Source: Candidatus Parcubacteria bacterium
GTDB lineage: Bacteria > Patescibacteriota > Minisyncoccia > UBA6257 > HR35
Assembly: GCA_026004535.1 (NCBI GenBank)
Contig: BPJI01000001.1
Location: 324,523 to 388,522, forward strand
Reading direction: 5' to 3'
Length of the DNA: 64,000 nt
Part shown: positions 1 through 64,000 of the stretch, piece by piece
How the letters are laid out: each line of letters starts with the position of its first letter
Numbering within the stretch: the stretch's first letter is position 1
Notes under the pieces: model-generated
What the model saw: only the letters and a program-made list of their open reading frames with translations
Databases searched by the model: none
Told to the model about the DNA's origin: nothing
Made by a program: the position numbers and the translations under genes

Positions 1-1
1 G

Positions 2-193
2 GGACAAATTTATCTAAATCGAAATTCAATCTTATTCATTGCTCCGATAAGCGAAAATAGTCCATTGATTAACTTGATTGAAGGAAGCCAGATTCTACCC
101 CAGCAGCAACAACAACCACAACAACCACAACAACCACAATTACAATCACAACAACCATTTCAACAACCGTCAACAGCTACACCTCAGAGGTAA
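2..193 (+). CDS. 3' end of an upstream gene (5' partial), Gln/Pro-rich C-terminus (…PQQQQQPQQPQQPQLQSQQPF…), product unknown
   Basis: Frame 2 is open from the window edge to TAA at 191-193. Sequence is low complexity, so function is not inferable. Confidence 0.3.
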   Translation, partial: GQIYLNRNSILFIAPISENSPLINLIEGSQILPQQQQQPQQPQQPQLQSQQPFQQPSTATPQR

Positions 194-211
194 TTTATTC
201 TAGCTTGGGGG

Positions 212-240
212 TTGACAAATAAAATAAATTTGTGTAAAAT
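212..240 (+). promoter_or_regulatory. sigma70-like promoter for 16S rRNA (TTGACA-17nt-TAAAAT)
   Basis: TTGACA at 212-217 and TAAAAT at 235-240 with a 17-nt spacer, about 90 nt upstream of the 16S 5' end. Confidence 0.5.
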
Positions 241-331
241 ATTCATAGAAAGAAAATTTTTTTATTGTTGAGAAGACAAGCATTCTTAAGGATTTTTAAT
301 TGCCTGGGCAAATCCTAGATTCGGGGCAAGA

Positions 332-1858
<1,527 letters not shown>

Positions 1859-1957
1859 GAGAATCTTTAAAATTTAAATTAAGCTGATCTTGCCCCAAGT
1901 CTGTTAAACTTTAAGCCCAGGCAATTAAAAATCTTAATAGGGTAATTAAAAATCTTA

Positions 1958-2335
1958 ATGAAAATACTTTTAGTTGATGATGATAAATTTTTAAGTAGAG
2001 TTTTGGAGAAAAAATTATCTTATGAAGGATTTGAAGTTATTACAGCGATTGATGGAGATGAAGCTTTAGAAAAGGTTATAACTGAAAAACCTGATCTTAT
2101 TTTATTGGATATTATTTTACCTAAGAAAGGAGGATTTGTAATTTTAGAGAATATTAAGAAAGATCCAGAATTGAAACAGTTACCGGTATTAATTATTTCT
2201 AATCTTGGTCAAGAGGAGGATGTTAAAAAAGGTTTATCTTTGGGAGCGGCTGAATATTTTGTTAAAGCCAAAGTTTCAATTGATGATATTATTAAGAAAG
2301 TAAAGGAGTATGCTAAGGATAAAGTAACGAATTAA
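1958..2335 (+). CDS. response regulator receiver-domain protein (CheY-like, stand-alone)
   Basis: MKILLVDDD…LPVLIISNLG…KGLSLGAAEYFVK; acidic pocket DD and the conserved Lys of REC domains. Confidence 0.8.
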   Translation: MKILLVDDDKFLSRVLEKKLSYEGFEVITAIDGDEALEKVITEKPDLILLDIILPKKGGFVILENIKKDPELKQLPVLIISNLGQEEDVKKGLSLGAAEYFVKAKVSIDDIIKKVKEYAKDKVTN

Positions 2336-2412
2336 TGAGTTTAGCGAGTTTTTCGATCGAGTGGCAGTTAGGACAATAAATTGCTCCGTTCATAACCTGT
2401 GTTCATTATTTT

Positions 2413-2497
2413 GCCCGGGTGGCGGAATTGGCAGACGCAACGGACTTAAAATCCGTTGGCTCCCTGAGCCGTGTGGGTTCGAGTCCCACCCCGGGCA
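2413..2497 (+). tRNA. tRNA-Leu (anticodon TAA)
   Basis: Cloverleaf read by eye: acceptor GCCCGGG/CCCGGGC, anticodon loop CTTAAAA, long variable arm, T-arm GTGGGTTCGAGTCCCAC. Confidence 0.85.
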
Positions 2498-2611
2498 CAT
2501 ATCCCGGGGTGGGCGAGAACCCGCATACAACTTAACAATCAAAAAGCACTTTAACGGAGACGAAAGCGTAAACACAAATTTCAGGGGAAAATATTTATTG
2601 AGTTTACCGTT

Positions 2612-2633
2612 TTCGAGTCCTACCCCGGGCACC
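2612..2633 (+). repeat. partial direct duplicate of the tRNA-Leu 3' end (TTCGAGTCCtACCCCGGGCAC)
   Basis: 21/22-nt match to tRNA positions about 2476-2497, lying 115 bp downstream of the tRNA. Pattern of a relic att site. Confidence 0.5.
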
Positions 2634-2690
2634 TTCTTTAATCAATTCATAATTCATAAATTAACGAGTTCACGAGTTAACGAGTTTATT

Positions 2691-3446
2691 ATGAAAAAAT
2701 TATTTATTATAGTTTTTGTTGTTTTTTTTATAATCTTATTGGTTGGAGTTTTTTATTTTCAAAAATCAAAAACAAAAATGTCTGAAGTTCAAAAAGTAAA
2801 TTTTATTACTAAAGATGGAGTAACGATTGTTGCTAATTATTATCCAAACAAGGAGGCCAAATTTGCTGGCATTCTAATTCATATGAGACCAAAAACAAAA
2901 GAAAGCTTTGACGATTTAGCTCAATTTTTACAAAAACATGGTTATGCTCTTTTAGCAATTGATTTAAGAGGACATGGTGAAAGTATTGAATCAATCAAGG
3001 GTAAATTAGACTATAATAAATTTTCTGAAGCTGAAGAAAAAGAATCAATTAAAGATATTGAAGCAGCAAGTTTATTTTTAGAAAAAGAAGGTTATACTAA
3101 AGACAAACAATTTTTAATTGGAGCCAGTATTGGTGCCAATTTAAGTTTTCAATTTTTAAGTGAAAACACAGAAATTTCAGCAGCTGTGCTTCTTTCGCCA
3201 GGACTCAATTATCGAGGAGTTGTCTTGGAAAATTTTAAAAAAGAGGGCATTGGAAGTAAAGTTTTTGTTATTTCAGCTTTAGATGACGAGCCTGCTTATG
3301 TTGCTGGTAGAACTTTAAAATCTTGGTATCCTGATTTAAATTATTTAGAATTGCCTCAAGGAGGGCACGGTACTAATCTTTTTAATACCTATCCAGATCT
3401 TTACGAAAAAATGCTAATTTGGTTAAGAGAAAAACTTGTGATATAA
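2691..3446 (+). CDS. alpha/beta-hydrolase fold protein (dienelactone hydrolase / S9-S33-like), N-terminal TM anchor
   Basis: Start taken at MKKLFII (2691) downstream of the tRNA. Motifs HGYALLAIDLRGHGES, GASIGAN (nucleophile elbow GxSxG) and C-terminal GGHG. Confidence 0.7.
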   Translation: MKKLFIIVFVVFFIILLVGVFYFQKSKTKMSEVQKVNFITKDGVTIVANYYPNKEAKFAGILIHMRPKTKESFDDLAQFLQKHGYALLAIDLRGHGESIESIKGKLDYNKFSEAEEKESIKDIEAASLFLEKEGYTKDKQFLIGASIGANLSFQFLSENTEISAAVLLSPGLNYRGVVLENFKKEGIGSKVFVISALDDEPAYVAGRTLKSWYPDLNYLELPQGGHGTNLFNTYPDLYEKMLIWLREKLVI

Positions 3447-3527
3447 TTTTTAAATGGAGTAACCGATGGGCTTTTCGGTCCTAAGGTTACCCTGGGTTAG
3501 TCGTAGTTAGCCTTAGGATCAGAGCCC

Positions 3528-3701
3528 ATGCAAAAGCCGATGAGAGGCCCAAGAAGAGGGCCAAGAAAAATGTTCAGGCCCCAAGCAGGAGAAAAATGGA
3601 TCTGCGCTAAATGTGGAGGAGAAATTGAAGAACTTCCTTTTATTCCTTCTCCTGATAGGCCAGTCTATCACCGAGAGTGTTTACCTCCAAGAAATATTTA
3701 A
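3528..3701 (+). CDS. small (57 aa) basic zinc-ribbon-like protein
   Basis: MQKPMRGPRRGPRK…ICAKCGG…YHRECL. GC-rich codons atypical for the window. Preceded by hairpin GGTCCTAAGG…CCTTAGGATC (3466-3511). Below the ORF-track length cutoff. Confidence 0.35.
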   Translation: MQKPMRGPRRGPRKMFRPQAGEKWICAKCGGEIEELPFIPSPDRPVYHRECLPPRNI

Positions 3702-3733
3702 GCTAAAAGCTGAAATATCCTGAAAGCTGATAG

Positions 3734-4456
3734 CTATTTAAAATATATTTTCTTGCTGATTCTTAGATCTATTCTTGTGCCTGGAAAATTTTTAGTTAGA
3801 AAGATATGGAGTTTTTTAATTTGTTCTTCAATATCTTTGGCTGGATCAAAAAGAAATTCTCGATTCTGACTATCAATAACACCGATATCAAAATTTGAGT
3901 AAATTTTAATTTCTGTTAAAATTAAGGGTTTCCAGTTGGCATATTCAAATAAAAGAGAAAGTAAATTTTTAATCTCTGGATTTAAAAGAGTATTATTTTC
4001 AATTGGTAAATGAGAATAGATTAATAAATAATGACGTGCGACGTTCTGATATTGATTATTAGTTATTAATATTTTGGACGTCGCACGTCTTATATTTCTC
4101 AGCTCTCCAGGTATAATTATTTCAGCATAATTATCTAAATAAAAACATTTATCTTTATCACAAATTTGAGCAATAATTTGAGAACTTTTAATGTTTAAAA
4201 ATAATTTTTGTTCGAAAATATTACTTCTAATTTCTATTTTTTTGATTTCAGGAAAATCAATCATAATTTTTTTTAAGCTGGAGATAATTTCATAAGGAGA
4301 ATGATTTTGCCAATAAGGTCTTAAATAATTTTCAAAGCTTTCAGGCTCGATTACAATTTCTTTAAATTCAAAAAATAAAACAAAATAAAATATTATAAAA
4401 ACAAAAAGCAATGATAAAATAATCTTATAAGGAAACTCTTTTTTTCTCCTCCTCAT
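3734..4456 (-). CDS. hypothetical membrane-anchored protein
   Basis: 240-aa ORF with an N-terminal hydrophobic segment. Carries an in-frame copy of the GACGT-N3-ACGTC hairpin repeat pair (about 4040-4085). Confidence 0.5.
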   Translation of the reverse strand: MRRRKKEFPYKIILSLLFVFIIFYFVLFFEFKEIVIEPESFENYLRPYWQNHSPYEIISSLKKIMIDFPEIKKIEIRSNIFEQKLFLNIKSSQIIAQICDKDKCFYLDNYAEIIIPGELRNIRRATSKILITNNQYQNVARHYLLIYSHLPIENNTLLNPEIKNLLSLLFEYANWKPLILTEIKIYSNFDIGVIDSQNREFLFDPAKDIEEQIKKLHIFLTKNFPGTRIDLRISKKIYFK

Positions 4457-4485
4457 TTTTTAATTATAACCATATTATAATAATT

Positions 4486-4522
4486 TAAGACGTACGACGT
4501 CTTAAAGACGTACGACGTCTTA
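4486..4522. repeat. tandem pair of the palindromic hairpin repeat TAAGACGTACGACGTCTTA
   Basis: Seen directly: 8-bp inverted arms TAAGACGT/ACGTCTTA around ACG, two overlapping copies, just upstream of serS. Confidence 0.7.
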
Positions 4523-4529
4523 ATTTAAA

Positions 4530-5777
4530 ATGATAGATTTAAAGGATTTGCTAAGAAATCCTGAGATGTATAAACAGAATATGAAAGAAAGAAATTTTGA
4601 TCCGTCATTAGTTGATGAAATTATTGAAATTAAAACACAAATCAATTCTTTGATTAAAGATAAAGATGATATCCGTTCATTCATTAATAAGTATTCAAAA
4701 ACGAAACCCGATGAAAAGATAATTGAAGAAATAAAAAATAAAAAAGAAAAATTAAAAACAATTGAAGCTGAGATCAAAAAACTTGAAAATGAATTAGAAG
4801 AAAGATTAGAATTAGTGCCAAATCTTAAAGCCCCAGAAGTTCCAGTTGGTGAAGATGAAACAGAAAATGTTGTAATTAAAACTTGGGGTGAAATTTCTCA
4901 ATTCAATTTTCAGCCCAAAGATCATGTTGAACTTGGTAAAATTTATGATTTGATTGATATTGAAAGAGCAGGCAAAGTTACTGGTTCGAGATTTTATTAT
5001 TTAAAGAACGAAGCAGTTTTATTAGAATTTGCCTTAATAAATTTTGTTTATGATATTTCACTCAAACAAGGTTTTATTCCAATCATTCCTCCTGTTTTTA
5101 TTAAAGAAAAATATTATCGAGGCATGGGAAGGTTAAATAAAGTTCAAAAAGAAGAAAGATATTATTTGCCTCAAGATGATTTATATTTAGTTGGTAGTGC
5201 CGAACATACGGTTGGTCCTTATTTTGCTGAAGAAATTTTGAATGAAAAAGATTTACCCAAAAGGTTTTTGGGTTTTTCAACATGTTTTCGTCGGGAAGCA
5301 GGGAGCTACGGCAAAGATGTTCGGGGAATCTTAAGAACCCATCAATTTGACAAAGTTGAAATGTTTAGTTTTACTTTACCTGAAAAATCAGAAGAAGAGC
5401 ATCAATTTTTACTTTCGCTTCAAGAAAAAATAATGCAAGAACTAAAATTACCTTATCGAGTTGTTTTGATTTGTTCAGGTGATCTTGGTTTTACTGATTA
5501 TAAACAATATGATATTGAGACTTGGTTTCCTGGTCAAAATAAATACCGCGAAACCCATTCTTGCTCGAATACGACTGATTTTCAAAGTCGAGGGATAAAT
5601 GCTCGTTTTCGTCGCCAAAATGGAAAAATTGAATATCTTCATATGTTAAATGCAACTGCTATTGCTATTGGCAGAATTTTAATTGCTATTTTCGAAAATT
5701 ATCAAAGAAAAAACTACATTGAAATTCCTGAAGTTTTGATAAAATATACTGGCTTTGAAAAAATTATGTTAAAATAA
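4530..5777 (+). CDS. serS: seryl-tRNA synthetase
   Basis: N-terminal coiled-coil arm; class II motifs FSTCFRREAGSYGKDVRGILRTHQFDKVE and …ETHSCSNTTDFQSRG…. Confidence 0.9.
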   Translation: MIDLKDLLRNPEMYKQNMKERNFDPSLVDEIIEIKTQINSLIKDKDDIRSFINKYSKTKPDEKIIEEIKNKKEKLKTIEAEIKKLENELEERLELVPNLKAPEVPVGEDETENVVIKTWGEISQFNFQPKDHVELGKIYDLIDIERAGKVTGSRFYYLKNEAVLLEFALINFVYDISLKQGFIPIIPPVFIKEKYYRGMGRLNKVQKEERYYLPQDDLYLVGSAEHTVGPYFAEEILNEKDLPKRFLGFSTCFRREAGSYGKDVRGILRTHQFDKVEMFSFTLPEKSEEEHQFLLSLQEKIMQELKLPYRVVLICSGDLGFTDYKQYDIETWFPGQNKYRETHSCSNTTDFQSRGINARFRRQNGKIEYLHMLNATAIAIGRILIAIFENYQRKNYIEIPEVLIKYTGFEKIMLK

Positions 5778-5781
5778 AATT

Positions 5782-5964
5782 ATGCCCCGAACAACAAAGC
5801 AAAATAAACAATTAGAACTTTTGGTCAGAGAATTGAGAGATTTGAATAGAAATTTAAGAATGTTGATTTTTAATATTCCCGAAGAAAGTTTAAAAGAATA
5901 TAAAAATCGAAAACAAATTATTGAGGCTTTTAATAAAGCAATAAAATTATATCCTCGAAATTAA
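5782..5964 (+). CDS. putative type II antitoxin (partner of the downstream RelE/ParE toxin)
   Basis: 60-aa charged helical protein 1 nt upstream of the RelE-like ORF. Assignment is by position only. Confidence 0.4.
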   Translation: MPRTTKQNKQLELLVRELRDLNRNLRMLIFNIPEESLKEYKNRKQIIEAFNKAIKLYPRN

Positions 5965-5965
5965 A

Positions 5966-6259
5966 ATGTTGATTATAGAAACCGATGATTTTAAAAAAGA
6001 TTTAGATAAGTTGCCTAAATCAATCAAAAGACTTTATCAGAAACAAAAACAGATTTTTGAAACAAATTGGCTTGATCCTCGATTACATGTTAAAAAACTT
6101 AAAGAGTACCACGGTGTTTATTCTTTCAGGATTACAAGATTATATCGTGTTCTTTTCTATTTTAGTGGTGTAAATGTTATCTTTTTGAAAATTAATCCAC
6201 TGATTACACGGATAATATATATTCCACTGATTACACTGATTAATAATAAATCCGCGTAA
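5966..6259 (+). CDS. RelE/ParE-family type II toxin
   Basis: …LHVKKLKEYHGVYSFRITRLYRVLFYF… matches the RelE/ParE core. C-terminal about 20 codons read into the CACGGAT repeat array. Confidence 0.6.
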   Translation: MLIIETDDFKKDLDKLPKSIKRLYQKQKQIFETNWLDPRLHVKKLKEYHGVYSFRITRLYRVLFYFSGVNVIFLKINPLITRIIYIPLITLINNKSA

Positions 6260-6330
6260 ATCCGTGGCCGAAAATTATCCGTGCAAATCCGTGGATAAAG
6301 AATATCAGTGTAAATCCGTGGCAGAAAATT
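6170..6330. repeat. periodic CACGGAT / ATCCGTG repeat array
   Basis: …tacacggataatatat…aaatccgtggccgaaaattatccgtgcaaatccgtggataaag…aaatccgtggcag; about 10-11-bp phasing with opposite orientations in the two halves. Confidence 0.55.
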
Positions 6331-6331
6331 A

Positions 6332-6703
6332 ATGAAAAAATTTCAATTTTTGCCTCATACAGCTGATATTAAAATCAGAGTTTATGGGAAAAACATCGAA
6401 GAAATTATTAATAATTCTTTATTAGCTTTGAGTTCTTATTTAAAACCAAAATTAACAAAACAAAAAATTGAAAGAAAAATTAAACTAAAGGCCGAAACAG
6501 CTGAAGATTTGATTGATTTTCTTTCTCAAGTTTTAGCCCGAATCCATATTGATAAAGCAATCTTTATAAAATTTAAGCAGGGCAAAATTAGGGGTTATAA
6601 ATTCTCAGAACTTTCTAAAGACATTAAAGCCATCACTTATCACCAAACTCAACTAAAAAAAACAAATAACCGCTATATTTTTGATTTTATTATTGATATC
6701 TAA
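6332..6703 (+). CDS. archease
   Basis: N-terminal MKKFQFLPHTADIKIRVYG matches the archease HTAD signature; about 120 aa. Confidence 0.65.
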   Translation: MKKFQFLPHTADIKIRVYGKNIEEIINNSLLALSSYLKPKLTKQKIERKIKLKAETAEDLIDFLSQVLARIHIDKAIFIKFKQGKIRGYKFSELSKDIKAITYHQTQLKKTNNRYIFDFIIDI

Positions 6704-6709
6704 AAAATC

Positions 6710-6728
6710 TAAGACGTACGACGTCTTA
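6710..6728. repeat. palindromic hairpin repeat TAAGACGTACGACGTCTTA
   Basis: Exact copy. Marks the start of the duplicated promoter plus N-terminal cassette (see 9783). Confidence 0.7.
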
Positions 6729-6752
6729 AATTGTAAATGTGGAAAAATATAA

Positions 6753-6820
6753 TTGACAAAATAAAATAGTTAGGATATAATAAAAATATAATTGACAAAA
6801 TAAAATAGTTAGGATATAAT
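6753..6820 (+). promoter_or_regulatory. two tandem identical sigma70-like promoters (TTGACA-17-TATAAT) upstream of the surface-protein gene
   Basis: TTGACAaaataaaatagttaggaTATAAT at 6753-6781 and again at 6792-6820. Confidence 0.55.
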
Positions 6821-6831
6821 CTAAATTAAAG

Positions 6832-9219
6832 ATGAACAAAAAAATACTTTTATTTACTTTAGTTTTAGGAGGTTTATTGCTCAGTTTTTTCTTTCTCTCT
6901 TTCTTTAAATCTACTTCTGCTCAAGTTTGTCTTCCTCTTAATGGTTATCTTGTTTGGCCAGGAACATGGGAATCAGGCAGAATTCCTATGGCTTCAACAC
7001 AACAATATACCTTATCAAGCTCTCCTTTTTATGTTTCTGGCAATAATGTTGGTTTAGGAACAACCAATCCTGTCTATACTTTTCAAGTTAATGGAGATAT
7101 TTCAGGAACAAGACTTTGTATTGGTAGTGATTGTCGTAATGTTTGGCCTGGTGGAGGAATTGCTGGTTCTGGTTCAGCTGGTCAAGTAGCTTTTTGGACA
7201 GGAACATCAAATATTTCAGGTGACAATGCTCTTTTTTGGGACAATATTAATAAAAGATTAGGAATTGGAACAATATCACCTCAGACATCTTTGCATGTTG
7301 CTGGTAATATCACTGCTAATACTTTTTTAGGTACAATCAATGCAGCTAATATTTCTTCAGGACAATTTGGAGCAAATACAGGAGGAGGAAATTATTACTT
7401 TATGGGTAATGTTGGTATTGGGATGACTACGCCAACAGCTAAGCTTCATGTAAATACAAATGATACAACAATAGTTCCTTTTCAAGTAGATTTTTTAACT
7501 AATCTTTTGCTTTACAGAAAGCCAATAACAATTTCGAATTCTGGTTCAAATTTAACGGATTATCAACTTCTGGTGACAATGAATACTGCCTCTTTAATTT
7601 CAGCTGGTAAAATGAGAAGTGATTGTGGCGATATAAGATTTACTGATTCTGATGGAAGTACTTTTATTGGTTATTGGATTGAATCTGGTTGCAATTCTGC
7701 TTCAACAAAAATTTGGGTAAGAGTTCCTTTAATTCCTGTTGGAACAAAAACAATTTATGTTTATTATGGAAATCCAGAAGCAGCTAGCCAAAGTAAGATC
7801 TGGTACAATGTAAAACACTTGAATATTTATGGCGGAGTTTTCAATTATAAAGCCTCATTAGGAATTAATGGTTATCATTCCAGAGAAATGCAACATAGAT
7901 TAGGAGTTTCTGCTGGAGTGGCTCGTACTTGTATCCTAAAGTCAAATGGTACTGTTGATTGTTTTGGTGATAATCAGTATGGTCAATCAGAAGACTATCT
8001 AGGAGGAGATGCTATAGGAGTTTCTGCTGGATCGTTGCATACTTGCGTTCTAAAGTCAAATGGTAATGTTGATTGTTATGGTAACAATGATTATGGTCAA
8101 TCAGAAGACTATCTAGGAGGAGATGCTATAGGAGTTTCTGCTGGACTTTATCATACTTGTATCCTAAAGTCAAATGGTAATGTTGATTGTTATGGTACTA
8201 ATTATTATGGTCAATCAAATGACTACTTAGGAGGAGATGCTATAGGAGTTTCTGCTGGACTTTATCATACTTGTATCCTAAAGTCAAATGGTAATGTTGA
8301 TTGTTATGGTGATAATCTGTTTGGTAAATCAAATGACTATCTAGGAGGAGATGCTATAGGAGTTTCTGTTGGAATGCATCATACTTGCGTTCTAAAGTCA
8401 AATGGTAATGTTGATTGTTATGGTGATAATTCTGATGGTCAATCAGAAGACTATCTAGGAGGAGATGCTATAGGAGTTTCTGCTGGATCGTCGCATACTT
8501 GCGTTCTAAAGTCAAATGGTAATGTTGATTGTTATGGTAACAATGGTTATGGTCAATCAGAAGACTATCTAGGAGGAGATGCTATAGGAGTTTCTGCTGG
8601 AGGGGCTCATACTTGTATCCTAAAGTCAAATGGTAATGTTGATTGTTATACCCAGGCAAGTGACTATCTAGGAGGAGATGCTATGAATCCATTTAGAAAA
8701 TATGTCTTCCCAACACCAACAACGAATATAGGAGCAGAAGAAAGAGTACAACAACAACAGCCAAAAACAGTCTTTTACATTCAAAATCAAACTGGCAATA
8801 TTGGTATTGGGACAACAGAACCTGAATATAAATTAGATGTTTTTGGAAACATAAGAACAACAGGATGTCTTGTTTATAATGGTGGCACGCTAGGTAGCTG
8901 TATTTCAGATGTTGTTTTAAAGACAAATATTCAAGATTTGAATTTTGAAAATGCATTAAATAAGATTTTATCTCTTCAACCAAAAATTTTTGAGTTCAAA
9001 AACGAACCTGGAAGGATTTACCATGGATTAATTGCTCAAGATGTTGAAAATGTTGCTCCTGAATTAGTAACAGTTGATGAGAAAGGATATAAACAAGTAA
9101 AATATGGAGATATTCAATGGTTATTGCTTGAAGCAATAAAAGAACAACAAGAGATAATGGAAAAGCAGCAAAAAGAAATTGAAGAATTGAAACAACAGGT
9201 TTCAGGGATTAGGGATTAG
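6832..9219 (+). CDS. large exported surface protein: conserved N-terminal domain, 9 RCC1-like repeats, C-terminal peptidase-S74 intramolecular-chaperone (tail-fibre/endosialidase-type) domain
   Basis: Signal/TM MNKKILLFTLVLGGLLLSFFFLSFF. GNVGIG(T/M)T motifs. Nine repeats of about 40 aa (GGDAIGVSAG.HTCVLKSNGNVDCYG.N.YGQS.DYLG). C-terminus …FEFKNEPGRIYHGLIAQDVENVAPELV…YKQVKYGDIQWLLLEAIKEQQE… matches the S74 chaperone domain. Confidence 0.75.
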   Translation: MNKKILLFTLVLGGLLLSFFFLSFFKSTSAQVCLPLNGYLVWPGTWESGRIPMASTQQYTLSSSPFYVSGNNVGLGTTNPVYTFQVNGDISGTRLCIGSDCRNVWPGGGIAGSGSAGQVAFWTGTSNISGDNALFWDNINKRLGIGTISPQTSLHVAGNITANTFLGTINAANISSGQFGANTGGGNYYFMGNVGIGMTTPTAKLHVNTNDTTIVPFQVDFLTNLLLYRKPITISNSGSNLTDYQLLVTMNTASLISAGKMRSDCGDIRFTDSDGSTFIGYWIESGCNSASTKIWVRVPLIPVGTKTIYVYYGNPEAASQSKIWYNVKHLNIYGGVFNYKASLGINGYHSREMQHRLGVSAGVARTCILKSNGTVDCFGDNQYGQSEDYLGGDAIGVSAGSLHTCVLKSNGNVDCYGNNDYGQSEDYLGGDAIGVSAGLYHTCILKSNGNVDCYGTNYYGQSNDYLGGDAIGVSAGLYHTCILKSNGNVDCYGDNLFGKSNDYLGGDAIGVSVGMHHTCVLKSNGNVDCYGDNSDGQSEDYLGGDAIGVSAGSSHTCVLKSNGNVDCYGNNGYGQSEDYLGGDAIGVSAGGAHTCILKSNGNVDCYTQASDYLGGDAMNPFRKYVFPTPTTNIGAEERVQQQQPKTVFYIQNQTGNIGIGTTEPEYKLDVFGNIRTTGCLVYNGGTLGSCISDVVLKTNIQDLNFENALNKILSLQPKIFEFKNEPGRIYHGLIAQDVENVAPELVTVDEKGYKQVKYGDIQWLLLEAIKEQQEIMEKQQKEIEELKQQVSGIRD
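7900..8690. repeat. about 120-bp near-identical tandem DNA repeats (x about 6.5) encoding the RCC1-like blades
   Basis: Repeated tcagaagactatctaggaggagatgctataggagtttctgctgga…cttgcgttctaaagtcaaatggtaatgttgattgttatggt units. Confidence 0.8.
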
Positions 9220-9325
9220 GTTTCAGGGATTAGGGGTTAGCTTTAAGAGCGGAGATCATTTTATTGAGAATTTTCATTATATCTTCTAAAAGTAAATCTA
9301 CTTTAGAGTAATCAAGATCTTTTGT

Positions 9326-9655
9326 TTATTTTAATCTTTTTGCTATTTCTAAATGTGTTTCTAATTCAGCTCCCGAAGCATAAGCAATTCTTAAAAATTG
9401 AATAAAATCTTTTCTTGTTCTTCGCGATCTTCCTTCAGCTATATTGGCCGGGATAGAAACAGCTGCTCTTTTAATTTGACTTACCAATCCATATGTTTCT
9501 TCTTTGGGGAAATATTTGGTTAATTCATAAATTTCCATAACTAATTCAATGGCTTTTTGCCAGACAAGCAGATCTTTATAAGATAGAATTTTTTTATTAC
9601 CAGAGCTTTTTTCATATAATAATTTTACAATATAATTAACCTGACAGCTGACCAC
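9326..9655 (-). CDS. four-helix-bundle protein ('23S rRNA intervening-sequence protein' family), copy 1
   Basis: ILSYKDLLVWQKAIELVMEIYELTKYFPKEETYGLVSQIKRAAVSIPANIAEGRSRRTRKDFIQFLRIAYASGAELETHLEIAKRL. Paralogue of 28995..29378. The N-terminus differs by a 2-nt indel, so there is a possible start or frameshift issue. Confidence 0.6.
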   Translation of the reverse strand: MVSCQVNYIVKLLYEKSSGNKKILSYKDLLVWQKAIELVMEIYELTKYFPKEETYGLVSQIKRAAVSIPANIAEGRSRRTRKDFIQFLRIAYASGAELETHLEIAKRLK

Positions 9656-9674
9656 CTGAAAGCTGACAGCTGAG

Positions 9675-9776
9675 ATGAAAAATCCTGAAGTGGCAAAACT
9701 TTTAAGGATGATGGCAATTTATTTGGAGATGAAAGGAGTTTAGTTTAAACCTCAAGCTTATGAAAAGGCTGCTTAA
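9675..9776 (+). pseudogene. truncated 5' fragment of a DNA polymerase X gene (duplicate of the 29465 start)
   Basis: MKNPEVAKLLRMMAIYLEMKGV*FKPQAYEKAA* is nearly identical to the PolX N-terminus at 29465 and is interrupted by stops. Ends at the palindromic repeat. Confidence 0.6.
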
Positions 9777-9782
9777 AAAATC

Positions 9783-9801
9783 TAAGACGTACGACGTCTT
9801 A
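9783..9801. repeat. palindromic hairpin repeat TAAGACGTACGACGTCTTA
   Basis: Exact copy at the junction between the PolX fragment and the duplicated promoter cassette. Confidence 0.7.
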
Positions 9802-9825
9802 AATTGGGGTTGAGGAAAAGTTGGG

Positions 9826-9854
9826 TTGACAAAATAAAATAGTTAGGATATAAT
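9826..9854 (+). promoter_or_regulatory. sigma70-like promoter (TTGACA-17-TATAAT), identical to those at 6753/6792
   Basis: TTGACAaaataaaatagttaggaTATAAT. Confidence 0.55.
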
Positions 9855-9865
9855 CTAAATTAAAG

Positions 9866-12454
9866 ATGAACAAAAAAATACTTTTATTTACTTTAGTTTT
9901 AGGAGGTTTATTGCTCAGTTTTTTCTTTCTCTCTTTCTTTAAATCTACTTCTGCTCAAGTTTGTCTTCCTCTTAATGGTTATCTTGTTTGGCCAGGAACA
10001 TGGGAATCAGGCAGAATTCCTATGGCTTCAACACAACAATATACCTTATCAAGCTCTCCTTTTTATGTTTCTGGCAATAATGTTGGTTTAGGAACAACCA
10101 ATCCTGTCTATACTTTTCAAGTTAATGGAGATATTTCAGGAACAAGACTTTGTATTGGTAGTGATTGTCGTAATGTTTGGCCTGGTGGAGGAATTGCTGG
10201 TTCTGGTTCAGCTGGTCAAGTAGCTTTTTGGACAGGAACATCAAATATTTCAGGTGACAATGCTCTTTTTTGGGACAATATTAATAAAAGATTAGGAATT
10301 GGAACAATATCACCTCAGACATCTTTGCATGTTGCTGGTAATATCACTGCTAATACTTTTTTAGGTACAATCAATGCAGCTAATATTTCTTCAGGACAAT
10401 TTGGAGCAAATACAGGTGGAGGGAATTATAGTTTTCCTGGCAACGTCGGCATCGGGACGACGAATCCGACTGGAAAGCTACACGTCTATAATGGAAGTAC
10501 AGAATTAATGAAAGTTGTATCTGATGTGGATGTAGTTGGCATCGTGGTAGGACCAGCTATTGGTGGAAGACATTTAATAATTAATGATATTGCTCAAGCA
10601 AGATGGGCATTTGCAACTGGATATTATGATTTATCTATTCAAAATGATTATGGTGGAAGTTGGAATACTAGAATGATAATAACAGAAGACGGCAACGTCG
10701 GCATCGGGACGACGGCGCCCGGGGCGAAGTTGGATGTTGCTGGAAATATAAGCATTAGTGGTGTAGCTGATCTGGGTTTGGATGCAGGTGATGTAGCTGG
10801 CATAGTACCTTGGTATAGAGATATTTTTGCTTTCAAGACCCCAACTAACTTTGAATATTGGGATGGCACATCGTGGGTAGCATTTACTCCTACAAATCCT
10901 CAAGGAATGACTGCATGGGGAGCTGGATCTACAATCATACCGGCAGCAAATAAAGATAAGTTCAGGTTTATAATAGATACTGGTAATAGCGTTGGGTTAA
11001 GGGCAAACTTTCTTGTAGTTAGGGCTAGTGATTGTTGCCCGGGAAGTACTTATAAGGTTGAAGTTGAAGGTAGTAACGATCTAAGCACATGGAGTGGTGT
11101 TTTAACAAGTGGAAGCGGTTTTATGGGAGGCGCTCCAGACGCCCCAACAGTAATACCATTTTCAGGGGGCAACTATAGATATGCTAGGATAACCTTTACC
11201 AAACTTTCAGGTACAAGCACAAATGCATTTAGTATTTATGAATTGCATTTATTTAACAATTGGTCACCAGCTTATGCCAATCTTCCAATAAAATGGGATA
11301 CTAATGGCAACGTCGGCATCGGGACGACGGCGCCTTCTTATAAATTACATGTTCAAGGGGGAGATATTTATGCTTCCTCTTATGTAATAGGAGGGTTAGG
11401 ATTATGTATTGGGTATGATTGTCGAACTTCATGGCCACAAGGATTAACTGGAAGTGGAAGCTCTAACGCAATTGCTGTTTGGACAGGAAGTACAAGTTTG
11501 GGATCATCTATTATTTCTCAATCAGCTGGTAGTGTTAATATAGGTGGATCACTTAGTGTTTCAGGTTCTATTTCAGGTAACAGCGTTAGTGTTTCAGGTT
11601 CTGTTTCAGGTAACAGTGTTAGTGGTAATACATTATGTATTGGGTCTGATTGTCGAACTTCATGGCCACAAGGATTAACTGGGGGTGGAAGCTCTAACGC
11701 AATTGCTGTTTGGACAGGAAGTACAAGTTTGGGATCATCTATTATTTCTCAATCAGCTGGTAGTGTTAATATAGGTGGATCACTTAGTGTTTCAGGTAGT
11801 GGTATTTATACTTCAGGATCTGTTAGTGCATCGGGCGCTGTTAGTGGCAGTATGTTATGTATTGGGTCTGATTGTCGAACTTCATGGCCATCAGGATCAG
11901 GAGGATTAACTGGAAGTGGAAGCTCTACTGCAATTGCTGTTTGGACAGGAAGTACAAGTTTGGGATCATCTATTATTTCTCAATCAGCTGGTAGTGTTAA
12001 TATAGGTGGATCACTTAGTGTTTCAGGTTCTATTTCAGGTAACAGCGTTAGTGTTTCAGGTTCTGTTTCAGGTAACAGTGTTAGTGGTAATACATTATGT
12101 ATTGGGTCTGATTGTCGAACTTCATGGCCATCAGGATCAGGAGGATTAACTGGAAGTGGAAGCTCTAGTGCAATTGCTGTTTGGACAGGAAGTACAAGTT
12201 TGGGATCATCTATTATTTCTCAATCAGCTGGTAGTGTTAATATAAATGGGTCCCTTAGTGTTTCAAATTCTATTTCAGGTGGATCTATATGTATTGGATC
12301 TTCTTGCCGAAGTTCATGGCCCGTAGGATGTAGTTGGCAGGGTGTTAGTTGTAGTAATTATATTTATTTTAGTAACGGCAACGCTAGAGTGTGTATAGAG
12401 TGTCTTAATGGTGTTGTTACTAGTTTTTATATGGAGGGGGGAAGTCTGCCGTAG
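9866..12454 (+). CDS. large exported surface protein, paralogue of 6832 with an identical first about 190 aa; Ser/Gly-rich tandem repeats and a Cys-rich C-terminus
   Basis: The first about 570 nt are identical to 6832. Three copies of the GC-rich motif GGCAACGTCGGCATCGGGACGAC. Four to five tandem copies of about 234 bp (LCIGSDCRTSWP…SLSVSGSISGNSVSVSG). Ends …FYMEGGSLP*, with a frameshifted repeat of the tail downstream. Confidence 0.7.
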   Translation: MNKKILLFTLVLGGLLLSFFFLSFFKSTSAQVCLPLNGYLVWPGTWESGRIPMASTQQYTLSSSPFYVSGNNVGLGTTNPVYTFQVNGDISGTRLCIGSDCRNVWPGGGIAGSGSAGQVAFWTGTSNISGDNALFWDNINKRLGIGTISPQTSLHVAGNITANTFLGTINAANISSGQFGANTGGGNYSFPGNVGIGTTNPTGKLHVYNGSTELMKVVSDVDVVGIVVGPAIGGRHLIINDIAQARWAFATGYYDLSIQNDYGGSWNTRMIITEDGNVGIGTTAPGAKLDVAGNISISGVADLGLDAGDVAGIVPWYRDIFAFKTPTNFEYWDGTSWVAFTPTNPQGMTAWGAGSTIIPAANKDKFRFIIDTGNSVGLRANFLVVRASDCCPGSTYKVEVEGSNDLSTWSGVLTSGSGFMGGAPDAPTVIPFSGGNYRYARITFTKLSGTSTNAFSIYELHLFNNWSPAYANLPIKWDTNGNVGIGTTAPSYKLHVQGGDIYASSYVIGGLGLCIGYDCRTSWPQGLTGSGSSNAIAVWTGSTSLGSSIISQSAGSVNIGGSLSVSGSISGNSVSVSGSVSGNSVSGNTLCIGSDCRTSWPQGLTGGGSSNAIAVWTGSTSLGSSIISQSAGSVNIGGSLSVSGSGIYTSGSVSASGAVSGSMLCIGSDCRTSWPSGSGGLTGSGSSTAIAVWTGSTSLGSSIISQSAGSVNIGGSLSVSGSISGNSVSVSGSVSGNSVSGNTLCIGSDCRTSWPSGSGGLTGSGSSSAIAVWTGSTSLGSSIISQSAGSVNINGSLSVSNSISGGSICIGSSCRSSWPVGCSWQGVSCSNYIYFSNGNARVCIECLNGVVTSFYMEGGSLP
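11395..12330. repeat. about 234-bp near-identical tandem repeats (x about 4.5) inside the 9866 gene
   Basis: ttatgtattgggtctgattgtcgaacttcatggcca… recurs at about 11400, 11637, 11866, 12100 and 12290. Confidence 0.8.
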
Positions 12455-12862
12455 GATGTAATTGGTATGGTGATCTGTGTAGTGTTGATCTTCATATTGA
12501 TACTAATCCTAATGGTCCCGGTGGTGGTTTTAATATTAGAACATGTTTAGTTTGTAACCTTGGTCAAATTACGGATATTTTTATGGAGGGGGGAAGTGAA
12601 AATTAATATTTAAATAAATTATTAAAATCATAAAAAATTTATATTTATAAAAAATCGCGATCTTTCTTTATTGTTTATAAGTTTCAAAAAATTTTAAAAC
12701 AGCAATTTAATTAATTCTTTTTTATAAGATAAATTTTAATATTTTATTGTGATTTTTAAACAAATTTTCGGATTATTGGTTTTGTATATTATAATTATTT
12801 TTGTGAAAAATTTTTATTATTATTTTTTTGTTATTTATTATAATTTTGTTTTTTAGGTTAAA

Positions 12863-13297
12863 ATGAAAGCTTTTACTTTAACCGAAGTTTTAATTGTTTT
12901 TATTATTATTGGTTTTATTATTGGTTTTTCTTCTTATATTCATTCAAAATTTTCTCGAAGCACCTTAATAATTGATGAATCAGCCAGTTTAGTTGTTAAT
13001 GTTTTAAATTTAGCCAGACAGAAAGCAATTATTGGTGAAGAAAATGCTAATTGGGGAGTTTGGTTGATTAATACTTCAACTCAAGATTATTTTTATTTAT
13101 TTAGAGGAACAACGAGTAATTTAAAAGAAAGATATGAACTGCCTCAACAAGTGAGTTTTTTTGATTTTAGTGATAGGACAATAATTTTTCAAAAATTAAC
13201 AGGTGAAACAATCTCAACCACAATTAAGATTGGCTTTTCGCCAAGTTTTTATAAATTAATTAGGGTTTCAACTTCGGGGAGTATTATTGTTGAATAA
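12863..13297 (+). CDS. type IV pilin / pseudopilin (prepilin-type N-terminal cleavage-methylation domain)
   Basis: MKAFTLTEVLIVFIIIGFIIG: class III signal peptide with Glu at the fifth position of the presumed mature N-terminus (FTLTE). Confidence 0.7.
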   Translation: MKAFTLTEVLIVFIIIGFIIGFSSYIHSKFSRSTLIIDESASLVVNVLNLARQKAIIGEENANWGVWLINTSTQDYFYLFRGTTSNLKERYELPQQVSFFDFSDRTIIFQKLTGETISTTIKIGFSPSFYKLIRVSTSGSIIVE

Positions 13298-13299
13298 AT

Positions 13300-13660
13300 C
13301 GCTGAGAGCATTATTTTACCCGGATAAATACCGGATTATTTTACCCGGATAACCAACCGGATAATGTTTACCCGGATGAATACCGGATATTAAAATATCT
13401 ACCCGGATAGTCAACCTGATAGATCACCCGGATTATTACTGTATAAATCTGGTTTAAATCCGGGTAGTTATATCAGGTTAATATCCGGGGGATTATATCT
13501 GATTTAAATCCAGGTAACTTATCCGGTCATAATCCGGGTATTTGTATCCGCTTTGGATCAGGGTAGCTTATCCGGTTTAAATCCGGGTGCTATTATCCGG
13601 TTAATATCCGGGTAATTATATTTTCTCCTGCTGTCCGCGGTGAATAATTCTTCCGTGTTA
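13300..13660. repeat. CCGGAT-type periodic palindromic element (about 21-bp phasing), about 360 bp
   Basis: Left half is …tacccggataaataccggattattttacccggataacc…. Right half carries the reverse complements (…atccgggta…atccggt…). Right terminus is CTGCTGTCCGCGGT. Confidence 0.7.
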
Positions 13661-13671
13661 TAATTTTAATT

Positions 13672-14307
13672 ATGTTTTATTTACAAAAGGTTTCCCAATT
13701 TTTGCAATATGACATTTATTTTTTTATTTCTCTTTTCTTTTTAGTTATCACCACAATTTTAAAATTTAAGACGTACGACGTCTTAAAATTGATTAGGATA
13801 TTGATGGTAGTAACGATTTTAGTCTTTATTTTATGGTCAGGCTTTTTAAGTTATAAACAATATTTGGTTTGGAAAGATCACCCTTTATCTAAATATCTTT
13901 TGCCCCCTTATCAAGAAATAAATTATTATCTAAATTATGCCTATTTTCATTTTTGGCGAGATTTTTTTTATCGTTTAATTGGTGTTTTGATTATTTTTTT
14001 ACTGATGAAATTTATAAGTTTTGTTTTTAAAAGAGATGTTTTTTATGAAGAAGAAAAAATTTTTGTTCCTTATCTTTCTTTATTTTTCTTTTTTCCTTAC
14101 AATCTAATGTTTTTCTTTTTAGGCCTTTTTATGTTAAACTTAATAATAGTAATTTCAGCTTTCAGGGGTCAGGGATCAGGTGTCAAGTTTCAGGTGTCAG
14201 AGACGAGGTTTTCTTTTAAAGATTATTGGATTTGGCTGGCTTGGTTGATATTAATTCTAGCACCACTAATTTTTAATAATTATAAGTTTTTACAATATAA
14301 ACCTTAA
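13672..14307 (+). CDS. hypothetical polytopic membrane protein (in the pilus gene cluster)
   Basis: 211 aa with several hydrophobic helices. Carries an in-frame palindromic repeat at 13767-13785. The C-terminus reads through a GGGTCAGG-type periodic repeat. Confidence 0.45.
   Translation: MFYLQKVSQFLQYDIYFFISLFFLVITTILKFKTYDVLKLIRILMVVTILVFILWSGFLSYKQYLVWKDHPLSKYLLPPYQEINYYLNYAYFHFWRDFFYRLIGVLIIFLLMKFISFVFKRDVFYEEEKIFVPYLSLFFFFPYNLMFFFLGLFMLNLIIVISAFRGQGSGVKFQVSETRFSFKDYWIWLAWLILILAPLIFNNYKFLQYKP
13767..13785. repeat. palindromic hairpin repeat TAAGACGTACGACGTCTTA inside a CDS
   Basis: Exact copy, translated in-frame (…FKTYDVLKL…). Confidence 0.7.
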
Positions 14308-16004
14308 TGATTTTACCAGAAGAGGAAATAAAAAATATTTTAATAAAAAGAGGGTTGATTGATGAAACTGTTTGGGAAGAAGCAAAAAAAGATGCCGAGA
14401 AATTAAATTTAACGACTATTGAAATTCTAATTAATCGTAAGATCATTGACCTAGAATTTTTTTACAACGTTTTAGCCGAAGAACTAAAAGTCCAACGAGC
14501 TCCACTTAAAGGAGTAAATATTCAGCCATCTGTTTTAGCTTTGGTTCCTGAGAAGATTGCCTTTGAAAAAAAACTAATCCCTTTCGCTTTAGAGAATAAT
14601 ATTTTAAAAGTTGCTATGGTGAATCCTCTTGATATCGAGACAATTAATATTTTAGAGGAAATCGCTAGTCATCAAATAGAGCCTTATCTAGCCACACCTC
14701 AAGAAATCCAATATGCTCTAGTTAATTATCAAAAACTCTATAAGGAAGAATATGAAAGATTGCTTAAGTCAGAAATTCCTCAGGTTACTACTTTAGCAAC
14801 TGAAACCAATGTTGTTCGTTTAGTTGATAATATTTTGGGTTACGCAATTAGTACTAATGCTTCAGATATTCATATTGAAGCCTTGGAAGAAGAAACTCTA
14901 ATTCGTTTTCGAATTGATGGTATTTTAAGAGAGATGATGAAATTGCCTAAAAGTTTGTTAGATCCGATTATTGCTAGAATTAAGGTTTTAAGTAATTTGC
15001 CTTTAGATGAACATTTTCGACCTTTAGATGGAAGATTTAAAGCTAAGGTTGGTGATTTTGAATTTGATATGAGGGTAGCAATTATGCCAACAATTTATGG
15101 CGAGAAGGCTGTTTTAAGGGTTTTGGCTGGGGCAATCAAGCCAACATCTTTAGAAGAATTGGGGGTAAATGAAGAAATTGAAAAAATAATTATGGCAGCA
15201 ATCAGAAAAACTTTCGGGATGATTTTGGTTACTGGTCCGACCGGAAGTGGTAAAACAACAACTTTATATACTATTATCAATATCTTAAATAATCCAGGAG
15301 TTAATATAGTTACGATTGAAGATCCAGTTGAATACGCCATTCCAAGAGTTAATCAAACCCAGGTTAATTTAAAAGTTGATTTGAATTTTGCCACTGCTTT
15401 AAGAGCATTTTTAAGGCAGGACCCAGATATTATAATGGTTGGCGAAATTAGAGATAATGAAACTGCTGAAGTTGCGGCTAATGCTGCTCTAACTGGTCAT
15501 TTGGTTCTTTCGACTTTGCACACCAATGATGCACCAACTGCTGTCCCGAGATTGGTTGAATTAGGGGTACTTCCTTATTTAGTTGCTGATAGTGTTATTT
15601 TGACAATGGCTCAAAGATTAGTCAGAAAAATTTGTCTTAATTGCATAGTTTCTGAAGAAATAACTCCAGCTCAAAAGCAAATAATTTTAGAGCAATTAAG
15701 ATACTTAAAAATTCCTGAAGAAGAAATTAGAGCTTACGAAGAAAGATTGCCCCAGTTTATTTATCGAGGCAAGGGTTGTTCAATTTGTGGCAATACTGGT
15801 TATGTAGGTCGAACTGGTATATTTGAAGCAATGATGATGAACGATGAATTAAAATATATGATTGCCAGCAGAGAATTAAATTCAGAAAAAATAAAACAAA
15901 TTGCCAGAAAGTCTGGTTATCGAACAATGTTTGAAGATGCTTTAGATAAAATTTCTGTCGGTATAACAACAATTGAGGAAGCATTAAGAGTTATTAGGGA
16001 ATAA
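14307..16004 (+). CDS. pilB: type IV pilus assembly ATPase (GspE/PilB family)
   Basis: N-terminal GSPII_E_N-like region, Walker A VTGPTGSGKTTTLYTII, motifs …MVGEIRDNETA… and the C-terminal CxxC…CxxC. Confidence 0.9.
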   Translation: MILPEEEIKNILIKRGLIDETVWEEAKKDAEKLNLTTIEILINRKIIDLEFFYNVLAEELKVQRAPLKGVNIQPSVLALVPEKIAFEKKLIPFALENNILKVAMVNPLDIETINILEEIASHQIEPYLATPQEIQYALVNYQKLYKEEYERLLKSEIPQVTTLATETNVVRLVDNILGYAISTNASDIHIEALEEETLIRFRIDGILREMMKLPKSLLDPIIARIKVLSNLPLDEHFRPLDGRFKAKVGDFEFDMRVAIMPTIYGEKAVLRVLAGAIKPTSLEELGVNEEIEKIIMAAIRKTFGMILVTGPTGSGKTTTLYTIINILNNPGVNIVTIEDPVEYAIPRVNQTQVNLKVDLNFATALRAFLRQDPDIIMVGEIRDNETAEVAANAALTGHLVLSTLHTNDAPTAVPRLVELGVLPYLVADSVILTMAQRLVRKICLNCIVSEEITPAQKQIILEQLRYLKIPEEEIRAYEERLPQFIYRGKGCSICGNTGYVGRTGIFEAMMMNDELKYMIASRELNSEKIKQIARKSGYRTMFEDALDKISVGITTIEEALRVIRE

Positions 16005-16013
16005 GAGATTAAA

Positions 16014-17261
16014 ATGACTGTTTATCATTATAAAGCTTATGATTATAAAGGTAAGTTACATACTGGTAATTTATTTGTTCCATCCGAAGAAGAAGCAATT
16101 GCTTTTTTGCTGAGAAATAATTTGACACCAATTGAAGTTAAATTAGTGCCACAAAGTCTGTTTAGGCAGTTTTTATTAAAATTATTTTTTCGTATAACTT
16201 TTTCTCAAAAATTATATTTACTCAGAAGCTTATATTTAATTTTAAAATCAGGGCTTACCTTAGATAAGGGTTTAGAGGTTTTAATCAGAGAAGCAAAGGG
16301 TGGAGTCAAAGATTTTCTTTTTTATTTAGATTACAATTTGCAAAGAGGTGAGCCAGTTTATCGAACTTTTGCTGCTTTCCCTCAATTTTTTTCTCAAGTT
16401 GAAGTTGAGACGATTAGGGCTGGTGAGATTTCTGGTAATTTAGTTGGTAACTTAGAGAAATTGGCCGAAAATTTAGAAAGGCAAAGAGAGATTAAAAATG
16501 AAATAATTTCTAATATTATCTATCCAGCCATTGTTTTGGGTTTAGCTTTTGGTGTTATTATTCTTTTGATCACCTTTGTTATGCCACGAATTAGTGTTTT
16601 ACTTACTCAATTAACATCAAAACCTCCTTTGCTTACCCGCATTTTAATTGGCGCCAGTACCTTTGTTAATAATAATCTTTCTTTAGTTACTACAATATTG
16701 ATTTTAATTATTTTGACTTTTATTTTTGTGGTTTCGCTCAAAAAAACTCGAAAAATATTATTTAAATTTTTAATAAGACTTCCGGTTCTATCTAATCTTT
16801 ATTATGCCTTAGCTTTGAGTCAATCATTTTTTATTTTAAGATCTTTATTGAGTTCTGGTTTAAATCTAACTCAATCTTTAAAATTGGCTGCTGATGCTAG
16901 TTTTCATCCATATATTCGCGAAAGTTTTTATGATGTTGAAAAAGAATTAAGGGCAGGGAAAAAATTAGGTGATGCCCTTTTGTTACAGGAAAAAATTCCT
17001 GTTTTTGTCAGTAGTATTTTAAGTGTTGCTTCAGAAGCTGGATTTTTGGAAGAAACATTAAGAATAATGGAAAATTATTATCTAGAAGAATTTCGAGCAA
17101 CAGTTAGAAACTTTTTGAATTTACTTCAGCCAGCACTTTTAATTTTTGTCGGCGGTATTGTTGGTTTTGTGGCGATTGCTGTTTTGGTTCCTATTTATCA
17201 ACAAATTTCTCAACAGCTTCAGTTTCAAGAAGGTCGCGGTCAAATACCCGGAGAATTATAA
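16014..17261 (+). CDS. pilC: type IV pilus inner-membrane platform protein (GspF/PilC family)
   Basis: 415 aa with two repeated GspF-like domains and three TM segments; canonical position after pilB. Confidence 0.85.
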   Translation: MTVYHYKAYDYKGKLHTGNLFVPSEEEAIAFLLRNNLTPIEVKLVPQSLFRQFLLKLFFRITFSQKLYLLRSLYLILKSGLTLDKGLEVLIREAKGGVKDFLFYLDYNLQRGEPVYRTFAAFPQFFSQVEVETIRAGEISGNLVGNLEKLAENLERQREIKNEIISNIIYPAIVLGLAFGVIILLITFVMPRISVLLTQLTSKPPLLTRILIGASTFVNNNLSLVTTILILIILTFIFVVSLKKTRKILFKFLIRLPVLSNLYYALALSQSFFILRSLLSSGLNLTQSLKLAADASFHPYIRESFYDVEKELRAGKKLGDALLLQEKIPVFVSSILSVASEAGFLEETLRIMENYYLEEFRATVRNFLNLLQPALLIFVGGIVGFVAIAVLVPIYQQISQQLQFQEGRGQIPGEL

Positions 17262-18670
17262 TGAATTTTTATCCTGAAAAAGTTCCAGCCAAAACTAATA
17301 TTGATTTTTTTATCAATAATTTTTCTAAATTTTTAAAAAATAAAAAAAGGGTTTGGCTAATTGGTCGAATAATGGCTGTCCGTGAGCATGGAAAAATAAC
17401 TTTCTTAAAACTTCAGGATTTTTATGGTTCAATTCAGATTATTTTAAAAGAAAATGCCGTTAAAGATTATCAAGGGTTTTTGGATTTAGTTAAAATTGGC
17501 GATTTTTTTGCCTTTTATGGTTACGCTTTTTTGCCTCGGACTAAAGAGAAAAGTTTGTTAGCGGAAAAGTGGCTTTTAGCAGCAAAATCAATTAAAAATT
17601 TTCCTAAAGAATACTACAAAGTCAGAGACGAAGAACTTTTGGTGCGCGAACCATATTTAAAAACAATTTTTTATCCTGAAGAAAAAGAAACTTTTTATTT
17701 AAGATTTAAATTGATTGAGGAATTAAGAAAAATTTTATGGAGCGAAGGATTTTTAGAAGTTGAAACTCCAATTTTACAAACTCATTATGGTGGTGCTTTG
17801 GCTCGTCCGTTTGTGACTTATTTAGAGGCAATGAAAGAGCCATTGTATTTAAGAATTGCTCCAGAGATTTATTTGAAGAAAATGTTAGTTGGTGGTTTTG
17901 AGAAAATTTTTGAAATTGGCAAAGATTTCAGAAATGAAGGGATCGATAAAGAACATAATCCTGAATTTACAATGATGGAACTTTATTGGGCTTATCAAGA
18001 TAGGGAAGGCTTGATGAAGTTTACTGAAAGAATTATTAAAGAGCTAGTGAAAAGATATAAAAGTTTAAAAGGTGAAAAGGGTTTGAAAATTATTTTTCAA
18101 GATAAAGTAATTGATTTGAGTAAAAAATGGCAAGCTTATAAATACATTGAGCTTTTAAAAAAGGAAACTGGTTTAGATTATTTTGGAAATAGTTTAGATG
18201 ACTTTTTGAAATTAGCCAAGGAGAAAAATATTGAATTTAATCCCAAAATAATTACTAAAGGTAAAATTGTTGATGAAATTTTTAAGAAATTAATTCGACC
18301 AAAATTAATTCAGCCAACATTTTTAATTGATCATCCTAAAGAGATTTCTCCTTTGGCTAAATCACACCCAGACGATCCGAGGTTGACTTTAAGATTTCAA
18401 ATTTATTTAGCTGGTTTTGAAATTGCTAACGCTTTTGCCGAATTAAATGATCCTGTTGATCAAAAACAAAGATTTGAAGAATCAGTTAAGGAATTAAAAA
18501 AAGGAGATGTTGAAGCTCACCCCTATGATGAGACTTTTATTTCTGCTTTAGAATATGGTATGCCTCCAACTGCTGGTTTAGGCATAGGCATTGACAGACT
18601 TTTGACAATAATTTTAAATAAAAGATCAATTCAGGATATAATCTATTTTCCATTCGTCAAGAGAAAATAA
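17261..18670 (+). CDS. lysS: lysyl-tRNA synthetase (class II)
   Basis: FRNEGIDKEHNPEFTMMELYWAY, FEIANAFAELNDPVDQ and GMPPTAGLGIGIDRL. Confidence 0.85.
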   Translation: MNFYPEKVPAKTNIDFFINNFSKFLKNKKRVWLIGRIMAVREHGKITFLKLQDFYGSIQIILKENAVKDYQGFLDLVKIGDFFAFYGYAFLPRTKEKSLLAEKWLLAAKSIKNFPKEYYKVRDEELLVREPYLKTIFYPEEKETFYLRFKLIEELRKILWSEGFLEVETPILQTHYGGALARPFVTYLEAMKEPLYLRIAPEIYLKKMLVGGFEKIFEIGKDFRNEGIDKEHNPEFTMMELYWAYQDREGLMKFTERIIKELVKRYKSLKGEKGLKIIFQDKVIDLSKKWQAYKYIELLKKETGLDYFGNSLDDFLKLAKEKNIEFNPKIITKGKIVDEIFKKLIRPKLIQPTFLIDHPKEISPLAKSHPDDPRLTLRFQIYLAGFEIANAFAELNDPVDQKQRFEESVKELKKGDVEAHPYDETFISALEYGMPPTAGLGIGIDRLLTIILNKRSIQDIIYFPFVKRK

Positions 18671-18700
18671 AAGTAAAAATTATAATAAAATTAAAATTAG

Positions 18701-19996
18701 ATGATGAAATCAGAGGAGATAAGAAAATTATTTTTAGATTATTTTAAAGCAAGAGGACATAAAATTTTGCCTTCATCGTCATTAATTCCAATTGATGATC
18801 ATTCAGTTTTATTAACTACTGCTGGAATGCAACAGTTTAAAAAATATTATACTCGCGAAAAAGATCCGATTAAAGATTTTGGTACTCAAAGAACAGCAAC
18901 AATTCAAAAATGTTTTCGTACCACCGACATTGAGGAAATTGGTGACGAAACTCATTTAACTTTTTTCGAAATGCTAGGTAATTTTTCTTTTGGTCCTGTT
19001 GGCAAAGATGATCCTCAAAATTTTGGCAGTGATGGTTATTTTAAACGAGCAGCAATCTATTGGGCTTATGAATTTATTAAAAATTTAGATTTGGAAATTG
19101 ATTATGTAACTGTTTTTGGTGGAGAGAGAGATGTACCTTTTGATGAAGAAAGCTATAAGATTTGGAAAGAAGTTGGTTTCTCTGAAGAAAAAATTTTAAA
19201 AAAGGGCAGGGAAGATAATTTTTGGGGGCCAACAGGAGACGAAGGTCCTTGCGGTCCGACAACTGAAATTTATGTGAATAATGTCGAAATTTGGAACTTA
19301 GTTTTTAATGAATATTATCAAGATAAAAATGGAAATTTAAAAAAATTAGAATTTCCTGGAGTTGATACGGGGATGGGATTTGAAAGATTGATGAAAGTTT
19401 CGCAAAATGTACCAACAATTTTTGAAACTGATTTTTTTCAACCGTTAAAAGAAGTTTTGGATCAATTAACAAACAAAGATGATATTCGAAGAAAAAGAAT
19501 AGTTTTAGATCATATTCGGGGGAGTGTTTTTTTGATTGCTGATGGTCTTTATCCCTCAAATTTAGAGAGAGGCTATGTTTTAAGAAGAATTTTAAGAAGA
19601 TTAACTTTGAATTTAAAATTTTTAGATATCAAGATTGAAAAGATTGAAAATATGATTAAAGCAGTTATTGAAAAATATTCTCCTTTTTATCCAGAACTAA
19701 AAAATTATGATAAAATAAAAACAGTAATTTTTGAAGAAATTATAAATTTTGAAAGGACTTTAAACATTGGCTTGAGAGAATTTGAAAAAACAATTAAGGG
19801 AAATGAAAATGATGAAATTTTAGCTGAAAAATTGTTTTTGCTTTATACGTCTTATGGTTTGCCATTAGAAATTAGTAAAGAACTATTAAAAGATAATGGT
19901 CTTGGTTGGACTGAGAAATCTCAGCAAGTTTTTGATGAATTATTTAAAAAACACCAAGAAATATCAAAGGGTAGAATTAGCGAGTTAGCGAGTTAA
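18701..19996 (+). CDS. alaS: alanyl-tRNA synthetase, catalytic N-terminal domain only (431 aa; no editing or C-Ala domains in this ORF)
   Basis: …SSSLIPIDDHSVLLTTAGMQQFK…, …CFRTTDIEEIGDETHLTFFEMLGNFSFG…, …WGPTGDEGPCGPTTEIY…. Confidence 0.75.
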   Translation: MMKSEEIRKLFLDYFKARGHKILPSSSLIPIDDHSVLLTTAGMQQFKKYYTREKDPIKDFGTQRTATIQKCFRTTDIEEIGDETHLTFFEMLGNFSFGPVGKDDPQNFGSDGYFKRAAIYWAYEFIKNLDLEIDYVTVFGGERDVPFDEESYKIWKEVGFSEEKILKKGREDNFWGPTGDEGPCGPTTEIYVNNVEIWNLVFNEYYQDKNGNLKKLEFPGVDTGMGFERLMKVSQNVPTIFETDFFQPLKEVLDQLTNKDDIRRKRIVLDHIRGSVFLIADGLYPSNLERGYVLRRILRRLTLNLKFLDIKIEKIENMIKAVIEKYSPFYPELKNYDKIKTVIFEEIINFERTLNIGLREFEKTIKGNENDEILAEKLFLLYTSYGLPLEISKELLKDNGLGWTEKSQQVFDELFKKHQEISKGRISELAS

Positions 19997-20006
19997 CGAG
20001 TTAATA

Positions 20007-21512
20007 ATGAATAAATTTTATTTATATCTTAACAAAGAGGATGAATTGGGAGAAATAATTGAAAAGATTAAAAGAGTGAAAGATAAAGAGATTATTTTAG
20101 TTGTTCCGGAAAAAACAAAAGCCTTATCTCATTCTACTAATTTTGAACTTTTTAAAAAAGAGATTCAAAGTTTAGATAAAAAAATTTATTTTAATACTGA
20201 TGACGAAAAGATAAAAAATTTAGCTAGACAAAATAAATTTCCAATCTTTTTAGAAGAAACAGAAGAAAGAATTTTTGATATTAAGCCACCTAAAAAAAAG
20301 AAAGAGTCCGAAGGAGAAATAACTTTTCAACCAACGAAGCCTAAATTAATATTTAATCTCAAAAAATTTTTCATCTATTTTTTAACATTATTTAGCTTAT
20401 CGATTTTAGGTTTTGTTGGTTTTCGACTTTTTCAAACACAAGCAGAAATAACGATTGAAACTCAAAAAACTCTTTATGATTTAAATGAAGTCATAACCTT
20501 AAAACAAGACCAGACTTTGCCGGATTATGAAAATAAGATTTTGCCTGCTAAATATTTTGAAGTAGATCTAATTAAAACAGAAACAATCAAAACAACTGGT
20601 CGAGTTTTTACTGATGAAAAACCTTATTTAAAAGTTATTTTTCTAAATTATTTAGAAAGAGAAATCCCATTAGTTGCTGGAACTAGGCTTAGTTTTGAGG
20701 GTAATCTCTTTAAAACAACAGAAAGAATAACTATTCCTTCGGCTAAAGATAATCAGCCTGGACAAAAATCTGTTTTAGCTTTACCAGTTAACTTAAAAGA
20801 TGAGACTTTGAAAATTAATAAGGGCGCTGATTTGAAAATTGTTGCCTGGGAAGAAAGTAGAGTAAAAACAGAGGATGGTAGTTTATTTATTGATGTTATT
20901 AAAGCTAAAGTCGAAGAAGATTATGATTATGGTGCTGTTACTAAAATTGGTTCAGTTGCGCCTCAGGATATAACTAATGTTAAATTAGCCCTAGAGGATT
21001 CATTGAAAAAAGCAGTTGCTAGTGATTTAGCCTTAAAAAATCCAGAGACATTTTATCTTTTCGAGCCAGATTTAGTTAACATAGAAATTACTAACATTTC
21101 ACATAATGTTGGAGATAAAACTGATCAGATTTCGGCAACTGGTAAAGCGACTTATGAGACAATGAAGACAAACAAAAAAGACTTTGATGATTTTGTTAAA
21201 AATTTGATTAATCAAGAAATTTTACGTCAAGAAAAAAAATTAATCATCAGTCAGTTAAGGATTGATAAAATTGAACTTTTAGATTTTGATGCTAAGAGAA
21301 AAATAATGACAATAGGTGTTAAGGGGCAAGCGATTTTGGTTCCTGATCTTGTTCCTGAGACTCTTAAAACAGCACTTCAAGGAAAAACAATTGAGGAAAC
21401 GAGGGATTATTTTAAGATTCCTGGTGTTGATAAAGTGACAATTAAAATTTTTCCTAATTGGAAAGAAAAATTACCCTCAGATCCTCAAAAAATTAAGATT
21501 GTCATAAAATAG
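20007..21512 (+). CDS. hypothetical protein (501 aa, one internal TM segment)
   Basis: Long uninterrupted ORF with ordinary codon usage. No motif recognised. Confidence 0.5.
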   Translation: MNKFYLYLNKEDELGEIIEKIKRVKDKEIILVVPEKTKALSHSTNFELFKKEIQSLDKKIYFNTDDEKIKNLARQNKFPIFLEETEERIFDIKPPKKKKESEGEITFQPTKPKLIFNLKKFFIYFLTLFSLSILGFVGFRLFQTQAEITIETQKTLYDLNEVITLKQDQTLPDYENKILPAKYFEVDLIKTETIKTTGRVFTDEKPYLKVIFLNYLEREIPLVAGTRLSFEGNLFKTTERITIPSAKDNQPGQKSVLALPVNLKDETLKINKGADLKIVAWEESRVKTEDGSLFIDVIKAKVEEDYDYGAVTKIGSVAPQDITNVKLALEDSLKKAVASDLALKNPETFYLFEPDLVNIEITNISHNVGDKTDQISATGKATYETMKTNKKDFDDFVKNLINQEILRQEKKLIISQLRIDKIELLDFDAKRKIMTIGVKGQAILVPDLVPETLKTALQGKTIEETRDYFKIPGVDKVTIKIFPNWKEKLPSDPQKIKIVIK

Positions 21513-21593
21513 AAATTGTGCTATAATTATAACAGCTTCATAGCTAACCAGCTTCGTAGCTTCTTTAGAATTTTTGGTCGGAGTTAGAAAAGA

Positions 21594-21929
21594 ATGAAAA
21601 AAATGGAAAAGCCTGTTTATCAAGTTGTTTTAGAAAACATTTTGTCAAGCTTAGTTAATAATCCTCAAGAAGTAAAGGTCCAAAGAATTATTGATGAGAT
21701 GGGCGTTCTTTTAAAAATTAAACTCCATCCTCAAGATATGGGCCTTGTTATTGGTCGTAATGGTGAAACAATTAAGGCTGTTAAAACAATTATTAAAGCG
21801 ATTGGAACCAAAAATCACGCTCGCGTTAATATCAAAATTGAAGAACCAACTCCTCTTGATCGAGCCGTCGCCCAAAAAACTCTTAAAAGTGGAGAAATAA
21901 TTGAAGAGCTCAAAAAAGAAATTTCATGA
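21594..21929 (+). CDS. KH-domain RNA-binding protein (KhpA/YlqC-like)
   Basis: …DMGLVIGRNGETIKAVKTIIKAI…; GxxG loop of a type II KH domain. Confidence 0.65.
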   Translation: MKKMEKPVYQVVLENILSSLVNNPQEVKVQRIIDEMGVLLKIKLHPQDMGLVIGRNGETIKAVKTIIKAIGTKNHARVNIKIEEPTPLDRAVAQKTLKSGEIIEELKKEIS

Positions 21930-23893
21930 CAGATTATCGAGCTGAGCATATTCAAGTTTTAGAAGGCATTGAAGCGGTCAGAAAAAGACCAGGAATGTAC
22001 ATTGGTGGTACAGGTCTTGATGGATTGCATCATTTAATTTGGGAAATTGTTGCTAATAGTGTTGATGAAGCTTTGGCCGGTTATGCTAAAAATATCGAGG
22101 TAGTAATTGAAAGCGAAAATCGAATTAGGATCAGCGATGATGGTCGAGGTATTCCTGTTGAGATTCACCCTAAAACAAAAAAATCTGCCCTAGAGACAGT
22201 CTTAACCATACTTCACGCTGGCGGAAAATTTGATCAGAAAATTTATAAATCAGCTGGCGGTCTTCATGGTGTTGGCGTTAGTGTTGTTAATGCTTTATCA
22301 AAATATTTAAAAGCAATTGTTAAAAGAGATGGCTATGTTTGGACGCAAGAATATAAACAGGGAAGAGCAATAACTGAACTCAAAAAAGGAAAACCAAGCA
22401 AAGAAACAGGAACAACAATAATTTTTGAACCTGACCCACAGATCTTTCCTGAAATTAAATGGGAAACAAAAAGAATTTTAGATTATCTTCGTCATCAAGC
22501 CTATTTAACCCCGGGTTTGAGAATTAATTTTATTGATGAAAGAAATAACTTTCGTTATAGTTTTTATTTTGAAAAGGGCTTACAATCATTTTTTGAACAT
22601 TTAATTTTAAATAAAAATCCAGTAATTCAAGATTATATTTACTTTAATGAAAAAGGAGAAAATTTTCAATTAGAAGTGGCTTTTACCTATTTAGAAAATA
22701 ATGAGATCAATGAATACTTTTTTACTAATAATATCTTAAACGCTGAGGGAGGGACTCACCAATTGGGTTTTCGTTCGGCGTTGGTGAAAATATTTAATAA
22801 AGTTGGTAGCGAGTTGGGATTGATTAAAGAAACAAGTGGTCTAACAATTAATAGTGAAGATATTCGTGGTGGTTTGATTGTGATTTTATCTTTGAAAATT
22901 CCTGAGCCTCAATTTGAAGGTCAAACAAAAGCTAAACTTGGCAATCCTGAAGCAAAAAACATAGTCGAAGATGTAGTGAGTAGAAATTTAGAAGAATATT
23001 TACATAAGAATCCTGATAAAGCAAAAACAATTTTAAATCGTGTACTTTTAAACACTCAGGCGAGAAAAGCTGCTAAAGCTGCTCGTGAGACAATTTTTAA
23101 AAAAAGAATTCAAGCTGGTCTTACCTTATCTGGTAAATTAGCAGATTGTTCTTCTCGTGATCCAGAAAAAAGAGAGTTATTTGTGGTTGAGGGTGATTCT
23201 GCTGGTGGTTCAGCTAAACAAGGCAGAAATAGAATTTTTCAAGCGGTTTTGCCCTTACGAGGAAAAATTTTGAATGTTGAAAAAGCTAATTTGGAAAAAA
23301 TTTTAAAATCTCAAGAAATAAAAAATTTAATTATTGCTTTGGGCACAGGTTTTGGTAAAGATTTTAATTTAGAAGGTTTAAGATATTCAAAAATAATTAT
23401 AGCCACTGATGCTGATTCTGATGGTAATCATATACGAACATTGCTTTTAACTTTATTTTATAGATATATGAGGCCATTAATTGAGCAAGGTTTTATTTAT
23501 ATTGCCCAACCACCATTATATAAAATTCAAGTTGGCAAAGAAATTTACTATGCTTATTCTGATGCTGAAAAAGACAAAATAATCGCAGACTTGACGCAGA
23601 CCAAACGCAGAACTTCGCAGACCAAACGCAAACAATTACAAACCTTAGAAACTCAGGCTGAAAATAAATCTATTAATATTGATGTTCAAAGATATAAAGG
23701 TTTAGGTGAAATGAATCCTGAAGAACTTTGGGAGACAACCTTAAATCCTGAAAAAAGGGTCTTAAAGAAAGTGACAATTGAAGATGCTGAGGAGGCGGAT
23801 AGATTATTTACAATTTTGATGGGTCAGGAAGTCGAACCACGAAAATTATTTATTGAAACTTATGCTCAGGAAGTTAAGAATCTTGATATATGA
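21926..23893 (+). CDS. gyrB: DNA gyrase subunit B
   Basis: GHKL ATPase (…EVVIESENRIRISDDGRGIPV…), TOPRIM …VEGDSAGGSAKQGR…, …LPLRGKILNVEKA…, C-terminal …KNLDI. Contains an in-frame repeat insertion at about 23584-23640. Confidence 0.9.
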   Translation: MTDYRAEHIQVLEGIEAVRKRPGMYIGGTGLDGLHHLIWEIVANSVDEALAGYAKNIEVVIESENRIRISDDGRGIPVEIHPKTKKSALETVLTILHAGGKFDQKIYKSAGGLHGVGVSVVNALSKYLKAIVKRDGYVWTQEYKQGRAITELKKGKPSKETGTTIIFEPDPQIFPEIKWETKRILDYLRHQAYLTPGLRINFIDERNNFRYSFYFEKGLQSFFEHLILNKNPVIQDYIYFNEKGENFQLEVAFTYLENNEINEYFFTNNILNAEGGTHQLGFRSALVKIFNKVGSELGLIKETSGLTINSEDIRGGLIVILSLKIPEPQFEGQTKAKLGNPEAKNIVEDVVSRNLEEYLHKNPDKAKTILNRVLLNTQARKAAKAARETIFKKRIQAGLTLSGKLADCSSRDPEKRELFVVEGDSAGGSAKQGRNRIFQAVLPLRGKILNVEKANLEKILKSQEIKNLIIALGTGFGKDFNLEGLRYSKIIIATDADSDGNHIRTLLLTLFYRYMRPLIEQGFIYIAQPPLYKIQVGKEIYYAYSDAEKDKIIADLTQTKRRTSQTKRKQLQTLETQAENKSINIDVQRYKGLGEMNPEELWETTLNPEKRVLKKVTIEDAEEADRLFTILMGQEVEPRKLFIETYAQEVKNLDI

Positions 23894-24425
23894 AAATTGG
23901 TTTGCGTTTGTTTTTTCGATCTTGATCACTTTTTTATTTTTTAAAAATATTTATCTAGCTTCATTTCTTTATTTTTTAGTTTTAACTTATTTTCTTGGTT
24001 CCTTGCCTCAAAGTTTATTTTTCAGCTTTGTCTTTCTACCTTTGATTTTTATCTTTAATCAACAAATTTCTTTGCCGTTAATTTCAACTTTAATTTTATT
24101 TCTGCTTATTTTTGGCTCGTTTAAAAAAACCAAATTTTTACCTTGGTTAATTGTAATTCTAATAACGCTTTTTCTTTTTTATTTTAATTTTTTAGAAAAA
24201 ATTAATTTACCCTTAACAATCTTTCTTTTTGTTCTGATTACTTTTTATTTTTCTCTTGTCTTTTTGCGCCTAGATGTTTTTACGGCCCTTATTTCTGCCC
24301 TCATTCTTTTAGAAGCTTCATTTTTGTTGCAATTTTTACCGGCATCTTTTTTTGTTAGAATTTTTATTATTTTACTTTTCTTGCTTCTGCTTTTAAAATT
24401 TGATATAATTAAAAAACTCCAATGA
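23853..24425 (+). CDS. hypothetical polytopic membrane protein
   Basis: 190-aa ORF of very hydrophobic, Phe/Leu-rich helices. Overlaps the gyrB 3' end by 41 nt. Confidence 0.4.
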
Positions 24426-25012
24426 CAAATTTAGTACCAATAGTAATTGAAAAAACACAATATGGCGAGAGAGCCTATGATATTTATTCAAGACTTTTGA
24501 AAGAAAGAATTATTTTCTTAGGCACTCCAATTAATGACATTGTTGCCAATAGTATTATTGCTCAGCTTTTATATTTGGAGCATGAAGATCCAGGTAAAGA
24601 TATTCATTTTTACATTCATAGTCCTGGCGGTGAACTGCCGGCTGCTTTAGCGATTTATGATACAATGCAATTTATTAAATGTGAGATTCGAACAATTGGT
24701 ATTGGTTTAGTTGCTTCGGCTGCCTCAATTTTGTTAGCCGCCGGAACAAAGGGAAAAAGATTTGCTTTACCTAATACAGAGATTTTGCTTCATCAGGTAA
24801 TGGCTGGTCCAATTGGTGGTCAGGCAGTTGAAATTGAAATTGCTGCTAAGGAAATTGTTAAGTTAAAAGAAAAAGTTAATAAAATTTTAGCTGAGCATAC
24901 TGGTCAACCTTTAGAAAGAATTGAAAAAGATACAGATAGGGATTTTTGGCTTTCAGCTGAAGAAGCAAAAAATTATGGTTTGATTGATAAAATTTTAGTT
25001 AAGCGGGCGTAG
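24422..25012 (+). CDS. clpP: ATP-dependent Clp protease proteolytic subunit
   Basis: …[26 protein letters not shown]…HSPGG…[16 protein letters not shown]…. Confidence 0.9.
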
Positions 25013-25077
25013 TTCAGCCAGGTTAGAACGCTGCCCTGTCACGGCAGAGGTCGCCGGTTCAAATCCGGTCGCCCGCG
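25003..25077 (+). tRNA. tRNA-Asp (anticodon GTC)
   Basis: GCGGGCG…CTGTCAC…GCCGGTTCAAATCCGGTCGCCCGC; overlaps the clpP stop codon by about 10 nt. Confidence 0.85.
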
Positions 25078-25758
25078 CTAAATAATTCTTTTTGATTGTT
25101 TTTTCCTCCACTCATCAATTAATTTATGATTTCCGGAAAGCAAAACTTTCGGCACTCTTAAAATCATTTCTTTTTTCTTGAATCTTGAATCATGTATCTT
25201 GATTCTTACTTCCTCCGGTCTTGTATAAACAGAATAAGAATACAATCCCTTGTCCCATCTTTTTTCTTCTAATGATAATGGATGATGCAATACTCCAGGT
25301 AAATGGCGGGAAACAGCATCAACAATGACCATTGCTGGCAATTCACCTCCAGTTAAAACATATTTGCCAATTGAAATTTTTAAATCAACAAATTTTTCAA
25401 TTCGAGCATCAATGCCTTCATAATGACCGCAAATAATAATCAATTGTTTTTCTTGGGCTAATTTCCGAGCTAAGTTTTGATTAAAAATTTCCCCAGCTGG
25501 ATGGGTTAAAATAATTTTTCTTTTCTTAGTTTTAGTTGCTTTTTTAGCTGCTTCTAAAGCTTTATAAACGGGTTCAAATTTAATCACCATTCCTGGCCCA
25601 CCACCATAGGGCTTATCATCCAGTCCATGAGGTTGGGAAAATTTTTTTAAATCAAAAAAGCTTATCTTGATAAGCTTTTTTTCTTGTGCCTTTTTTAAAA
25701 TTGATGTTTCTAAATAAGAGAAAGCTTCAGGAAAAAGAGTAATAATATCAAAAAACAT
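25078..25758 (-). CDS. trmD: tRNA (guanine37-N1)-methyltransferase
   Basis: MFFDIITLFPEAF…GGGPGMV… SPOUT core. Start taken at the internal Met; the longer ORF would overlap a tRNA-derived repeat. Confidence 0.85.
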   Translation of the reverse strand: MFFDIITLFPEAFSYLETSILKKAQEKKLIKISFFDLKKFSQPHGLDDKPYGGGPGMVIKFEPVYKALEAAKKATKTKKRKIILTHPAGEIFNQNLARKLAQEKQLIIICGHYEGIDARIEKFVDLKISIGKYVLTGGELPAMVIVDAVSRHLPGVLHHPLSLEEKRWDKGLYSYSVYTRPEEVRIKIHDSRFKKKEMILRVPKVLLSGNHKLIDEWRKKQSKRII

Positions 25759-25762
25759 CTTC

Positions 25763-25785
25763 TGCCGGGAGTGGGATTCGAATAC
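25763..25785. repeat. partial duplicate of the tRNA-Met 3' end (TGCCGGGAGTGGGATTCGAA)
   Basis: 20-nt exact match to 25888-25907, lying about 100 bp beyond the 3' end of the minus-strand tRNA-Met. Confidence 0.5.
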
Positions 25786-25886
25786 GGTAAACTCCACGCT
25801 TGTGGTAAGACATCGTTCTCTCGCTCTCGTTAATATTAAGTGCTATTTGTTCGCTGGTTTGTAGTGGGTTCTCATCCCACTCCACT

Positions 25887-25959
25887 TGCCGGGAGTGGGA
25901 TTCGAACCCACGACCTGGCGCTTATGAGACGCCCGCTCTAACCCCTGAGCTATCCCGGC
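25887..25959 (-). tRNA. tRNA-Met (anticodon CAT; elongator-type, could be tRNA-Ile2/lysidine)
   Basis: Reverse complement GCCGGGATAGCTCAGGGGTTAGAGCGGGCGTCTCATAAGCGCCAGGTCGTGGGTTCGAATCCCACTCCCGGCA. Confidence 0.85.
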
Positions 25960-26199
25960 TATTATATCTAATTATAACTTAAAAGTTTTTTAGTTAAATA
26001 TTTTCAAGTTAAAGAGCTCACAAGAACATAAAGTAAGACATACGATGTCTTACTATTAATAGATTAGTAAATTATAAATTATATTTTATAATAATAATAA
26101 TTTTATAATAATAATAAATTAAATAATAATGAATCAGGAAAAGTCGAGGTTAATAAATTTAATAAATATTTCGAACATAAGATGTCCGAATATTAAAAG

Positions 26200-27819
26200 A
26201 TGAAACTTCATAATTTTTACTTCCTACTTATTACTTCTTTTTTCGTCGCTATTCTTTTTTCTTCTTACTTTATAATTTTTCAACCATCTTATGCTTGGAT
26301 AAATCCATCCCAAAATCCACCCTTAGGAGGCGGAGTATTACAAACAGACACTTCTGGTTTAAAAATTGTCACCACAACTCAGATCACTTCAGGAAATTTT
26401 ACAGTCAACACCGGCAACGTCGGCATCGGGACGGCAAACCCAAATAGTAAACTTCAAATTGATGATCAATCTGCTTCTCATTATATTGGTCGTTATGATC
26501 CAACTTGTTGTGGATCTTCACAAATCCCAGCGAATCAATTTAGAGGTTTTACAGTATTTTGGAATACAGATTTAGCAATGTTTGGGTTAAGAGATTATGG
26601 AGGCGACAGAAAAGATGTGGTAATAAATAATGAACAAGGAGGGGATAATATTAGATTTCAAATCGCAGGTTCTGATGTAATGTTTATAAGAGGAAGTGAC
26701 GGCAACGTCGGCATCGGGACGACAGCACCAGGGGCAACTGCACGTAGCTTCAGGACTAATTGAAACTGGCACTAGAAGCGTAAAACAGTAATTAAATGTA
26801 GATTCTTGCGGAACAACAAGAGTTACAAGCGTTCTAATGGAATCTGGGCGCTGATTTAGTGGTGGATCGGGATGAATGGTTTATTGGTCGCAAGATAGAG
26901 ATGGCGGAGAAGCAAGCTTAGTTTAGAATGTCGGAACGATGCCAATGATCATATAGCTCTAATGCCTCCGGCAACGTCGGCATCGGGACGACGCATCCGT
27001 GAACAAAGTTGGATGTAGTAGGCTCGATCTAGAACTTAGCAGCTAGTCTCACTCTCTCAGCTATGGTTTGATTGGACAAACTCAAAGCTACGATTTACTT
27101 CGCTCAAGCAGATTACAATCCTGAGCAGTATTACTGGGTTGGTAGCTGAGTTAAATCAAATATGGCACAATAGGGTTATCTGGTGCAAGGAAGCTCTAGT
27201 GGACTTTTGACTTATAGACAGTGGTCTTCAGGAAAGATTGGACTCGGCAGGTGGATACATCAGTTAGCGTTCATGGTTCAAGTGGATAACTTATCTGGCA
27301 TGGATATAGCCAACTACTGGTTCTTGGAGGGAATTGGGCAAGATCTCTTCGATACAGCAAATGTAGGTAAAACATCTAGTTTCTGCAGAATAGATGGAAC
27401 TGGCGATTCCTATATTATGCGGCAACGTCGGCATCGGGACGACAGCACCAGGGTATAAATTAGATGTTGCTGGAGATGTGCATGGAACAAGTTTTCCTGT
27501 TTCTTCTGATATAAGATTTAAGACTAATCTTGAGAAATTAGATAATGTTTTAGCTAAATTAGAAAATATTAATGCTTATAAATTTGATTGGAATGAGTTG
27601 TATCAGAAATTGGGAAGAAGTGATAATCGCAGACATATTGGAGTAATTGCTCAAGAAATTGAAAAGGAATTTCCTGAATTAGTGAGTGAATGGGAGCAAG
27701 ATGGAGTAAAATATAAAGCAGTTGATTATTCAAGATTGACGGTAGTTTTGCTTGAAGCAATCAAAGAACAGCAAAAACAGATTGAGGAATTAAAAAGACA
27801 GCTTTCAGTTTTCAGGTAG
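26200..27819 (+). pseudogene. degenerate tail-fibre-like surface-protein gene: intact N-terminal fragment (26200-26763), frameshifted/stop-interrupted middle, intact S74-chaperone-domain tail (27394-27819)
   Basis: N-terminal signal plus GNVGIGT motifs. Four more copies of the GGCAACGTCGGCATCGGGACG 21-mer at 26413, 26701, 26970 and 27421. Stops between 26763 and 27394. C-terminus …IGVIAQEIEKEFPELV…YKAVDYSRLTVVLLEAIKEQQKQIEELKRQL. Confidence 0.5.
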
Positions 27820-27865
27820 TCGGGTTTCAGCTTCACGGCTTTTTAGGTTATAATTGAGGTGATGA

Positions 27866-28280
27866 AAAAGATAGAGCAGAAATTGAAGAAAAATATTTTA
27901 AGAATAATTGGTAAATATTTGGATTTAAAAAAATATAAAGTTTTCTTTTTTGGTTCAAGGGTGAGTGGGAATTTATAAGCTTGATATTGTTGATTTTAAA
28001 AGCGTGAGTAAAGATTTTTATAAAGTAGCAAAACAGAAAATTGAATTTATTAATAAATGACAAAGATTGATTCTTTAAAAAAACAATTTGAAAAATCTTT
28101 AAATCAGTTTGAAAAAGTTTTAAAGAAAAAGAAAACAGAATTTATTTGTGATTCAGCAATTAAAAGGTTTAAGAAATTTTTCAGTTCATCTTTATGACTA
28201 AAAATTTGCTGATGATTTGTATAAAAGATTGCCAAAAATTTTAGAGATGTTTAAAAAATTACAAAAAAGTTTAGAATAAT
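27866..28280 (+). pseudogene. remnants of a minimal nucleotidyltransferase / HEPN (HI0074-like) pair
   Basis: MKKIEQKLKKNILRIIGKYLDLKKYKVFFFGSRVSGNL* then MTKIDSLKKQFEKSLNQFEKVLKKKKTEFICDSAIKRFKK…*; multiple stops. Confidence 0.3.
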
Positions 28281-28289
28281 TAAATTGGT

Positions 28290-28440
28290 CAGGGTTAATT
28301 TGAAATACCGGATATTAGTTAACCAGATATTAACCAGATAATATTTATCTACCCTGATGTTAACCGGATAAGTTACCCGGATTATAACCAGATAATATCT
28401 GGTAGACATCAGGGTAATTCATCTGGTAGTAATCTGGGTA
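28290..28440. repeat. CCGGAT/CCAGAT-type periodic palindromic element
   Basis: …ataccggatattagttaaccagatattaaccagataat…; right half …atctggtagacatcagggtaattcatctggtagtaatctgggtag…. Confidence 0.6.
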
Positions 28441-28447
28441 GTACATA

Positions 28448-28969
28448 ATGAATCAGATAAATTGGAAGAGGGTTTGGGCCACGGTCGGAGTAGCTATGGG
28501 AGTATTAATTATCGGTTTTTTGGTTTGGTATTTATTTTCCAAGCCTTCACCAGTCGTTCAAAAACAAGAACAAAAATTACCCGGAGGATTGACAGCCGAA
28601 GATTTGAAAAAAATTCCAGTCCCTGAACCAGGAGAAAAAGTTGAACAAAAAGTTGCTGTTCCCAAAGAAGCTGTAAAAGCAGGCCCAGAAACTGAAAGTA
28701 AATTAAGAATTTTTGAAATTAAAGGAGAAAATGGAACAATTTCACCAGTAATGTTTCGTGCTTATCAAAATGATATTATTAATATAAAATTAACTGCAGT
28801 TGATAAGGATTATGAGTTAAGATTGGAAGGTTATAATCTTGAGGTTAAAGCACAAAAAGGAGAAACAAAAACAATTGAATTTCAAGTTCTCAATCCAGGA
28901 GTTTTTAATTTATATTGTTCGGAATGTAGAACAGAGAAAGTGGGAAATGTGATTGTGGTTCCGAGATAG
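28448..28969 (+). CDS. membrane-anchored exported protein, possible cupredoxin-like beta-sandwich C-terminal domain
   Basis: N-terminal TM (VWATVGVAMGVLIIGFLVWYLF). C-terminal …TIEFQVLNPGVFNLYCSECRTEKVGNVIVVP resembles a cupredoxin-like strand arrangement. Fold call is weak. Confidence 0.4.
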   Translation: MNQINWKRVWATVGVAMGVLIIGFLVWYLFSKPSPVVQKQEQKLPGGLTAEDLKKIPVPEPGEKVEQKVAVPKEAVKAGPETESKLRIFEIKGENGTISPVMFRAYQNDIINIKLTAVDKDYELRLEGYNLEVKAQKGETKTIEFQVLNPGVFNLYCSECRTEKVGNVIVVPR

Positions 28970-28994
28970 CTTTCAGGTAGTCAGCTTTCAGCTT

Positions 28995-29378
28995 TCAGGT
29001 TTCAGCTTTCAATTTTGAGATCATTTTATTTAGCATTTTCATTACATCTTTTAAAAGTAAATCCACCTTAGAGTAATCGATATTTTTTGTTTCTTTCAAT
29101 CTTTTGGCTATTTCTAAATGTGTTTCTAATTCAGCAGACGAGGCATAAGCAATTTTTAAAAATTGGACAAAGTCTCTTCTTGTTCTTCGAGATCGTCCTT
29201 CAGCTATATTGGCTGGAATAGAAACAGCCGCTCTCTTGATTTGGCTTACCAATCCATATATTTCTTCTTTAGGAAAATGTTTAGTTAGTTCATAAATTGC
29301 AATGACTAATTCAATAGCTTTTTGCCATACAAGTAAATCACGATAAGATAGAATTTGCCTGTCAGGAGTTTTTCTCAT
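28995..29378 (-). CDS. four-helix-bundle protein ('23S rRNA IVS protein' family), copy 2
   Basis: MRKTPDRQILSYRDLLVWQKAIELVIAIYELTKHFPKEEIYGLVSQIKRAAVSIPANIAEGRSRRTRRDF…. Confidence 0.7.
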   Translation of the reverse strand: MRKTPDRQILSYRDLLVWQKAIELVIAIYELTKHFPKEEIYGLVSQIKRAAVSIPANIAEGRSRRTRRDFVQFLKIAYASSAELETHLEIAKRLKETKNIDYSKVDLLLKDVMKMLNKMISKLKAET

Positions 29379-29464
29379 ATAATAATTTTATCAAAAATAT
29401 TTCACTGAAAGCTGACAGCTAATTAATTATATGAAAGCTGACAGCTAATTCCCTGAAAGCTAGG

Positions 29465-31183
29465 ATGAAAAATCCTGAAATTGCAAAATTATTAAGGATG
29501 ATGGGAATTTATTTGCAGATGAAGGGAGTTCAGTTTAAGCCGCAGGCTTATGAGAAAGCTGCTTATTCGATTGAGGCTTTGGATGAGGATATTGAAGAAT
29601 TTATTAAAAAAAATGGCAAAGAAGGATTGAAAAATTTACCCGGAGTAGGGGAGTCAATTGCAGAAAAAATAATTGAATATTTAAAAACAGGAAAAATTAA
29701 AGAACTGGAAGAATTAAAAAAAGAAGTACCAGTTGATGTTGAGACCTTAACTTCAATTGAAGGAGTTGGGCCAAAGATTGTTTATAAACTTTATAAAGCT
29801 TTGGGAATAAAAACAATTGAAGATTTAGAAAAAGCTTGTCGGGAGCATAAAATAAGAAGATTGCCTGGATTTGGAGAAAAAAGTGAAGAAAAAATTTTAA
29901 AAGGAATTGAATTTTTCAAACAAGGTGGAGGAAGAGTAATTTTGGGTTTTATTATTCCCGTGGTTGAAGAATTAGTAAGTTATTTAAAAGAAAGTGGGTT
30001 GGCCAAAGAAGTTGTGCCTGCTGGTTCTTATCGTCGAAAAAAAGAAACAATTGGTGATATTGATATTTTGGCTGTTTCTGATAAACCTGAAAAATTAATG
30101 GATTATTTTGTCAAGTTTCCTGAAGTAAGTAATATTTATGCTCAAGGACCAACTAAAACTATGGTTAGACTAAAAATTGGGCTTGATGCTGATTTAAGAG
30201 TTGTACCCGAAGAAAGTTTTGGTGCTGCGCTGGCTTATTTTACTGGCTCAAAGGATCATAATATTAAAATGAGGGAATTGGCAATTAAGAAAGGATGGAA
30301 ATTGAATGAATATGGACTTTTTGATAAACAGGAAAAAATGATAGCTGGCAGAACTGAAGAAGAAATTTATGAAAAACTTGGTTTAGATTGGATACCACCT
30401 GAGATGAGAGAAAATCGAGGTGAGATTGAATTAGCAATGGAGGGGAAATTACCAAAATTGATTGAATATGGTTCAATTAAGGGTGATTTGCAAGTTCAGA
30501 CAAATTGGACTGATGGCCAAAATTCAATTGAGGAAATGGTTGAGGAAGCAATTAAATTAGGTTTGGAATATATTTGCATTACTGATCATACTAAATCTTT
30601 GGCAATGACTGGTGGTTTGGATGAGGAAAAATTATTAAAGCAGATGGCTGAGATTGATAAATTAAATCAAAAATATAAAGGCAAGATAAAAATTCTAAAA
30701 GGAGCGGAAGTTAATATTTTAAAAGATGGTAGTTTGGATATCAAAGATGAAGTTTTGGCAAAATTAGATTTTGTTGGCGCTGCTATTCATAGTCATTTTA
30801 ATTTACCTCGAAATGTTCAAACTGAAAGAATTAAAAAAGCAATGGCTAACCCTAATGTTGATTGTATTTTTCATCCAACTGGCAGAGTGATTAACAAAAG
30901 ACCTGCTTATGAAGTTGATATTGATGAAATTATTGATTATGCTAAAAAGACTAAGACTATTTTAGAAATTGATGCTTATCCTGATAGACTTGATTTGAAA
31001 GATGAACATATAAGAAAGTGTGTTGAAAAAGGAGTAAAGATGGTAATTGATAGTGATGCTCATTCAGTTTTACATTTAGGTTTTTTAGATTTAGGAGTGA
31101 GCCAAGCACGTCGTGGATGGGCAACGCCGTCCGATATTATTAATACTTTAGCATATGATAAATTCAATTCATTAATTCATTAG
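29465..31183 (+). CDS. DNA polymerase X family protein (Pol-beta-like core plus C-terminal PHP phosphoesterase domain)
   Basis: HhH motifs (GVGESIAEKI, GVGPKIVYKL), palm …GSYRRKKETIGDIDIL…, PHP …ITDHTKSLAMTGG…HSHF…DSDAHS…. Confidence 0.85.
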   Translation: MKNPEIAKLLRMMGIYLQMKGVQFKPQAYEKAAYSIEALDEDIEEFIKKNGKEGLKNLPGVGESIAEKIIEYLKTGKIKELEELKKEVPVDVETLTSIEGVGPKIVYKLYKALGIKTIEDLEKACREHKIRRLPGFGEKSEEKILKGIEFFKQGGGRVILGFIIPVVEELVSYLKESGLAKEVVPAGSYRRKKETIGDIDILAVSDKPEKLMDYFVKFPEVSNIYAQGPTKTMVRLKIGLDADLRVVPEESFGAALAYFTGSKDHNIKMRELAIKKGWKLNEYGLFDKQEKMIAGRTEEEIYEKLGLDWIPPEMRENRGEIELAMEGKLPKLIEYGSIKGDLQVQTNWTDGQNSIEEMVEEAIKLGLEYICITDHTKSLAMTGGLDEEKLLKQMAEIDKLNQKYKGKIKILKGAEVNILKDGSLDIKDEVLAKLDFVGAAIHSHFNLPRNVQTERIKKAMANPNVDCIFHPTGRVINKRPAYEVDIDEIIDYAKKTKTILEIDAYPDRLDLKDEHIRKCVEKGVKMVIDSDAHSVLHLGFLDLGVSQARRGWATPSDIINTLAYDKFNSLIH

Positions 31184-31247
31184 TTCACTAGTTCCGAGCT
31201 CACGGGTTCGATTATAAAAATTAAAAAATTTGAAGATTTAAATATTG
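31166..31247. repeat. about 80-bp direct repeat, copy A (ATTAATTCATTAGTTCACTAGTTCCGAGCTCACGGGTTCGATTATAAAAATTAAAAAATTTGAAGATTTAAATATT)
   Basis: Exact second copy at 31817-31896. The two copies bracket the RelE/ParE cassette. Confidence 0.8.
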
Positions 31248-31317
31248 ACGAATTTTAGAAATATGGTATAATATATAAAACTGAAAAGCTTTGAAGCTTG
31301 GAAGCTGAAAAGCCATT

Positions 31318-31524
31318 TTGAAAATGCCTTTAATTGCTAAAAATAAAAATTTAGAAAGGATCGGTACTTTAGAAGTGATGGGTAAAAAATTTGTTGTTAT
31401 GAGCAAAGAACATTTTGATGAATTGTTGATTCTATTTAAAAGTGTGATAGATGGTGAAAAATTACTGAAGAGGAAAAAAACGAGAAGTTTCGATGAGTTC
31501 CTAAAGAGTATGTCTAAAAAATGA
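31318..31524 (+). CDS. putative type II antitoxin
   Basis: 68 aa, overlaps the downstream toxin by 4 nt. Assigned by position. Confidence 0.45.
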   Translation: MKMPLIAKNKNLERIGTLEVMGKKFVVMSKEHFDELLILFKSVIDGEKLLKRKKTRSFDEFLKSMSKK

Positions 31525-31805
31525 GAATCTTGCGTTCTCATACCACGCCTCAATTTGAAAAAGATTTTTTGTCTTTGCCAAAAGATATTCGTTTAAAAGC
31601 AGAAAGAAAGATAAAACTTTTTGAAGCTAATTGCTTCCATCCATCTTTAAGGGCTCATAAACTTAAAGGTATTCTTCGAGATTTCTGGTCATTTTCTATT
31701 AATAGAACTTACCGAGTAATTTTTAAATTTTTAGAAAATAATGAAGTAATTTATTATCGTATAGGTAGACACGATATTTATCAGCAATTAGAAAAATTAG
31801 TTTAA
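31521..31805 (+). CDS. RelE/ParE-family type II toxin
   Basis: …HPSLRAHKLKGILRDFWSFSINRTYRVIFKFLENNEVIYYRIGRHDIY…. Confidence 0.65.
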   Translation: MRILRSHTTPQFEKDFLSLPKDIRLKAERKIKLFEANCFHPSLRAHKLKGILRDFWSFSINRTYRVIFKFLENNEVIYYRIGRHDIYQQLEKLV

Positions 31806-31816
31806 TAATTAGTTAA

Positions 31817-31896
31817 TTAATTCATTAGTTCACTAGTTCCGAGCTCACGGGTTCGATTATAAAAATTAAAAAATTTGAAGATTTAAATATTTGGAA
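31817..31896. repeat. about 80-bp direct repeat, copy B
   Basis: Identical to 31166-31247. Confidence 0.8.
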
Positions 31897-32230
31897 ATTA
31901 AGTCTTAAAATTACAAAAGAAATTTATGATTTAACCTCTAAAAAAGAATTTTCTAAAGATTTTGCCTTAAAAGATTAACTAAGAAGAGCAATCATTTCTG
32001 TAAGTTCAAATATTGTTGAAGGCTTTGAGAAAAACAATAATAATGAATTTATCAGATTTTTAAAGATTGCTAAAGGTTCTGTTGCTGAAGTTAGAAATCA
32101 ACTTTATATTGCTTTAGCAGTAAATTATATTTCTCAACAAGAATTTGATAGAATAAATAAAAAATTTAGAAGATTTAGCAAGCCAAATTGAAGGCTTTAT
32201 AACTTATTTAGAGAAAGATAGAGAGAATAG
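31880..32230 (+). pseudogene. four-helix-bundle protein remnant (interrupted by stops)
   Basis: IWKLSLKITKEIYDLTSKKEFSKDFALKD*…RAIISVSSNIVEGFEKNNNNEFIRFLKIAKGSVAEVRNQLYIALAVNYISQQEFDRINKKF…; same family as 9326 and 28995, plus strand. Confidence 0.5.
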
Positions 32231-32297
32231 AAAAAGAACTCGTAATTCGTAATTCGGAATTGATAAATTTTGAATTTATGATATAATATAAATAGGA

Positions 32298-34913
32298 ATG
32301 TTTCCAATTAATCGTTTTACATTTAAGGCTCAGGAGGCATTGCAAGAGGCTCATAATAAGTGTTTTGATTTACATCATTCTGAAGTAAAAGGAATCCACA
32401 TTTTGTGGGGTATTTTAAATGTGAGCGAGACAATCGTTGGCGATATTTTAAAAGAACTTAAGGTTAATAATCAGCTCTTACTTCATACAATTGAAGAAGA
32501 ACTTAATCGACTGCCGAAAATTTTTACTGGTGGTAATATTGCTCAAGTTTATCTTTCTCAAGAAGCGTATCAAATTTTAGATCAGGCTGGCTATTATGCC
32601 CGAAAGATGGGAGATGAATTTATCTCTTTAGAACATATTTTACTTTCTTTAACAGAAATAAGATCAACTGCTAAATATATTTTAGAAAGATATGGTATAA
32701 CTTTTGATCGAGTTCAAAAAGTTTTAGCTATTTTAAGAAAAGGAGAAAAAGTCACTGATGAATTGCCAGAAACAAAATATAAATCTTTAGAAAGATATAG
32801 TCTTAATTTAACTCAGTTAGCTCGAGAAAAGAAATTGGATCCAATTATTGGTCGTGATCGAGAAATAAGAAGGATTATTGAAATTTTATCAAGAAGAACA
32901 AAAAATAATCCTGTTTTAATTGGTGAAGCCGGAGTTGGTAAAACAGCCATTGTTGAAGGTTTGGCACAAAGAATTGTTAGTGGTGATGTGCCTGAATCAA
33001 TTAAGAAAAAAGAAATTTTAGCCCTAGATATCGGTGCTTTAATTGCTGGGACAAAATATCGTGGTGAGTTTGAAGATAGATTAAAAGCAATTATTAAAGA
33101 GATAAAAATTAACGTTGGAAGATATATTTTGTTTATTGATGAGATGCATACTTTAGTTGGTGCTGGAGCAGCCGAAGGAGCAATTGACGCTTCAAATTTA
33201 TTGAAACCTGCTTTAACTAAGGGTGATTTTCAAGTAATTGGTGCAACAACATTTAGAGATTATAAACTTTATATTGAAAAAGATCCTGCTTTTGCTCGGC
33301 GTTTTCAACCAGTTATCGTTGAAGAACCATCAATTGATGATACTATTGCTATTTTAAGAGGTCTGAAGGAAAAATATGAACTTCATCATGGAGTTAAAAT
33401 TCTAGACTCGGCTATTGTGGCCGCAGTTAAACTTTCAGCTCGTTATATTACTAATAGATTTTTGCCTGATAAAGCAATCGATGTTATTGATGAAGCAGCA
33501 GCTTCAGTCAGACTTCAATTAGAAACAATGCCAGCAGAAATTGAAGATTTAGAAAAAGAAATTAGGAAATTAGAGATTGAACGAGAAGTTTTAATCAAAG
33601 AGGAAGGAACAAGAAATGAATTAAAACAAATTGAGGCAAAATTGGAAAAATTAAGAAAGGAAAAAGAAAAATTGATGGAAAAATGGTCGGTTGAGAAAAA
33701 AGCAAGTGAAAGATATTTAGAATTAAAGAAAAAATTAGAAAATTTGAAAATTGAAGCTGAAGATGCTGAAAGAAATAGTGATTTTACTAGAGTAGCAGAA
33801 ATAATTTATGGTGAAATTCCTCAAATTGAAAAAGAGCTCCAAGATATTGAGGTTAAATTAAAGAAAGTAAAAAATAGTTTTATCAAGGATTCAGTTACTG
33901 AAGAAGATGTGGCCGAAGTTGTTTCTCGCTGGACAAAGATTCCCGTTAAAAAGATGATGGAAAATGAAATGGAGAAATTATTGAAAGCTGAAGAAATTTT
34001 AGGTCAAAGAGTAGTTGGTCAAGAAGAAGCAATAAAAGCAGTTGCTAACGCTTTAAGAAGAGCCAGAGCAGGTTTAGCTGAAGAGAATAAACCAATTGCT
34101 AGTTTTCTCTTTTTAGGGCCAACGGGTGTTGGTAAAACCGAAATGGCTAGAACCTTGGCTGAATTTATGTTTAATGATGAAAAAGCAATGATTCGAATTG
34201 ATATGTCAGAATATATGGAGCCTCATTCGGTTGCTAAATTGATTGGTTCGCCTCCTGGTTATGTTGGTTATGAAGAAGGTGGGCAATTAACTGAAGCTGT
34301 TAAATATAGACCCTATAGTTTGATTTTGTTTGACGAGATAGAAAAAGCCCATCCTGAAGTTTTCAATATTTTACTTCAAATTTTAGATGAAGGTAGATTG
34401 ACTGACGGCAAGGGAACAACTGTTAATTTTAAAAATACAATCATTATTATGACTTCTAATATTGGTAGCTATTTGTTTAGAAAAATGGGTTCAATTGGTT
34501 TTTCCGATGAAACTAAAGAACCAATGGAGGATTATAAAGATAAAATTCAAAAAGCCTTAAGAGATTTCTTTAAGCCAGAATTTTTAAATCGTATTGATGA
34601 AATTATTATCTTCAGACCATTAAACAAAGAAGACTTAAGAAAAATTGTTGAGATTCAACTTAATAAAGTTAAGCAAAGATTGGCTGAGAGAGGAATTGAA
34701 GTTGGGTTTAGCGATGAAGTAAAGGAGGTTTTGGTAGAAAGAGGTTTTGACGAAGTTTACGGGGCCAGACCACTTCAGCGCGCAATTCAGAAATATATTC
34801 TTAATCCATTGTCAGAAAGTATTATCGCCAAGAAAATTCAGGAAGGTCAAAAAATTATTTTAGGCATAAGACACGGAGAATTAGTGATTAATAATAGTAA
34901 GAAGAACAAATAA
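32298..34913 (+). CDS. clpB: ATP-dependent chaperone ClpB
   Basis: Two AAA+ modules (GEAGVGKTAIVEGLA; GPTGVGKTEMARTLA), a long middle coiled coil, Clp_N repeats. 871 aa. Confidence 0.9.
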   Translation: MFPINRFTFKAQEALQEAHNKCFDLHHSEVKGIHILWGILNVSETIVGDILKELKVNNQLLLHTIEEELNRLPKIFTGGNIAQVYLSQEAYQILDQAGYYARKMGDEFISLEHILLSLTEIRSTAKYILERYGITFDRVQKVLAILRKGEKVTDELPETKYKSLERYSLNLTQLAREKKLDPIIGRDREIRRIIEILSRRTKNNPVLIGEAGVGKTAIVEGLAQRIVSGDVPESIKKKEILALDIGALIAGTKYRGEFEDRLKAIIKEIKINVGRYILFIDEMHTLVGAGAAEGAIDASNLLKPALTKGDFQVIGATTFRDYKLYIEKDPAFARRFQPVIVEEPSIDDTIAILRGLKEKYELHHGVKILDSAIVAAVKLSARYITNRFLPDKAIDVIDEAAASVRLQLETMPAEIEDLEKEIRKLEIEREVLIKEEGTRNELKQIEAKLEKLRKEKEKLMEKWSVEKKASERYLELKKKLENLKIEAEDAERNSDFTRVAEIIYGEIPQIEKELQDIEVKLKKVKNSFIKDSVTEEDVAEVVSRWTKIPVKKMMENEMEKLLKAEEILGQRVVGQEEAIKAVANALRRARAGLAEENKPIASFLFLGPTGVGKTEMARTLAEFMFNDEKAMIRIDMSEYMEPHSVAKLIGSPPGYVGYEEGGQLTEAVKYRPYSLILFDEIEKAHPEVFNILLQILDEGRLTDGKGTTVNFKNTIIIMTSNIGSYLFRKMGSIGFSDETKEPMEDYKDKIQKALRDFFKPEFLNRIDEIIIFRPLNKEDLRKIVEIQLNKVKQRLAERGIEVGFSDEVKEVLVERGFDEVYGARPLQRAIQKYILNPLSESIIAKKIQEGQKIILGIRHGELVINNSKKNK

Positions 34914-34915
34914 AA

Positions 34916-35098
34916 ATGTTAGTAAAGATCCAAAATTACTTAAAAGAATCATTTTTGGAATTGAAAAAAGTAAAGTGGCTAACAAGAGAAGAGACATTTA
35001 ATTTAACTTTAGAAGTAATTATTTTTTCATTAATTTTTGTCGTGATTTATGGTGTTTTTGATTCAGTTTTAGTTAGAATTTTGTTTTTGTTAAAATAA
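34916..35098 (+). CDS. secE: preprotein translocase subunit SecE
   Basis: …ELKKVKWLTREETFNLTLEVIIFSLIFVVIYGVFD…; 60 aa immediately upstream of nusG. Confidence 0.6.
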   Translation: MLVKIQNYLKESFLELKKVKWLTREETFNLTLEVIIFSLIFVVIYGVFDSVLVRILFLLK

Positions 35099-35099
35099 A

Positions 35100-35645
35100 A
35101 TGGTTAAACAGGTTTTAAATTTAGGTAGGGCTTGGTATGCAGTTCATACAATTGTTGGTTTTGAGGATATTGTTGCTGAAGCAATTATGAAAAGAGCTGA
35201 AGCGTTTGATTTGCAGGATAAAATTTTTAATGCTATTGTGCCTAAAGAAAAAGTTTGGGTGATTAAAGGAGGGAAAAGAGAATTGGTTGAACAAAAAATT
35301 TATCCTGGTTATGTTTTAGTTGATATGATTGTAACTGATGATTCTTGGTATGTTGTTAGAAATACTCCTAAAGTTACTGGTTTTGTTGGAGTTGGGACAA
35401 CGCCGATTCCCGTTGATGAAAAGGAACTAAAGGAAATTTTTGAAAGAATGAAAAAAGAAGAACCAGAAGTTGAGAGTGAATTTAAAATTGGTGATTTAGT
35501 TGAAGTTTTACAGGGCTTATTTAAAGGTTTAAAAGGTAAGGTTGTTGAAATTGATGGAGAAAGACAAAGGTTAAAAGTTTTAGTGCCAGTGATGAATCGA
35601 GAAACACCAGTTGAAGTCGATTTTTTACAAGTGAGAAGATTATAG
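35100..35645 (+). CDS. nusG: transcription termination/antitermination factor NusG
   Basis: NGN domain (WYAVHTIVGFEDIV…) and KOW (GDLVEVLQGLFKGLKGKVVEID). Confidence 0.85.
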   Translation: MVKQVLNLGRAWYAVHTIVGFEDIVAEAIMKRAEAFDLQDKIFNAIVPKEKVWVIKGGKRELVEQKIYPGYVLVDMIVTDDSWYVVRNTPKVTGFVGVGTTPIPVDEKELKEIFERMKKEEPEVESEFKIGDLVEVLQGLFKGLKGKVVEIDGERQRLKVLVPVMNRETPVEVDFLQVRRL

Positions 35646-35652
35646 TAATAAA

Positions 35653-36075
35653 ATGAAACAAATTAAAAAAATTTTGAAATTAATTATTGAGGGAGGGAAA
35701 GCAACTCCAGCTCCACCATTGGGGCCAAGTCTGGCTCAGTATGGAATTAATATTGGTGAATTTTGTAATCAATTTAATCAAGCGACCAAAGATATACAAG
35801 GAGTTCAGATCCCAGTTGAAGTAACTATTTATGAAGACAGAACATTTTCTTTTGTCTTGAAAAAGCCTCCGATTAGTTATTTAATTAAAAAAGAATTAGG
35901 GATCGAAAAAGGAGCCAAAGAAACGGGTAGAGAAATTATTGGTACTTTAACAAAGGAACAAGTGAGAAAAATTGCTGAAGAAAAATTACCCGATTTAAAT
36001 ACTCGAGACGTTGAAAAAGCAATGAAAATTGTCGAGGGAGTTGCTAAATCAATGGGAGTGAAGATAGCTTCATAG
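35653..36075 (+). CDS. rplK: 50S ribosomal protein L11
   Basis: …GGKATPAPPLGPSLAQYGINIGEFCNQFN…. Confidence 0.9.
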   Translation: MKQIKKILKLIIEGGKATPAPPLGPSLAQYGINIGEFCNQFNQATKDIQGVQIPVEVTIYEDRTFSFVLKKPPISYLIKKELGIEKGAKETGREIIGTLTKEQVRKIAEEKLPDLNTRDVEKAMKIVEGVAKSMGVKIAS

Positions 36076-36129
36076 CTTGTCAGCTTCTTAGTTCTCAGCT
36101 TCTTAGCTTTTCAGCCTCGCAGCTTCTTA

Positions 36130-36250
36130 ACATATTGACGTGCGATGTCAAAATATTAATATCTGGATGTGCGACGTCCCGATATTAACAAGATAATATT
36201 TAGGACGTCGCACATCCGTATATTAAAACATCGCACGTCCCGATATTAAT
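36130..36250. repeat. array of about 5 alternating-orientation GACGTGCGATGTC/GGACGTCGCACATCC hairpin repeats separated by ATATTAA
   Basis: tattgacgtgcgatgtcaaaatattaatatctggatgtgcgacgtcccgatattaacaagataatatttaggacgtcgcacatccgtatattaaaacatcgcacgtcccgatattaa. Confidence 0.7.
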
Positions 36251-36252
36251 TA

Positions 36253-36984
36253 ATGAGATTATTTATTGTTCCAACGCCGATAGGTAATCTAAAAGATATC
36301 ACTTTGAGAGGAATTGAGGTTTTAAAACAAGTTGATTATATTTTTTGTGAAGATACAAGAAGAACAAAAATTTTGCTTGATCATTATGAAATTAAAGACA
36401 AAAAATTAATTTCTTATTTTGCTCCTTTTGAAGCAAAGAAAATTCCACAACTTTTAGAAATTTTAAAAAGAAATGAGGCTGCTTTAGTTGTTGATTCTGG
36501 AATGCCAGTTATTTCTGATCCTGGTTATAAATTGATTAAAGCTTGTTTGGAAAATAGTATTGAAATTGAAGTTTTACCAGGGCCAACTGCTTTTTTGACT
36601 GCTTTGATTGGTTCAGGTTTGCCTTTAGATAAATTTTTATTTTTAGGCTTTTTACCTAAAAAAGGATTGGAAAATTATTTTCGAAAAATAAAAGACTTAG
36701 AAGTAACAATTGCTTTTTATGAATCACCAAAAAGAATATCGAAAACTTTAGAAGTTATTAGAAAGGTTTTTGGTAATTGTCAAGTTGTTATTGCTCGAGA
36801 GGTTTCTAAAATTTATGAAGAATATTTAAGAGGAGATATTGAAGAAATAATTGAAAAATTAAAAGATAAAAAATTAAAAGGAGAGATAACCGTTATAATA
36901 CGCAGAACTACGCATAACGAACGCAGAACTAATAAAAATAGCTTCATAGCTTCCTATCAGCTTCAAAGCTTCTCAGCTTCATAG
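36253..36984 (+). CDS. rsmI: 16S rRNA (cytidine1402-2'-O)-methyltransferase
   Basis: MRLFIVPTPIGNLKDITLRGIEVLKQVDYIFCEDTRRTKILLDHYEI… The C-terminal about 30 codons read through CGCAGAACT and GAAGCT periodic repeats. Confidence 0.8.
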   Translation: MRLFIVPTPIGNLKDITLRGIEVLKQVDYIFCEDTRRTKILLDHYEIKDKKLISYFAPFEAKKIPQLLEILKRNEAALVVDSGMPVISDPGYKLIKACLENSIEIEVLPGPTAFLTALIGSGLPLDKFLFLGFLPKKGLENYFRKIKDLEVTIAFYESPKRISKTLEVIRKVFGNCQVVIAREVSKIYEEYLRGDIEEIIEKLKDKKLKGEITVIIRRTTHNERRTNKNSFIASYQLQSFSAS

Positions 36985-37047
36985 CCTCTTTTTATGTATC
37001 TGCTTAATTGTATTTCGCCTTTAAATTTTAGCACAATTTTCCACATC

Positions 37048-37075
37048 TTGACATCATATTTTTTCTATTTATAAT
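37048..37075 (+). promoter_or_regulatory. sigma70-like promoter (TTGACA-16-TATAAT) for the pilin-adhesin gene
   Basis: TTGACAtcatattttttctatTTATAAT. Identical copy at 57789-57817. Confidence 0.5.
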
Positions 37076-37081
37076 TAAATT

Positions 37082-37402
37082 ATGAATAAAAAAATGAATA
37101 AATCCTTCACTTTAGTTGAACTCTTAGTTGTCTTAGCTCTAATAGCTATCTTAGCTACTGTCTTAATTGTTGTCATTAAGCCAGCAGATATCTTTAAAAG
37201 AGGTAGAGATAGTCAAAGAACTTCAGACCTTAAAAATCTTGAAAAAATATTTGACCTTATTCTTTTTGAAACTCAAGGCACCTTTTCTGAACTTCAATAT
37301 GCTTCCTCAAATGTTGTCTATATCTCTCTTCCTGATACTTCATCAACTTGTGGTCAATGGATAAGTCAATTACCACAGCTTCCTTCAGGCTGGTCATATT
37401 GA
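37082..37402 (+). CDS. type IV pilin-like module (prepilin N-terminus), terminated by an in-frame TGA that is followed by 296 further sense codons
   Basis: MNKKMNKSFTLVELLVVLALIAILATVLIVV…; TGA at 37400-37402. Confidence 0.7.
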   Translation: MNKKMNKSFTLVELLVVLALIAILATVLIVVIKPADIFKRGRDSQRTSDLKNLEKIFDLILFETQGTFSELQYASSNVVYISLPDTSSTCGQWISQLPQLPSGWSY

Positions 37403-38290
37403 TGCTCAGCAACTCCAACAAATATTGATGGTACTGGCTGGATTCCTATTCCTTTTAATCAATTTTCAAGCATTAATCTTTCTAGACTTTTCATTGATCC
37501 AATCAATAGACCTCCATATTACTATGCATTTGTTGCTGGAGGAAGTTATGCTCTCTATGCTCAATTAGAAAATCCTCAGTCTCAAGCCTCAAAAACAGAC
37601 AATGATAATTATCCTCATCTATTTTCAGTAGGAACAAATAAAAGACTCATTGATCAAGCTCAAGGACTTGTAGGGTATTGGTCTTTTGATGAAGGAAGTG
37701 GAAATATTGCTAATGATTATTCAGGAAACAATAATAATGGAACACTCTATAATGGTCCTCAATGGGTTGATGGTAAAGTAGGTAAAGCTTTAAGTTTTGA
37801 TGGAGTGGATGATTATGTGAATGCATGGACTGGCCCCGGCTCGCAAATTACCGATAGAGTTACTGTGAGCGCGTGGGCTCGTAATGTGGGAGCTCCTTCA
37901 GCGTTTAATACGATTATTGCTAATTATGCTTCGAATGCGGGATGGGCAATACGCACCGCAGAATCGGGGATTAGTTACCTGCATTTCTTAGGACGATCCG
38001 GCGCAGGCGAAGTGCGAGTTATCATTGCTTCCGAGGCGGAAACATTTAATGGTGCATGGCACCATGTCGCATTTACGGTGTCTGGAGGCGTTGCGAGAAC
38101 ATATCTTGACGGTGGTTTTGTTGCTTCCGCGTCTGGTGTTGTGAATTTGCAACCAGCGACGACTACTTTGATTGGGAAGGGTCATATAGGAGGACTTGGC
38201 TTCTGGAACGGTCTTATCGACGAAGTTCGTATCTACAATCGCGCTTTATCAGATCAAGAAATAAAGGTTCTTTATGAAGCAACTAAATAA
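37403..38290 (+). other. in-frame, stop-free continuation of the pilin ORF after the TGA: LamG/ConA-like lectin (jelly-roll) domain
   Basis: Same frame as 37082. No start codon for about 400 nt. …NGAWHHVAFTVSGGVARTYLDGGFVASAS…GLIDEVRIYNRALSDQEI… is a LamG-type signature. Confidence 0.5.
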
Positions 38291-38488
38291 CCACGGATAT
38301 ACACGGATAATAAATAACCACGGATTTACACGGATAACATAAAGGATAGATACGGATACTAATTAATGTTCGTATAAGTTTGTGTATAGTTCGCATAAAG
38401 GGTACGTATAAAACACTATAGCGTCTGAAACGTCCTTTCTGATTTTAGTGACTTTAATGATATATGATTAATAAAAGAATATGTTTTG

Positions 38489-38560
38489 CGCCCCTAACCG
38501 GATTCGAACCGGTATTTCCAGCCTGAGAAGCTGGTGTCCTAACCATTAGACGATAGGGGC
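38489..38560 (-). tRNA. tRNA-Glu (anticodon CTC)
   Basis: Reverse complement GCCCCTATCGTCTAATGGTTAGGACACCAGCTTCTCAGGCTGGAAATACCGGTTCGAATCCGGTTAGGGGCG. Confidence 0.8.
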
Positions 38561-38569
38561 AATAACTTC

Positions 38570-38800
38570 GCACACACGCCTACGAGCACCGGCACTCAAC
38601 TTGCTCCAGCGGCAAGTTGGTGCCTCGGTTCTCGGCTCGAAAACTTTGCCATCTGCTAAAGCAGACTGGCAAAGACCGAGCTTTTCGAGCCTCCGAAACG
38701 TGCTCTACGGCGTGGTGCTCGGCAAAATTTTTCGCCGAACTCGCTCGCCAACAAACATGGCATGGCGTGGTGCGAGGTAATATCGGGACATACGATGTCA
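38570..38800. ncRNA. GC-rich (about 58%) highly structured island; candidate unidentified structured RNA
   Basis: Nested perfect helices GGCACTCAACTTGC/GCAAGTTGGTGCC and GGCTCGAAAA…TTTGCCA…CTGCTAAAGCAG…TGGCAAA…TTTTCGAGCC. Three mutually overlapping ORFs on both strands argue against coding. Adjacent to tRNA-Glu. Confidence 0.3.
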
Positions 38801-38906
38801 CGATATTTTTTCTTAATATTTAGACACGCACGTCTTAAATTATACAATAAAACTCACAATTCGTTAACTCGTTAATTAATTAAATTCGTTAATTAATTAA
38901 ATTATA

Positions 38907-39527
38907 TTATAAATAAATTTTTCTGATTTCTTTGATTAAAAAATTTTTTATTGTACTTAAATCAACTCTTTTTGAAGGCATAAAATCTATAGGTTCTTCT
39001 TCTATTTCTGAAAAATCAAGGAGTTCTTTAAAAATAAAGTTAATATCAACATCAGAAATTTTTTTATTAAATAAATTAACAATTTGTTTTAATTTTACTT
39101 TTTTTAAACCATAATAAAGATCAACATAATCTTTAAACTCAATTCTTTCAGTAACTACCAAAAGTTTCATACAGAGAATATCTTCTAAACTAGCAATGTT
39201 TAAAAATTTTGTTTTAATTAATGGTTTAATTAAAGGGTACTTGTAAAATAAAAAATTAACATTAACTTCATTATCGAAAACCAAAAATAAAGAACTTTTA
39301 TCAGATAATGATTTAATAACTTTATGGTTTTTAGCTAAAGATAATATCTTTTCAAATAAATTTCTTTCATCAAATTTTTTTTCAGAAAAAAAATCAAAAT
39401 CATAGCTTTTTCGATGGCCTAAAATTAAAGAAAGTCCGGTACCGCCAGCTAGATAAAAATCTTTCTTTAAAAAAGAAAATAAAGGCAATAATTTCTTCCT
39501 TTTTTTATCTAAAACTTTTTCAAACAT
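38907..39527 (-). CDS. Pol-beta-superfamily nucleotidyltransferase (AbiEii/MNT-like)
   Basis: …FYLAGGTGLSLILGHRKSYDFDFF… fits hG[GS]-x(9-13)-DhD. Confidence 0.55.
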   Translation of the reverse strand: MFEKVLDKKRKKLLPLFSFLKKDFYLAGGTGLSLILGHRKSYDFDFFSEKKFDERNLFEKILSLAKNHKVIKSLSDKSSLFLVFDNEVNVNFLFYKYPLIKPLIKTKFLNIASLEDILCMKLLVVTERIEFKDYVDLYYGLKKVKLKQIVNLFNKKISDVDINFIFKELLDFSEIEEEPIDFMPSKRVDLSTIKNFLIKEIRKIYL

Positions 39528-39813
39528 TAAAAATGACCTTCCAAAATTGATAAGACTTCCTCTGCCAATTTTTAAAATTATTATTTTTTAAAAAATTTTT
39601 AATTTCTTTTTTTGGGTAAACTGAAAAAAGCCAGTCAGTTGCTTTTTTAGTGCCGAAATTTAAAATATTAAAAATTATCTTTTCTTTATTTTTATTTAAA
39701 TCAAGTTTGTTTAAATTATAGTACCAAAGGAATGGTTTTAAAAAATCTGGAAATTTTTGTTTTCTCATTATATAATGATTATACAATGAAATTAAAAATA
39801 TTTTTCTTTTCAA
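39520..39813 (-). CDS. hypothetical small protein overlapping the nucleotidyltransferase by 8 nt (possible cognate partner)
   Basis: 97-aa ORF; the true start may be the internal Met near 39768. No motif recognised. Confidence 0.35.
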   Translation of the reverse strand: MKRKIFLISLYNHYIMRKQKFPDFLKPFLWYYNLNKLDLNKNKEKIIFNILNFGTKKATDWLFSVYPKKEIKNFLKNNNFKNWQRKSYQFWKVIFNV

Positions 39814-40919
39814 TAAGTTTGATTCTTTTTTTAGGATTAGTTAAATTTTTTGTTTCCTTGCCGAGAACATATGTGTTTAGTTATCAAAATTTAGGATCAA
39901 AACTAAGTATAGGATTTTCAAAATCTAATTTAGTTCAACCGAAAATTTGCGAAAAAAGAGTTTGGGAAATAAATTTATCCAAGAATCAAATCTATTTTTT
40001 TGAAAATTGTAAATTAAAAACAATAATTTCTATTGCTTATCAATCGCCCTCTGGAGTATGGTATCAAACGCCAACTGGTTATTTTCGAGTTGGGATTAAA
40101 AAAGAAAAACATATTTCTTCTTTGTTACCTGTCTATATGAATTATGCTGTTCAAATGTATGAGGATTTTTTTATTCATGAAATTCCTTATTATTTAGATG
40201 GTCAAAGAGTTGATAGTGATTTTACTGGTGGCTGTATCAGGCTAGAGTCAGAACAGGCTAAAAAATTTTTCGAGATGGCTCGAGCTGGCGATTTAATTAT
40301 TTCTTATTTAGATCTGGATAATATTAAAGTTAAAGATAATTTTGTTTTTCCTGTTAATAAAAATGAGTTTTATTTAAGACAAAGATTTAATAGTCCTTTA
40401 AGAACTGCTTGGTATTCTTTAAAAGATAGAAGAATTGATTATATTCAGCATGCTGGGATTGATTTAGCACCCAATCCCGAAGCTAAAGATTTAAATGTTT
40501 ATAATATTTATGATGGTAAAATTGTTAAAATAGTTAAAAATGGGGAAAATGATCATGGTTTAGGCAATACTGTGATTATTGAACACCCTGATTTAAAAAT
40601 TTATTCTCTTTATGCTCATCTTGAATCAATAAATTCCGAGTTAAAAGAAGATAAGTATGTTCAAAAAGGAAAAATAATTGGTAAAGTTGGGGCAACTGCT
40701 TATGGCTGCAATTGGTGGCACATTGGCGAAGACGGTTGTGATAAAAAAGGGAAATTAGATATTCATCTACATTTTGAGATTAAAACAAAACCTGTTTTAG
40801 AGAGCCCAATTGGAGCAAGGTGTTTAATTAATGGCGAATATAAAACTTGTTATGGTTATGTTCCTGATAATCCAGAAAAATTTGGTTATTTAGACCCAAT
40901 TAAGTTTTTGAGTGAATAA
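39786..40919 (+). CDS. L,D-transpeptidase (YkuD) / M23 peptidase fusion protein, exported
   Basis: N-terminal TM. …DFTGGCIRLESEQAKKFF… (LDT catalytic Cys). …HAGIDLAPN…GNTVIIEHPD…YSLYAHL…DIHLHFEI (M23 HxxxD / HxH). Confidence 0.7.
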   Translation: MKLKIFFFSISLILFLGLVKFFVSLPRTYVFSYQNLGSKLSIGFSKSNLVQPKICEKRVWEINLSKNQIYFFENCKLKTIISIAYQSPSGVWYQTPTGYFRVGIKKEKHISSLLPVYMNYAVQMYEDFFIHEIPYYLDGQRVDSDFTGGCIRLESEQAKKFFEMARAGDLIISYLDLDNIKVKDNFVFPVNKNEFYLRQRFNSPLRTAWYSLKDRRIDYIQHAGIDLAPNPEAKDLNVYNIYDGKIVKIVKNGENDHGLGNTVIIEHPDLKIYSLYAHLESINSELKEDKYVQKGKIIGKVGATAYGCNWWHIGEDGCDKKGKLDIHLHFEIKTKPVLESPIGARCLINGEYKTCYGYVPDNPEKFGYLDPIKFLSE

Positions 40920-40985
40920 ATTGTGTTATAATTTAGACTATGAAGCTATGAAGCTGCGAAGCTTTGAAGCTGAAAAGCTTAATAT

Positions 40986-41058
40986 GCCCCCGTAGCTCAA
41001 TGGGTAGAGCAGGGGCCTCTTAAGCCCAAGGTTGCAGGTTCGACTCCTGCCGGGGGCA
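40986..41058 (+). tRNA. tRNA-Lys (anticodon CTT)
   Basis: GCCCCCGTAGCTCAATGGGTAGAGCAGGGGCCTCTTAAGCCCAAGGTTGCAGGTTCGACTCCTGCCGGGGGCA. Confidence 0.8.
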
Positions 41059-41124
41059 AATTGTCAGGGATTAGGGATTAGGAAGTTAGGGATCAGTTAT
41101 CAGGGATTAGGAAAAAAGAAGAAG

Positions 41125-41556
41125 ATGTATAAAATAGATGCTAAAAAATCTTTATTTGTTTTGATTAAAAATAGTTTGGGGACAAAATTATTTAAGTCAG
41201 TTTATTTTTTTATTGATAAAAAATCTGTGGATATTTATAAAAAAGGGAAATTAAGCTGCGCTTTTTATGTAAGTACAATTTTAAAGATTATTGGTTTAGT
41301 CAAAGATATTCATGCTACGGTTCAGGGATTGATTAGAGATTTAGAGGAGTCAGGCTGGTATAAAATTGATAAACTTAAAAAAGGTGCTATAATTATTTGG
41401 GATAAAGAAAAAAGCGGACATTTACATGTTGGTTTTTACTTAGGCAATAATAAGGCAGCCAGTAATTCATCTTCTAAAAGAATGCCAATTGTTCATTCGC
41501 TGCATTACCAAGGCAGAAAGATTTTAGCTGTTTATTTTCATAATTCATTAGAATAA
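41125..41556 (+). CDS. hypothetical protein with a Cys…His pair suggestive of a papain-like/CHAP-type fold
   Basis: Start moved to MYKID downstream of the tRNA. …KLSCAFYVS… and …SGHLHVGFY…. Weak call. Confidence 0.4.
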   Translation: MYKIDAKKSLFVLIKNSLGTKLFKSVYFFIDKKSVDIYKKGKLSCAFYVSTILKIIGLVKDIHATVQGLIRDLEESGWYKIDKLKKGAIIIWDKEKSGHLHVGFYLGNNKAASNSSSKRMPIVHSLHYQGRKILAVYFHNSLE

Positions 41557-41558
41557 AA

Positions 41559-43319
41559 ATGCCAAAATATATTTTTGTTTGCGGAGGGGTAATGTCAGGA
41601 GTAGGTAAGGGAATCGCTACTGCTTCGATTGCTAAAATTCTATCTTGGCATGGTTATAAAGTAACCTGTCTTAAGATTGATCCTTATGTCAATGTTGATG
41701 CTGGAACGATGAATCCTTTAGAACATGGTGAAGTTTTTGTTTTGAAAGATGGGACTGAATGTGATCAAGATATGGGACATTATGAAAGATTTTTAAATCA
41801 AGAATTGACAAAAGTAAATTATATGACAACCGGAAGTATTTACTTATCATTAATTCAAAAAGAAAGAAGTTTGTTTTTTGATGGAAAGTGTGTTGAAGTT
41901 GTGCCTCATGTTCCCTTAGAAGTTATTGGCAAAATTAATCAAGCGCAAAAATTGACTCAGGCTGAAATTGTGATTACTGAAATTGGTGGTACAGTAGGTG
42001 AATATCAAAATTTACTCTTTCTAGAAGCAGTAAGAATTTTAAAACTTAAAAATCCAAAAGATGTTCTTTTGGTGTTAGTAAGTTATTTGCCTTATCAAGG
42101 AGAAGGAATGGAACTTAAAACAAAACCAACTCAATATTCTATTCGTACACTTAATTCTGCTGGTCTTCAGCCTGATTTTGTTTTAGCCAGAGCTCAATTT
42201 CCTTTAGATGAAAAAAGAAAAGAAAAAATTTCTTTTAATTGCGGAGTACTAAAAGAAAATATAATTTCTGCTCCTGACGAGCATGTTGTTTATAAAATTC
42301 CTTTGAATTTTGAAAAAGAAAAATTGGGCATAAAAATTTTAAATAATTTTGGTTTGAAGCCTAAAAAAGCTCCACCAGATAGTGATTATAAAAAATGGAA
42401 AAATCAAATTGAAAATATTAATCAATTGAAAAAACAAGTAAATATTGGTATTGTAGGTAAATATTTTAAGACTGGAGATTTTGTTTTAGCTGATGCTTAT
42501 ATTTCAGTTATTGAAGCAATTAAACATGCAAGTTGGTTTTTGGGTTATCGGCCAAAAATTGTTTGGTTAAATTCAGAAGAATATGAAAAAGATAAAATAA
42601 AATTAGAGGAATTGAAAAATTATGATGGTATTATTATTCCTGGTGGTTTTGGCTCTCGAGGTATTGAAGGAAAAATTTTAGCGATTAAATATTGTCGGGA
42701 AAATAAAATTCCTTTGTTTGGTTTATGTTATGGTCTTCAACTTATGATTGTTGAATTTGCTAGGAACGTCTGTGGTTTAAAGAATGCTCAGACAACCGAG
42801 GTAAATCCTAGAACAAAATATCCGGTTATTGATATTTTGAAAGAACAAAAGAAATTATTAGAAGAAAAACTTTATGGAGGAACAATGAGATTAGGAGATT
42901 GGGAATGTGAAATAAAAAGAGGTACGATTGCTTGGAGAGCTTATGTAGAACTACGCAGAACTGACACAGAACTTAGCAGAACTGATACAGAACTAGGCAG
43001 AAGATATCAAAAAAATATTTCTGTTAGTTCTGCATTGAGTCAGTTTGTTCCACGCGTCTTAAAAGTTGTAGAAAGACATAGACATCGTTATGAAGTTAAT
43101 CCTAAATATCATAAAATTTTACAAAAGAAAGGTTTTGTTTTTTCGGGTACATCGCAAAAGGATTTATTAGTTGAAATCGGGGAATTGCCACAAAACATTC
43201 ATCCTTTCTTTTTGGGAACCCAATTTCATCCAGAATTGAAATCAAGATTTTTACATCCTCATCCATTATTTGTTGAGTTTATTAAACAGAGTATAATTAG
43301 TAAAAATGAGTATTTATGA
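41559..43319 (+). CDS. pyrG: CTP synthase
   Basis: MPKYIFVCGGVMSGVGKGIATASIAKIL…, GATase …GLCYGLQLM…. In-frame 21-nt x2 repeat insertion at about 42937-43010. Confidence 0.9.
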   Translation: MPKYIFVCGGVMSGVGKGIATASIAKILSWHGYKVTCLKIDPYVNVDAGTMNPLEHGEVFVLKDGTECDQDMGHYERFLNQELTKVNYMTTGSIYLSLIQKERSLFFDGKCVEVVPHVPLEVIGKINQAQKLTQAEIVITEIGGTVGEYQNLLFLEAVRILKLKNPKDVLLVLVSYLPYQGEGMELKTKPTQYSIRTLNSAGLQPDFVLARAQFPLDEKRKEKISFNCGVLKENIISAPDEHVVYKIPLNFEKEKLGIKILNNFGLKPKKAPPDSDYKKWKNQIENINQLKKQVNIGIVGKYFKTGDFVLADAYISVIEAIKHASWFLGYRPKIVWLNSEEYEKDKIKLEELKNYDGIIIPGGFGSRGIEGKILAIKYCRENKIPLFGLCYGLQLMIVEFARNVCGLKNAQTTEVNPRTKYPVIDILKEQKKLLEEKLYGGTMRLGDWECEIKRGTIAWRAYVELRRTDTELSRTDTELGRRYQKNISVSSALSQFVPRVLKVVERHRHRYEVNPKYHKILQKKGFVFSGTSQKDLLVEIGELPQNIHPFFLGTQFHPELKSRFLHPHPLFVEFIKQSIISKNEYL

Positions 43320-43439
43320 AAGAGATTATTATAAAGAAAGAGATAAAAAAATTGAAAAGAAAAGTAAATCTAATTATTTTGTTTGGGCCTTAATTATTAT
43401 TCTAATTTTAAGTATAATATTGAGTTCGTTAAGATTTTA

Positions 43440-44006
43440 ATGGCTGGGATAAAAAACGATGAGTGGATAAAATATATGGCGAGAAAGCATAAAATGATTG
43501 ATCCTTTTGTTGAAAAGCTGGTTAGTAAAGGAAAGGTTTCTTATGGCCTGTCGAGTTATGGTTATGATATGAGAGTTGCTGACGAGTTTTATATTTTTCA
43601 CAATGCCTATCCAACTGAAATTATTGATCCTAAAAATGCTAAAGAAAATTATTTTATCAAACATAAAGGAAAATTTTGTATCATTCCTCCGAATTCTTTT
43701 GCTTTAGCTCGCTCTTTAGAATATTTTCGCATTCCCAGGAATGTCTTAGCCCTTGTTTTAGGTAAATCAACTTATGCTCGTTGCGGAATTATTGTTAATG
43801 TTACACCTGGAGAACCGATGTGGGAAGGTTATTTCACGATAGAAATTTCCAACACAACACCATTGCCAGCAAAAATTTATGCTAATGAAGGAATTGCTCA
43901 AGTTATCTTTTTAGAAGCTGATGAACCTTGTAAAATTTCTTATGCTGATCGTAAGGGCAAATATCAAGGACAAAAAGGAATTGTTTTGCCAAAAATTGAT
44001 AAATGA
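43440..44006 (+). CDS. dcd: dCTP deaminase
   Basis: …[17 protein letters not shown]…; start placed at MAGIKNDEW. Confidence 0.75.
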
Positions 44007-44419
44007 TTATTGAAAAATTAAATCAAAATCAATTTTTATTAAGAATTGAACCAAATGAAGAATTATTTAGTTCTTTATTAAATTTTGCTAAAAAATATAA
44101 AATCAAGTCAGGATTTTTTTATGGAATTGGTGCAAGTAAAAAGTGTTCAATTGAAAGATATAATGAAAAGAAAAAAGATTATGATTGTTTTGAAGTCAAA
44201 AAGCAAATGGAAATCGGAGGTTTGATTGGTAATTTAACTTTAAAAGAAAATCATCTCTATTTACATATTCATGCAACTTTAGGTGATAAAAATCTAAAAG
44301 CAATTTCAGGCCATTTGAAAGAACTTATAGTTTTTCCAACTTGTGAAATAATGTTTTTTGCTTTTAAACAAAGTATTAAAAGAGAATTTAATGAACTTAC
44401 GAATTTATTTTTGATATAA
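44003..44419 (+). CDS. PPC-domain (DUF296) protein
   Basis: …[17 protein letters not shown]…[22 protein letters not shown]…. Confidence 0.5.
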
Positions 44420-44430
44420 TAATTTAATTT

Positions 44431-44865
44431 ATGTTTAGGGCAATTGACGAAAAGATAATTAAATTTTTAAAGAAGGTTTGGCAGCCACTTGCACGTGTTT
44501 CTATTTTTATTGTTTTCTTTTATTTTGGTTTTTTGAAAGTTTTAGGTTTTAGCCCAGCAACACCTTTAGTTGAAGCTTTATTTCAAGAAACTTTAAATTT
44601 CTTTCCTTTTAGCTATTTTATTATTTTCTTTGGTTTATTTGAAATGCTTATTGGTTTAACTTTTATTATTCCTCGTTTAGAAAGATTAGCAATTTTTTTA
44701 TTAATACTTCATATGATAACAACCTTTTTACCTTTAATTTTACTCCCTCAAATAACTTGGCAAAAATTTTTAGTTCCAACTTTAGAGGGTCAATATATTA
44801 TTAAAAATTTAGTTATAATTTCTTTGGCTTTTGTTATTGGCGCTCATTTAAGAAAATTTGAATGA
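44431..44865 (+). CDS. hypothetical small membrane protein (4 TM)
   Basis: Hydrophobicity pattern only. Confidence 0.45.
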   Translation: MFRAIDEKIIKFLKKVWQPLARVSIFIVFFYFGFLKVLGFSPATPLVEALFQETLNFFPFSYFIIFFGLFEMLIGLTFIIPRLERLAIFLLILHMITTFLPLILLPQITWQKFLVPTLEGQYIIKNLVIISLAFVIGAHLRKFE

Positions 44866-45744
44866 ATGTATTTATTAGGAGATGTAGGAGGTACAAAAAC
44901 AAGATTGGCAATTATTGATAAAATCTATATAAATTCAAAGCAAGTTTATAGACATCTTAAACAAAATACAAAAATTTTTAACACTCCTCAAAAATATGAA
45001 GATTTTTTAGAATTAATTAAAAATTATATTCTGCGTAGTTCAGCGTCAGTTCTGCGTAGTTCTGCATTAAAAATTTGTTTTGGATTTGCTGGTCTTTTCG
45101 ATCAAAAGAAAGAAAAATTAATTTACTCTCCAAATTTAAAAGATTATGTTGGCAGAAATTTAAAAAAAGATTTAGAAAAGATTTTACATCCGCGTTTATC
45201 CGTGGTACTCGAGAATGATGCTGCTTTAGCTGGTTTAGGAGAAGCATATTATGGAGCAGGAAAGAATTTTAATGTTTTTGGTTATATTACTTTAAGCACA
45301 GGAGTTGGAGGAGCTAAAATTGTTAATAAAAAAATTGATGATAATGTTTTTGGTTTTGAGCCAGGACATTTATTTATTTTAATTCAAAGTAAGACATACG
45401 ATGTCTTACCATTTGAAGTTGAAGAGATTGTTGGTGGTAAAAGTTTAGAAAGAATTTTTAATAAAAAACCGGAAGAAATAAAAGATAAAAAATTATGGGA
45501 TGATCTGAGTAAAATTTTAGCAATATTTTTAGTGAATGTTTCAATTTTTTGGTCTGTTGATAAAATTATTTTAGGTGGTGGATTAACGAAAAGTTTAAAT
45601 TTTAAAAAATTAAATTTTTATATTAATGAATTTAATCCCTTACCAGTTAAAATTAAAGTGATAAAATCAAAATTAGAAGAATTTTCAGGATTATACGGAG
45701 GATTGAGTTATTTAAGAAATACGGGGCATAGCGCAATTGGTTAG
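44866..45744 (+). CDS. ROK-family sugar kinase (glucokinase-like)
   Basis: MYLLGDVGGTKTRLAII…, …LENDAALAGLGEAYYGAG…. In-frame CGCAGAACT-type and palindromic repeat insertions. The last 8 codons run into a tRNA-derived repeat. Confidence 0.65.
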   Translation: MYLLGDVGGTKTRLAIIDKIYINSKQVYRHLKQNTKIFNTPQKYEDFLELIKNYILRSSASVLRSSALKICFGFAGLFDQKKEKLIYSPNLKDYVGRNLKKDLEKILHPRLSVVLENDAALAGLGEAYYGAGKNFNVFGYITLSTGVGGAKIVNKKIDDNVFGFEPGHLFILIQSKTYDVLPFEVEEIVGGKSLERIFNKKPEEIKDKKLWDDLSKILAIFLVNVSIFWSVDKIILGGGLTKSLNFKKLNFYINEFNPLPVKIKVIKSKLEEFSGLYGGLSYLRNTGHSAIG

Positions 45745-45768
45745 CGCACTGGCTTCGGGTGCCAGAGG
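45723..45768. repeat. partial duplicate (5' acceptor, D and anticodon arms) of tRNA-Pro directly upstream of the intact gene
   Basis: GGGGCATAGCGCAATTGGTTAGCGCACTGGCTTCGGGTGCCAGAGGT has no T-arm or 3' acceptor. Confidence 0.45.
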
Positions 45769-45774
45769 TATTTT

Positions 45775-45846
45775 CGGGATGTAGCGCAGTGGTAGCGCAC
45801 CAGTTTCGGGTACTGGAGGTCGCGGGTTCAAATCCCGCCATCCCGA
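45775..45846 (+). tRNA. tRNA-Pro (anticodon CGG)
   Basis: CGGGATGTAGCGCAGTGGTAGCGCACCAGTTTCGGGTACTGGAGGTCGCGGGTTCAAATCCCGCCATCCCGA. Confidence 0.8.
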
Positions 45847-46021
45847 AATAAACAATAATTAAAACGAAAAATAGGGATGCAATTATTTGCAGCCCTCCTT
45901 TGAACCCAGCAGACAATTAGTAAGAAGCATTAACGAAAACGCAAAAACAAAGTTAAAACAAGGGGTTTATATATTAGCTTTTTCGAGATCCCTGTCTACT
46001 TGCAGTCAGTCACTATCTCAA

Positions 46022-46585
46022 ATGAAAAAACTTATTATTTTTGAGGGGATAGATGGGAGTGGAAAGACGACTCAGGCAAGGTATTTTGCTAAAAAATTAA
46101 AAGCAGTTTATTTATTTGAACCAAAATTTTTTCGTCAGCAAATTTTTTCTTCAATTCAGCCTCTGACAGAGCTTTTTCTTTTTTTAGCTGATCGAAGCGA
46201 AGTTTATGGGCAAATAAAAAATTTTTTATTAAAGAAAAATGTGATTCTAGATCGTTCCTTTCCATCAACTTTAGCCTATCAATTAGAGGGAAGAAATTTA
46301 AAAAAATTAATTTCAATCAATGATTATTTAAAAATTGATTTACTGGCTAGACAGAGCATTCAGCCAGATATAGTAATTATTTTTGATTTGCCAGTAAAGG
46401 TTGCTTTATCAAGACTGAAAAAGAAAACTAAATTTGAAAAATTAAAATTTTTAGAAAAAGTAAGAAAAGCTTATTTAAAATTAGCTAAAAAGTTCGACTG
46501 GTATGTTATTGATGCTAATCAAAGCAGAGAAGAAATTAAATCTCAAATTTTTTTAATTTTACAAACAGAGGGTCTTTTAAAATAA
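46022..46585 (+). CDS. tmk: thymidylate kinase
   Basis: MKKLIIFEGIDGSGKTTQARYFAKKL (P-loop); start moved to this Met. Confidence 0.8.
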   Translation: MKKLIIFEGIDGSGKTTQARYFAKKLKAVYLFEPKFFRQQIFSSIQPLTELFLFLADRSEVYGQIKNFLLKKNVILDRSFPSTLAYQLEGRNLKKLISINDYLKIDLLARQSIQPDIVIIFDLPVKVALSRLKKKTKFEKLKFLEKVRKAYLKLAKKFDWYVIDANQSREEIKSQIFLILQTEGLLK

Positions 46586-47975
46586 ACAGGAAGAGAAAAT
46601 AAAACAAAGCGCCAATAATTACTTTCAAAATTAAATGAACTGGCAAAATATAAATTAAAATCATCATTAAGATCGTGCTTAAGAGATAATTAGAAATTTT
46701 TACTTCTTTTAAAGAAATTGGTGCATATTTTTTTAAAATCAAATAAGCAAAAATTAAAGAAAGAAGAGAAGAAATTGAGGTAATAGCACTAGAAGCAAAA
46801 TAAGAAAATTGAGGCACAAAGATTAAATTTAAAATAAAGTTTAAAACTAAAACAACAAAATCATAAATCAACAATTCTTTTCTTTTGTCTAAAGCAATTA
46901 AAGCATCAACTAAAATTAAAAGAAGGAAATTAAAAGGAATGGCAAAACTAACTAATTGAAGACCAGGATAAGCATCTATATATTTTGAGCCAAAAATAAA
47001 AGCAATTATATCTTTAGCTAAAACGAGAAGACCTCCCAAAATTGGTAAAGAAATAAATAAAGCTAATTGAAAACCAAAAGCAATTGTTTGTTGAAATTCT
47101 TGACTATTTTTTTTAGATAAAATTGGAAAGACAGCCATTGCCAAAGCAGCAGGAAAGAAATATAAAAATTCAATTAATTTCACAACTGAAGAATATAAAC
47201 CAACATCTTTAGCCGGATGAAACCAGCCAACAATTAAACTATCTAAATAAGTAATAATTAAAAATAAAAAATTAGCAATACCAATCGGCCAGCTTTTGTT
47301 TAAAAGATCAAAAACAATTTTTGTTTGAAAAAATTTTAAATAATTAAAAACAATTTCTTTTTTAAGTAAAAAGAAAGTAAAAATAAAACCAATAAAAGAT
47401 GCTAAAAAATAAGCTTGAGCTAAAGAGTAGGGAAGAGGGTTAAGTTTTAAAAGCAAAATTCCAAAAAAGAGAAGAAGAAAATTGGTAAGTAAATGGGAAA
47501 AGGCCTGAAGCTCCATTTTTTCTTTAGCCCTAAATAATGAATAAAGAAATTCTCTTAACGTATCAAAAATAAGAAAAATGCTTAGAATAGAAATTAGAGT
47601 TTGTGCCAAAGGGTCTTTGATAAAGAAAGATTTAGATAAATTAATAATTATTAAAGAAAGAAAAAGTAAAATAAAAACAACTAAAAAAGCATTAGCTAAA
47701 ATTTCTTTCTTTTTTCCTTGATTTTTAATGATTTCTCTAATTAAAACAGCGGTTAGACCAAAATCAGGAATAAAGGAAAAAATTAAAATAAAATTCATTG
47801 CTAAGGAAAAACTTCCTTGAAGTGATGGTCCTAAAATGCGAAAAGCATAAATAATCAAAATTGCTCTTAATAAACTACCACCAAATCTTGCTAAAGCAAT
47901 CCAAAATGAATTTTTAACAATTCTTTGTTCTTCGGAAAAATTTCTTAACAAGTATTGAAAAATTTTTTTAATCAT
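46536..47975 (-). CDS. MOP-superfamily polysaccharide/lipid-linked oligosaccharide flippase (Wzx/MurJ-like)
   Basis: 479 aa, about 12-14 TM helices, N-terminal …IVKNSFWIALARFGGSLLRAIL…. Confidence 0.65.
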   Translation of the reverse strand: MIKKIFQYLLRNFSEEQRIVKNSFWIALARFGGSLLRAILIIYAFRILGPSLQGSFSLAMNFILIFSFIPDFGLTAVLIREIIKNQGKKKEILANAFLVVFILLFLSLIIINLSKSFFIKDPLAQTLISILSIFLIFDTLREFLYSLFRAKEKMELQAFSHLLTNFLLLFFGILLLKLNPLPYSLAQAYFLASFIGFIFTFFLLKKEIVFNYLKFFQTKIVFDLLNKSWPIGIANFLFLIITYLDSLIVGWFHPAKDVGLYSSVVKLIEFLYFFPAALAMAVFPILSKKNSQEFQQTIAFGFQLALFISLPILGGLLVLAKDIIAFIFGSKYIDAYPGLQLVSFAIPFNFLLLILVDALIALDKRKELLIYDFVVLVLNFILNLIFVPQFSYFASSAITSISSLLSLIFAYLILKKYAPISLKEVKISNYLLSTILMMILIYILPVHLILKVIIGALFYFLFLFILKDPLFVKLKKFEI

Positions 47976-47984
47976 TTATAATTT

Positions 47985-48375
47985 GATTAACGCAGACAGC
48001 AACAGAAAAAATATTTTCTGCCCGGATATTAACCGGATAAGTTACCCGGATTCTTACCGGATATACTACCCGGATTCTTACCGGATAATATTTCATTATT
48101 TTACCCGGATATTAACCGGATGATAGCTACCCGGATTTAGACCGGATATACTACCCAGCTATAAACCGGATGATTTATAAAATATTTTTTATCCGGTATT
48201 CATATCCGGGTAAAATAATCCGGGTGGCTATCCGGGTAATCTATTCCGGTAAGTTATCCGGGTAAAACAATCCGGTATTTATCCGGGTAATCCATCCGGT
48301 TGACTATCCGGTTAATATTTTAATATCCGGTAATCATCCGGGTAAATAAATATCCGGTTGATTATCCGGGTTAAA
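47985..48375. repeat. CCGGAT-type periodic palindromic element, about 390 bp
   Basis: Left …cccggatattaaccggataagttacccggattcttaccggatatac…. Right half carries the reverse complements …atccgggtaaaataatccgggtggctatccgggtaatc…. Confidence 0.7.
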
Positions 48376-48380
48376 GATAT

Positions 48381-48905
48381 ATGACCAACATCCTTTTACA
48401 ATATTATCAAAAATATCCATTTATTTTTAATTATTTTGATTTTCTGCGTGATTTATTATTAGCTTTCCAATTAATTTTAATATTTAGTTTTATCTTTGCT
48501 TCAAAAAAATGGAAATATATTTTTTATTATTTGTCTATTTTTTTATTTGCTTTTTTAGTCGCAACATTTTTTAAATCTTATTTTCCTTCACTAAGACCAA
48601 TTTCTTATTTTTGCGAAACTCAAAATTTAATCTGTGATGGTCTGCGTTATGATAGTTTTCCTTCTCGACATACGTTGATTTCTTTTGCTTCATCATTAAC
48701 GTTGATTTTTCAAAATTTCAAGCTCGGTATTTTTTCTTTAGCTTTAACAATATTGATTGCTATTTTGAGTTTGCTCTCTCTTCGGCATTGGTTAATTGAC
48801 GTAATTTTTGGTTTTATTTTTGGTTTTATTGTCTTTTGGATTTTGTTTAAACTTTCAAAGTTTTTTAATTGGTTTGATGTTAATCAAAGACAAAGCAAAG
48901 CCTAA
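48381..48905 (+). CDS. PAP2-family membrane phosphatase
   Basis: KSYFPSLRP (KxxxxxxRP), SFPSRHT (PSGH-like), SLRHWLIDV (SRxxxxxHxxxD). Confidence 0.65.
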   Translation: MTNILLQYYQKYPFIFNYFDFLRDLLLAFQLILIFSFIFASKKWKYIFYYLSIFLFAFLVATFFKSYFPSLRPISYFCETQNLICDGLRYDSFPSRHTLISFASSLTLIFQNFKLGIFSLALTILIAILSLLSLRHWLIDVIFGFIFGFIVFWILFKLSKFFNWFDVNQRQSKA

Positions 48906-50660
48906 AAATTCCCTTAAAAAATAAACAAAAGCAATTTTATACGCCACGGATTCACGCCGATTTTTATAATCCACGGATTTACGCGGATTTAGAACGGATT
49001 TACGTGGATTATTATCATTAGGATTTAGGCGGATGTTGTTTCCGGGTAGTATTCTTTCTTTTTCATAAAAGCTATGAATTTTTTTAGCTAAATCAATTAA
49101 ATAATCAGTGAGAAGATGAGGTCTTTTTTCTTTGTAAATTAAATAAATTAAATCTTGTAATTGATGAACCTTTCTTAAAATTATTTTAGCTGAGTCAATG
49201 TCTTTAATTGATAAGAAAACTTTTTGCGCATCAATTATTCGTGTTAATTCGCTTTTTATTCGTGTTAATTCGCGTCCTTTCTCCAAAATACTATTTAACC
49301 TTGCACAAGCATATTGAATATACCAATAAGGATTTTCCTCTGATTCTTTTTTGGCTAAATCTAAATCAAATTCAATCATAGCCTCAGGAGATTTTTGTAA
49401 AAAGAAAAATCTAACAACTCCTGAGTCAATTTCGTCAATTAAGTCTTGTAAAGTGATAAAAACTCCTCTTCTTTTTGACATTCTTAAATATTCTTGTCCT
49501 TTTTTAAGATGAACAAATTGATAAACTATCGGTAAAAATTGGTAATCTTTAATGCCAAAAATTTTTAAAGCGGCTCTCAATCTGCGAGTGTGATCAAGAT
49601 GGTCACTAGCAACAATTAAAATTTCTATCTTATTTTTCTTAAGAAAAAATTTATGGTAATAGTGTAAAATATCAGAGAAAAAATAAGTTGGTTCACCATT
49701 TTGTTTAATTAAAACTTCATCTTTATCTTCACCCAATTTTGTTAAAAGCAAAAACAAAGCTCCATCTCTATTTTCAATTAATTTTTTTCTTTCAAAAATT
49801 CTTAGAACTCTTTTATCTAAATTTTTTTTATAGAGATCCGTTTCAAAGAAGTACCAATCAAAATTAGTGCCAAAATTTTTTAAGGCTTGTTTAATGAGAT
49901 TCTTTAAAATATAATCAGCTACTTTTTTGCCAATTTTTTCTAATATTACAGACTCATGCTGATTTAGAATTGTTTTTATTTCTTCACTCAACTTTTCAGC
50001 AATCTCTTTTAGATATTCACCTTGATAAAAATTGCTTTCCCAATCAAGATAACCTAAATGAGCCAAGACTGTTTTGGCTAAAATCTCAATTTGATTTCCG
50101 CGATCATTAACGTAATATTCCCTAGTAACTCTAAATCCAGCTAATTTTAAAATGTTTGCCAAAGTATCTCCTAAAACAGCACCTCGAGCATTTCCTAAAG
50201 TTAAAGGCCCAGTAGGATTAGCGGAGACATAATCAATATTTAATTTTTGTTTTCGACCATAATTTTGTTGGAAAAATTTTTCTTTATTTTTATAAATTGC
50301 TCTAAATGTTTTTAAAAGCTGATAATCAGAAAGCCAAAAATTTAAGTAATTATTGACAATCTCGATTTTTTTGAAAACCAAGGATTTTCGCGGATTTAAA
50401 ACGGATTTATGCGGGTTATTATCAGCGTTGATCCTTTTTGAAATCTGTGTAAATCTGTGTTTAATTTTATCAATAATTATTTTTTCTTTTTCCGGAGCAA
50501 ATTGTTTTAAAAGAAAAATTAGATTGGTTGAATAATCACCTAATTTTTCATCATCAATTAAAAATACTTTTAATTTTTGTAAAATTTTCTCTGCTTTTTC
50601 TTTATCGATTTCTTTTCTAATTAAATTTTTCAATTTTTGCTCTAAAAGATAAAGATTCAT
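48855..50660 (-). CDS. argS: arginyl-tRNA synthetase
   Basis: …YVSANPTGPLTLGNARGAVLGD…. In-frame CACGGAT-repeat insertions near both ends (48930-49040 and 50380-50420). Confidence 0.85.
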   Translation of the reverse strand: MNLYLLEQKLKNLIRKEIDKEKAEKILQKLKVFLIDDEKLGDYSTNLIFLLKQFAPEKEKIIIDKIKHRFTQISKRINADNNPHKSVLNPRKSLVFKKIEIVNNYLNFWLSDYQLLKTFRAIYKNKEKFFQQNYGRKQKLNIDYVSANPTGPLTLGNARGAVLGDTLANILKLAGFRVTREYYVNDRGNQIEILAKTVLAHLGYLDWESNFYQGEYLKEIAEKLSEEIKTILNQHESVILEKIGKKVADYILKNLIKQALKNFGTNFDWYFFETDLYKKNLDKRVLRIFERKKLIENRDGALFLLLTKLGEDKDEVLIKQNGEPTYFFSDILHYYHKFFLKKNKIEILIVASDHLDHTRRLRAALKIFGIKDYQFLPIVYQFVHLKKGQEYLRMSKRRGVFITLQDLIDEIDSGVVRFFFLQKSPEAMIEFDLDLAKKESEENPYWYIQYACARLNSILEKGRELTRIKSELTRIIDAQKVFLSIKDIDSAKIILRKVHQLQDLIYLIYKEKRPHLLTDYLIDLAKKIHSFYEKERILPGNNIRLNPNDNNPRKSVLNPRKSVDYKNRRESVAYKIAFVYFLREFLGFALSLINIKPIKKL

Positions 50661-53600
50661 TGAAACACTCTTTTAAAAGTGTCATTTAATATTTTTTGAT
50701 AATCTTTCTTACCTTCAGCAACTAAATCCATTGCCTCTTCTAATTTTATAGTAAATTCTTCAGCAACCAAATCTTTGTGTTTTTTAATCAAATAATTATA
50801 AATCTTTTCTCCTAAAGAAACGGGAATTAAATATCCCGAACGATTGAGAACATATTTTCTATCAATTAAAGTTTGAATAATTGTTGAATAAGTTGATGGT
50901 CTACCTAAGCCTCTTTTTTTCATTTCATCAATAAGCTCACCCTGGGTATAATGATATTCTTTTGGTACTTTTTTAATTTTTAAATTCTCAACTTTAAATT
51001 TATCTTCAATTAAATTAAAAATTTTTATATTTTTAAAGAATTGAAGATGATTGCCTTCAGTAATTTCAACAAAAGCCTCTTGTGTTTGCTTATATAAAAC
51101 AAATTCATGGTTACTTGTTTTAAGGATTATTTCAATTTCTGTTTTTTTGCCTTTGCTTGGTTTCATCTGAGAAGCGATAAATCTATTAAAGATCAATCCG
51201 TAAAGCTGTAAGTGTTTTTTAGTCAAATTTTTTTGTTCTAAAATCATACTTTCAATAAGATCTTGGACATCTAACGGTTTTGTCGGTCTTATTCCTTCAT
51301 GAGTACCAATTTCTCCCCAAGCTCGTTTATAAAACAAATCTTTTAAATTCTTTCTTTCTAAATATTCATAGGCAACATTACGACCGAATTCAGAAACGAA
51401 AACAGAATCAGTTCGATGATAAGTAATTAATCCTTGTTCAAAAAGGTCCTGAGCTAATCTCATTGTTATTGGAGCTTCAAATCTAAAAAAACTATTAGCA
51501 TCTTTTAAAAGATTACTTGTATCATAAGGAGGTAGGGGATTAATTGTTTCTTCTTGGGTTCTGTTAAATTTTATTTCAATTTCTAATTCTTGGTTTTTAA
51601 AGGCTGTTTTTATTTCTTTAATAATGTCTTCATTTTCTAAGTAAAAATAAAGAGGAGTAAGTTTTTGGGAATCATTGGGTTGATTTATGCTAACATTAAC
51701 TAAATAATGCTTATTTTTAATTCTTTTTTCTTTTTCTAAAATCCAACCTAAGACTGGAGTCTGAACTCTGCCGGCAGAAAGATTGAGATTTTTAAAATGT
51801 TGTTGAATTTCTTCACTTAATTTAAAACCAATCCAACGATCAGAAATTCTTCTTAAAAGTTGAGCCTTGACTAAATTAACATCAACATCTCTTGGTTCTT
51901 TTATTTTTTTAATGAATTCAGTTTTGGTAATTTCATGAAGCTCTATTCGTTTGATGTTTTGATTATAGGGATAAAGATAGGCAAATAAATCAAAAGCTAT
52001 TTTTTCGCCTTCGGTATCAGGATCAGTGGCTAAATAAATTTTATCAACCTCAAAAGCAATTTTTTGTAAATTTTTTATTAATTCTTGTTTACTAAGGAAA
52101 TTTTGAGAATTACAAACAGGACATTCATTTTCGTTTAAACTTAAGTGGCGCTTACAATTCTGACAAATTTTTAAGGGTTGAAAAACAGGCACAAATTCCC
52201 CTTTTTCTTTTTTGACACCATAATAACCATCTTGATGAGTTAAATCAGTAAAGTGCCCTAAAGTAGCGCAAATATTTAAATGTAGATTTCCTAAGGAAAC
52301 CTCATAAAAAATAATATTAGCCTTAATTCTCCTAGCTGGCTTGCCAAAAAAGTTAGCGATCGTTTTTGCTTTTGTCGGCGATTCAACTAAAACCAAAGCA
52401 GTTTCAATTGGATCTTTAAGAGTAAACTCTTCGCCAGTTAAGACCCTTTCAACAATTTTGCGATCTTTATCAATTTCTTCTAAAATTTTTGTTAAATTAA
52501 TTTCACTAGCATTTTTAAAATTTGCTTCATAGCCTAAGATTTTCAATTTATCTTTTAAATGATTTAAAACTTTTTCATTTTCAGCTAAAATTAAAGCTAA
52601 TCCTTTGGTAAGACCCAGAGGAAAAAGTCGCGAAGTTCTACCTGATGCTTGAATATAGCCACGAGGATCAGAAACAACTAAATAATAATTTAAATTATTA
52701 CCCGGATCATCACTAGATATATTACCCGGATGATTACCGGATAGATGGTTGTTTTCCTTGGAATTTATATTAGTTTTTACTCCATTATTGTTCGCATTGG
52801 TTCGCGTATAGTTCGCATCAGTCTGCGTCATTAGAGTTATTCTTGGATGTTTTTTAATTTTTTCAATAATTTCTTCATCTTTTAAAAATTCTTCAAAAGT
52901 TCTTTTTATTGGTTCGATTTTTTCCTTTAAATTTTTATCAGCCAGAATTGCTTCTTCTTTGAGAAAAGATATTTTTTTAAGAAAATTCAAATTTCTTTCA
53001 ATTAACGATTTTTCATCGACAGTTTCTCTTAATGTTAGGCCTAAAAGAAAAAGATGTAAAGGAGAATAAGATACTTTTAATGGAATCTTAAATTTTGGCA
53101 CACCCAAAAACAAGGCATATCTTACTTTTTGGGGTAAATCAATTCCTCGAGTTAAGGGATTTCTAATATTACTAAAGCCGACAACAACTTGAATTTCATT
53201 TTCTAAAAAAGCTTTTTGATTTTTGGTATTAAATTTTTCATACGAAACAGCATTTATGCTATTTTCTTTTAAAAAATCAATATAATTATTTAAATCTTCT
53301 TTACGAAAATCATCATTTAAAAAAACAAAACCACCAGGACCTAATTTTTTTAGCCAATAGATTGATCTTTTGATTAACGCGATTTTTTGCGAACTATCGG
53401 AAGGAGCGGAAACGAACGCAGAACTATCGGAATGAGCGGAAGAATTGTTTCCGTTTGTTCCGTTTATAATTTCATACACTTCTTCAATGTTTCTTAAATA
53501 AGTTGTTGCTGAGCCAATTTCAAATCCTAAAAGTTCTCGAAAAAGGGCAATTTTTTTTGTTTTTGGAGTTAAAGTGGCTGAAGCAGCAATAATAAGACCC

Positions 53601-54355
53601 TTCTCATCTTTGTTAATATCCATAACTTCAATTGCAGCATAATCTTCTCTATTTTTGGCTTTTCTTTTTTTGTCAATAATTTGGATTGCTCTTTGGATTT
53701 CTTCATCTTTGAATTTAATTAATTTCAAAACTTTATCAATATTTTTTGGTTGTCTGATTAAAGAATCGGCGTCATCAACAAAAACCAAATCAAAATTTTT
53801 AGGAATAATGTCAAAATTTTTATGAAGAAAGTTGGCCGTAGTAAGCAAAATATCAAAATCTTCATTTTTTAATAATTCTTTATCTTCTTTTTCTTTAATG
53901 ATTAAAATTTTTTTATCAGATTTTATATTTTTTAATTTTTTCTCAATCTCACGCAATAAAATTTTTGAAGGGACTAAATAATAAACTTTGCCTGGAAGAA
54001 AATGAGAAATAATGTTACCAAAAGTTGTTTTACCAATTCCGGTAGGAGCAATTATGGAAAAAGATTCTCTTTTTAAGACTCTTTTTGCCCAATAAAGCTG
54101 AAGTCGAAGTGGTTGATGCCCAGTATTTTCTTTAAAAAAATTTATGAATTCTTTTAATTTCTGTAAAACTATGTAATCTTCATTAAAATTCTCCAAGTCC
54201 TCTTTAAGATCGAGATTCTCAGTTATCTTAAATAGGGTTTTTTTAAATCTTTCATAATCTTTATTACACAAGCCATAATTATAGATTTCCTCAAAATTAG
54301 CATCATTTCTATCTATCGGACAAATTTCTAAATAGCGAACGTTTAATTTTTCCAT
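50657..54355 (-). CDS. rgy: reverse gyrase (N-terminal helicase-like domain fused to a type IA topoisomerase)
   Basis: …LQLYWAKRVLKRESFSIIAPTGIGKTTFG…, …DLVFVDDAD…, …ALVLVESPTKAKTIANFF… (TOPRIM), Zn finger CQNCKRH…CPVC. 1232 aa. In-frame repeat insertions at about 52690-52830 and 53390-53460. Confidence 0.8.
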   Translation of the reverse strand: MEKLNVRYLEICPIDRNDANFEEIYNYGLCNKDYERFKKTLFKITENLDLKEDLENFNEDYIVLQKLKEFINFFKENTGHQPLRLQLYWAKRVLKRESFSIIAPTGIGKTTFGNIISHFLPGKVYYLVPSKILLREIEKKLKNIKSDKKILIIKEKEDKELLKNEDFDILLTTANFLHKNFDIIPKNFDLVFVDDADSLIRQPKNIDKVLKLIKFKDEEIQRAIQIIDKKRKAKNREDYAAIEVMDINKDEKGLIIAASATLTPKTKKIALFRELLGFEIGSATTYLRNIEEVYEIINGTNGNNSSAHSDSSAFVSAPSDSSQKIALIKRSIYWLKKLGPGGFVFLNDDFRKEDLNNYIDFLKENSINAVSYEKFNTKNQKAFLENEIQVVVGFSNIRNPLTRGIDLPQKVRYALFLGVPKFKIPLKVSYSPLHLFLLGLTLRETVDEKSLIERNLNFLKKISFLKEEAILADKNLKEKIEPIKRTFEEFLKDEEIIEKIKKHPRITLMTQTDANYTRTNANNNGVKTNINSKENNHLSGNHPGNISSDDPGNNLNYYLVVSDPRGYIQASGRTSRLFPLGLTKGLALILAENEKVLNHLKDKLKILGYEANFKNASEINLTKILEEIDKDRKIVERVLTGEEFTLKDPIETALVLVESPTKAKTIANFFGKPARRIKANIIFYEVSLGNLHLNICATLGHFTDLTHQDGYYGVKKEKGEFVPVFQPLKICQNCKRHLSLNENECPVCNSQNFLSKQELIKNLQKIAFEVDKIYLATDPDTEGEKIAFDLFAYLYPYNQNIKRIELHEITKTEFIKKIKEPRDVDVNLVKAQLLRRISDRWIGFKLSEEIQQHFKNLNLSAGRVQTPVLGWILEKEKRIKNKHYLVNVSINQPNDSQKLTPLYFYLENEDIIKEIKTAFKNQELEIEIKFNRTQEETINPLPPYDTSNLLKDANSFFRFEAPITMRLAQDLFEQGLITYHRTDSVFVSEFGRNVAYEYLERKNLKDLFYKRAWGEIGTHEGIRPTKPLDVQDLIESMILEQKNLTKKHLQLYGLIFNRFIASQMKPSKGKKTEIEIILKTSNHEFVLYKQTQEAFVEITEGNHLQFFKNIKIFNLIEDKFKVENLKIKKVPKEYHYTQGELIDEMKKRGLGRPSTYSTIIQTLIDRKYVLNRSGYLIPVSLGEKIYNYLIKKHKDLVAEEFTIKLEEAMDLVAEGKKDYQKILNDTFKRVFQ

Positions 54356-54378
54356 TATAATAATATTATAATTAAATT

Positions 54379-55209
54379 ATGCATCTTAAAGAATTGATTT
54401 ATTCATTAAAAACAGGAGAAGCAATTTTACATTATAATGTTGCTACCCTTGAACAAATAAAAGCTGGAATTTTAGCAGTTCAAGAAACAAAAATTCCATT
54501 AATTTTTGGTGTTTCAGAGGGAGAAAGAAATTATTTGAGCCCTGCTTTAGTAAAAGAGATAATTGATTTTTATAAAAAAGATTTGCCAATCTTTTTAAAT
54601 GCTGATCATTCAAAGAGTTTTGAGACAGCAAAACAAGCAATTGATTTAAATTATGATGCAGTTTTGTTTGATGGAAGTGAACTTACTTTAGATGAAAATA
54701 TAAAAATTACAAAAGAATTAATTAACTATCGAGGAGATAAAAATATTTTAATTGAAGGCGAGATTGGTAAAATTGAAGGTAAATCTGAAATTCAAAAAGA
54801 AGTTGAGGTAAAAAAAGAAAATCTAACTAAAGTTGAAGAAGCAATTAAGTTTGTTGAAGAAACAAAAGTTGATTTATTAGCAGTTTCGATCGGTAATATC
54901 CATGGTATTACCGAAAAAGAACCAGAGCTTGATTTTGAAAGGGGCAGGGAAATAGCTCAAGCCGTAAAAATTCCATTGGTTTTACATGGTGCCTCCGGAC
55001 TTTCTTTAGAAAAAATAAAAAAATGTATTGAAATTGGTTTTAAAATAATCCATCTTAACACTGAGTTTAGAAAAATTTGGAAAGAAAAATTAATTGAGGA
55101 ATTGGGGAAAGAAACAGTAACTCCTTATAAAATTTTAGAACCAGTTGTTGAAGAGATTAAAAAGAAAATTGTTTATTATCAGGTTAGGTTTCAGGATTCA
55201 GGAAGTTAG
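54379..55209 (+). CDS. fba: class II fructose-/tagatose-bisphosphate aldolase family protein
   Basis: …ILHYNVATLEQIKAGILAVQETKIPLIFGVSEG…NADHSKS…LHGASG…. The C-terminus reads through a GGTTAGG-type repeat. Confidence 0.75.
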   Translation: MHLKELIYSLKTGEAILHYNVATLEQIKAGILAVQETKIPLIFGVSEGERNYLSPALVKEIIDFYKKDLPIFLNADHSKSFETAKQAIDLNYDAVLFDGSELTLDENIKITKELINYRGDKNILIEGEIGKIEGKSEIQKEVEVKKENLTKVEEAIKFVEETKVDLLAVSIGNIHGITEKEPELDFERGREIAQAVKIPLVLHGASGLSLEKIKKCIEIGFKIIHLNTEFRKIWKEKLIEELGKETVTPYKILEPVVEEIKKKIVYYQVRFQDSGS

Positions 55210-55232
55210 GTTTTAGGAAATTAGGTTTCAGG

Positions 55233-56579
55233 TTAATTGATTCTTTTCAAAATAATTCCTCCGCCTAAAACGATGTCATCTTTATAAAAAACTATTGATT
55301 GACCTGGGGCAACAAATTTTTGAGGTTCGAGAAATTCAATGAACGCAGACCCTCGCAGACTGTGCGCAGACTTTTGCAGACTATACTCAGATTCACGCAG
55401 AATAAGTTTTGCTTTAACTAAGGGTTGTCTATGGCGAAAACGAACATCAATAATTATAGAATTACCCGGATGATTACCTGATAGATTACCCGGATGATTA
55501 CCTGATAGATTACCCGGATGATTACCGGATGAATAGTTATTGTTTATATAGTCTGCGTAAGTCTGCGTGTAGTCTGCGTGGGTCTTCGTTTTATCTGTAT
55601 TAGTCTGAGGAAACAAAATTTCTTTTTCTAAGATATTAATTTCAGTAATTTCAATTTTTTGGCTATAAAGTAAAGGATGACCTTCTTTAGCAACAACAAT
55701 TAAATTTTCTTCAGGAATTTTTTGAGCTACATAATATGGGCCATCACCAACTTTAATATTAAGTCCATGTCTTTGGCCTTCAGTGAAATAAAAATAACCA
55801 GGATGAGTGCCTAGGATCCTTCCTTCAGTATCAATAATTTTACCTTCTTTTGGTTTTAAATATTGACTTAAAAATTCTCTTAATTTTACTTGGCCAACAA
55901 AGCAAATTCCCATACTTTCCTTCTTCTCAGCAACTGGTAAATTATATTTTTTAGCAATTTCTCTAACTTCAGTCTTTAGCAAATCGCCAACAGGGAAAAT
56001 TATTTTTGAGAACTTTTCTTTTTCAATTGACCAAAGAAAATAAGTTTGATCTTTATCCTGATCTTTTGCTTTTAAAAGATGAATTTCAGATGTATTACCC
56101 TGATGTCCACCGGATATATTACCCAGATAATTACCTGATGAATTATTTCTTTTATTAGATTCTATATTAAGATTGTCTTTCTTATTGTTCGCATCAGTTC
56201 GCGTTAAGTTCGCATCGATTTGCGTTCGAGCATAATGTCCTGAAGCAACCATCTCATAACCTAAATTTAAAGCTTTATCAAAAAATACGCCAAATTTTAT
56301 AAACTGATTGCAGTAGACATCTGGATTAGGAGTTAAGCCCTTTTCATAAGTTCGAATCATATAGTTTATAACTTTTTCTTCAAATTCATCGGTTAAATCA
56401 AAAACATAAAAAGGAATATTTAAAATTTCAGCTACTCGACGAGCATCTTCAGCATCTTGAGGATTACAAAAATCAAAACAATGTAAATGAACACCAACGA
56501 GATTATAACCTTTTTCTTTTAAAAGCAAAGCTGAAACTGAAGAATCAACTCCTCCAGAAAGAAGAACAGCTATTTTCAT
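55233..56579 (-). CDS. mnmA: tRNA-specific 2-thiouridylase MnmA
   Basis: MKIAVLLSGGVDSSVSALLL… PP-loop. Two long in-frame insertions of CCGGAT plus GTCTGCGT repeat DNA (55340-55580, 56090-56230). Confidence 0.85.
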   Translation of the reverse strand: MKIAVLLSGGVDSSVSALLLKEKGYNLVGVHLHCFDFCNPQDAEDARRVAEILNIPFYVFDLTDEFEEKVINYMIRTYEKGLTPNPDVYCNQFIKFGVFFDKALNLGYEMVASGHYARTQIDANLTRTDANNKKDNLNIESNKRNNSSGNYLGNISGGHQGNTSEIHLLKAKDQDKDQTYFLWSIEKEKFSKIIFPVGDLLKTEVREIAKKYNLPVAEKKESMGICFVGQVKLREFLSQYLKPKEGKIIDTEGRILGTHPGYFYFTEGQRHGLNIKVGDGPYYVAQKIPEENLIVVAKEGHPLLYSQKIEITEINILEKEILFPQTNTDKTKTHADYTQTYADYINNNYSSGNHPGNLSGNHPGNLSGNHPGNSIIIDVRFRHRQPLVKAKLILRESEYSLQKSAHSLRGSAFIEFLEPQKFVAPGQSIVFYKDDIVLGGGIILKRIN

Positions 56580-57016
56580 TGACCAAGAGTAGTTTTAATT
56601 CTTTTTAAAATCTGATCAAGGCTTTCTGACTTGCTGAAAAAATCTAAAGCACCAAATTTTTTGATTATTTTATTATATTGGTCTCCTATTTCTTCTTTTA
56701 AGTCAAATTTATTTGTCATAATTAAAACTTTAATATTTTTACCATTAGGATGCGTTTTTAACCAAAAGAGAGTATCAACACCATTCATTATTGGCATAAC
56801 AACGTCTAAAAGAATTAAATTAGGTTTATATTGATCTAATAAGCTAATTCCTTCTTTGCCGTTTTCTGCCTCAATTATTTCATAACCCGCAGATTGGAGC
56901 TTTATTCTTAAGATCTCTCGATAATTTTTGTCATCGTCAATAATTAAAATTAATTTTTTATTATTTTGTTGTTGAATTGAATTGTTCATTCTAAGTCTTT
57001 TATATTTTGTGGTCAC
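56576..57016 (-). CDS. response regulator receiver-domain protein (stand-alone)
   Basis: …LILIIDDDKNYREILRIKL…LILLDVVMPIMNGVDT…. Confidence 0.75.
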   Translation of the reverse strand: MTTKYKRLRMNNSIQQQNNKKLILIIDDDKNYREILRIKLQSAGYEIIEAENGKEGISLLDQYKPNLILLDVVMPIMNGVDTLFWLKTHPNGKNIKVLIMTNKFDLKEEIGDQYNKIIKKFGALDFFSKSESLDQILKRIKTTLGQ

Positions 57017-57194
57017 GAAGTGACTTGTCCTGCACCACAGCCTTTGTCACGGTGCCTACCTGCTGGCAGGCAGACAGGTCGCCCTGGACCGAACTATGTT
57101 TTGGTTCAGGGCTAACCCCTAATCCCTAACCCCATAGTAGATTAAATCTCAATACGGGTTATATCTTCCAATTTTTATATATAAAATTTAATAT

Positions 57195-57267
57195 TGGACC
57201 CGAGGGGACTCGAACCCCTGACCTCTGCAGTGCAAATGCAGTGCTCTACCAACTGAGCTACGGGCCC
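57195..57267 (-). tRNA. tRNA-Ala (anticodon TGC)
   Basis: Reverse complement GGGCCCGTAGCTCAGTTGGTAGAGCACTGCATTTGCACTGCAGAGGTCAGGGGTTCGAGTCCCCTCGGGTCCA; G3:U70 present. Confidence 0.85.
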
Positions 57268-57273
57268 TTTTTG

Positions 57274-57345
57274 CGCCCCCAACCGGAGTCGAACCGGTAT
57301 TACCACCTTGAAAGAGTGGTGTCCTAACCGTTAGACGATGGGGGC
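57274..57345 (-). tRNA. tRNA-Glu (anticodon TTC)
   Basis: Reverse complement GCCCCCATCGTCTAACGGTTAGGACACCACTCTTTCAAGGTGGTAATACCGGTTCGACTCCGGTTGGGGGCG; paralogue of the 38489 gene. Confidence 0.85.
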
Positions 57346-57465
57346 CTCATTCAGCTTTACAGCTTCCTAGCTTCACAGCTTATCAGCTTCAAAAAATTAT
57401 AATATAATTATTATATCATAGAAGCTTTAAAGCTATGAAGCTTGGAAGCTGATAAGCTATTTTTT

Positions 57466-57536
57466 GTCCCCATAGCTTAATGGAAGAGCACAGCCCTGCG
57501 GAGGCTGGGATGGAGGTTCGATTCCTCCTGGGGACA
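57466..57536 (+). tRNA. tRNA-Arg (anticodon GCG)
   Basis: GTCCCCATAGCTTAATGGAAGAGCACAGCCCTGCGGAGGCTGGGATGGAGGTTCGATTCCTCCTGGGGACA. Confidence 0.7.
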
Positions 57537-57788
57537 ATTGAGTAATTAACATTTTTACCATTTTAGTTTGTTCCACATCTTCCCTGTCCGTTTCCTTCTG
57601 TTTAGTATATGTCGGAAGGAGCAGAAGCGGACGCAGAACCATCGGAAGGAGCAGAAGAATTATTTCCGCTTGTTCCGTATCCTTTTCTGTTTATTCCGCA
57701 TTTTCCATGTCCGTTTCCGTTCATTTCGTTTTTTCCGTGTCCGCTTCTGTTCATTTCGCCTTTAAATTTTAGCACAATTTTCCACATC

Positions 57789-57817
57789 TTGACATCATAT
57801 TTTTTTCTATTTATAAT
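57789..57817 (+). promoter_or_regulatory. sigma70-like promoter (TTGACA-17-TATAAT), duplicate of 37048
   Basis: Identical upstream 60 bp to the 37082 gene. Confidence 0.5.
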
Positions 57818-57823
57818 TAAATT

Positions 57824-58144
57824 ATGAATAAAAAAATGAATAAATCCTTCACTTTAGTTGAACTCTTAGTTGTCTTAGCTCTAATAGCTATCTTAGCTAC
57901 TGTCTTAATTGTTGTCATTAAGCCAGCAGATATCTTTAAAAGAGGTAGAGATAGTCAAAGAACTTCAGACCTTAAAAATCTTGAAAAAATATTTGACCTT
58001 ATTCTTTTTGAAACTCAAGGCACCTTTTCTGAACTTCAATATGCTTCTTCAAATGTTGTCTATATCTCTCTTCCTGATACTTCATCAACTTGTGGTCAAT
58101 GGATAAGTCAATTACCACAGCTTCCTTCAGGCTGGTCATATTGA
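57824..58144 (+). CDS. type IV pilin-like module (identical to 37082..37402) ending at the same in-frame TGA
   Basis: 100% identical N-terminal module; TGA at 58142-58144. Confidence 0.7.
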   Translation: MNKKMNKSFTLVELLVVLALIAILATVLIVVIKPADIFKRGRDSQRTSDLKNLEKIFDLILFETQGTFSELQYASSNVVYISLPDTSSTCGQWISQLPQLPSGWSY

Positions 58145-58972
58145 TGCTCAGCAACTCCAACAAATATTGATGGTACTGGCTGGATTCCTATTCCTTTTAA
58201 TCAATTTTCAAGCATTAATCTTTCTAGACTTTTCATTGATCCAATCAATAGACCTCCATATTACTATGCATTTGTTGCTGGAGGAAGTTATGAGTTAACA
58301 GCAGCTTTAGAAGTTAAGACGAATAAAGGAGATGGGTCAATTTCTGCTAATGATGGGGGAGATGATGATTATATTTATGAAAAAGGAACTAATTTAAATT
58401 TAACTCCTTTAGTTGTTCAAGGTAGACTTCTCACAAATTCTATTTACGCTGTTAGTGGTAGTTGTGATAACTCTACTTATTGTGGTTATATGGATAATCA
58501 TAGTGAAGCTGATGCTATTAGAAATTTTCCAGCCAACATCTGTAAAAAATATGTTGATAAATTATATTGGGGTTCAGTGTGTGATAATACAAACCCTGAA
58601 AGTGGAGTTAGGAATTATTTTTATTCACGTTTTAGATTTTTGTTTGTTCCTGATGTAAGTGGAACATGGTATTTTGCTGTTGATAGTAATGATGGAGCGG
58701 AATTAATATTAAATAAAGATGATTCTGATAACGACCACACAAAACACACTTTAATTGCTTCATGGTATGGTGTGCATGGTTGGTGTAATTGTCAAAATGC
58801 AAGTGGCACGATTGATATGATTGCAGGTCAAGGATATTGGTTTGATTATATTCAAGAAGAATGGAGCGGAGTTGAAGCGGCCGTTTTATGGGTAAAAAGG
58901 CCAGGAGATGTTTGGAAAGTTTTAAGTGTTACTAATTTTCCTAATCAAATATTTGCAAGGCCTGCATATTAG
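58145..58972 (+). other. in-frame stop-free continuation after the TGA: PA14/GLEYA-like carbohydrate-binding domain
   Basis: Same frame, 276 codons with no stop. …VSGTWYFAVDSNDGAELILNKDD… resembles PA14. Confidence 0.45.
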
Positions 58973-59426
58973 TATAAAAATACAAAATAGCTCATCAGCT
59001 TTATAGCTTCCAAGCTTTTTTAGCTTACCATTTTTTTAGTTTTATAGAAAACATAAAGGTACATATAAAATGCTATAGCATCTAAAACATCCCTACACAT
59101 AAAAAGACAAAAGTCTACTGCTACGTAGCAATAGAGAATTGAACCAGTTTTTATTTCTACTATTTAAATACGATCGTATTAAGTTAGGAGAATTAATAAA
59201 TATAATGACGTGCGATATCCAGATGTTGATTCATCATCGAATATTTGGGACATCGCAGGTCTTAAATTATTTTCCGTATCATCTTCCTTTATTCCGTTTT
59301 TTTCGTATTTATTTCAGTTTGTTCCATATCTTCCATTTTCATTTCTCTCTGTTTGGCTGAGAAATTGACATTTTTTCCAGATTCTAGATTTTTGTTTTTT
59401 AGAAAGCTTTCAGGATAATTAAATTA

Positions 59427-60782
59427 ATGGAACCAGAAATTTTAACCAGTTTATCGATTGAAGAAGTTGAAGAGGCTCTTTTGGGTGCGCTTTTAATTGA
59501 TGATGAAGCTGTAATCCGAATTATTGATATTTTAAAACCAGATGATTTTATTAGGAGAGAGAATCAAATTATTTATCAAGCAATTTTAGATTTATTTGAA
59601 AGAAGAATGGGTATTGATTTGGTAACTGTTGGAAGTAGATTGAAAGAAAAAAAACTTTTAGACGAAATTGGTGGCCAGGATTATTTAGTCTATCTAATTC
59701 ATAAAGCACCAACAATTGGTAATGTTTATGCTTATGCTCGAATAATTAAAACCAATAAAGCTAAGAGAGATTTAACTGAACTTTCAAGAAAAATTCAAGA
59801 GTTAATTCAAGAGGGAGGTAAAGATGCTGCTGAACTGATTGATGAAGTCGAAAAAAGAATCTTTTCAATTGCTGAAAGAGTTTATCCTTATGAATTTACT
59901 CCAGTCAGTTCTTTAATTGAACAAAGCTTGAAAAGAATCGAAGATTTACAAAAAGGGATTGTGATTCGTGGCATACCAACTGGTTTTCCTAAATTAGATC
60001 TTTATTTAGGAGGATTCCAAAAATCTGATTTAATTATTTTAGCTTCGAGGCCATCTCAGGGTAAAACTGCCTTAGCTTTAAATATTGCTCGCTATTTAGG
60101 TGTTCAAGAAAAAATTCCAGTTGGTATTTTTTCTTTAGAGATGTCAAAAGACCAAATTATTGATAGATTAATTGCTTTGGAAGCTGGCGTTAGTTTGTGG
60201 CGTTTAAGAACTGGAAGATTGATTAATGAAGGAGATGTTGATGAGCTAGCTCTGGTTTATGAAGCGAGTGAAAGATTAAAAATTGCACCGATTTTCGTTG
60301 ATGATAGTCCTGCTTTAACTGATTTGCAAATAAGAACAATGTCCAGAAAATTAAAGCATGAGATTGGTGAATTGGGTCTTTTGATAATCGATTATTTACA
60401 ATTAATAAGGGCCAACAAACAAATAGAAAATAGGGTTCAAGAAGTTTCAGAAATTTCTAAAAATCTAAAGGAATTAGCTAGAGAATTAGAGGTTCCTGTT
60501 TTGGCTATCTCTCAACTTTCTCGCGAACCAGAAAAAAGAGTTTCTGCAATTCCAAGATTAAGTGATTTGAGAGAAAGTGGAAGTATTGAACAAGATGCTG
60601 ATGTTGTTTTATTCATTCATCGGCCCAAAGAAGGAGCAGCAGCTTTGCCCTCAAATCAAGTAAACATTATAATTGCTAAGCATCGAAATGGACCAATTGG
60701 AAGTATCGATTTATATTTTGATCCTGATACTGTTTCTTTCTATTCAATTGAAGAAGTTGAGCAAGAATTGGAATATCACTGA
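59427..60782 (+). CDS. dnaB: replicative DNA helicase DnaB
   Basis: …SDLIILASRPSQGKTALALNIA… (Walker A), …LLIIDYLQLI…, RecA-like C-terminal domain. Confidence 0.9.
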   Translation: MEPEILTSLSIEEVEEALLGALLIDDEAVIRIIDILKPDDFIRRENQIIYQAILDLFERRMGIDLVTVGSRLKEKKLLDEIGGQDYLVYLIHKAPTIGNVYAYARIIKTNKAKRDLTELSRKIQELIQEGGKDAAELIDEVEKRIFSIAERVYPYEFTPVSSLIEQSLKRIEDLQKGIVIRGIPTGFPKLDLYLGGFQKSDLIILASRPSQGKTALALNIARYLGVQEKIPVGIFSLEMSKDQIIDRLIALEAGVSLWRLRTGRLINEGDVDELALVYEASERLKIAPIFVDDSPALTDLQIRTMSRKLKHEIGELGLLIIDYLQLIRANKQIENRVQEVSEISKNLKELARELEVPVLAISQLSREPEKRVSAIPRLSDLRESGSIEQDADVVLFIHRPKEGAAALPSNQVNIIIAKHRNGPIGSIDLYFDPDTVSFYSIEEVEQELEYH

Positions 60783-60885
60783 TTTAATTCATCAGTTCCG
60801 AGTTAACGAGTTATGAGTTTAAATTAATATTAATAAAAATAGGAATTCGTAATACGGACCGAGGAATTTATGAATTCATATTATT

Positions 60886-61482
60886 ATGTTAATTCCGTTA
60901 TTTAAAAAAATTATTGAATTTTTTGATTCTTTTCCTGAAATTGGGCCGAGACAGGCAATGAGACTATTTTTTTGGTTGGTTAAGCAAGATAAAGAAACGA
61001 AAAATAAATTTTTGGAAAATTTAAAAGTTTTATTTGAAAATGTAAATTTCTGCCAAAATTGTTTTTTTCCAACAACAGAAAAACTTTGCTTAATTTGTTC
61101 TAATCCTAAAAGGAAAGATGAAATAATTGCTTTAGTCGCTCGAGAAACCGATGTTTTAAGTTTAGAGACAGCTAAAGTTTTTAAAGGTAAATATTTTATT
61201 TTAGGTGGTTTAATTTTGCCTTTTGAGGATAAGGGTTTGATTAAAGAAAGATTAAAAATTCTTGAAAAAAGATTAGAAGATGGAAAAATTGAAGAAGTTA
61301 TTGTTGCCTTACCTTATACGCGCGAGGCTGAACCAACTTTAAAACATTTAGAAATTTTAAGAAAAAAATTCCCCCAAGTTAAATTTAGTTTTTTAGCTAA
61401 AGGAATTCCTCTTGGCGGTGAGATTGAATTTATTGACCCAGAGACATTAAAAGAAGCAATTGAAAAACGAATATCGCCCTGA
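60886..61482 (+). CDS. recR: recombination protein RecR
   Basis: C4 zinc finger FCQNCFFPTTEKLCLIC plus Toprim domain. Confidence 0.85.
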   Translation: MLIPLFKKIIEFFDSFPEIGPRQAMRLFFWLVKQDKETKNKFLENLKVLFENVNFCQNCFFPTTEKLCLICSNPKRKDEIIALVARETDVLSLETAKVFKGKYFILGGLILPFEDKGLIKERLKILEKRLEDGKIEEVIVALPYTREAEPTLKHLEILRKKFPQVKFSFLAKGIPLGGEIEFIDPETLKEAIEKRISP

Positions 61483-61484
61483 TT

Positions 61485-61720
61485 TACATCGGATGAATTT
61501 ACCCGGATTTAAACCGGATATAATTACCCGGATGTAAACCGGATATAACTACCCGGATGTAAATCGGATAATAGCTACCCGGATTTAGACCGGATGATTC
61601 ATAAAATATTTTTAATCCGGTAGTTTATCTGGGTAAAATAAATCCGATATTAATCCGGGTAATATTTTAATCCGGTATTTATCCGGGTAATCTATCCGGT
61701 TGGTTATCCGGGTAGTTAAG
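61485..61720. repeat. CCGGAT-type periodic palindromic element
   Basis: …tttacccggatttaaaccggatataattacccggatgtaaaccggatataactacccggatg…, then reverse-complement half …atccggtagtttatctgggtaaaataaatccg…. Confidence 0.7.
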
Positions 61721-61721
61721 T

Positions 61722-62186
61722 TTAAGAATAAATTTTTTTGATTACATAAACAGTATTGCCTTTAGGAGTTTTAACTAAAACTTCTTGACCAATTTTTTTA
61801 TTTAGGAATGCTTGACCTAAAGGTGATTCAGTTGAAATTTTTCCTTCTAATGGATTACTTTCGCCAAAACCAACTAATGTAAAAGTATATTTTTTGTTTG
61901 ATCCCTTTTCAATAACTTCAAATTTACTTCCAGGCAAGATACGATCGCTTCTTTTCGTGTTTCTTATTATTTTTGCTGTTCTTAGGACATTTTCTATTTC
62001 CATAATTTTTCTTTCTAATCTTTCTTTTTCATTCATAGCAATATCGTATTCAGCATTCTCACTAATATCTCCTAATTCAAAAGCACTTTTTAGTCTCTTA
62101 GCAACTTTTTCCCTCTCAACAGTTTTAAGATATTCTAGTTCCTTTTTTAATTTTTCGTATTGTTCTTTTGAAATATAAGTTATCAT
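61722..62186 (-). CDS. greA: transcription elongation factor GreA
   Basis: …ELGDISENAEYD… coiled-coil, plus the FKBP-like C-terminal domain. Confidence 0.85.
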   Translation of the reverse strand: MITYISKEQYEKLKKELEYLKTVEREKVAKRLKSAFELGDISENAEYDIAMNEKERLERKIMEIENVLRTAKIIRNTKRSDRILPGSKFEVIEKGSNKKYTFTLVGFGESNPLEGKISTESPLGQAFLNKKIGQEVLVKTPKGNTVYVIKKIYS

Positions 62187-62266
62187 TAGAAAAATATTAT
62201 ACTCAAAATTTTTTGTCTGTCAAGTTTTTGAAAATTTTTGAAAATTTTATAAAATGAATGTTATAA

Positions 62267-62707
62267 ATGGACAGAGAAAGACAAATATTTAAAAAAGGAG
62301 AAGAATTTATGATTGTTTTGGGAATCGTTTTAAATAAAAAAGGTGAGGTTTTGATTGTTAAAAGAAAGAAAAAAGAGATTACTGCGAACGGCAAAGAATT
62401 TATTTGGGCTTTTCCTGGAGGTCGACAAGAAAAAGGAGAAACTAGAGAAGATAGAGTAGTTTCAGAGGTTTTGGCTGAAACAGGTTATAAAGTAAAACCA
62501 TTAAGACAAATTCATCTTAGAGTTCATCCTGATACTTTAACTCTGATTGCTTATTTTCTTTGTGAATTAGAAAAGGAAGAGCCTGTTCAAGAGATAGAGG
62601 AAAAAGATGAAGTTGAAGAAGTTCGTTGGGTTAAACCAGAAGAATTAAAAAATTATTTCACAACTGATATTGACCCAGAAGTTAAAAAAATTTTAAATAT
62701 TGATTAA
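62267..62707 (+). CDS. NUDIX hydrolase
   Basis: Nudix box FPGGRQEKGETREDRVVSEVLAETGY. The true start may be the Met at about 62312. Confidence 0.7.
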   Translation: MDRERQIFKKGEEFMIVLGIVLNKKGEVLIVKRKKKEITANGKEFIWAFPGGRQEKGETREDRVVSEVLAETGYKVKPLRQIHLRVHPDTLTLIAYFLCELEKEEPVQEIEEKDEVEEVRWVKPEELKNYFTTDIDPEVKKILNID

Positions 62708-62744
62708 TAATTAAGTATCGCTAACAACTTTAGAAAATTTTCAA

Positions 62745-62955
62745 CCGCTGACAGCTGCGGAAATGTTTTAACCACTAGGATGGTCTATTGGATATAGTTA
62801 CCCGGATAACCAACCGGATATCTATTTACCCGGATAACTTACCGGATTATATTTACCCTGATGATTACCGGATAAATCCGGTTTATATCCGGGCAGTGGT
62901 TATCCGGTTTAAATCCGGGTAGAAAATATTTTTCAGCTGCTGTCCGCGGTAAATA
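62745..62955. repeat. CCGGAT-type periodic palindromic element with inverted flanks (CCGCTGACAGCTGCGGAAA … TTTTCAGCTGCTGTCCGCGGT)
   Basis: Seen directly. Shares the right terminus with 13300-13660. Confidence 0.7.
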
Positions 62956-62962
62956 TATATAA

Positions 62963-64000
62963 ATGAAAATAAAAATTGGTCTTTGTGGATTGCCTAATAG
63001 TGGTAAATCAACTTTTATTAAGCTTGTTAGTCAGGTTGAAGTTTTAATTGCTTCTTATCCATTTACAACCTTAAAAGCCCAAGAATATGCGGTTCCAATT
63101 TTTTCTGATGAATTAAAATTACTCCATTCAATCACTCAAACAAAAGAAGTTATTCCTCCTTATTTATTTTTCGTTGATGTTCCAGGGCTTATTCGTGGTG
63201 CCCATAAAGGCGATGGTTTGGGTAATGAATTTTTAAGTTATTTAAGAGGCTGTGATGTTATTCTAGAAATTGTAAGAAATTTTAAAAGAGAAGAGGTTCC
63301 TCATCCTGAGGGTGATATCAATCCTTTAAGAGATATTAAAATTATTGAAGAAGAGATCTTTTTAGCTGATAAAGAAATAATTGAACGAACAATCAAAAAA
63401 TTAGAAAAAGAAAAAAATAAAGAGGGAGAAGAAAAAATAAAAGCTTTGGAAAATATATTAACTAAAATATACTCAGAACTAAACAGAACTAACTCAGAAC
63501 TAACAGAAACTAATACAGAATTAGTAGAAAGTAAAATAGATAAAATTCAAAGATTTACTGAATTTAATGAACTATTAAAAGAATTTAATCTGCTTTTAAC
63601 TAAAGAATGGTTTTTGTTGATTAACGGAGAGGCTACGGATTTACACGGATTTAATTCATCCACGGATTTACACGGATTGAATTTGCCCACGGATTTAGGC
63701 GGATCGTTTAAGAATGTTTATAATTTAGATTTATTATGGGAAATTGAACTTATAGAAAGTAAAATCCAAGAAAATGAATTTAAACCCAAAGTTTTTGATT
63801 TTTTAAATCAATTTAGAAAAGATCTTGGCCTAATTCAATTTTTTACCTTTACTCGAGATATTACTCAGGGATGGTTTGTTAAGAAAGATAGCTCAATGAT
63901 TGAGGCAGCAACTTTGATTCATACTGATTTTGGTGTAAAATTTAAAATAGCTGAAACAATTTTTCTAGAAGATTTTGTTAAAATTTGTAAGTCACGGATT
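62963..64000 (+). CDS. ychF: ribosome-binding ATPase YchF (Obg-like), 3' end beyond the window
   Basis: MKIKIGLCGLPNSGKSTF…, …FTTLKAQEYAV…, …FFVDVPGLIRGAHKGDGLGNEFLSYLRGCDVILEIVRNF…. No stop before the window end. Two in-frame repeat insertions (63470-63540, 63630-63700). Confidence 0.8.
   Translation, partial: MKIKIGLCGLPNSGKSTFIKLVSQVEVLIASYPFTTLKAQEYAVPIFSDELKLLHSITQTKEVIPPYLFFVDVPGLIRGAHKGDGLGNEFLSYLRGCDVILEIVRNFKREEVPHPEGDINPLRDIKIIEEEIFLADKEIIERTIKKLEKEKNKEGEEKIKALENILTKIYSELNRTNSELTETNTELVESKIDKIQRFTEFNELLKEFNLLLTKEWFLLINGEATDLHGFNSSTDLHGLNLPTDLGGSFKNVYNLDLLWEIELIESKIQENEFKPKVFDFLNQFRKDLGLIQFFTFTRDITQGWFVKKDSSMIEAATLIHTDFGVKFKIAETIFLEDFVKICKSRI

Follow-up and report, generated by a model that had tools for sequence, protein, structure and literature searches.

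Five large palindromes built of short units around the hexamer CCGGAT lie in a 64-kb window (~11% of the genome) of a "Candidatus Parcubacteria" MAG that totals 556 kb and derives from a hot spring at 52 °C, and the question raised by this locus is what these palindromes are and how they came to be there. Here we describe them as members of a dispersed family of composite repeats that lie both between and within genes. In our judgement the CCGGAT elements are probably selfish and non-autonomous, members of a palindromic repeat family of modular build in a thermophilic, genome-reduced Parcubacteria lineage, and the best reading, by analogy, is a repeat family comparable to the Rickettsia palindromic elements (RPE) and resized by slippage. 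No description of the CCGGAT repeat family was found in the searchable literature.

CCGGAT occurs at 81 sites in the window, both strands counted, where 10.4 +/- 3.2 are expected; 72 of the 81 lie in arrays, and the remaining nine are at chance level. All five elements listed in the initial annotation are present, and each consists, as described there, of forward units followed by reverse-complement units, a polarity that is always +++---. The strict 21-bp helical phasing that had been reported could not be reproduced: core spacing alternates between 11 and 13-15 bp, and the repeat period is a 24-26-bp dimer, TACCCGGAT-nnnn-ACCGGAT-nnnnn. The supposed conserved terminus, CTGCTGTCCGCGGT, is indeed common to E1 (13628-13641) and E5 (62937-62950), but it proved to be a single unit of another repeat family, ACGCGGAC/GTCTGCGT, which forms outer arms round the CCGGAT core. 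Because each of E1, E3 and E5 has an inverted, diverged copy of CTGCTGTCCGCGGT at its left end, the termini lengthen the stem.

A complete element is an asymmetric composite of defined make-up. Its 5' half runs from an outer array (ACGCGGAC)n through the linker AnnAATAATTT and an inner array of the dimer to a tight centre; its 3' half comprises the array (ATCCGG...ATCCGGGTA)n, the linker AAAAATATAnAAA and the outer array (GTCTGCGT)n. The module junctions are conserved and asymmetric, with the two distinct linkers recurring at at least 10 independent loci, and many copies have a perfect small palindrome, CCGGATATATCCGG, at their centre. Elements measure about 60 to 400 bp, and their core positions appear 94% conserved against 52-63% for spacers. 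This might point to a function, though the comparison is biased by the use of cores to find the copies. In a sister family CCGAAT takes the place of CCGGAT between identical outer arms, at least six other core families have the same architecture, and the families carried differ between species.

The five elements, given here without strand, occupy the gene boundaries originally indicated, namely after a weak pilin-like ORF, before PAP2, after recR and before ychF. E1 (13298-13641), which lies between the weak pilin-like ORF (+) and a membrane ORF (+), has a left terminal unit (13298-13310), a forward CCGGAT arm (13316-13436), a return ATCCGG arm (13447-13616) and the right terminal unit mentioned above. 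E2 (28300-28445) is a decayed copy without terminal unit, upstream of a cupredoxin-like ORF, in which many cores now read CCAGAT or CCTGAT. The largest palindrome of the window, E3 (47989-48375), sits between divergent genes for a flippase (-) and PAP2 (+), with the left terminal unit AACGCAGACAGCAACAG (47989-48005), a forward arm (48020-48171) and a return arm (48191-48375). E4 (61489-61716; forward arm 61489-61595, return arm 61615-61716) is without terminal units and separates the convergent recR (+) and greA (-), and E5 (62744-62950), between NUDIX (+) and ychF (+), carries a CCGGAT hairpin (62802-62918) between the left terminal unit ACCGCTGACAGCTGCGG (62744-62760) and the right one. The capacity for long hairpins or cruciforms was borne out by folding, in which all five elements proved far more stable than dinucleotide shuffles: as RNA, z was -9.6 for E1, -5.4 for E2, -12.5 for E3 (-11.5 as DNA), -9.8 for E4 and -7.9 for E5.

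Had there been no further copies and no conserved ends, the elements were to be taken as local slippage products. Dozens of copies exist on contigs from other metagenomes (47 stretches, 59 clusters, on low-GC contigs of several samples), their junctions are conserved, and every metagenome copy has the +++--- polarity without exception. A search of 185,579 species genomes returned chance matches and L010 only, and none of the viral contigs searched carries copies.

The description of the elements as intergenic applies to the five in the window but is incomplete, as decayed in-frame copies are present in the window's reverse gyrase and mnmA genes and most copies in relatives are genic. The earlier remark that fragments occur inside genes, underrated at the time, proved the most important lead. 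Intragenic copies account for 29 of the 52 non-redundant ones, in frame and stop-free, with hosts that include TGT, MnmA, PyrG and reverse gyrase as well as an alpha/beta-hydrolase, thymidylate kinase (Tmk) and SfsA, of which TGT, MnmA, the hydrolase, Tmk and SfsA count as confirmed; intergenic copies, including E1, have stops in all frames. Genic copies always read PGxKPD…SGxHPGN. All 129 return-arm cores occupy one or other of two codon phases and avoid the stop-prone one, as do 99 of 105 forward-arm cores, and composites are co-oriented with the host ORF by 8:1. In TGT, 63 inserted residues stand where the T. maritima structure has 2. In the window's reverse gyrase, a decayed composite (52691-52828, minus strand; TQTDANYTRTNANNN...LSGNHPGNISSDDPGNN) lies in frame at residues ~510-555, and these residues are window-only relative to L065, a clean relative compared with which the window has 398 such residues over 13 orthologues. 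Judging from the frames, genic copies would be translated as part of the host protein.

Orthologues of MnmA vary in length between 344 and 448 aa through insertions at three loop hot spots, which carry differing combinations of modules; MnmA also has insertions relative to PDB structures. Site 1 (56088-56228, minus strand) holds a decayed composite, RTQIDANLTRTDAN...SSGNYLGNISGGHQGN, and intact composites are found at the orthologous site in relatives. Site 2 (55455-55601, minus strand), which is window-unique, has outer-type units and the SGNHPGN-encoding arm only (TDKTKTHADYTQTYADYINNNYSSGNHPGNLSGNHPGNLSGNHPGNS), and site 3 (55341-55400, minus strand) has SLRxSA-type outer units only (LRESEYSLQKSAHSLRGSAF); in relatives, site 3 is minimal (1+1 unit), outer-only or a full composite, forming a graded series. 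In an AlphaFold model of window MnmA, 260 residues have pLDDT >=90, and the segments below 50, at residues 123-163 (site 1), 328-341 and 348-371 (site 2) and 401-408 (site 3), coincide with the inserts. The inserts are therefore predicted by the model to be disordered loops on a confident core, leaving the fold undisturbed.

Comparison of close relatives revealed that whole elements come and go, and do so at many unrelated sites. Orthologues of the E3, E4 and E5 sites are empty in L048, L020, L064 or L065, depending on the site: at the E3 site L048 and L065 have a 14-nt gap; at the E4 site L065 has a 0-nt gap and L020 a short TTCGTTAA array; and at the E5 site the two flanking genes of L064 and L065 overlap by 4 nt. 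In L020 the E5 site is filled by a composite with outer arrays (ACGCAGAC)x4 and (GTCCGCGT)x3, ~80% identical to that of the window, and with the site occupied in two species some copies are evidently long-lived, a point against the proposed reading. Between contigs of 89-96% identity whole elements are present or absent, with filled/empty length differences of 165, 180, 132, 114 and 108 bp, each divisible by 3. Array length shifts in whole units, the difference between L017 and L035 being exactly two 24-bp dimers (48 bp), inner modules vary while outer arms stay constant, and cores are eroded by point mutation. No direct repeat indicative of a target-site duplication was found at the junctions of the five filled/empty pairs in these 89-96%-identical backgrounds. 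The "empty" alleles contain 13-29 nt of unrelated sequence without a clean junction, so that insertion and deletion are indistinguishable at any single site.

These patterns suggest how such a family might behave. Changes in unit number would reflect replication slippage, and differences in modules either nested insertion at the palindrome centre or central deletion. Intergenic copies would drift freely and acquire stops in every frame; within genes, selection would spare only in-frame, stop-free copies in protein loops and in the hydrophilic phase, which reads TRTNAD...NNL-PGxKPD...SGxHPGN...KSLRESA, and for this reason genic copies would be translated as disordered surface loops. Long palindromes may persist through reduced selection in a symbiont-type genome, possibly aided by relaxed or positively supercoiled DNA kept by reverse gyrase. 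The missing target-site duplications speak against a DDE transposase of the classical type; candidate means of spread are hairpin-recognising HUH/Y1-type enzymes and recombination or template switching. No transposase, integrase or nuclease candidate was found among window ORFs of >=90 aa, nor in relatives' annotated flanks.

The suggestion of a MITE-like mobile element is broadly borne out. Dispersal, presence/absence in close relatives and conserved asymmetric junctions at at least 10 loci agree with it; the filled/empty pairs without target-site duplication and the window without a transposase do not. Bacterial MITEs (Correia/NEMIS, ERIC, RUP) are small, non-coding, multi-copy elements with terminal inverted repeats and hairpins, polymorphic between strains and capable of in-frame ORF fusion, and the CCGGAT family likewise consists of many small copies that have terminal inverted repeats and lack an ORF of their own. 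Its interior is a variable tandem array, not a fixed sequence, and no cognate IS sharing its termini was found in the 64-kb window or in relatives' annotated flanks. Like REP/BIME and REPIN elements, which RAYT (Y1/HUH) transposases mobilise, the elements are imperfect palindromes with orientation-defining asymmetry, mosaic modules and no target-site duplication, and REP-type palindromes are known to take other elements into their loops. REPs are 20-40 nt long and extragenic by definition, whereas CCGGAT elements are 60-400 bp, more than half genic and made of tandem-array modules; no window ORF matches a RAYT gene (Y1_Tnp).

The closest likeness is to RPE (Ogata et al. 2000 Science 290:347; 2002 Genome Res 12:808). 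According to the summary in PMC10969869, these are dispersed palindromic repeats of ~100-200 bp, in several families, in a small host-dependent genome; they are intergenic or in frame in many unrelated housekeeping genes, encode a conserved peptide compatible with the host fold, and have no known mobilising enzyme. The CCGGAT family is likewise a dispersed palindrome, in frame in unrelated conserved genes, with a predicted fold-compatible loop. The likeness meant is one of architecture and behaviour. The CCGGAT family differs in that the host is a thermophile of another phylum (Patescibacteria/Parcubacteria), the elements are nested tandem arrays of 8-13-bp units instead of unique sequence, copy number is variable, and inner modules (CCGGAT/CCGAAT) are exchangeable in constant outer arms. 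Common descent with RPE families 1-10 is very unlikely, given that the host is a Parcubacteria MAG. Palindromic repeats both intergenic and in frame in essential enzymes have so far been described mainly for Rickettsia.

Five further explanations and one variant of our own were weighed. The variant, which is unlikely, is an undescribed, non-transposon process active in thermophilic Patescibacteria that seeds and extends matched forward/reverse arrays unit by unit and nests modules, perhaps by hairpin-targeted insertion at the centres of palindromes or by template switching during break repair. It is compatible with the graded series at mnmA site 3, the CCGGAT/CCGAAT swap, the missing target-site duplications and the lack of arm-specific complementarity, and it would, if real, continually remodel loops of essential proteins.

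It is unlikely that the elements are functional RNA or DNA hairpins selected for structure, such as long intrinsic terminators, mRNA-stabilising 3' hairpins or attenuators. The very stable folds of all five, the location of E1, E4 and E5 downstream of genes (E4 between convergent ones) and the filling of the E5 site in two species would fit such roles, but E3 lies between divergently transcribed genes, orthologous sites in relatives are empty, some of them with overlapping genes or a gap of 0-14 nt, and relatives' copies are mostly within coding sequence. Spacer complementarity is no higher within elements (0.52) than between them (0.60), so the stem is without compensatory maintenance, and transcribed-strand bias was seen neither in G.U / A.C mismatch counts nor in E(+) versus E(-). 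An Rfam 15 covariance-model search of all elements gave no match at the gathering threshold or at E <=0.05. Intrinsic terminators in particular (a short GC-rich hairpin with a U-tract, at the 3' end of a transcription unit) were rejected on the position of E3, the element lengths of 150-390 nt and the genic copies.

The initial annotation had suggested, besides a MITE-like element, an array bound by a nucleoid protein or serving as a methylation target. Helix-phased arrays of sites bound by nucleoid or partition-type proteins, or methylated by a CCGG methyltransferase, now appear improbable. GC-rich 6-7-mer cores about one helical turn apart (11-15 bp) in an AT-rich genome, and the central palindrome of many copies, recall binding sites, but the spacing is irregular (11, 12, 13, 14, 15, 16 bp), neither strict nor 21 bp, and one binding specificity cannot account for a class in which the architecture is common to at least six further core families. 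CCGAAT replaces CCGGAT within identical outer arms, copies are dispensable at orthologous sites and tolerated in coding sequence, CCGGAT outside arrays is at chance level, and the 64-kb window encodes no DNA methyltransferase or restriction genes.

Purely local production, by slippage and hairpin-templated synthesis in place with no transfer between loci, is very improbable. Tandem arrays of period 7-30 make up 16% of the window's non-ORF and 3.3% of its ORF sequence, and the two-dimer difference and the site 3 series also look local, yet the same composite, with both linkers and the G/A asymmetry of its outer arms, recurs at at least 10 unrelated loci in several genomes, which excludes independent local origin, and 110-190-bp composites are wholly present or absent between 92%-identical contigs. 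As the sole explanation, slippage is largely refuted; we retain it as the resizing step.

No more credible is molecular drive of the uptake-signal kind, in which motifs preferred by a type IV pilus or competence machinery spread by uptake and recombination and would for that reason be found in tolerated frames inside genes. Known uptake sequences do come in inverted pairs downstream of genes and, within genes, favour particular frames, and PilB, PilC and several pilins are encoded in the window, but uptake sequences are single 9-12-mers arising by point mutation, not inserted arrays of 100-400 bp, and here many unrelated core families coexist and differ by species. Guide-RNA arrays of the TIGR-Tas or CRISPR kind are essentially refuted: TIGR arrays do alternate two short repeats and are found in CPR bacteria, but they are unidirectional, lie next to a Nop-domain tas gene and have units of ~36 nt (edge repeat, 9-nt spacer A, loop repeat, 9-nt spacer B; PMC12045711), whereas the units here are 24-26 nt with 4-5-nt variable positions, palindromic and also found in coding sequence, and no window ORF of >=90 aa encodes a Nop-domain protein.

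Also, other short-unit arrays, of AGGGATT, AGCTTTC and TAGCTTCT, are found elsewhere in the window. The STRRs of cyanobacteria were reportedly described by Mazel and colleagues in 1990 as tandem arrays of 7-8-bp units, in many families, between genes; to our knowledge neither nested palindromes nor in-frame insertion into housekeeping genes has been described for them. The window's AGGGATT, AGCTTTC and TAGCTTCT arrays resemble the STRR heptamer arrays.

The five CCGGAT elements of the window lie where the initial annotation had placed them, at 13298-13641 (E1), 28300-28445 (E2), 47989-48375 (E3), 61489-61716 (E4) and 62744-62950 (E5), and in each a series of forward units gives way to a series of reverse-complement units. 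The CCGGAT motif occurs 81 times on the two strands of the window, against an expectation of 10.4 +/- 3.2, and only nine occurrences, the chance level, fall outside the arrays. Arm order is constant, with CCGGAT first and ATCCGG second, both in the window and at every related locus. A strict 21-bp phase had been proposed; the spacing of the cores actually alternates between 11 and 13-15 bp, and the repeat unit is therefore a 24-26-bp dimer, TACCCGGAT-nnnn-ACCGGAT-nnnnn. The proposed capacity to form long hairpins is borne out by RNA folds, which for all five elements lie well beyond those of dinucleotide shuffles (z-scores of -9.6, -5.4, -12.5, -9.8 and -7.9 for E1 to E5, respectively). Folded as DNA, E3 gives z = -11.5, and E1, E3 and E4 are the top three palindromes in a window-wide scan.

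The terminus that had been described as conserved, CTGCTGTCCGCGGT, does close E1 and E5, and an inverted, diverged copy of it opens E1, E3 and E5; in the predicted folds these terminal copies pair with each other. It is, however, a single unit from a second repeat family whose arrays flank the CCGGAT core as outer arms: the site orthologous to E5 in the related contig L020 reads (ACGCAGACnn)x4, CCGGAT hairpin, (GTCCGCGTnn)x3, and the same layout of outer array, hairpin and outer array is repeated at many other loci. The composite is a defined, asymmetric sequence, with one junction of the form ACGCGGAC-AnnAATAATTT-ACCCGGAT and, on the opposite strand, a second of the form ACGCAGAC-TTTnTATATTTTT-ACCCGGAT. 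Both junctions were found again at no fewer than 10 independent loci in several genomes, which rules out independent local assembly of the composites and indicates that the copies derive from a common template. A sister family, not found in the window, has a CCGAAT inner core within identical outer arms.

The window shares synteny with several related contigs, at ~80-85% nucleotide identity, and the elements are present or absent at orthologous sites. The E3 site, 390 bp between the divergent flippase and PAP2 genes, measures 14 nt in the contigs L048 and L065; the E4 site, between recR and greA, shows no gap in L065 and holds a short array of a different family in L020; and at the E5 site L064 and L065 show a 4-nt overlap of the NUDIX and ychF genes, which a composite separates in L020. 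In comparisons of contigs at 89-96% identity, each of the large indels detected was either a repeat array or a segment flanked by repeats; five were whole palindromic elements present in one contig and absent from the other (differences of 165, 180, 132, 114 and 108 bp). The difference between L017 and L035 is exactly two 24-bp dimers. Neither the five clean pairs of filled and empty sites in close relatives nor the comparison of E3 with L048 revealed a target-site duplication, and the empty alleles hold 13-29 nt of unrelated sequence. At any single site, we infer mobility rather than differential loss. An apparent empty site in the pyrG gene of the window is not clean and may hold a remnant (APPDSDY), and was therefore not used as an insertion boundary.

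The description of the elements as intergenic holds for the five copies in the window, but further copies lie inside genes. Of 52 non-redundant copies in the related contigs, 29 fall within ORFs that continue through them without interruption. These genic copies share one reading frame, in which the forward arm encodes PGxKPDxx (or YPDxxRIx) and the return arm SGxHPGNx; outer arrays in genes encode TRTNAD... and ...SLRESA, and SGNHPGNLSGNHPGN is an example of a predicted element-encoded peptide (MnmA or TGT hosts). All 129 return-arm cores fall in two codon phases, and none in the stop-prone phase; 99 of 105 forward-arm cores do likewise, and composites are co-oriented with the host ORF by 8:1. 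The intergenic copies of the window have stop codons in every frame. The genic inserts are presumably translated. The hosts are unrelated, conserved enzymes. At the position of 2 residues in the T. maritima structure, TGT has 63 (overall E = 3e-98); further hosts are pyrG, a truB-like gene (identified by eye) and the genes for an alpha/beta-hydrolase, thymidylate kinase and SfsA. Within the window, decayed copies lie in the reverse gyrase gene and at three mnmA sites, and in-frame arrays of other families (SELNRTNSELTETNTEL, TDLHGFNSSTDLHG, ELRRTDTELSRTDTEL, TQTKRRTSQTKRK, INADNNPHKSVLNPRKS) are found in ychF (63471-63534 and 63635-63704), pyrG (42947-43002), gyrB (23594-23630), rsmI (C-terminus, 36899-36984) and argS (aa 73-95 and 540-566). 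Where compared, the residues of these other families are missing from the orthologues in L065, which is nearly repeat-free; across 13 orthologues, 398 residues of the window's proteins have no counterpart in that contig.

Most close orthologues of MnmA have 344 aa and others 356, 366, 370, 392-416, 437 or 448 aa, the last being the length of the window's protein; a range of 344-448 aa among close relatives makes the elements a fast source of loop variation. Alignment of the orthologues revealed three loop hot spots. Site 1 carries a full CCGGAT composite in some strains, identical outer arms with a CCGAAT-type inner module, or outer-type arrays only, in other strains, and a decayed copy in the window. 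Site 3 is graded, from one outer unit per side through an outer-only element to the full composite. A single mnmA element enclosing host sequence was rejected, as the orthologue alignment shows two independent insertions at adjacent hot spots. In an AlphaFold model made from the same alignment, 260 residues have a pLDDT of at least 90, and the four segments with pLDDT <50 (123-163, 328-341, 348-371 and 401-408) correspond to the inserts, which are predicted to lie in loops.

The proteins of the window are identical to GIW67485-GIW67525 from a 'Candidatus Parcubacteria bacterium' MAG with a 556,583-bp contig, and an identical 2.4-kb contig is included in DRR290133, a PacBio HiFi metagenome from sediment of the 52 °C Katase hot spring. 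The paper on the source genome (PMC9671151) does not mention the CCGGAT repeats, and no description of these elements was found in the literature on CPR intergenic palindromes and on coding palindromes in thermophiles. A 22-base search pattern, spanning one and a half dimers, has 8 matches in the window, with 0 expected. Among 185,579 species, represented by one genome each, its sole relevant match was L010, a 1.2-kb contig with a complete element; the other nine were single matches in GC-rich genomes, as expected by chance. The pattern did not match viral contigs, and it retrieved 47 metagenome stretches, ~43 of them low in GC (25-33%) and from few samples, on contigs that often hold several copies each. 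An exhaustive search with a HMMER profile of the element peptide returned only 48 proteins from 1.84 billion representatives, and about half of the 48 are unrelated SGNVTGN phage-fibre repeats, and a word-indexed search with the consensus peptide returned 3 short ORFs only. The CCGGAT family is real and dispersed, yet on these searches restricted to a narrow lineage. A 554-aa protein from the representative search, P0036, is an enolase with a PD-(D/E)XK_3 domain in frame between Enolase_N and Enolase_C; the nuclease domain adjoins a stretch matching the element-peptide profile, and the protein may point towards a nuclease linked to insertions of this kind.

With moderate confidence, we regard the CCGGAT elements as a family of selfish and non-autonomous palindromic repeats with a modular structure. 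Its copies would reach new sites by a process that leaves no duplication; slippage probably resizes them, their centres would be remodelled, and mutation would erode them. Genic copies would be filtered by selection, the survivors being in-frame, stop-free, hydrophilic loop insertions. No mobilising enzyme was detected with Pfam among window ORFs of at least 90 aa, which include no transposase, Nop/Tas protein, DNA methyltransferase or restriction gene, or in the annotated flanks of five related contigs.

Alternatively, the hairpin itself could be under selection, in which case spacer complementarity should be higher within an element than between elements. No compensatory evolution of the arms was found, spacer identity being 0.52 within elements and 0.59-0.63 between them. 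Selection for an RNA hairpin should also leave G.U mismatches in excess of A.C on the transcribed strand. The outer arms, in which ACGCGGAC pairs with GUCUGCGU, do have G.U on one strand only; over all copies, neither G.U versus A.C nor E(+) versus E(-) relative to gene direction showed a consistent bias. Strand-specific RNA structure was therefore rejected, and the asymmetry of the outer arms is more readily explained as a fixed property of the master sequence. Terminator function is not general, because E3 lies between divergent genes, and Rfam gave no match even at a permissive threshold. In behaviour, the nearest known counterparts are the Rickettsia palindromic elements, whose in-frame insertions likewise occur in unrelated genes (PMC10969869); unlike these, the CCGGAT elements are nested tandem arrays with exchangeable modules, and common descent is very unlikely. 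TIGR/CRISPR-type arrays are ruled out by unit and spacer size, by directionality and by the lack of a Nop gene in the window, TIGR arrays having 36-nt units, 9-nt spacers, a single direction and an adjacent Nop-domain gene (PMC12045711), an anatomy that the CCGGAT elements do not share.

CCGGAT is the largest among many short-unit array families in the genome. In the window, arrays of period 7-30 make up 16% of the sequence outside ORFs and 3.3% of that within them. The general array-forming process is more interesting than this family alone. Protein-coding palindromic repeats have so far been considered peculiar to Rickettsia. An independent case of different structure, in the 0.56-Mb genome of a thermophilic CPR bacterium, suggests that gene invasion by selfish palindromes is recurrent in reduced, host-dependent genomes, and provides a second system for studying how protein-coding palindromes move. 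Many essential enzymes are longer by tens of residues through the elements. The persistence of 400-bp palindromes together with reverse gyrase bears on the topological control of palindrome stability, and the elements may be linked to that enzyme or to a symbiotic lifestyle. In practice, the elements inflate ORF lengths, give rise to spurious small 'hypothetical proteins' (P0001-P0003), appear to break short-read assemblies and may mislead binning. The Logan contig L001 (DRR290133_6089), corresponding to window positions 59122-61528, stops 46 nt past recR, just within E4, and L010 is low in GC (32%) and carries a full element, yet is assigned to a 'Bacteroidota' bin.

Other short-unit tandem arrays in the window have various GC-rich cores (ATCCGTG/CACGGAT, AGGGATT, AGCTTC, TTCTGCGTAG, TTCCGT...) and lie at 6250-6331, 9197-9244, 21540-21575, 28968-29011, 36065-36129, 36938-36989, 38284-38337, 40938-40980, 41066-41111, 45029-45065, 48935-49010, 57346-57464, 57664-57763 and 58990-59030, mostly directly 3' of a stop codon or overlapping a C-terminus; the CCGGAT family belongs to this class. 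The array at 57346-57464 is a complete AGCTTC palindrome flanked by tRNA genes. Genes of the 23S_rRNA_IVP family (four-helix-bundle, weakly bAvd-like) at 9326-9655(-) and 28995-29378(-), and a stop-interrupted one at 31806-32297, are flanked by CTGAAAGCTGACAGCT arrays (3720-3733, 9656-9672 and 29406-29461) and may constitute another repeat-bounded cassette. A perfect small hairpin, TAAGACGTACGACGTCTTA, occurs at 4487-4523, 6710-6728, 9783-9801 and 26040-26056, upstream of a duplicated promoter-like sequence, TTGACAAAATAAAATAGTTAGGATATAAT (6743-6831 and 9820-9865), the copies of which precede large surface-protein genes at 6832-9219 and 9866-12454. The near-identical cassettes at 37020-37550 and 57760-58292 share a promoter-like region and a 106-aa pilin ORF (37082-37402 and 57824-58144, with identical N_methyl scores), followed by ~150 nt of identical sequence and then by divergence into Laminin_G_3 and PA14 ORFs, a pattern suggestive of cassette variation at pilin/adhesin C-termini, or of pseudogenes.

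Reverse gyrase is full-length in the window (50657-54355(-); helicase, Toprim and Topoisom_bac) and split into two ORFs of 401 and 767 aa in L065. A 431-aa ORF with an alanyl-tRNA synthetase catalytic domain (18701-19996) and a separate 501-aa ORF without a Pfam match (20007-21512) are possibly a split alaS. GC-rich non-coding islands in this 30% GC genome, at 3447-3733, 26764-27182, 38561-38790 and 57017-57120, have no Rfam match even at E <=0.05 and are candidate structured RNAs (e.g. divergent RNase P, SRP, tmRNA, or novel). CCGGAT elements in another group of relatives adjoin a conserved motif that resembles a promoter and includes a palindromic operator (TTGTCCGATCGGACAA ... TATACT), as at L019:8810-8880, L021:1839-1905 and in the flanks of L029, L044, L051 and L054; a T-rich tract follows the hairpin, and some of these copies may give rise to hairpin RNAs transcribed on their own. 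Finally, the dnaB gene of the relative GCA_028282985.1 (L064:6244-8883) contains an intein with a LAGLIDADG endonuclease, its product having 879 aa versus 451-465 aa in the window and L065, and this intein adds a further kind of selfish insertion to that gene neighbourhood.

Follow-up and report, generated by a model that had tools for sequence, protein, structure and literature searches.

The stretch of DNA analysed here, referred to as the window, spans 64 kb of the 556-kb genome of a Candidatus Parcubacteria bacterium, and the repeat analysis covered this window together with the corresponding loci of relatives. The genome is about 30% GC and encodes a reverse gyrase; it belongs to a thermophilic candidate-phyla-radiation bacterium from a hot spring. 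Families of short, hairpin-forming repeats occur in the window both between genes and in frame within at least ten housekeeping genes (Table 1). Sixteen segments, amounting to 418 codons, in gyrB, pyrG, rsmI, a ROK kinase gene, argS, the reverse gyrase gene, mnmA, and ychF belong to the same short-repeat families that occupy the spacers. An earlier sequence-only reading had listed repeat DNA inside these genes, and at every such place TRF called short-period repeats within intact ORFs whose gene identities were confirmed with Pfam; segment limits were refined by alignment. That reading had also placed the C-termini of fba and ORF 6832 in repeats, which is correct, but only for the last 8 and 6 codons, respectively. 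Several ORFs that seemed to start inside repeats, for example at 41032 and at tmk 45887, were rejected as over-extended ORF calls.

Table 1. Genic and intergenic repeat segments in the 64-kb window (z, fold z-score; TRF, array called with TRF).
Feature	Position	Strand	Repeat DNA and extent
ORF 6832	last 6 codons 9199-9216; array 9197-9244	+	AGGTTTCAGGGATTAGGGATT array
gyrB	insertion 23606-23671; repeat DNA from 23584	+	five CGCAGAC-type units, 10-11 nt (TRF)
rsmI 3' extension	36899-36989; tail by alignment 36901-36981	+	three ACGCAGAAC and six CAGCTTC units (TRF)
pyrG	42945-43061	+	39-codon insertion
ROK kinase	45029-45069; by alignment 45034-45069	+	TTCTGCG-type array, 8-12 extra codons, LRSSASVLRSSAL (TRF)
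argS C-terminal insertions	48939-49043	-	27 + 5 codons, CACGGAT/ATCCGTG family
argS middle insertion	49236-49271	-	ELTRIKSELTRI, 8 net codons; additional site, unlisted by the sequence-only reading
argS N-terminal insertion	50382-50450	-	23 codons, INADNNPHKSVLNPRKS
reverse gyrase composite element	52691-52831	-	GCGAAC units, AT-rich spacer, ATCCGG units; 42-47 codons
reverse gyrase second insertion	53393-53467	-	25 codons, TTCCG/CGGAA family
fba	last 8 codons 55183-55206; array with stop 55183-55232	+	AGGTTTCAGG array
mnmA site 3	55344-55394	-	five to six GTCTGCG units, 15-17 codons
mnmA site 2	55455-55613	-	three ACGCAGAC and three 24-nt ATCCGGTAATCATCCGGGTAATCT units (SGNHPGNL x3), 49-53 codons
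mnmA site 1	56088-56219	-	composite: GCGAAC units, spacer, decayed ATCCGG units; 44 codons
ychF insertion	63467-63532	+	CAGAACT family, SELNRTNSELTETNTEL
ychF insertion or replacement	63629-63706	+	CACGGAT family, TDLHGFNSSTDLHGLN
ATCCGTG array	6198-6331		27-nt double unit; resembles argS and ychF insertions; z = -4.8
composite foldback	13310-13645		forward CCCGGAT/ACCGGAT, then reverse-complement arrays, then outer GCTGTCCGCGGT; z = -11.3
CCGGAT/CCAGAT foldback	28307-28443		z = -4.3
one-armed AGCTTC array, 3' of rplK	36065-36129		TRF; z = -0.1
largest element	47990-48375		outer ACGCAGAC; CC(C)GGAT units, 12 forward and 15 reverse; z = -12.0
CAGCTTC/GAAGCT foldback, adjoining tRNA genes	57351-57460		z = -9.8
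TTCCG-type array	57612-57763		30-nt period; resembles reverse gyrase 53397-53463
CCCGGAT foldback, convergent recR/greA	61477-61718		z = -8.4
nested element, nudix gene/ychF	62745-62955		outer ACCGCTGACAGCTGCGG / CTGCTGTCCGCGGT around CCCGGAT foldback; z = -4.4

The arms of the elements are tandem arrays of imperfect 10-14-nt units, paired as inverted arrays around an AT-rich loop, and the units fall into the families CGCAGAC, CAGAACT, GCGAAC, (A/G/C)CGGAT, AGCTTC, and related sequences. Because the arms are built in this way, element length is highly variable, ranging from about 24 to 390 nt, and copies differ from one another by whole units. Nesting is frequent: foldbacks of the CGCAGAC or CGGAT type hold a CCCGGAT/ACCGGAT foldback in their loop. 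Motif counts in the window lie far above chance, with 37 copies of TACCCGGA (0.43 expected) and 33 of ATCCGGGTA (0.19 expected); repeat arrays take up 373 nt per 10 kb, the highest value among 165 loci compared (median 0). The strongest intergenic elements fold with z-scores of -8 to -12; inside genes, the majority of arrays in this genome have a single arm and are no more prone to fold than shuffled sequence (z about 0). Periods of 9 and 21 nt had been proposed: the latter was recovered as the spacing of two units, but no 9-nt family was found, the actual periods being 10-11 nt (21 per two units), 12 nt (24), and about 13.5 nt (27). A 9-nt array at 37122 was rejected as a repeat element, as it is an ordinary hydrophobic pilin segment, and the match of the periods to helical turns is probably incidental.

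Genic and intergenic segments had been assigned to the same families, and this assignment is borne out by motifs in common and by direct BLAST similarity. The second reverse gyrase insertion matches an intergenic array (53397-53463 versus 57612-57678, 88% identity over 67 nt), intergenic 6250-6322 matches ychF 63704-63632 (83% over 75 nt), an argS insertion is similar to intergenic 6243-6330, and the composite elements of reverse gyrase and mnmA match each other (52696-52828 versus 56093-56225, 73.7% over 133 nt). The composite order of outer family, spacer, and inner family recurs at unrelated loci. Copies at separate loci share only about 74-92% identity and so give no hint of very recent transposition. 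The CCGAAT and CCGGAT subfamilies each extend through every unit of the two arms at several loci per genome, a pattern that points to the copying of whole elements.

The view that the genic segments are lineage-specific in-frame insertions is upheld by alignment with orthologues. Equivalent residues are missing from unrelated orthologues at every internal insertion, and the internal segments are missing from solved MnmA, CTP synthase, GyrB, and reverse gyrase as well as from close relatives. In gyrB the insertion adds 22 codons (aa 561-582) to a variable loop preceding QRYKGLGEM and is missing from seven relatives (57-82% identity), and rsmI is extended by about 25 codons where the relatives L006 and L005 end directly after KGEITII(V/L)R. 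The pyrG insertion is itself a hairpin, in which five CAGAACT units lead through an AT-rich loop to reverse-complement units (z = -2.2); its left arm had been noticed before, but the extent had been underestimated, as the right arm continues to about 43061. This site is empty in 8 of the 13 relatives compared, and L005, the nearest species, carries the same insertion minus exactly one 21-nt unit; over 14 genomes, pyrG has five insertion sites in total. At the N-terminal site of argS, L001 has a related insertion and L003 and L004 are empty.

The location of the insertions was mapped onto an AlphaFold model of MnmA (mean pLDDT 83, core above 90), the core of which superimposes on solved MnmA with TM scores of 0.86-0.89. 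All three insertions lie in low-confidence loops (pLDDT 36-77) between strands or domains: site 1 between two beta-strands (40-53), site 2 in an inter-domain linker (36-69), and site 3 in a loop of the C-terminal beta-barrel (58-77). Site 2 is unique to this genome, and its 24-nt units match one another at 96%; the site 3 array pairs with an array at 55549-55597, and the segment 55330-55620 folds with z = -7.0. The first unit of site 1 overlaps conserved host codons and carries family-specific codons there, an overlap that local homogenisation would fit as well as insertion.

Both the presence and the copy number of insertions vary among relatives, as is seen directly at mnmA, pyrG, and the syntenic loci compared. 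Three syntenic relatives (L001, L003, L004) cover window positions 44-63 kb, and in this comparison L004 lacks every element and has spacers of 0-14 nt: its recR/greA spacer is 0 nt, and its nudix gene and ychF overlap. The spacer that holds the largest element is 14 nt in three relatives. In L001 and L003, other elements are found in mnmA, fba, tmk, ROK, argS, and ychF, where they occupy the same sites or different ones, and in fba an inner element has been added inside an outer one (L003 versus L001). MnmA ranges from 344 to 448 aa over 20 close relatives, with filled and empty alleles interleaved on a tree with very short branches, and its site 3 forms a series of 14, 21, and 69 aa (P0009, P0002, P0008). 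Element peptides that are nearly identical turn up at sites that differ between genomes (P0008 site 3, P0010 site 1), and ArgS and a cobalamin adenosyltransferase of L003 have the peptide RRLTQTERRLTQT in identical form. A single genome contains several unrelated families side by side, and the motif repertoire differs between sister genomes. As a separate observation, the dcd gene of L006 contains a genuine intein of 420 aa with a Cys N-terminal and an Asn-Cys C-terminal junction, in which a LAGLIDADG-like motif was recognised by eye.

Inside genes, the copies consist of 21-, 24-, or 27-nt double units that are free of stop codons and encode hydrophilic peptides. Expansion had been proposed to preserve the reading frame, and both the one-unit pyrG difference and the 21-nt two-unit spacing in 18 of 21 coding cases (CGCAGA, CAGAAC, and CGAAC families) agree with this. 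The CCGGAT family is spaced at 24 nt in genes versus 24-28 nt between genes and is strongly depleted in ORFs, which hold 12 of its 81 copies and make up 78% of the window (coding share of the genome, about 80-87%). Hydrophobic residues account for 17% of the inserted peptides versus 34% in the rest of the host proteins, with Asn at 14.4% versus 5.7% and Ser at 14.4% versus 4.4%.

We consider it probable, at roughly 0.7, that these segments are copies belonging to a system of repeat elements that is dispersed, non-autonomous, and hairpin-forming, and no published description of it was found. In the life cycle that we propose, whole elements would be copied, by transposition or recombination, to new intergenic and intragenic sites, with AT-rich spots and the loops of older copies as preferred points of entry. 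Slippage would then allow arms to gain or lose whole units, and AT-biased mutation would degrade the arrays. Insertions into essential genes would be kept only where they add a multiple of three nucleotides without an in-frame stop, encode a hydrophilic peptide, and lie in a surface loop or linker.

Pfam revealed no transposase or other candidate mobilising gene in the window, and no target-site duplication was established; one case would allow an AT-rich duplication of 2-4 nt, but in AT-rich DNA this carries little weight. Both results would suit local, Borg-like birth of tandem repeats without mobility, whereby in-place duplication and slippage build an array, fold-back repair makes the second arm, and similarity between loci reflects convergence or ectopic gene conversion. 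Such a process would also account for units that are more alike within an array than between arrays (as with the mnmA 24-nt units), the single-unit difference in pyrG, the overlap of mnmA site 1 with host codons, and the many one-armed arrays, and Borg repeats follow the same divisible-by-three rule inside ORFs (PMC9879509). We nevertheless regard it as unlikely, given the same composite order at unrelated loci with 74-92% identity, the diagnostic subfamily substitutions common to both arms at several loci, the near-identical peptides at different sites and genomes, and units that are imperfect rather than perfect copies.

Quite improbable, in our judgement, is that the motifs are functional protein-binding or DNA-uptake sequences, serving for instance the competence or type IV pilus machinery that these bacteria rely on, and spread by biased uptake and recombination, with the genic copies as by-products. 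One 9-mer is indeed about 100-fold over-represented (about one copy per 1.7 kb), inverted copies lie between convergent genes, a placement known from uptake sequences, pilus genes are present in the window, and near-identical strains have a mixture of filled and empty alleles, as transformation would bring about. However, several unrelated families per genome and a repertoire that changes between sister genomes are not expected of an uptake signal, nor are long tandem arrays and nested foldbacks in place of single sites, and one sister genome does well without any copies. Selection for function, with new disordered loops tuning enzymes, for instance in their interactions or heat tolerance, seems improbable to a similar degree. 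The same loop sites are struck repeatedly, the pyrG insertion has been retained since the L005 split, and the peptides are biased in composition, but structural tolerance explains recurrent sites equally well, a given site varies freely in content and length, non-coding spacers are filled by identical DNA families, and L004, a close relative from the same samples, lacks the insertions. Removal of the segments before the mature protein, as introns, inteins, or ribosomal bypass elements, is highly improbable: some form hairpins (pyrG; mnmA 55330-55620), but all are in frame and stop-free, which removal would not need, Rfam found no intron family, and they are far too small for inteins, lack intein motifs, and look quite different from the L006 intein.

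The repeat-element system that we favour resembles several known systems. In Rickettsia palindromic elements (RPEs), each family has a characteristic peptide, and insertions occupy tolerated surface positions (summary in PMC10969869). The sequence-only reading had drawn this parallel, and it holds for behaviour, as dispersed, hairpin-capable families lie between genes and in frame in many unrelated housekeeping genes, but not for membership: the likeness is not based on sequence, and the host is a thermophilic candidate-phyla-radiation bacterium instead of Rickettsia. RPEs are about 100-150 bp long, whereas here the tandem arms give lengths of about 24 to 390 nt, modules nest, and copy number changes in steps of 21, 24, or 27 nt. 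Foldback (FB) transposons of Drosophila and other eukaryotes have long inverted arms of short tandem sub-repeats, with arm length varying by copy and the two arms often unequal. The window elements share this architecture, but foldback transposons are eukaryotic and kilobases long, and they are not known to lie in frame within essential genes, as the window elements do. Bacterial MITEs (Correia, ERIC, BOX, Nezha, and others) are likewise small, non-autonomous, and bounded by inverted termini, with occasional in-frame gene fusions (PMC10969869), but here neither a target-site duplication nor a partner insertion sequence was found, the internal tandem units and nesting are atypical, and the share inside genes is far higher. 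Borg repeats evolve fast in spacers and ORFs, where units divisible by three yield disordered regions (PMC9879509), but they are perfect, local, private, and direct only, in contrast to imperfect families common to several loci with palindromic pairing. Nematomorpha mitochondrial genes contain long inverted repeats within translated genes (PMC6649704), but both arms encode conserved protein, whereas the arms described here are extra, non-conserved insertions. REP sequences are extragenic, 20-40 bp, carry a GTAG or CGTC tag, occur in alternating orientation, and are linked to a RAYT gene (PMC3733652); abundant, clustered short palindromic repeats are a shared trait with REP/BIME, but the extragenic habit, tag, alternation, and RAYT link are not seen here.

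We therefore read the elements as selfish foldback- or MITE-like DNA, probably near-neutral, that is filtered by selection and behaves like RPEs. Translation of surviving copies would yield disordered loop extensions with a high content of Asn, Ser, Thr, and Arg. The in-frame copies most likely give the enzymes of this bacterium floppy surface loops.

Dozens of short-period, G+C-containing arrays were found by Tandem Repeats Finder (TRF) both between genes and within ORFs of the window, which has a G+C content of ~30%; the motif TACCCGGA occurs in 37 copies where 0.43 would be expected, and ATCCGGGTA in 33 copies against an expected 0.19. The sequence-only reading held that repeat DNA of this kind is inserted in frame within essential genes, and every place for which this was claimed was checked against homologues. 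The observation is confirmed, because alignments with homologues and close relatives show window-specific in-frame blocks, and the segments qualify as lineage-specific insertions, as they are absent from solved homologues and from close relatives alike. The gene names on which that reading relied were upheld by Pfam for GyrB, the RsmI-type methylase, CTP synthase, the ROK kinase, ArgRS, MnmA and the class II aldolase, as well as for reverse gyrase (helicase and topoisomerase IA domains).

Relative to solved homologues, MnmA residues ~124-163 and a stretch within 317-410 are without counterpart, residues 463-502 of CTP synthase (pyrG) stand in place of a four-residue turn, GyrB has 18-22 additional residues ahead of QRYKGLGEM, and reverse gyrase carries additional stretches at 294-335 and 449-560. 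Three JGI hot-spring metagenome loci (L001, L003 and L004) are syntenic with the window and span its 44-63 kb region; aligning them with it gene by gene revealed window-specific in-frame blocks of 44, 49 and 15 codons in mnmA, of 25 and 42 codons in the reverse gyrase gene, of 23, 8 and 27 + 5 codons in argS, and of 8 codons in the ROK kinase gene. Two such blocks occur in ychF, the 22 codons in gyrB are missing in seven relatives, and rsmI extends ~25 codons beyond the stop position of L005, the nearest species, and L006 (bacterium HR35). Repeat-derived sequence is limited to the final 8 codons in fba and the final 6 in ORF 6832. The pyrG and gyrB segments are present as proposed, but they are longer than had been thought. 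An assembly artefact was ruled out, as like insertions are present in independent assemblies from several projects.

The elements measure 24 to ~390 nt and contain no ORF; a whole element is an inverted repeat whose ends carry outer units of the ACGCAGAC/GTCTGCG type. In the largest foldback tabulated below, an AT-rich loop separates the forward units from fifteen reverse-complement ones, with a ACGCAGAC unit on the outside, and three others share this plan, two of them with an outer CTGTCCGCGG-type pair. Intergenic foldbacks reach folding z scores of -8 to -12 against shuffled sequence. The pyrG insertion is a miniature foldback of five CAGAACT units, a loop and reverse-complement units, and the genic copies of relatives are likewise palindromic, keeping the full nested plan in frame. 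Thus mnmA site 1 of L003 consists, in order, of four ACGC(G/T)GAC units, four (C)CCGAAT units, a loop, two ATTCGG(G) units and four GTCTGCGT units, and translates as TNADYTRTDAD...YPNDNRI...ENSGNN...SLRESASSLRKSAS; other nested in-frame examples are tmk of L001 and fba of L001 and L003. The majority of the window's genic arrays have a single arm and show no more folding than shuffled sequences do, consistent with the loss of one arm by erosion once the element had inserted. Two of the mnmA arrays, ACGCAGAC at site 2 and GTCTGCG at site 3, pair with each other, with ~70 nt of conserved coding sequence in between (RNA fold z = -6.96). At site 1 of this gene the first unit overwrites conserved host codons, converting Ala-Lys-Thr to Ala-Arg-Thr, and the Arg codon differs per genome, matching that genome's own repeat family.

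All internal insertions are in frame and stop-free. Frame-preserving periods had been suggested, and the double units of coding arrays do measure 21, 24 or 27 nt; no 9-nt element family was seen to match the 9-nt period also put forward. Among 21 coding cases of the CGCAGA, CAGAAC and CGAAC families, 18 have a two-unit distance of 21 nt. In the CCGGAT family this distance is 24 nt for genic copies and 24-28 nt for spacer copies, being divisible by three in just 12 of 32 spacer measurements. This two-unit spacing separates coding from non-coding arrays; taking the best TRF period modulo three fails to do so, because TRF gives the 10-11-nt monomer. CCGGAT is strongly depleted from ORFs (12 of 81 copies, though ORFs make up 78% of the window), and CGCAGA shows no depletion (24 of 27 copies). 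From the intact frames, the lack of stop codons and the periods divisible by three, we infer that the inserted peptides are translated. The peptides that the elements would encode include SGNHPGNLSGNHPGN and RTDTELSRTDTELGR; the inserted residues (n = 418) are 17% hydrophobic, against 34% elsewhere in the same proteins, and are enriched in Asn, Ser, Thr, Arg and His.

For MnmA, an AlphaFold model built on 20 close sequences was unusable (mean pLDDT 44), and a 71-sequence alignment was used instead, giving a mean pLDDT of 83 with a core above 90 that superposes on solved MnmA at TM 0.86-0.89. Exactly three segments score low in this model, the insertions at residues 123-164, 322-372 and 396-411 (pLDDT 36-77), which are predicted, in that order, to connect two strands, to link the middle domain with the C-terminal one, and to form part of a beta-hairpin loop. 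The mapping onto structure called for in the sequence-only reading would therefore place the MnmA insertions in loops and linkers compatible with the fold. The pyrG and gyrB insertions coincide with alignment breaks in solved homologues.

Copies at different loci are 74-92% identical, none of them being near-identical. The reverse gyrase and mnmA composites share 73.7% over 133 nt, the other reverse gyrase insertion is 88% identical to an intergenic array along 67 nt, and in L003 one 13-residue peptide occurs in both ArgS and cobalamin adenosyltransferase, the DNA being ~90% identical. The inner module comes in two subfamilies, CCGGAT and CCGAAT, each found at several loci, with a single variant per array that is present in both arms; the window has only CCGGAT, L003 only CCGAAT, and L001 both. 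Such purity of arrays across loci is what whole-element copying predicts; that the arrays were each born purely locally is unlikely. The motif repertoire varies by genome, L004 and L005 being essentially without motifs, and the array load of the window (373 nt per 10 kb) is the top of 165 loci compared, the median being 0.

The comparison across strains that had been proposed as a check revealed filled and empty alleles as well as differences in unit steps. In a neighbour-joining MnmA tree from which the insertion columns were removed, 17 sequences form one clade with very short branches, within which site 1 comprises 5, 31, 55, 59 or 66 residues and site 3 from 2 to 69, and filled and empty alleles occur as nearest neighbours. 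Site 3 forms a growth series among the MnmA proteins of relatives, from 14 aa in P0009 through 21 aa in P0002 to 69 aa in P0008, where the loop of a CGCAGAC hairpin holds a CCCGGAT foldback. Among 14 genomes, pyrG has five insertion sites, one of them common to the window and L005, with the window's copy longer by one 21-nt unit. Between recR and greA there is no spacer in L004 (0 nt), a 130-nt CACGGAT foldback in L001 and a 239-nt CCCGGAT foldback in the window; at the same place L003 has a ~210-nt G+C-rich insert that is probably structured and has no match in Rfam. The murJ-PAP2 spacer measures 405 nt in the window versus 14 nt in three relatives.

The host has nine tRNA genes and compact housekeeping genes in the window. 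The genomes closest to it, KatS3mg094, HR35 and several Paceibacterota or Patescibacteria bins, are MAGs from hot springs. Together with the reverse gyrase, full length in this candidate-phyla-radiation genome of ~0.56 Mb, these relatives point to a thermophilic lineage. In L004 the reverse gyrase is called as two overlapping ORFs (401 + 767 aa).

Several further features were noted in the window. Two copies of a 23S-rRNA-intervening-sequence (IVS) protein gene, whose product is a four-helix bundle with a weak bAvd-like match, are flanked by inverted AGCTTTCAGG / CCTGAAAGCT arrays, and in the copy at 28995 the C-terminal codons come from the array. A 563-nt duplication (98% identity) carries a type IV pilin-like gene, and two giant surface proteins contain long internal repeats with periods of 114, 342 and 231 nt. 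Beside a 1.1-kb polX-clpB interval lies a gene for a PHP-domain DNA polymerase of family X; this is a gap-filling repair polymerase, and a part for it in repeat expansion or fold-back repair is pure speculation.

Features of the window and of related loci (window numbering unless a relative is named)
Feature	Position	Strand	Remarks
16S rRNA gene, bacterial	333-1858		
8-nt repeat family TTA(A/G)CGAG	2661-2686		downstream of tRNA-Leu, within over-extended ORF call (2361-3446)
8-nt repeat family TTA(A/G)CGAG	19977-20003		covers stop codon of ORF 18701-19996 and start of next gene
Intergenic array	6243-6330		similar to CACGGAT segments of argS and ychF
Giant surface protein gene	6832-9219		RCC1 repeats
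Giant surface protein gene	9866-12454		
Promoter region and first ~200 codons of both giant proteins	6792-7451; 9826-10485		96.5% identical
IVS-protein genes	9326-9655; 28995-29378	minus	
IVS-protein cassettes	9197-9667; 28968-29461		81% identity, 551 nt
Foldbacks	13310-13645; 61477-61718; 62745-62955		
Foldback	47990-48375		twelve forward units, TACCCGGAT and ACCGGAT alternating, spacing 12-13 nt
Family X DNA polymerase gene	29465-31183		
86-nt direct repeats	31161-31246; 31807-31891		96.5% identical, enclosing ~560 nt
polX-clpB interval	31184-32297		contains the ~560 nt between the 86-nt repeats; no convincing ORF
563-nt duplication	36989-37550; 57730-58292		pilin-like gene at 37082-37402; 57824-58144
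AbiEii-type nucleotidyltransferase toxin gene	38907-39527	opposite to neighbours	near tRNA-Glu and CACGGAT array (38284-38337)
dcd	43383-44006		no intein
Reverse gyrase gene	50657-54355		
Reverse gyrase composite	52696-52828		
mnmA composite	56093-56225		
mnmA paired arrays, sites 2 and 3	55330-55620	minus	
L003 recR-greA insert	7315-7527		
L004 reverse gyrase	12011-15495		
L006 dCTP deaminase gene	1292-3124		intein at PGEP|(M/C)WEG site

A parallel with the Rickettsia palindromic elements (RPEs) had been drawn, and it stands as far as behaviour is concerned. The elements are a dispersed repeat family with hairpin potential (many genic copies in the window being one-armed), they are inserted in frame in unrelated protein-coding genes and missing from orthologues, and in the MnmA model they occupy positions, on the surface or in loops, that appear compatible with the fold, all of which matches RPE behaviour as summarised (PMC10969869). 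Since the host is a Parcubacteria MAG and not Rickettsia, the resemblance is behavioural and membership is not claimed; tandem-unit arms, nesting and the range of 24 to ~390 nt distinguish the present elements. REP/BIME sequences lie outside genes, are palindromes of 20-40 bp headed by GTAG or CGTC, and are associated with a RAYT gene (PMC3733652), whereas the units described here lack such heads, many copies are intragenic, and no Y1 transposase domain was found in the window. The tandem repeats of Borgs follow a divisible-by-three rule and create disordered regions (PMC9879509), to which the 21-, 24- or 27-nt double units in ORFs and the low-pLDDT, hydrophilic insertions correspond. Borg repeats are, however, perfect, direct and private to a locus, while here arrays match at 62-96%, families are shared across loci and arms are paired. 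Small size (24-390 nt), lack of coding capacity for a transposase and terminal inverted repeats are shared with MITEs. The nearest known architecture appears to be that of the eukaryotic foldback transposon, which likewise has inverted arms of tandem short sub-repeats and variable length. The open-access full-text literature yielded no description from candidate-phyla-radiation bacteria, an absence that is not proof.

Our reading is that the elements are selfish DNA, non-autonomous and of a foldback- or MITE-like kind. Whole elements would be copied into new sites, which is seen as a pattern, the copying chemistry being a proposal; the loops of older copies would be favoured targets, slippage would lengthen or shorten the arms by whole units, and selection would retain in genes only copies that are in frame, stop-free, hydrophilic and located in loops, again a pattern that is seen. 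The 64-kb window encodes no transposase and holds no partner autonomous element with matching ends. Comparison of filled with empty sites gave one case compatible with a 2-4-nt AT-rich target-site duplication but established none; elsewhere, replacement of host codons obscures the boundaries. Viral contigs scanned for a triple CCCGGAT/ACCGGAT pattern gave zero matches, and there is thus no sign of a phage origin. It is also possible that a mixed process operates, in which local amplification and fold-back repair act on seeds moved by recombination or transformation. Removal of the segments before translation as introns or inteins, already doubted in the sequence-only reading, is very unlikely, because open frames would not be required for it and Rfam shows only rRNA and tRNA in the window and no intron; moreover, the segments span 8-53 codons without intein junction residues, and the dcd gene of L006 carries a genuine intein of 420 aa (N-terminal Cys, C-terminal Asn-Cys, a LAGLIDADG-like motif by eye, no Rfam match), an example of how spliced insertions appear in this lineage.

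Returning to selfish foldback-like DNA, we tentatively propose, at a probability of roughly 0.35, that the elements represent an undescribed prokaryotic foldback class confined to a thermophilic Paceibacteria clade, with arms of 10-14-nt tandem units, which nests in older hairpin loops and whose CGCAGAC and CAGAACT families adapted to genes through a 21-nt double unit open in all six frames.

Selfish DNA that survives in essential genes through translation has one classic example, that of Rickettsia. The present elements offer an independent and denser case, with at least 10 of ~55 genes affected in 64 kb, and the coding sequence itself is their habitat, as a consequence of a tiny, nearly spacer-free genome. 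Because the elements are modular, their gain, loss and nesting and their growth by single units can be seen directly when co-occurring strains are compared. They provide a natural experiment on the tolerance of GyrB, CTP synthase, ArgRS, MnmA and reverse gyrase to loop insertions at high temperature, and they suggest a possible birth route for disordered regions. In practical terms, annotation and phylogenomics are affected by inflated gene lengths, false N- or C-terminal extensions and alignment artefacts. Element-rich and element-free sister genomes afford a clean comparison for tracing the mobilising activity, and if the proposed class is real, the mobilising enzyme would be identifiable by subtraction, since a sister genome of the same sample is wholly element-free. 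The surface loops of essential enzymes would then be continually remodelled in a genome with almost no spacer DNA.

Follow-up and report, generated by a model that had tools for sequence, protein, structure and literature searches.

Gene 3 (positions 26200-27819, + strand, of the window, the whole 64,000-nt stretch of DNA analysed in this study) is best read, from its sequence, as a pseudogene, one that belongs to a family of surface proteins which are secreted, trimeric and similar to phage tail fibres. Its present state, represented by one assembly, is best explained as ordinary pseudogenisation at a locus that recombines rapidly. The gene is a patchwork: in sequence comparison its segments differ in their closest relative, and the junctions all lie on one 21-nt sequence. 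We consider it probable that gene 3 is a mosaic fibre gene that was inactivated when a dead tract of two modules was imported into a live gene by recombination. In the predicted architecture of the family, a signal peptide is followed by beta-helical modules, each starting with a GNVGIGT "capping" motif, and an S74 chaperone that cleaves itself forms the C-terminus. In its current form, gene 3 is predicted to yield no more than 187 aa, a fragment that lacks the chaperone, and hence no fibre.

Both ends of the gene are open. The 5' ORF (26200-26763) encodes 187 aa with a hydrophobic N-terminus and two GNVGIGT motifs in the ORF list. It includes the start codon, the hydrophobic signal/anchor (approximately 26200-26295, also from the ORF list), an N-terminal segment, an exact copy of the 21-nt sequence (21-mer 1, 26413-26433) and a module designated M2 (26434-26699), in which no lesions were found relative to the intact homolog P0004. 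After M2 the frame is lost and the ORF ends at a TGA at 26761. The N-terminus is conserved in five homologs (P0001, P0002, P0014, P0017, and P0012); a segment of about 45 aa is common to gene 3 and the first four of these. The 3' ORF (27394-27819, 141 aa) lies in the same frame as the 5' ORF and matches Peptidase_S74 (PF13884) with an E-value of 5.1e-18 and 65.6 bits, where the Pfam bit-score cutoff is 22. The intramolecular chaperone domain proper spans 27505-27684 in the Pfam match. The catalytic SDxxxK motif, in the definition of Caulton et al. (2024; PMC10769870), could be read off the sequence as S-D-I-R-F-K at 27505-27522. A match to the distal subunit of a long tail fibre (PDB 6f45, phage C-terminus; E = 8e-9) was also found for the 3' part. 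The intact C-terminal part (27454-27819) holds the S74 chaperone domain with its SDxxxK motif, a coiled-coil tail and the stop codon, and its S74 end is identical to P0001 at 113 of 127 aa, with no lesions. Between the two ORFs, 630 nt are closed by stops in all three frames. These results agree with the initial annotation, which had described a degenerate family member with intact ends, a signal peptide and GNVGIGT motifs in the 5' part, and a complete S74 domain at 27394-27819. A scan for promoters and terminators gave signals at the level of shuffled sequence.

Homologs of the middle of the gene were recovered from a search of 5.8 billion proteins, and by this homology the middle is two recognisable stalk modules. 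Module A (26734-26969) has intact homologs in P0122 (locus L243) and P0056 (L001); module B (26991-27419) has intact homologs in P0121 (L244), P0050 (L002), and P0123. The refined bounds of the damaged tract are 26734-27419 (686 nt). Lesions were counted by frameshift-aware, homology-guided alignment to the intact homologs, and the identical procedure was applied to the flanks. About 21 frameshifts and 5 stops interrupt the tract, so that no continuous ORF runs from signal peptide through stalk to S74. Module A retains 80% amino acid identity to P0122 when 7 frameshifts and 2 stops (TAA 26789, TAG 26924) are allowed, and for module B the figure is 69% (P0121) at a cost of 14 frameshifts and 3 stops (TGA 27000, TAG 27037, TAA 27287). 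The same aligner found no lesions in 900 nt of flanking coding sequence (M2 and the S74 end), where about 34 would be expected at a uniform rate; 26 lesions in 686 nt against none in 900 nt is incompatible with uniform decay. The DNA of module A shows 11-12 gap openings relative to its intact homologs and that of module B 23-24, whereas the intact homologs align to each other without gaps (L001 and L243 at 77.5% identity, L002 and L244 at 87.4%). The lesions therefore arose on the lineage of the window. Recoded stop codons were ruled out as an explanation, since TAA, TAG, and TGA are all present and the frames switch.

The spectrum of the damage is dominated by indels: about 34 gap openings stand against at most about 127 lineage-specific substitutions in the two modules. 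Substitutions specific to the window are mixed with respect to codon position, with about 50% at third positions, a figure that is partly confounded by misalignment. Module A is biased toward deletions and module B toward insertions. This opposite bias is odd for simple neutral decay. The total length of the tract equals that of intact A plus B (285 + 435 = 720), an equality that we treat as coincidence.

Some of these features would also fit an assembly or consensus artefact, in which intact modules were misread with indels (in a segment of low depth or polymorphism) or in which the tract was mis-joined at the direct repeats described below. Damage at about one lesion per 30 nt, mostly indels, with high residual amino acid identity (69-80%), a net length change of zero and damage ending exactly at the repeat boundaries are all in keeping with such an error, and in the related metagenome-assembled genome (MAG) of L004 the fibre gene is split by a single frameshift in an A-run. 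We nevertheless regard an artefact as distinctly unlikely. The tract holds stops of the substitution type, such as TAA 26789, where the homologs have AAC or GGT; the indels are not bound to homopolymers; and the 34-nt repeat is shorter than ordinary reads. The other scanned ORFs of at least 100 aa in the 64-kb window are coherent, mostly with full-domain Pfam matches, and without evident frameshift damage (ORFs of 1232, 871, and 655 aa included). One apparent exception, an alanyl-tRNA synthetase that seems split (18701-19996 / 20007-21512), was rejected as an indel error: the first ORF encodes a short catalytic-domain AlaRS and the second is unrelated. The genes that follow gene 3 are also decayed by comparison with L005. 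These are an MNT-like nucleotidyltransferase and a short remnant ORF (27859-28197, + strand). The MNT-like gene has lost about 104 nt internally: window positions 27849-27968 and 27972-28058 match L005 positions 6852-6971 and 7079-7165, where an intact ORF (6814-7167) matches Polbeta/NTP_transf_2. A deletion of this kind is not a type of sequencing error. As real decay next door, it was counted for the reading of gene 3 as a pseudogene.

A direct repeat of 34 nt, without mismatches, lies on either side of the damaged tract. The left copy (26700-26733, + strand) contains 21-mer 2 and encodes ..GNVGIGTTAPG; the right copy (27420-27453, + strand) contains 21-mer 4. They are 100% identical, identity breaks off abruptly on either side, and their spacing is exactly 720 nt (240 codons). 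Both use ACA GCA CCA GGG, and the TAPG copy at 10712-10723 differs in these synonymous choices. The first base of the right copy, a C, is the extra base that restores reading frame 1. When one copy of the repeat and the tract were deleted in silico, an open frame of 900 nt and 299 aa was obtained, with signal peptide, the N-terminal module M1, M2, and S74. The arrangement of M2 followed directly by S74 occurs intact in P0004, with 53% identity over 230 aa. Neither the same strain nor an uninterrupted allele was found: metagenomes gave no match to an exact 42-nt junction pattern, and a 541-aa conceptual query returned no near-identical intact allele. A second assembly of the strain was likewise not found; the exact 5' ORF, ClpP, and downstream-gene proteins had no database record.

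The simplest history that accounts for these bounds is that the tract at 26734-27419 decayed before it joined its present flanks. It would have been copied or inserted, via the repeat, from a dead paralog or from foreign DNA into a live gene of the form signal peptide-M1-M2-S74, and its arrival would have inactivated that gene. A precise deletion between the two 34-nt repeats would restore the 299-aa fibre gene. No second copy of the tract that might represent the donor is present within the 64-kb window, and so the direction of the event (insertion of the dead tract as against renewal of the ends) is one that we infer.

Renewal of the ends would mean that the whole gene died early in situ and that M1-M2 and S74 were later refreshed by conversion, or were kept by selection on separate 5' and 3' products. 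Gene conversion at the 21-mers is plausible, and the 96% identity of M2 to a module of another genome suggests that it arrived recently. Against this, two independent conversions would have had to stop precisely where the two copies of the 34-nt repeat lie. Up to and including 21-mer 1, the 5' end is also collinear with the neighbouring trmD and tRNA-Met genes, at an even 97%, a pattern that resembles vertical descent. We know of no independent role for an S74 fragment of 141 aa that has no signal peptide. This history is unlikely in our judgement; it needs more events, and import of the dead tract is thus the most economical course.

It has also been considered that gene 3 might be an expression-site copy in the OFF state, whose dead tract came from a degenerate reservoir and which would be turned ON by deletion between the 34-nt repeats, with the 21-mer as a maintained recombination signal. 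We hold this to be distinctly unlikely. If true, it would amount to recombinational phase and antigenic variation of host-attachment fibres in Patescibacteria, would allow these episymbionts to exchange fibre modules both inside one genome and from one genome to another, and would reverse the roles of donor and recipient in the earlier proposal that gene 3 is a silent cassette.

The mosaic structure that underlies the preferred reading, import of a dead tract into a live gene, is seen along the whole locus. The closest relative of gene 3 switches at every 21-mer, and all switches fall on a 21-mer. From 24967 to 26436 the window aligns to positions 1-1470 of L005 at 97.2% without gaps; this covers trmD, tRNA-Met, the intergenic region and the 5' end of gene 3, and the identity stops 3 nt beyond 21-mer 1. 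L005 is a contig of a Katase hot-spring MAG in which the fibre gene is intact and continues with unrelated modules and Kelch repeats. From 21-mer 1 to 21-mer 2 (26412-26724) the closest relative is L004 (6406-6718; 96.2%, gapless), from the Patescibacteria MAG KatS3mg092, where the M2-like module belongs to a different gene. Modules A and B then follow L001/L243 and L002/L244, respectively, with the change of partner at 21-mer 3 (26970-26990, + strand). The S74 end, beginning with 21-mer 4, is closest to L003 (86% nucleotide identity, gapless), in which an intact fibre gene of 687 aa adjoins trmD (tRNA_m1G_MT) in the same arrangement as in the window. Similar junctions were found in other fibre genes: L004 contains an internal module duplication (97% identity) with 21-mers as its borders, and the tract of identity that genes 1 and 2 of the window share over 660 nt ends 26 nt past a 21-mer. 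The proposal that this GC-rich sequence marks recombination junctions was thus borne out, since it lies at each point along gene 3 where the closest relative changes. Recombination at the 21-mer is inferred from these comparative breakpoints. The sequence may serve as a patch of homology at which RecA-type recombination or gene conversion would swap, duplicate, or insert modules.

The 21-mer itself, GGCAACGTCGGCATCGGGACG, encodes GNVGIGT and occurs exactly seven times in the window, as compared with no occurrence in 100 shuffles. Gene 2 (9866-12454) has three of these copies and gene 3 the other four (starting at 26413, 26701, 26970, and 27421); all seven are on the + strand and in direct orientation. 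Each of its codons is a minor one in the genome (7-16% usage), and the chance of this exact spelling, given GNVGIGT, is 1.7e-7; the 21-mer is therefore identical by descent and not through codon preference. Of the 33 GNVGIGT sites in the window plus five related loci, 24 carry it exactly. A viral sample was drawn for comparison with a degenerate GNVGIGT-coding pattern (120 stretches fetched, of which 117 were new loci). The 117 loci contained 206 GNVGIGT sites with 173 synonymous spellings and no exact copy, which rules out universal conservation of the 21-mer at the DNA level. The viral matches that are exact (at least 120) reflect database size and ascertainment. The simplest reason for its identity at the DNA level within this set of fibre genes would be that recombination repeatedly resolves there.

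It had been suggested that gene 3 is a silent donor cassette, that is, a copy kept unexpressed whose modules are gene-converted into expressed fibre genes, as from pilS to pilE or from vls to vlsE. Three observations could be taken in its favor: the 21-mer repeats coincide with recombination junctions, genes 1 and 2 have exchanged 3' bodies behind identical 5' ends, and the 21-mer inside the tract is perfect despite about 0.14 lesions per nt. The "selective preservation" of recombinogenic motifs claimed in the initial annotation rests on this one internal copy, for which the probability of escape is roughly 0.04. Two perfect copies had been reported in the broken middle; in fact 21-mer 3, at 26970, is the sole exact copy there, the copies at 26701 and 27421 being in the 5' and 3' ORFs. 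Furthermore, 64 of 67 intervals between consecutive 21-mers, over all loci compared, are intact, and so broken modules between perfect 21-mers are the exception and not the pattern.

Other evidence speaks directly against a donor role. The initial annotation had called gene 3 a third copy of the surface-protein gene, had proposed nucleotide alignment to genes 1 and 2, and had named a lack of shared tracts beyond the 21-mer as a finding that would overturn the cassette. By BLASTN, gene 3 shares with genes 1 and 2 only tracts of at most 58 nt around the motif, at about 84% identity, and with the S74 region of gene 1 a further 139 nt at 69%; its N-terminus is unrelated to theirs. "Third copy" was therefore an overstatement, and the extended framework of high identity that is typical of silent cassettes is lacking. 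Gene 3 also keeps what such cassettes lack, namely its own ATG and signal peptide and the region upstream, which match the intact ortholog in L005 at 97% identity. The variable segment, which in a cassette is translatable, carries here about 26 disabling lesions in 686 nt. The anatomy is thus the reverse of that of a silent cassette: the would-be donor part is wrecked, and its lesions would pass to any recipient. An array of cassettes is absent, and no close intact or expressed counterpart of module A or B was found among the 5.8 billion proteins (best amino acid identities 80% and 69%). On this comparison with pilS and vls we regard a donor cassette as very improbable.

Among known systems, the family most closely resembles the mosaic adhesive trimer (MAT) fibres of Bdellovibrio, as judged by motif and architecture. 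The motif GNVGIGTTxPxxKL aligns to the MAT fibre Bd2133 (PDB 8ond) with an E-value of 1.6e-4; written as GNVGIGT..KL.VAG, it likewise matches the 8ond structure by direct sequence comparison. It is similar, and not identical, to the consensus V-G-G/N-pi-x-x-P-x-x-x-L given in PMC10769870. In that paper, the MAT fibres of Bdellovibrio bacteriovorus are described as having a beta-rich domain, conserved and about 130 aa long, directly after the signal peptide, recurring capping loops, S74 and non-S74 subgroups, and C-termini exchanged between paralogs (Caulton et al., 2024). The likeness extends to a signal peptide with a predicted long beta-helical stalk and a putative capping-loop motif that recurs along it, to a C-terminus formed by S74 (SDxxxK) or another tip, to several paralogs per genome and to paralogs whose N-termini are near-identical and whose C-termini have been exchanged, of which genes 1 and 2 are the case here. 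The two differ in their hosts: Bdellovibrio is a predator, and the bacterium that carries gene 3 is probably a Patescibacteria episymbiont. Invariance of the motif at the nucleotide level and a decayed member, both seen here, are not mentioned for MAT fibres in the available part of PMC10769870.

A likeness to phage S74 tail fibres and tailspikes is apparent in the Pfam S74 match, the SDxxxK dyad and the match to PDB 6f45. Phage fibres with a C-terminal Peptidase_S74 domain include K1F endosialidase, the T5 L-shaped fibre, and the S16/T4-like gp37. Gene 3 differs from these in being chromosomal, in having a signal peptide and in having no phage genes near it in the window. In the distal tail-fibre and adhesin genes of T-even phages, His-box or glycine-rich motifs reportedly act as crossover points, as Tetart et al. 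1998 and Trojet et al. 2011 are said to have described. In both cases short conserved motifs border variable segments, act as crossovers, and give mosaic adhesins. The less familiar element here is one exact 21-nt patch of rare codons common to several AT-rich genomes, and the mechanism at this locus is proposed from breakpoints alone. With pilE/pilS of Neisseria and vlsE/vls of Borrelia the locus shares short direct repeats around variable segments and several members, a resemblance only; it lacks both a promoterless cassette array and a high-identity framework with an expression site, and its candidate "cassette" is full of frameshifts. Shufflons and invertible tail-fibre segments (Cin/Min/Gin, Rci) likewise use short repeats to diversify the C-termini of fibres or pili; in contrast, the 21-mers here are direct and no recombinase was found among the scanned window ORFs.

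Patescibacteria live attached to other cells. The locus points to MAT-like fibres of phage origin in these bacteria, and to their being rebuilt one module at a time at a single exact 21-nt sequence common to several genomes. If true, this would give them a simple means of changing attachment specificity quickly. Gene 3 itself, as one dead member, is of limited importance; its patchwork is useful in that it exposes the recombination junctions, and the gene does not belong in a catalogue of antigenic-variation cassettes.

Gene 3 sits in a hypervariable slot beside trmD and tRNA-Met, in a thermophilic, AT-rich genome that is probably one of Patescibacteria. The trmD gene (25078-25797, - strand) and tRNA-Met (25887-25959, - strand; ARAGORN, Rfam) are the conserved anchors of the locus, and window positions 25214-25976 are 79% identical to L003. 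Synteny of trmD with a fibre gene was found only in the close relatives L003 and L005; in a trmD-anchored search of metagenomes, none of 80 loci had a fibre gene or the 21-mer nearby. No recombinase or integrase match to Pfam was found among the scanned window ORFs of at least 100 aa and no reverse transcriptase domain among the scanned window ORFs; self-BLAST of the window gave no TR/VR-like repeat pair. An origin of the diversity in a diversity-generating retroelement (DGR) was ruled out on the last two grounds, and a shufflon or invertase on the lack of a recombinase and of inverted repeats, with all 21-mers direct. With none of these enzymes found in the scanned ORFs, the 21-mers direct and RecR encoded in the window, homologous recombination or gene conversion is the likely engine. 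Genes of the bAvd-like family PF05635 were observed nearby, standing alone.

The fibre-type surface-protein genes 1 (6832-9219) and 2 (9866-12454) share a common head. A stretch of 660 nt covering the upstream region and the 5′ end of both genes (6792-7451 and 9826-10485) is 96.5% identical, with 300 nt of it identical at every position. Beyond this stretch the bodies of the two genes are unrelated: gene 1 encodes RCC1 repeats, DUF2341 and the Peptidase_S74 C-terminal chaperone domain (S74), and gene 2 encodes GNVGIGT modules together with Ser/Gly-rich repeats of 231 nt, without S74. The Bdellovibrio fibre proteins Bd2133 (the MAT fibre) and Bd1334 likewise form a pair with a shared head and a swapped tail. 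The combination of a duplicated 5′ unit and a partner that varies is seen a second time in a pair of type IV pilin-like genes with the N_methyl motif, spanned by a 563-nt duplicate with 98% identity (36989-37550 and 57730-58292). The first copy is followed by a lectin-like gene with a Laminin_G_3 domain (37805-38290), the second by one with a PA14 domain (58490-58972). The final ~50 nt of the gene 2 coding sequence (12321-12370) recur directly after its stop codon (12449-12498, 74% identity), which suggests either a truncated further repeat or a continuation of gene 2 that has since been lost.

Genes of the PF05635 family (23S rRNA-intervening-sequence or bAvd-like four-helix bundle) adjoin fibre genes in three instances: on the minus strand of the window at 9326-9655 and 28995-29378, and at 1399-1791 of the related locus L243. 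Including their flanks, the two window genes share 81% identity (9252-9775 and 29017-29565). No reverse transcriptase was found among the window ORFs scanned, nor was a TR/VR pair; thus, there is no evidence of a DGR. A 19-nt hairpin-forming element, TAAGACGTACGACGTCTTA, occurs at seven window sites (4486, 4504, 6710, 9783, 13767, 26034, and 45390), exactly or with up to two mismatches, where none was expected, and was found in none of the 324 fetched loci. Most of these sites directly precede genes, among them serS and all three fibre genes. Intergenic arrays of an interspersed repeat family (units of ~25-27 nt of the type ATCCGGTTTAAATCCGGGT, 68-87% identity, both strands) were detected at 6243-6330, 13310-13640, 28307-28440, 48000-48380, 55460-55534, 61477-61717, and 62798-62977.

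The DNA downstream of the broken gene 3 (26200-27819) is also decaying. Within 27859-28197, an MNT-like nucleotidyltransferase gene lacks ~104 nt of its interior that the intact copy in L005 retains, and a short remnant ORF comes after it. L005 (BPGX01000023.1), an 8.2-kb contig labelled Bacteroidia bacterium KatS3mg027, is syntenic with the window at 97% identity. The window itself looks patescibacterial, and L005 has probably been mis-binned in that Bacteroidia MAG. A 1232-aa ORF on the minus strand (50657-54355) joins helicase (DEAD/ResIII), Toprim and topoisomerase IA domains and is therefore a reverse gyrase, which points to a thermophile, in agreement with the 97% match of the window to Katase hot-spring contigs.

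The alanyl-tRNA synthetase (18701-19996) comprises only 431 aa, the catalytic domain. The following 501-aa ORF (20007-21512) has no Pfam match and is unrelated to the synthetase; a frameshift-split gene was rejected. In the Patescibacteria MAG KatS3mg092 (L004, 6127-6407), a giant fibre gene is broken into two ORFs, one of 806 aa and one of 1122 aa, by a single extra A in the A-run directly after a copy of the invariant GC-rich 21-mer encoding GNVGIGT (TATAAAATTAGATG versus the expected TATAAATTAGATG); a homopolymer error or a phase-variable tract may be responsible.
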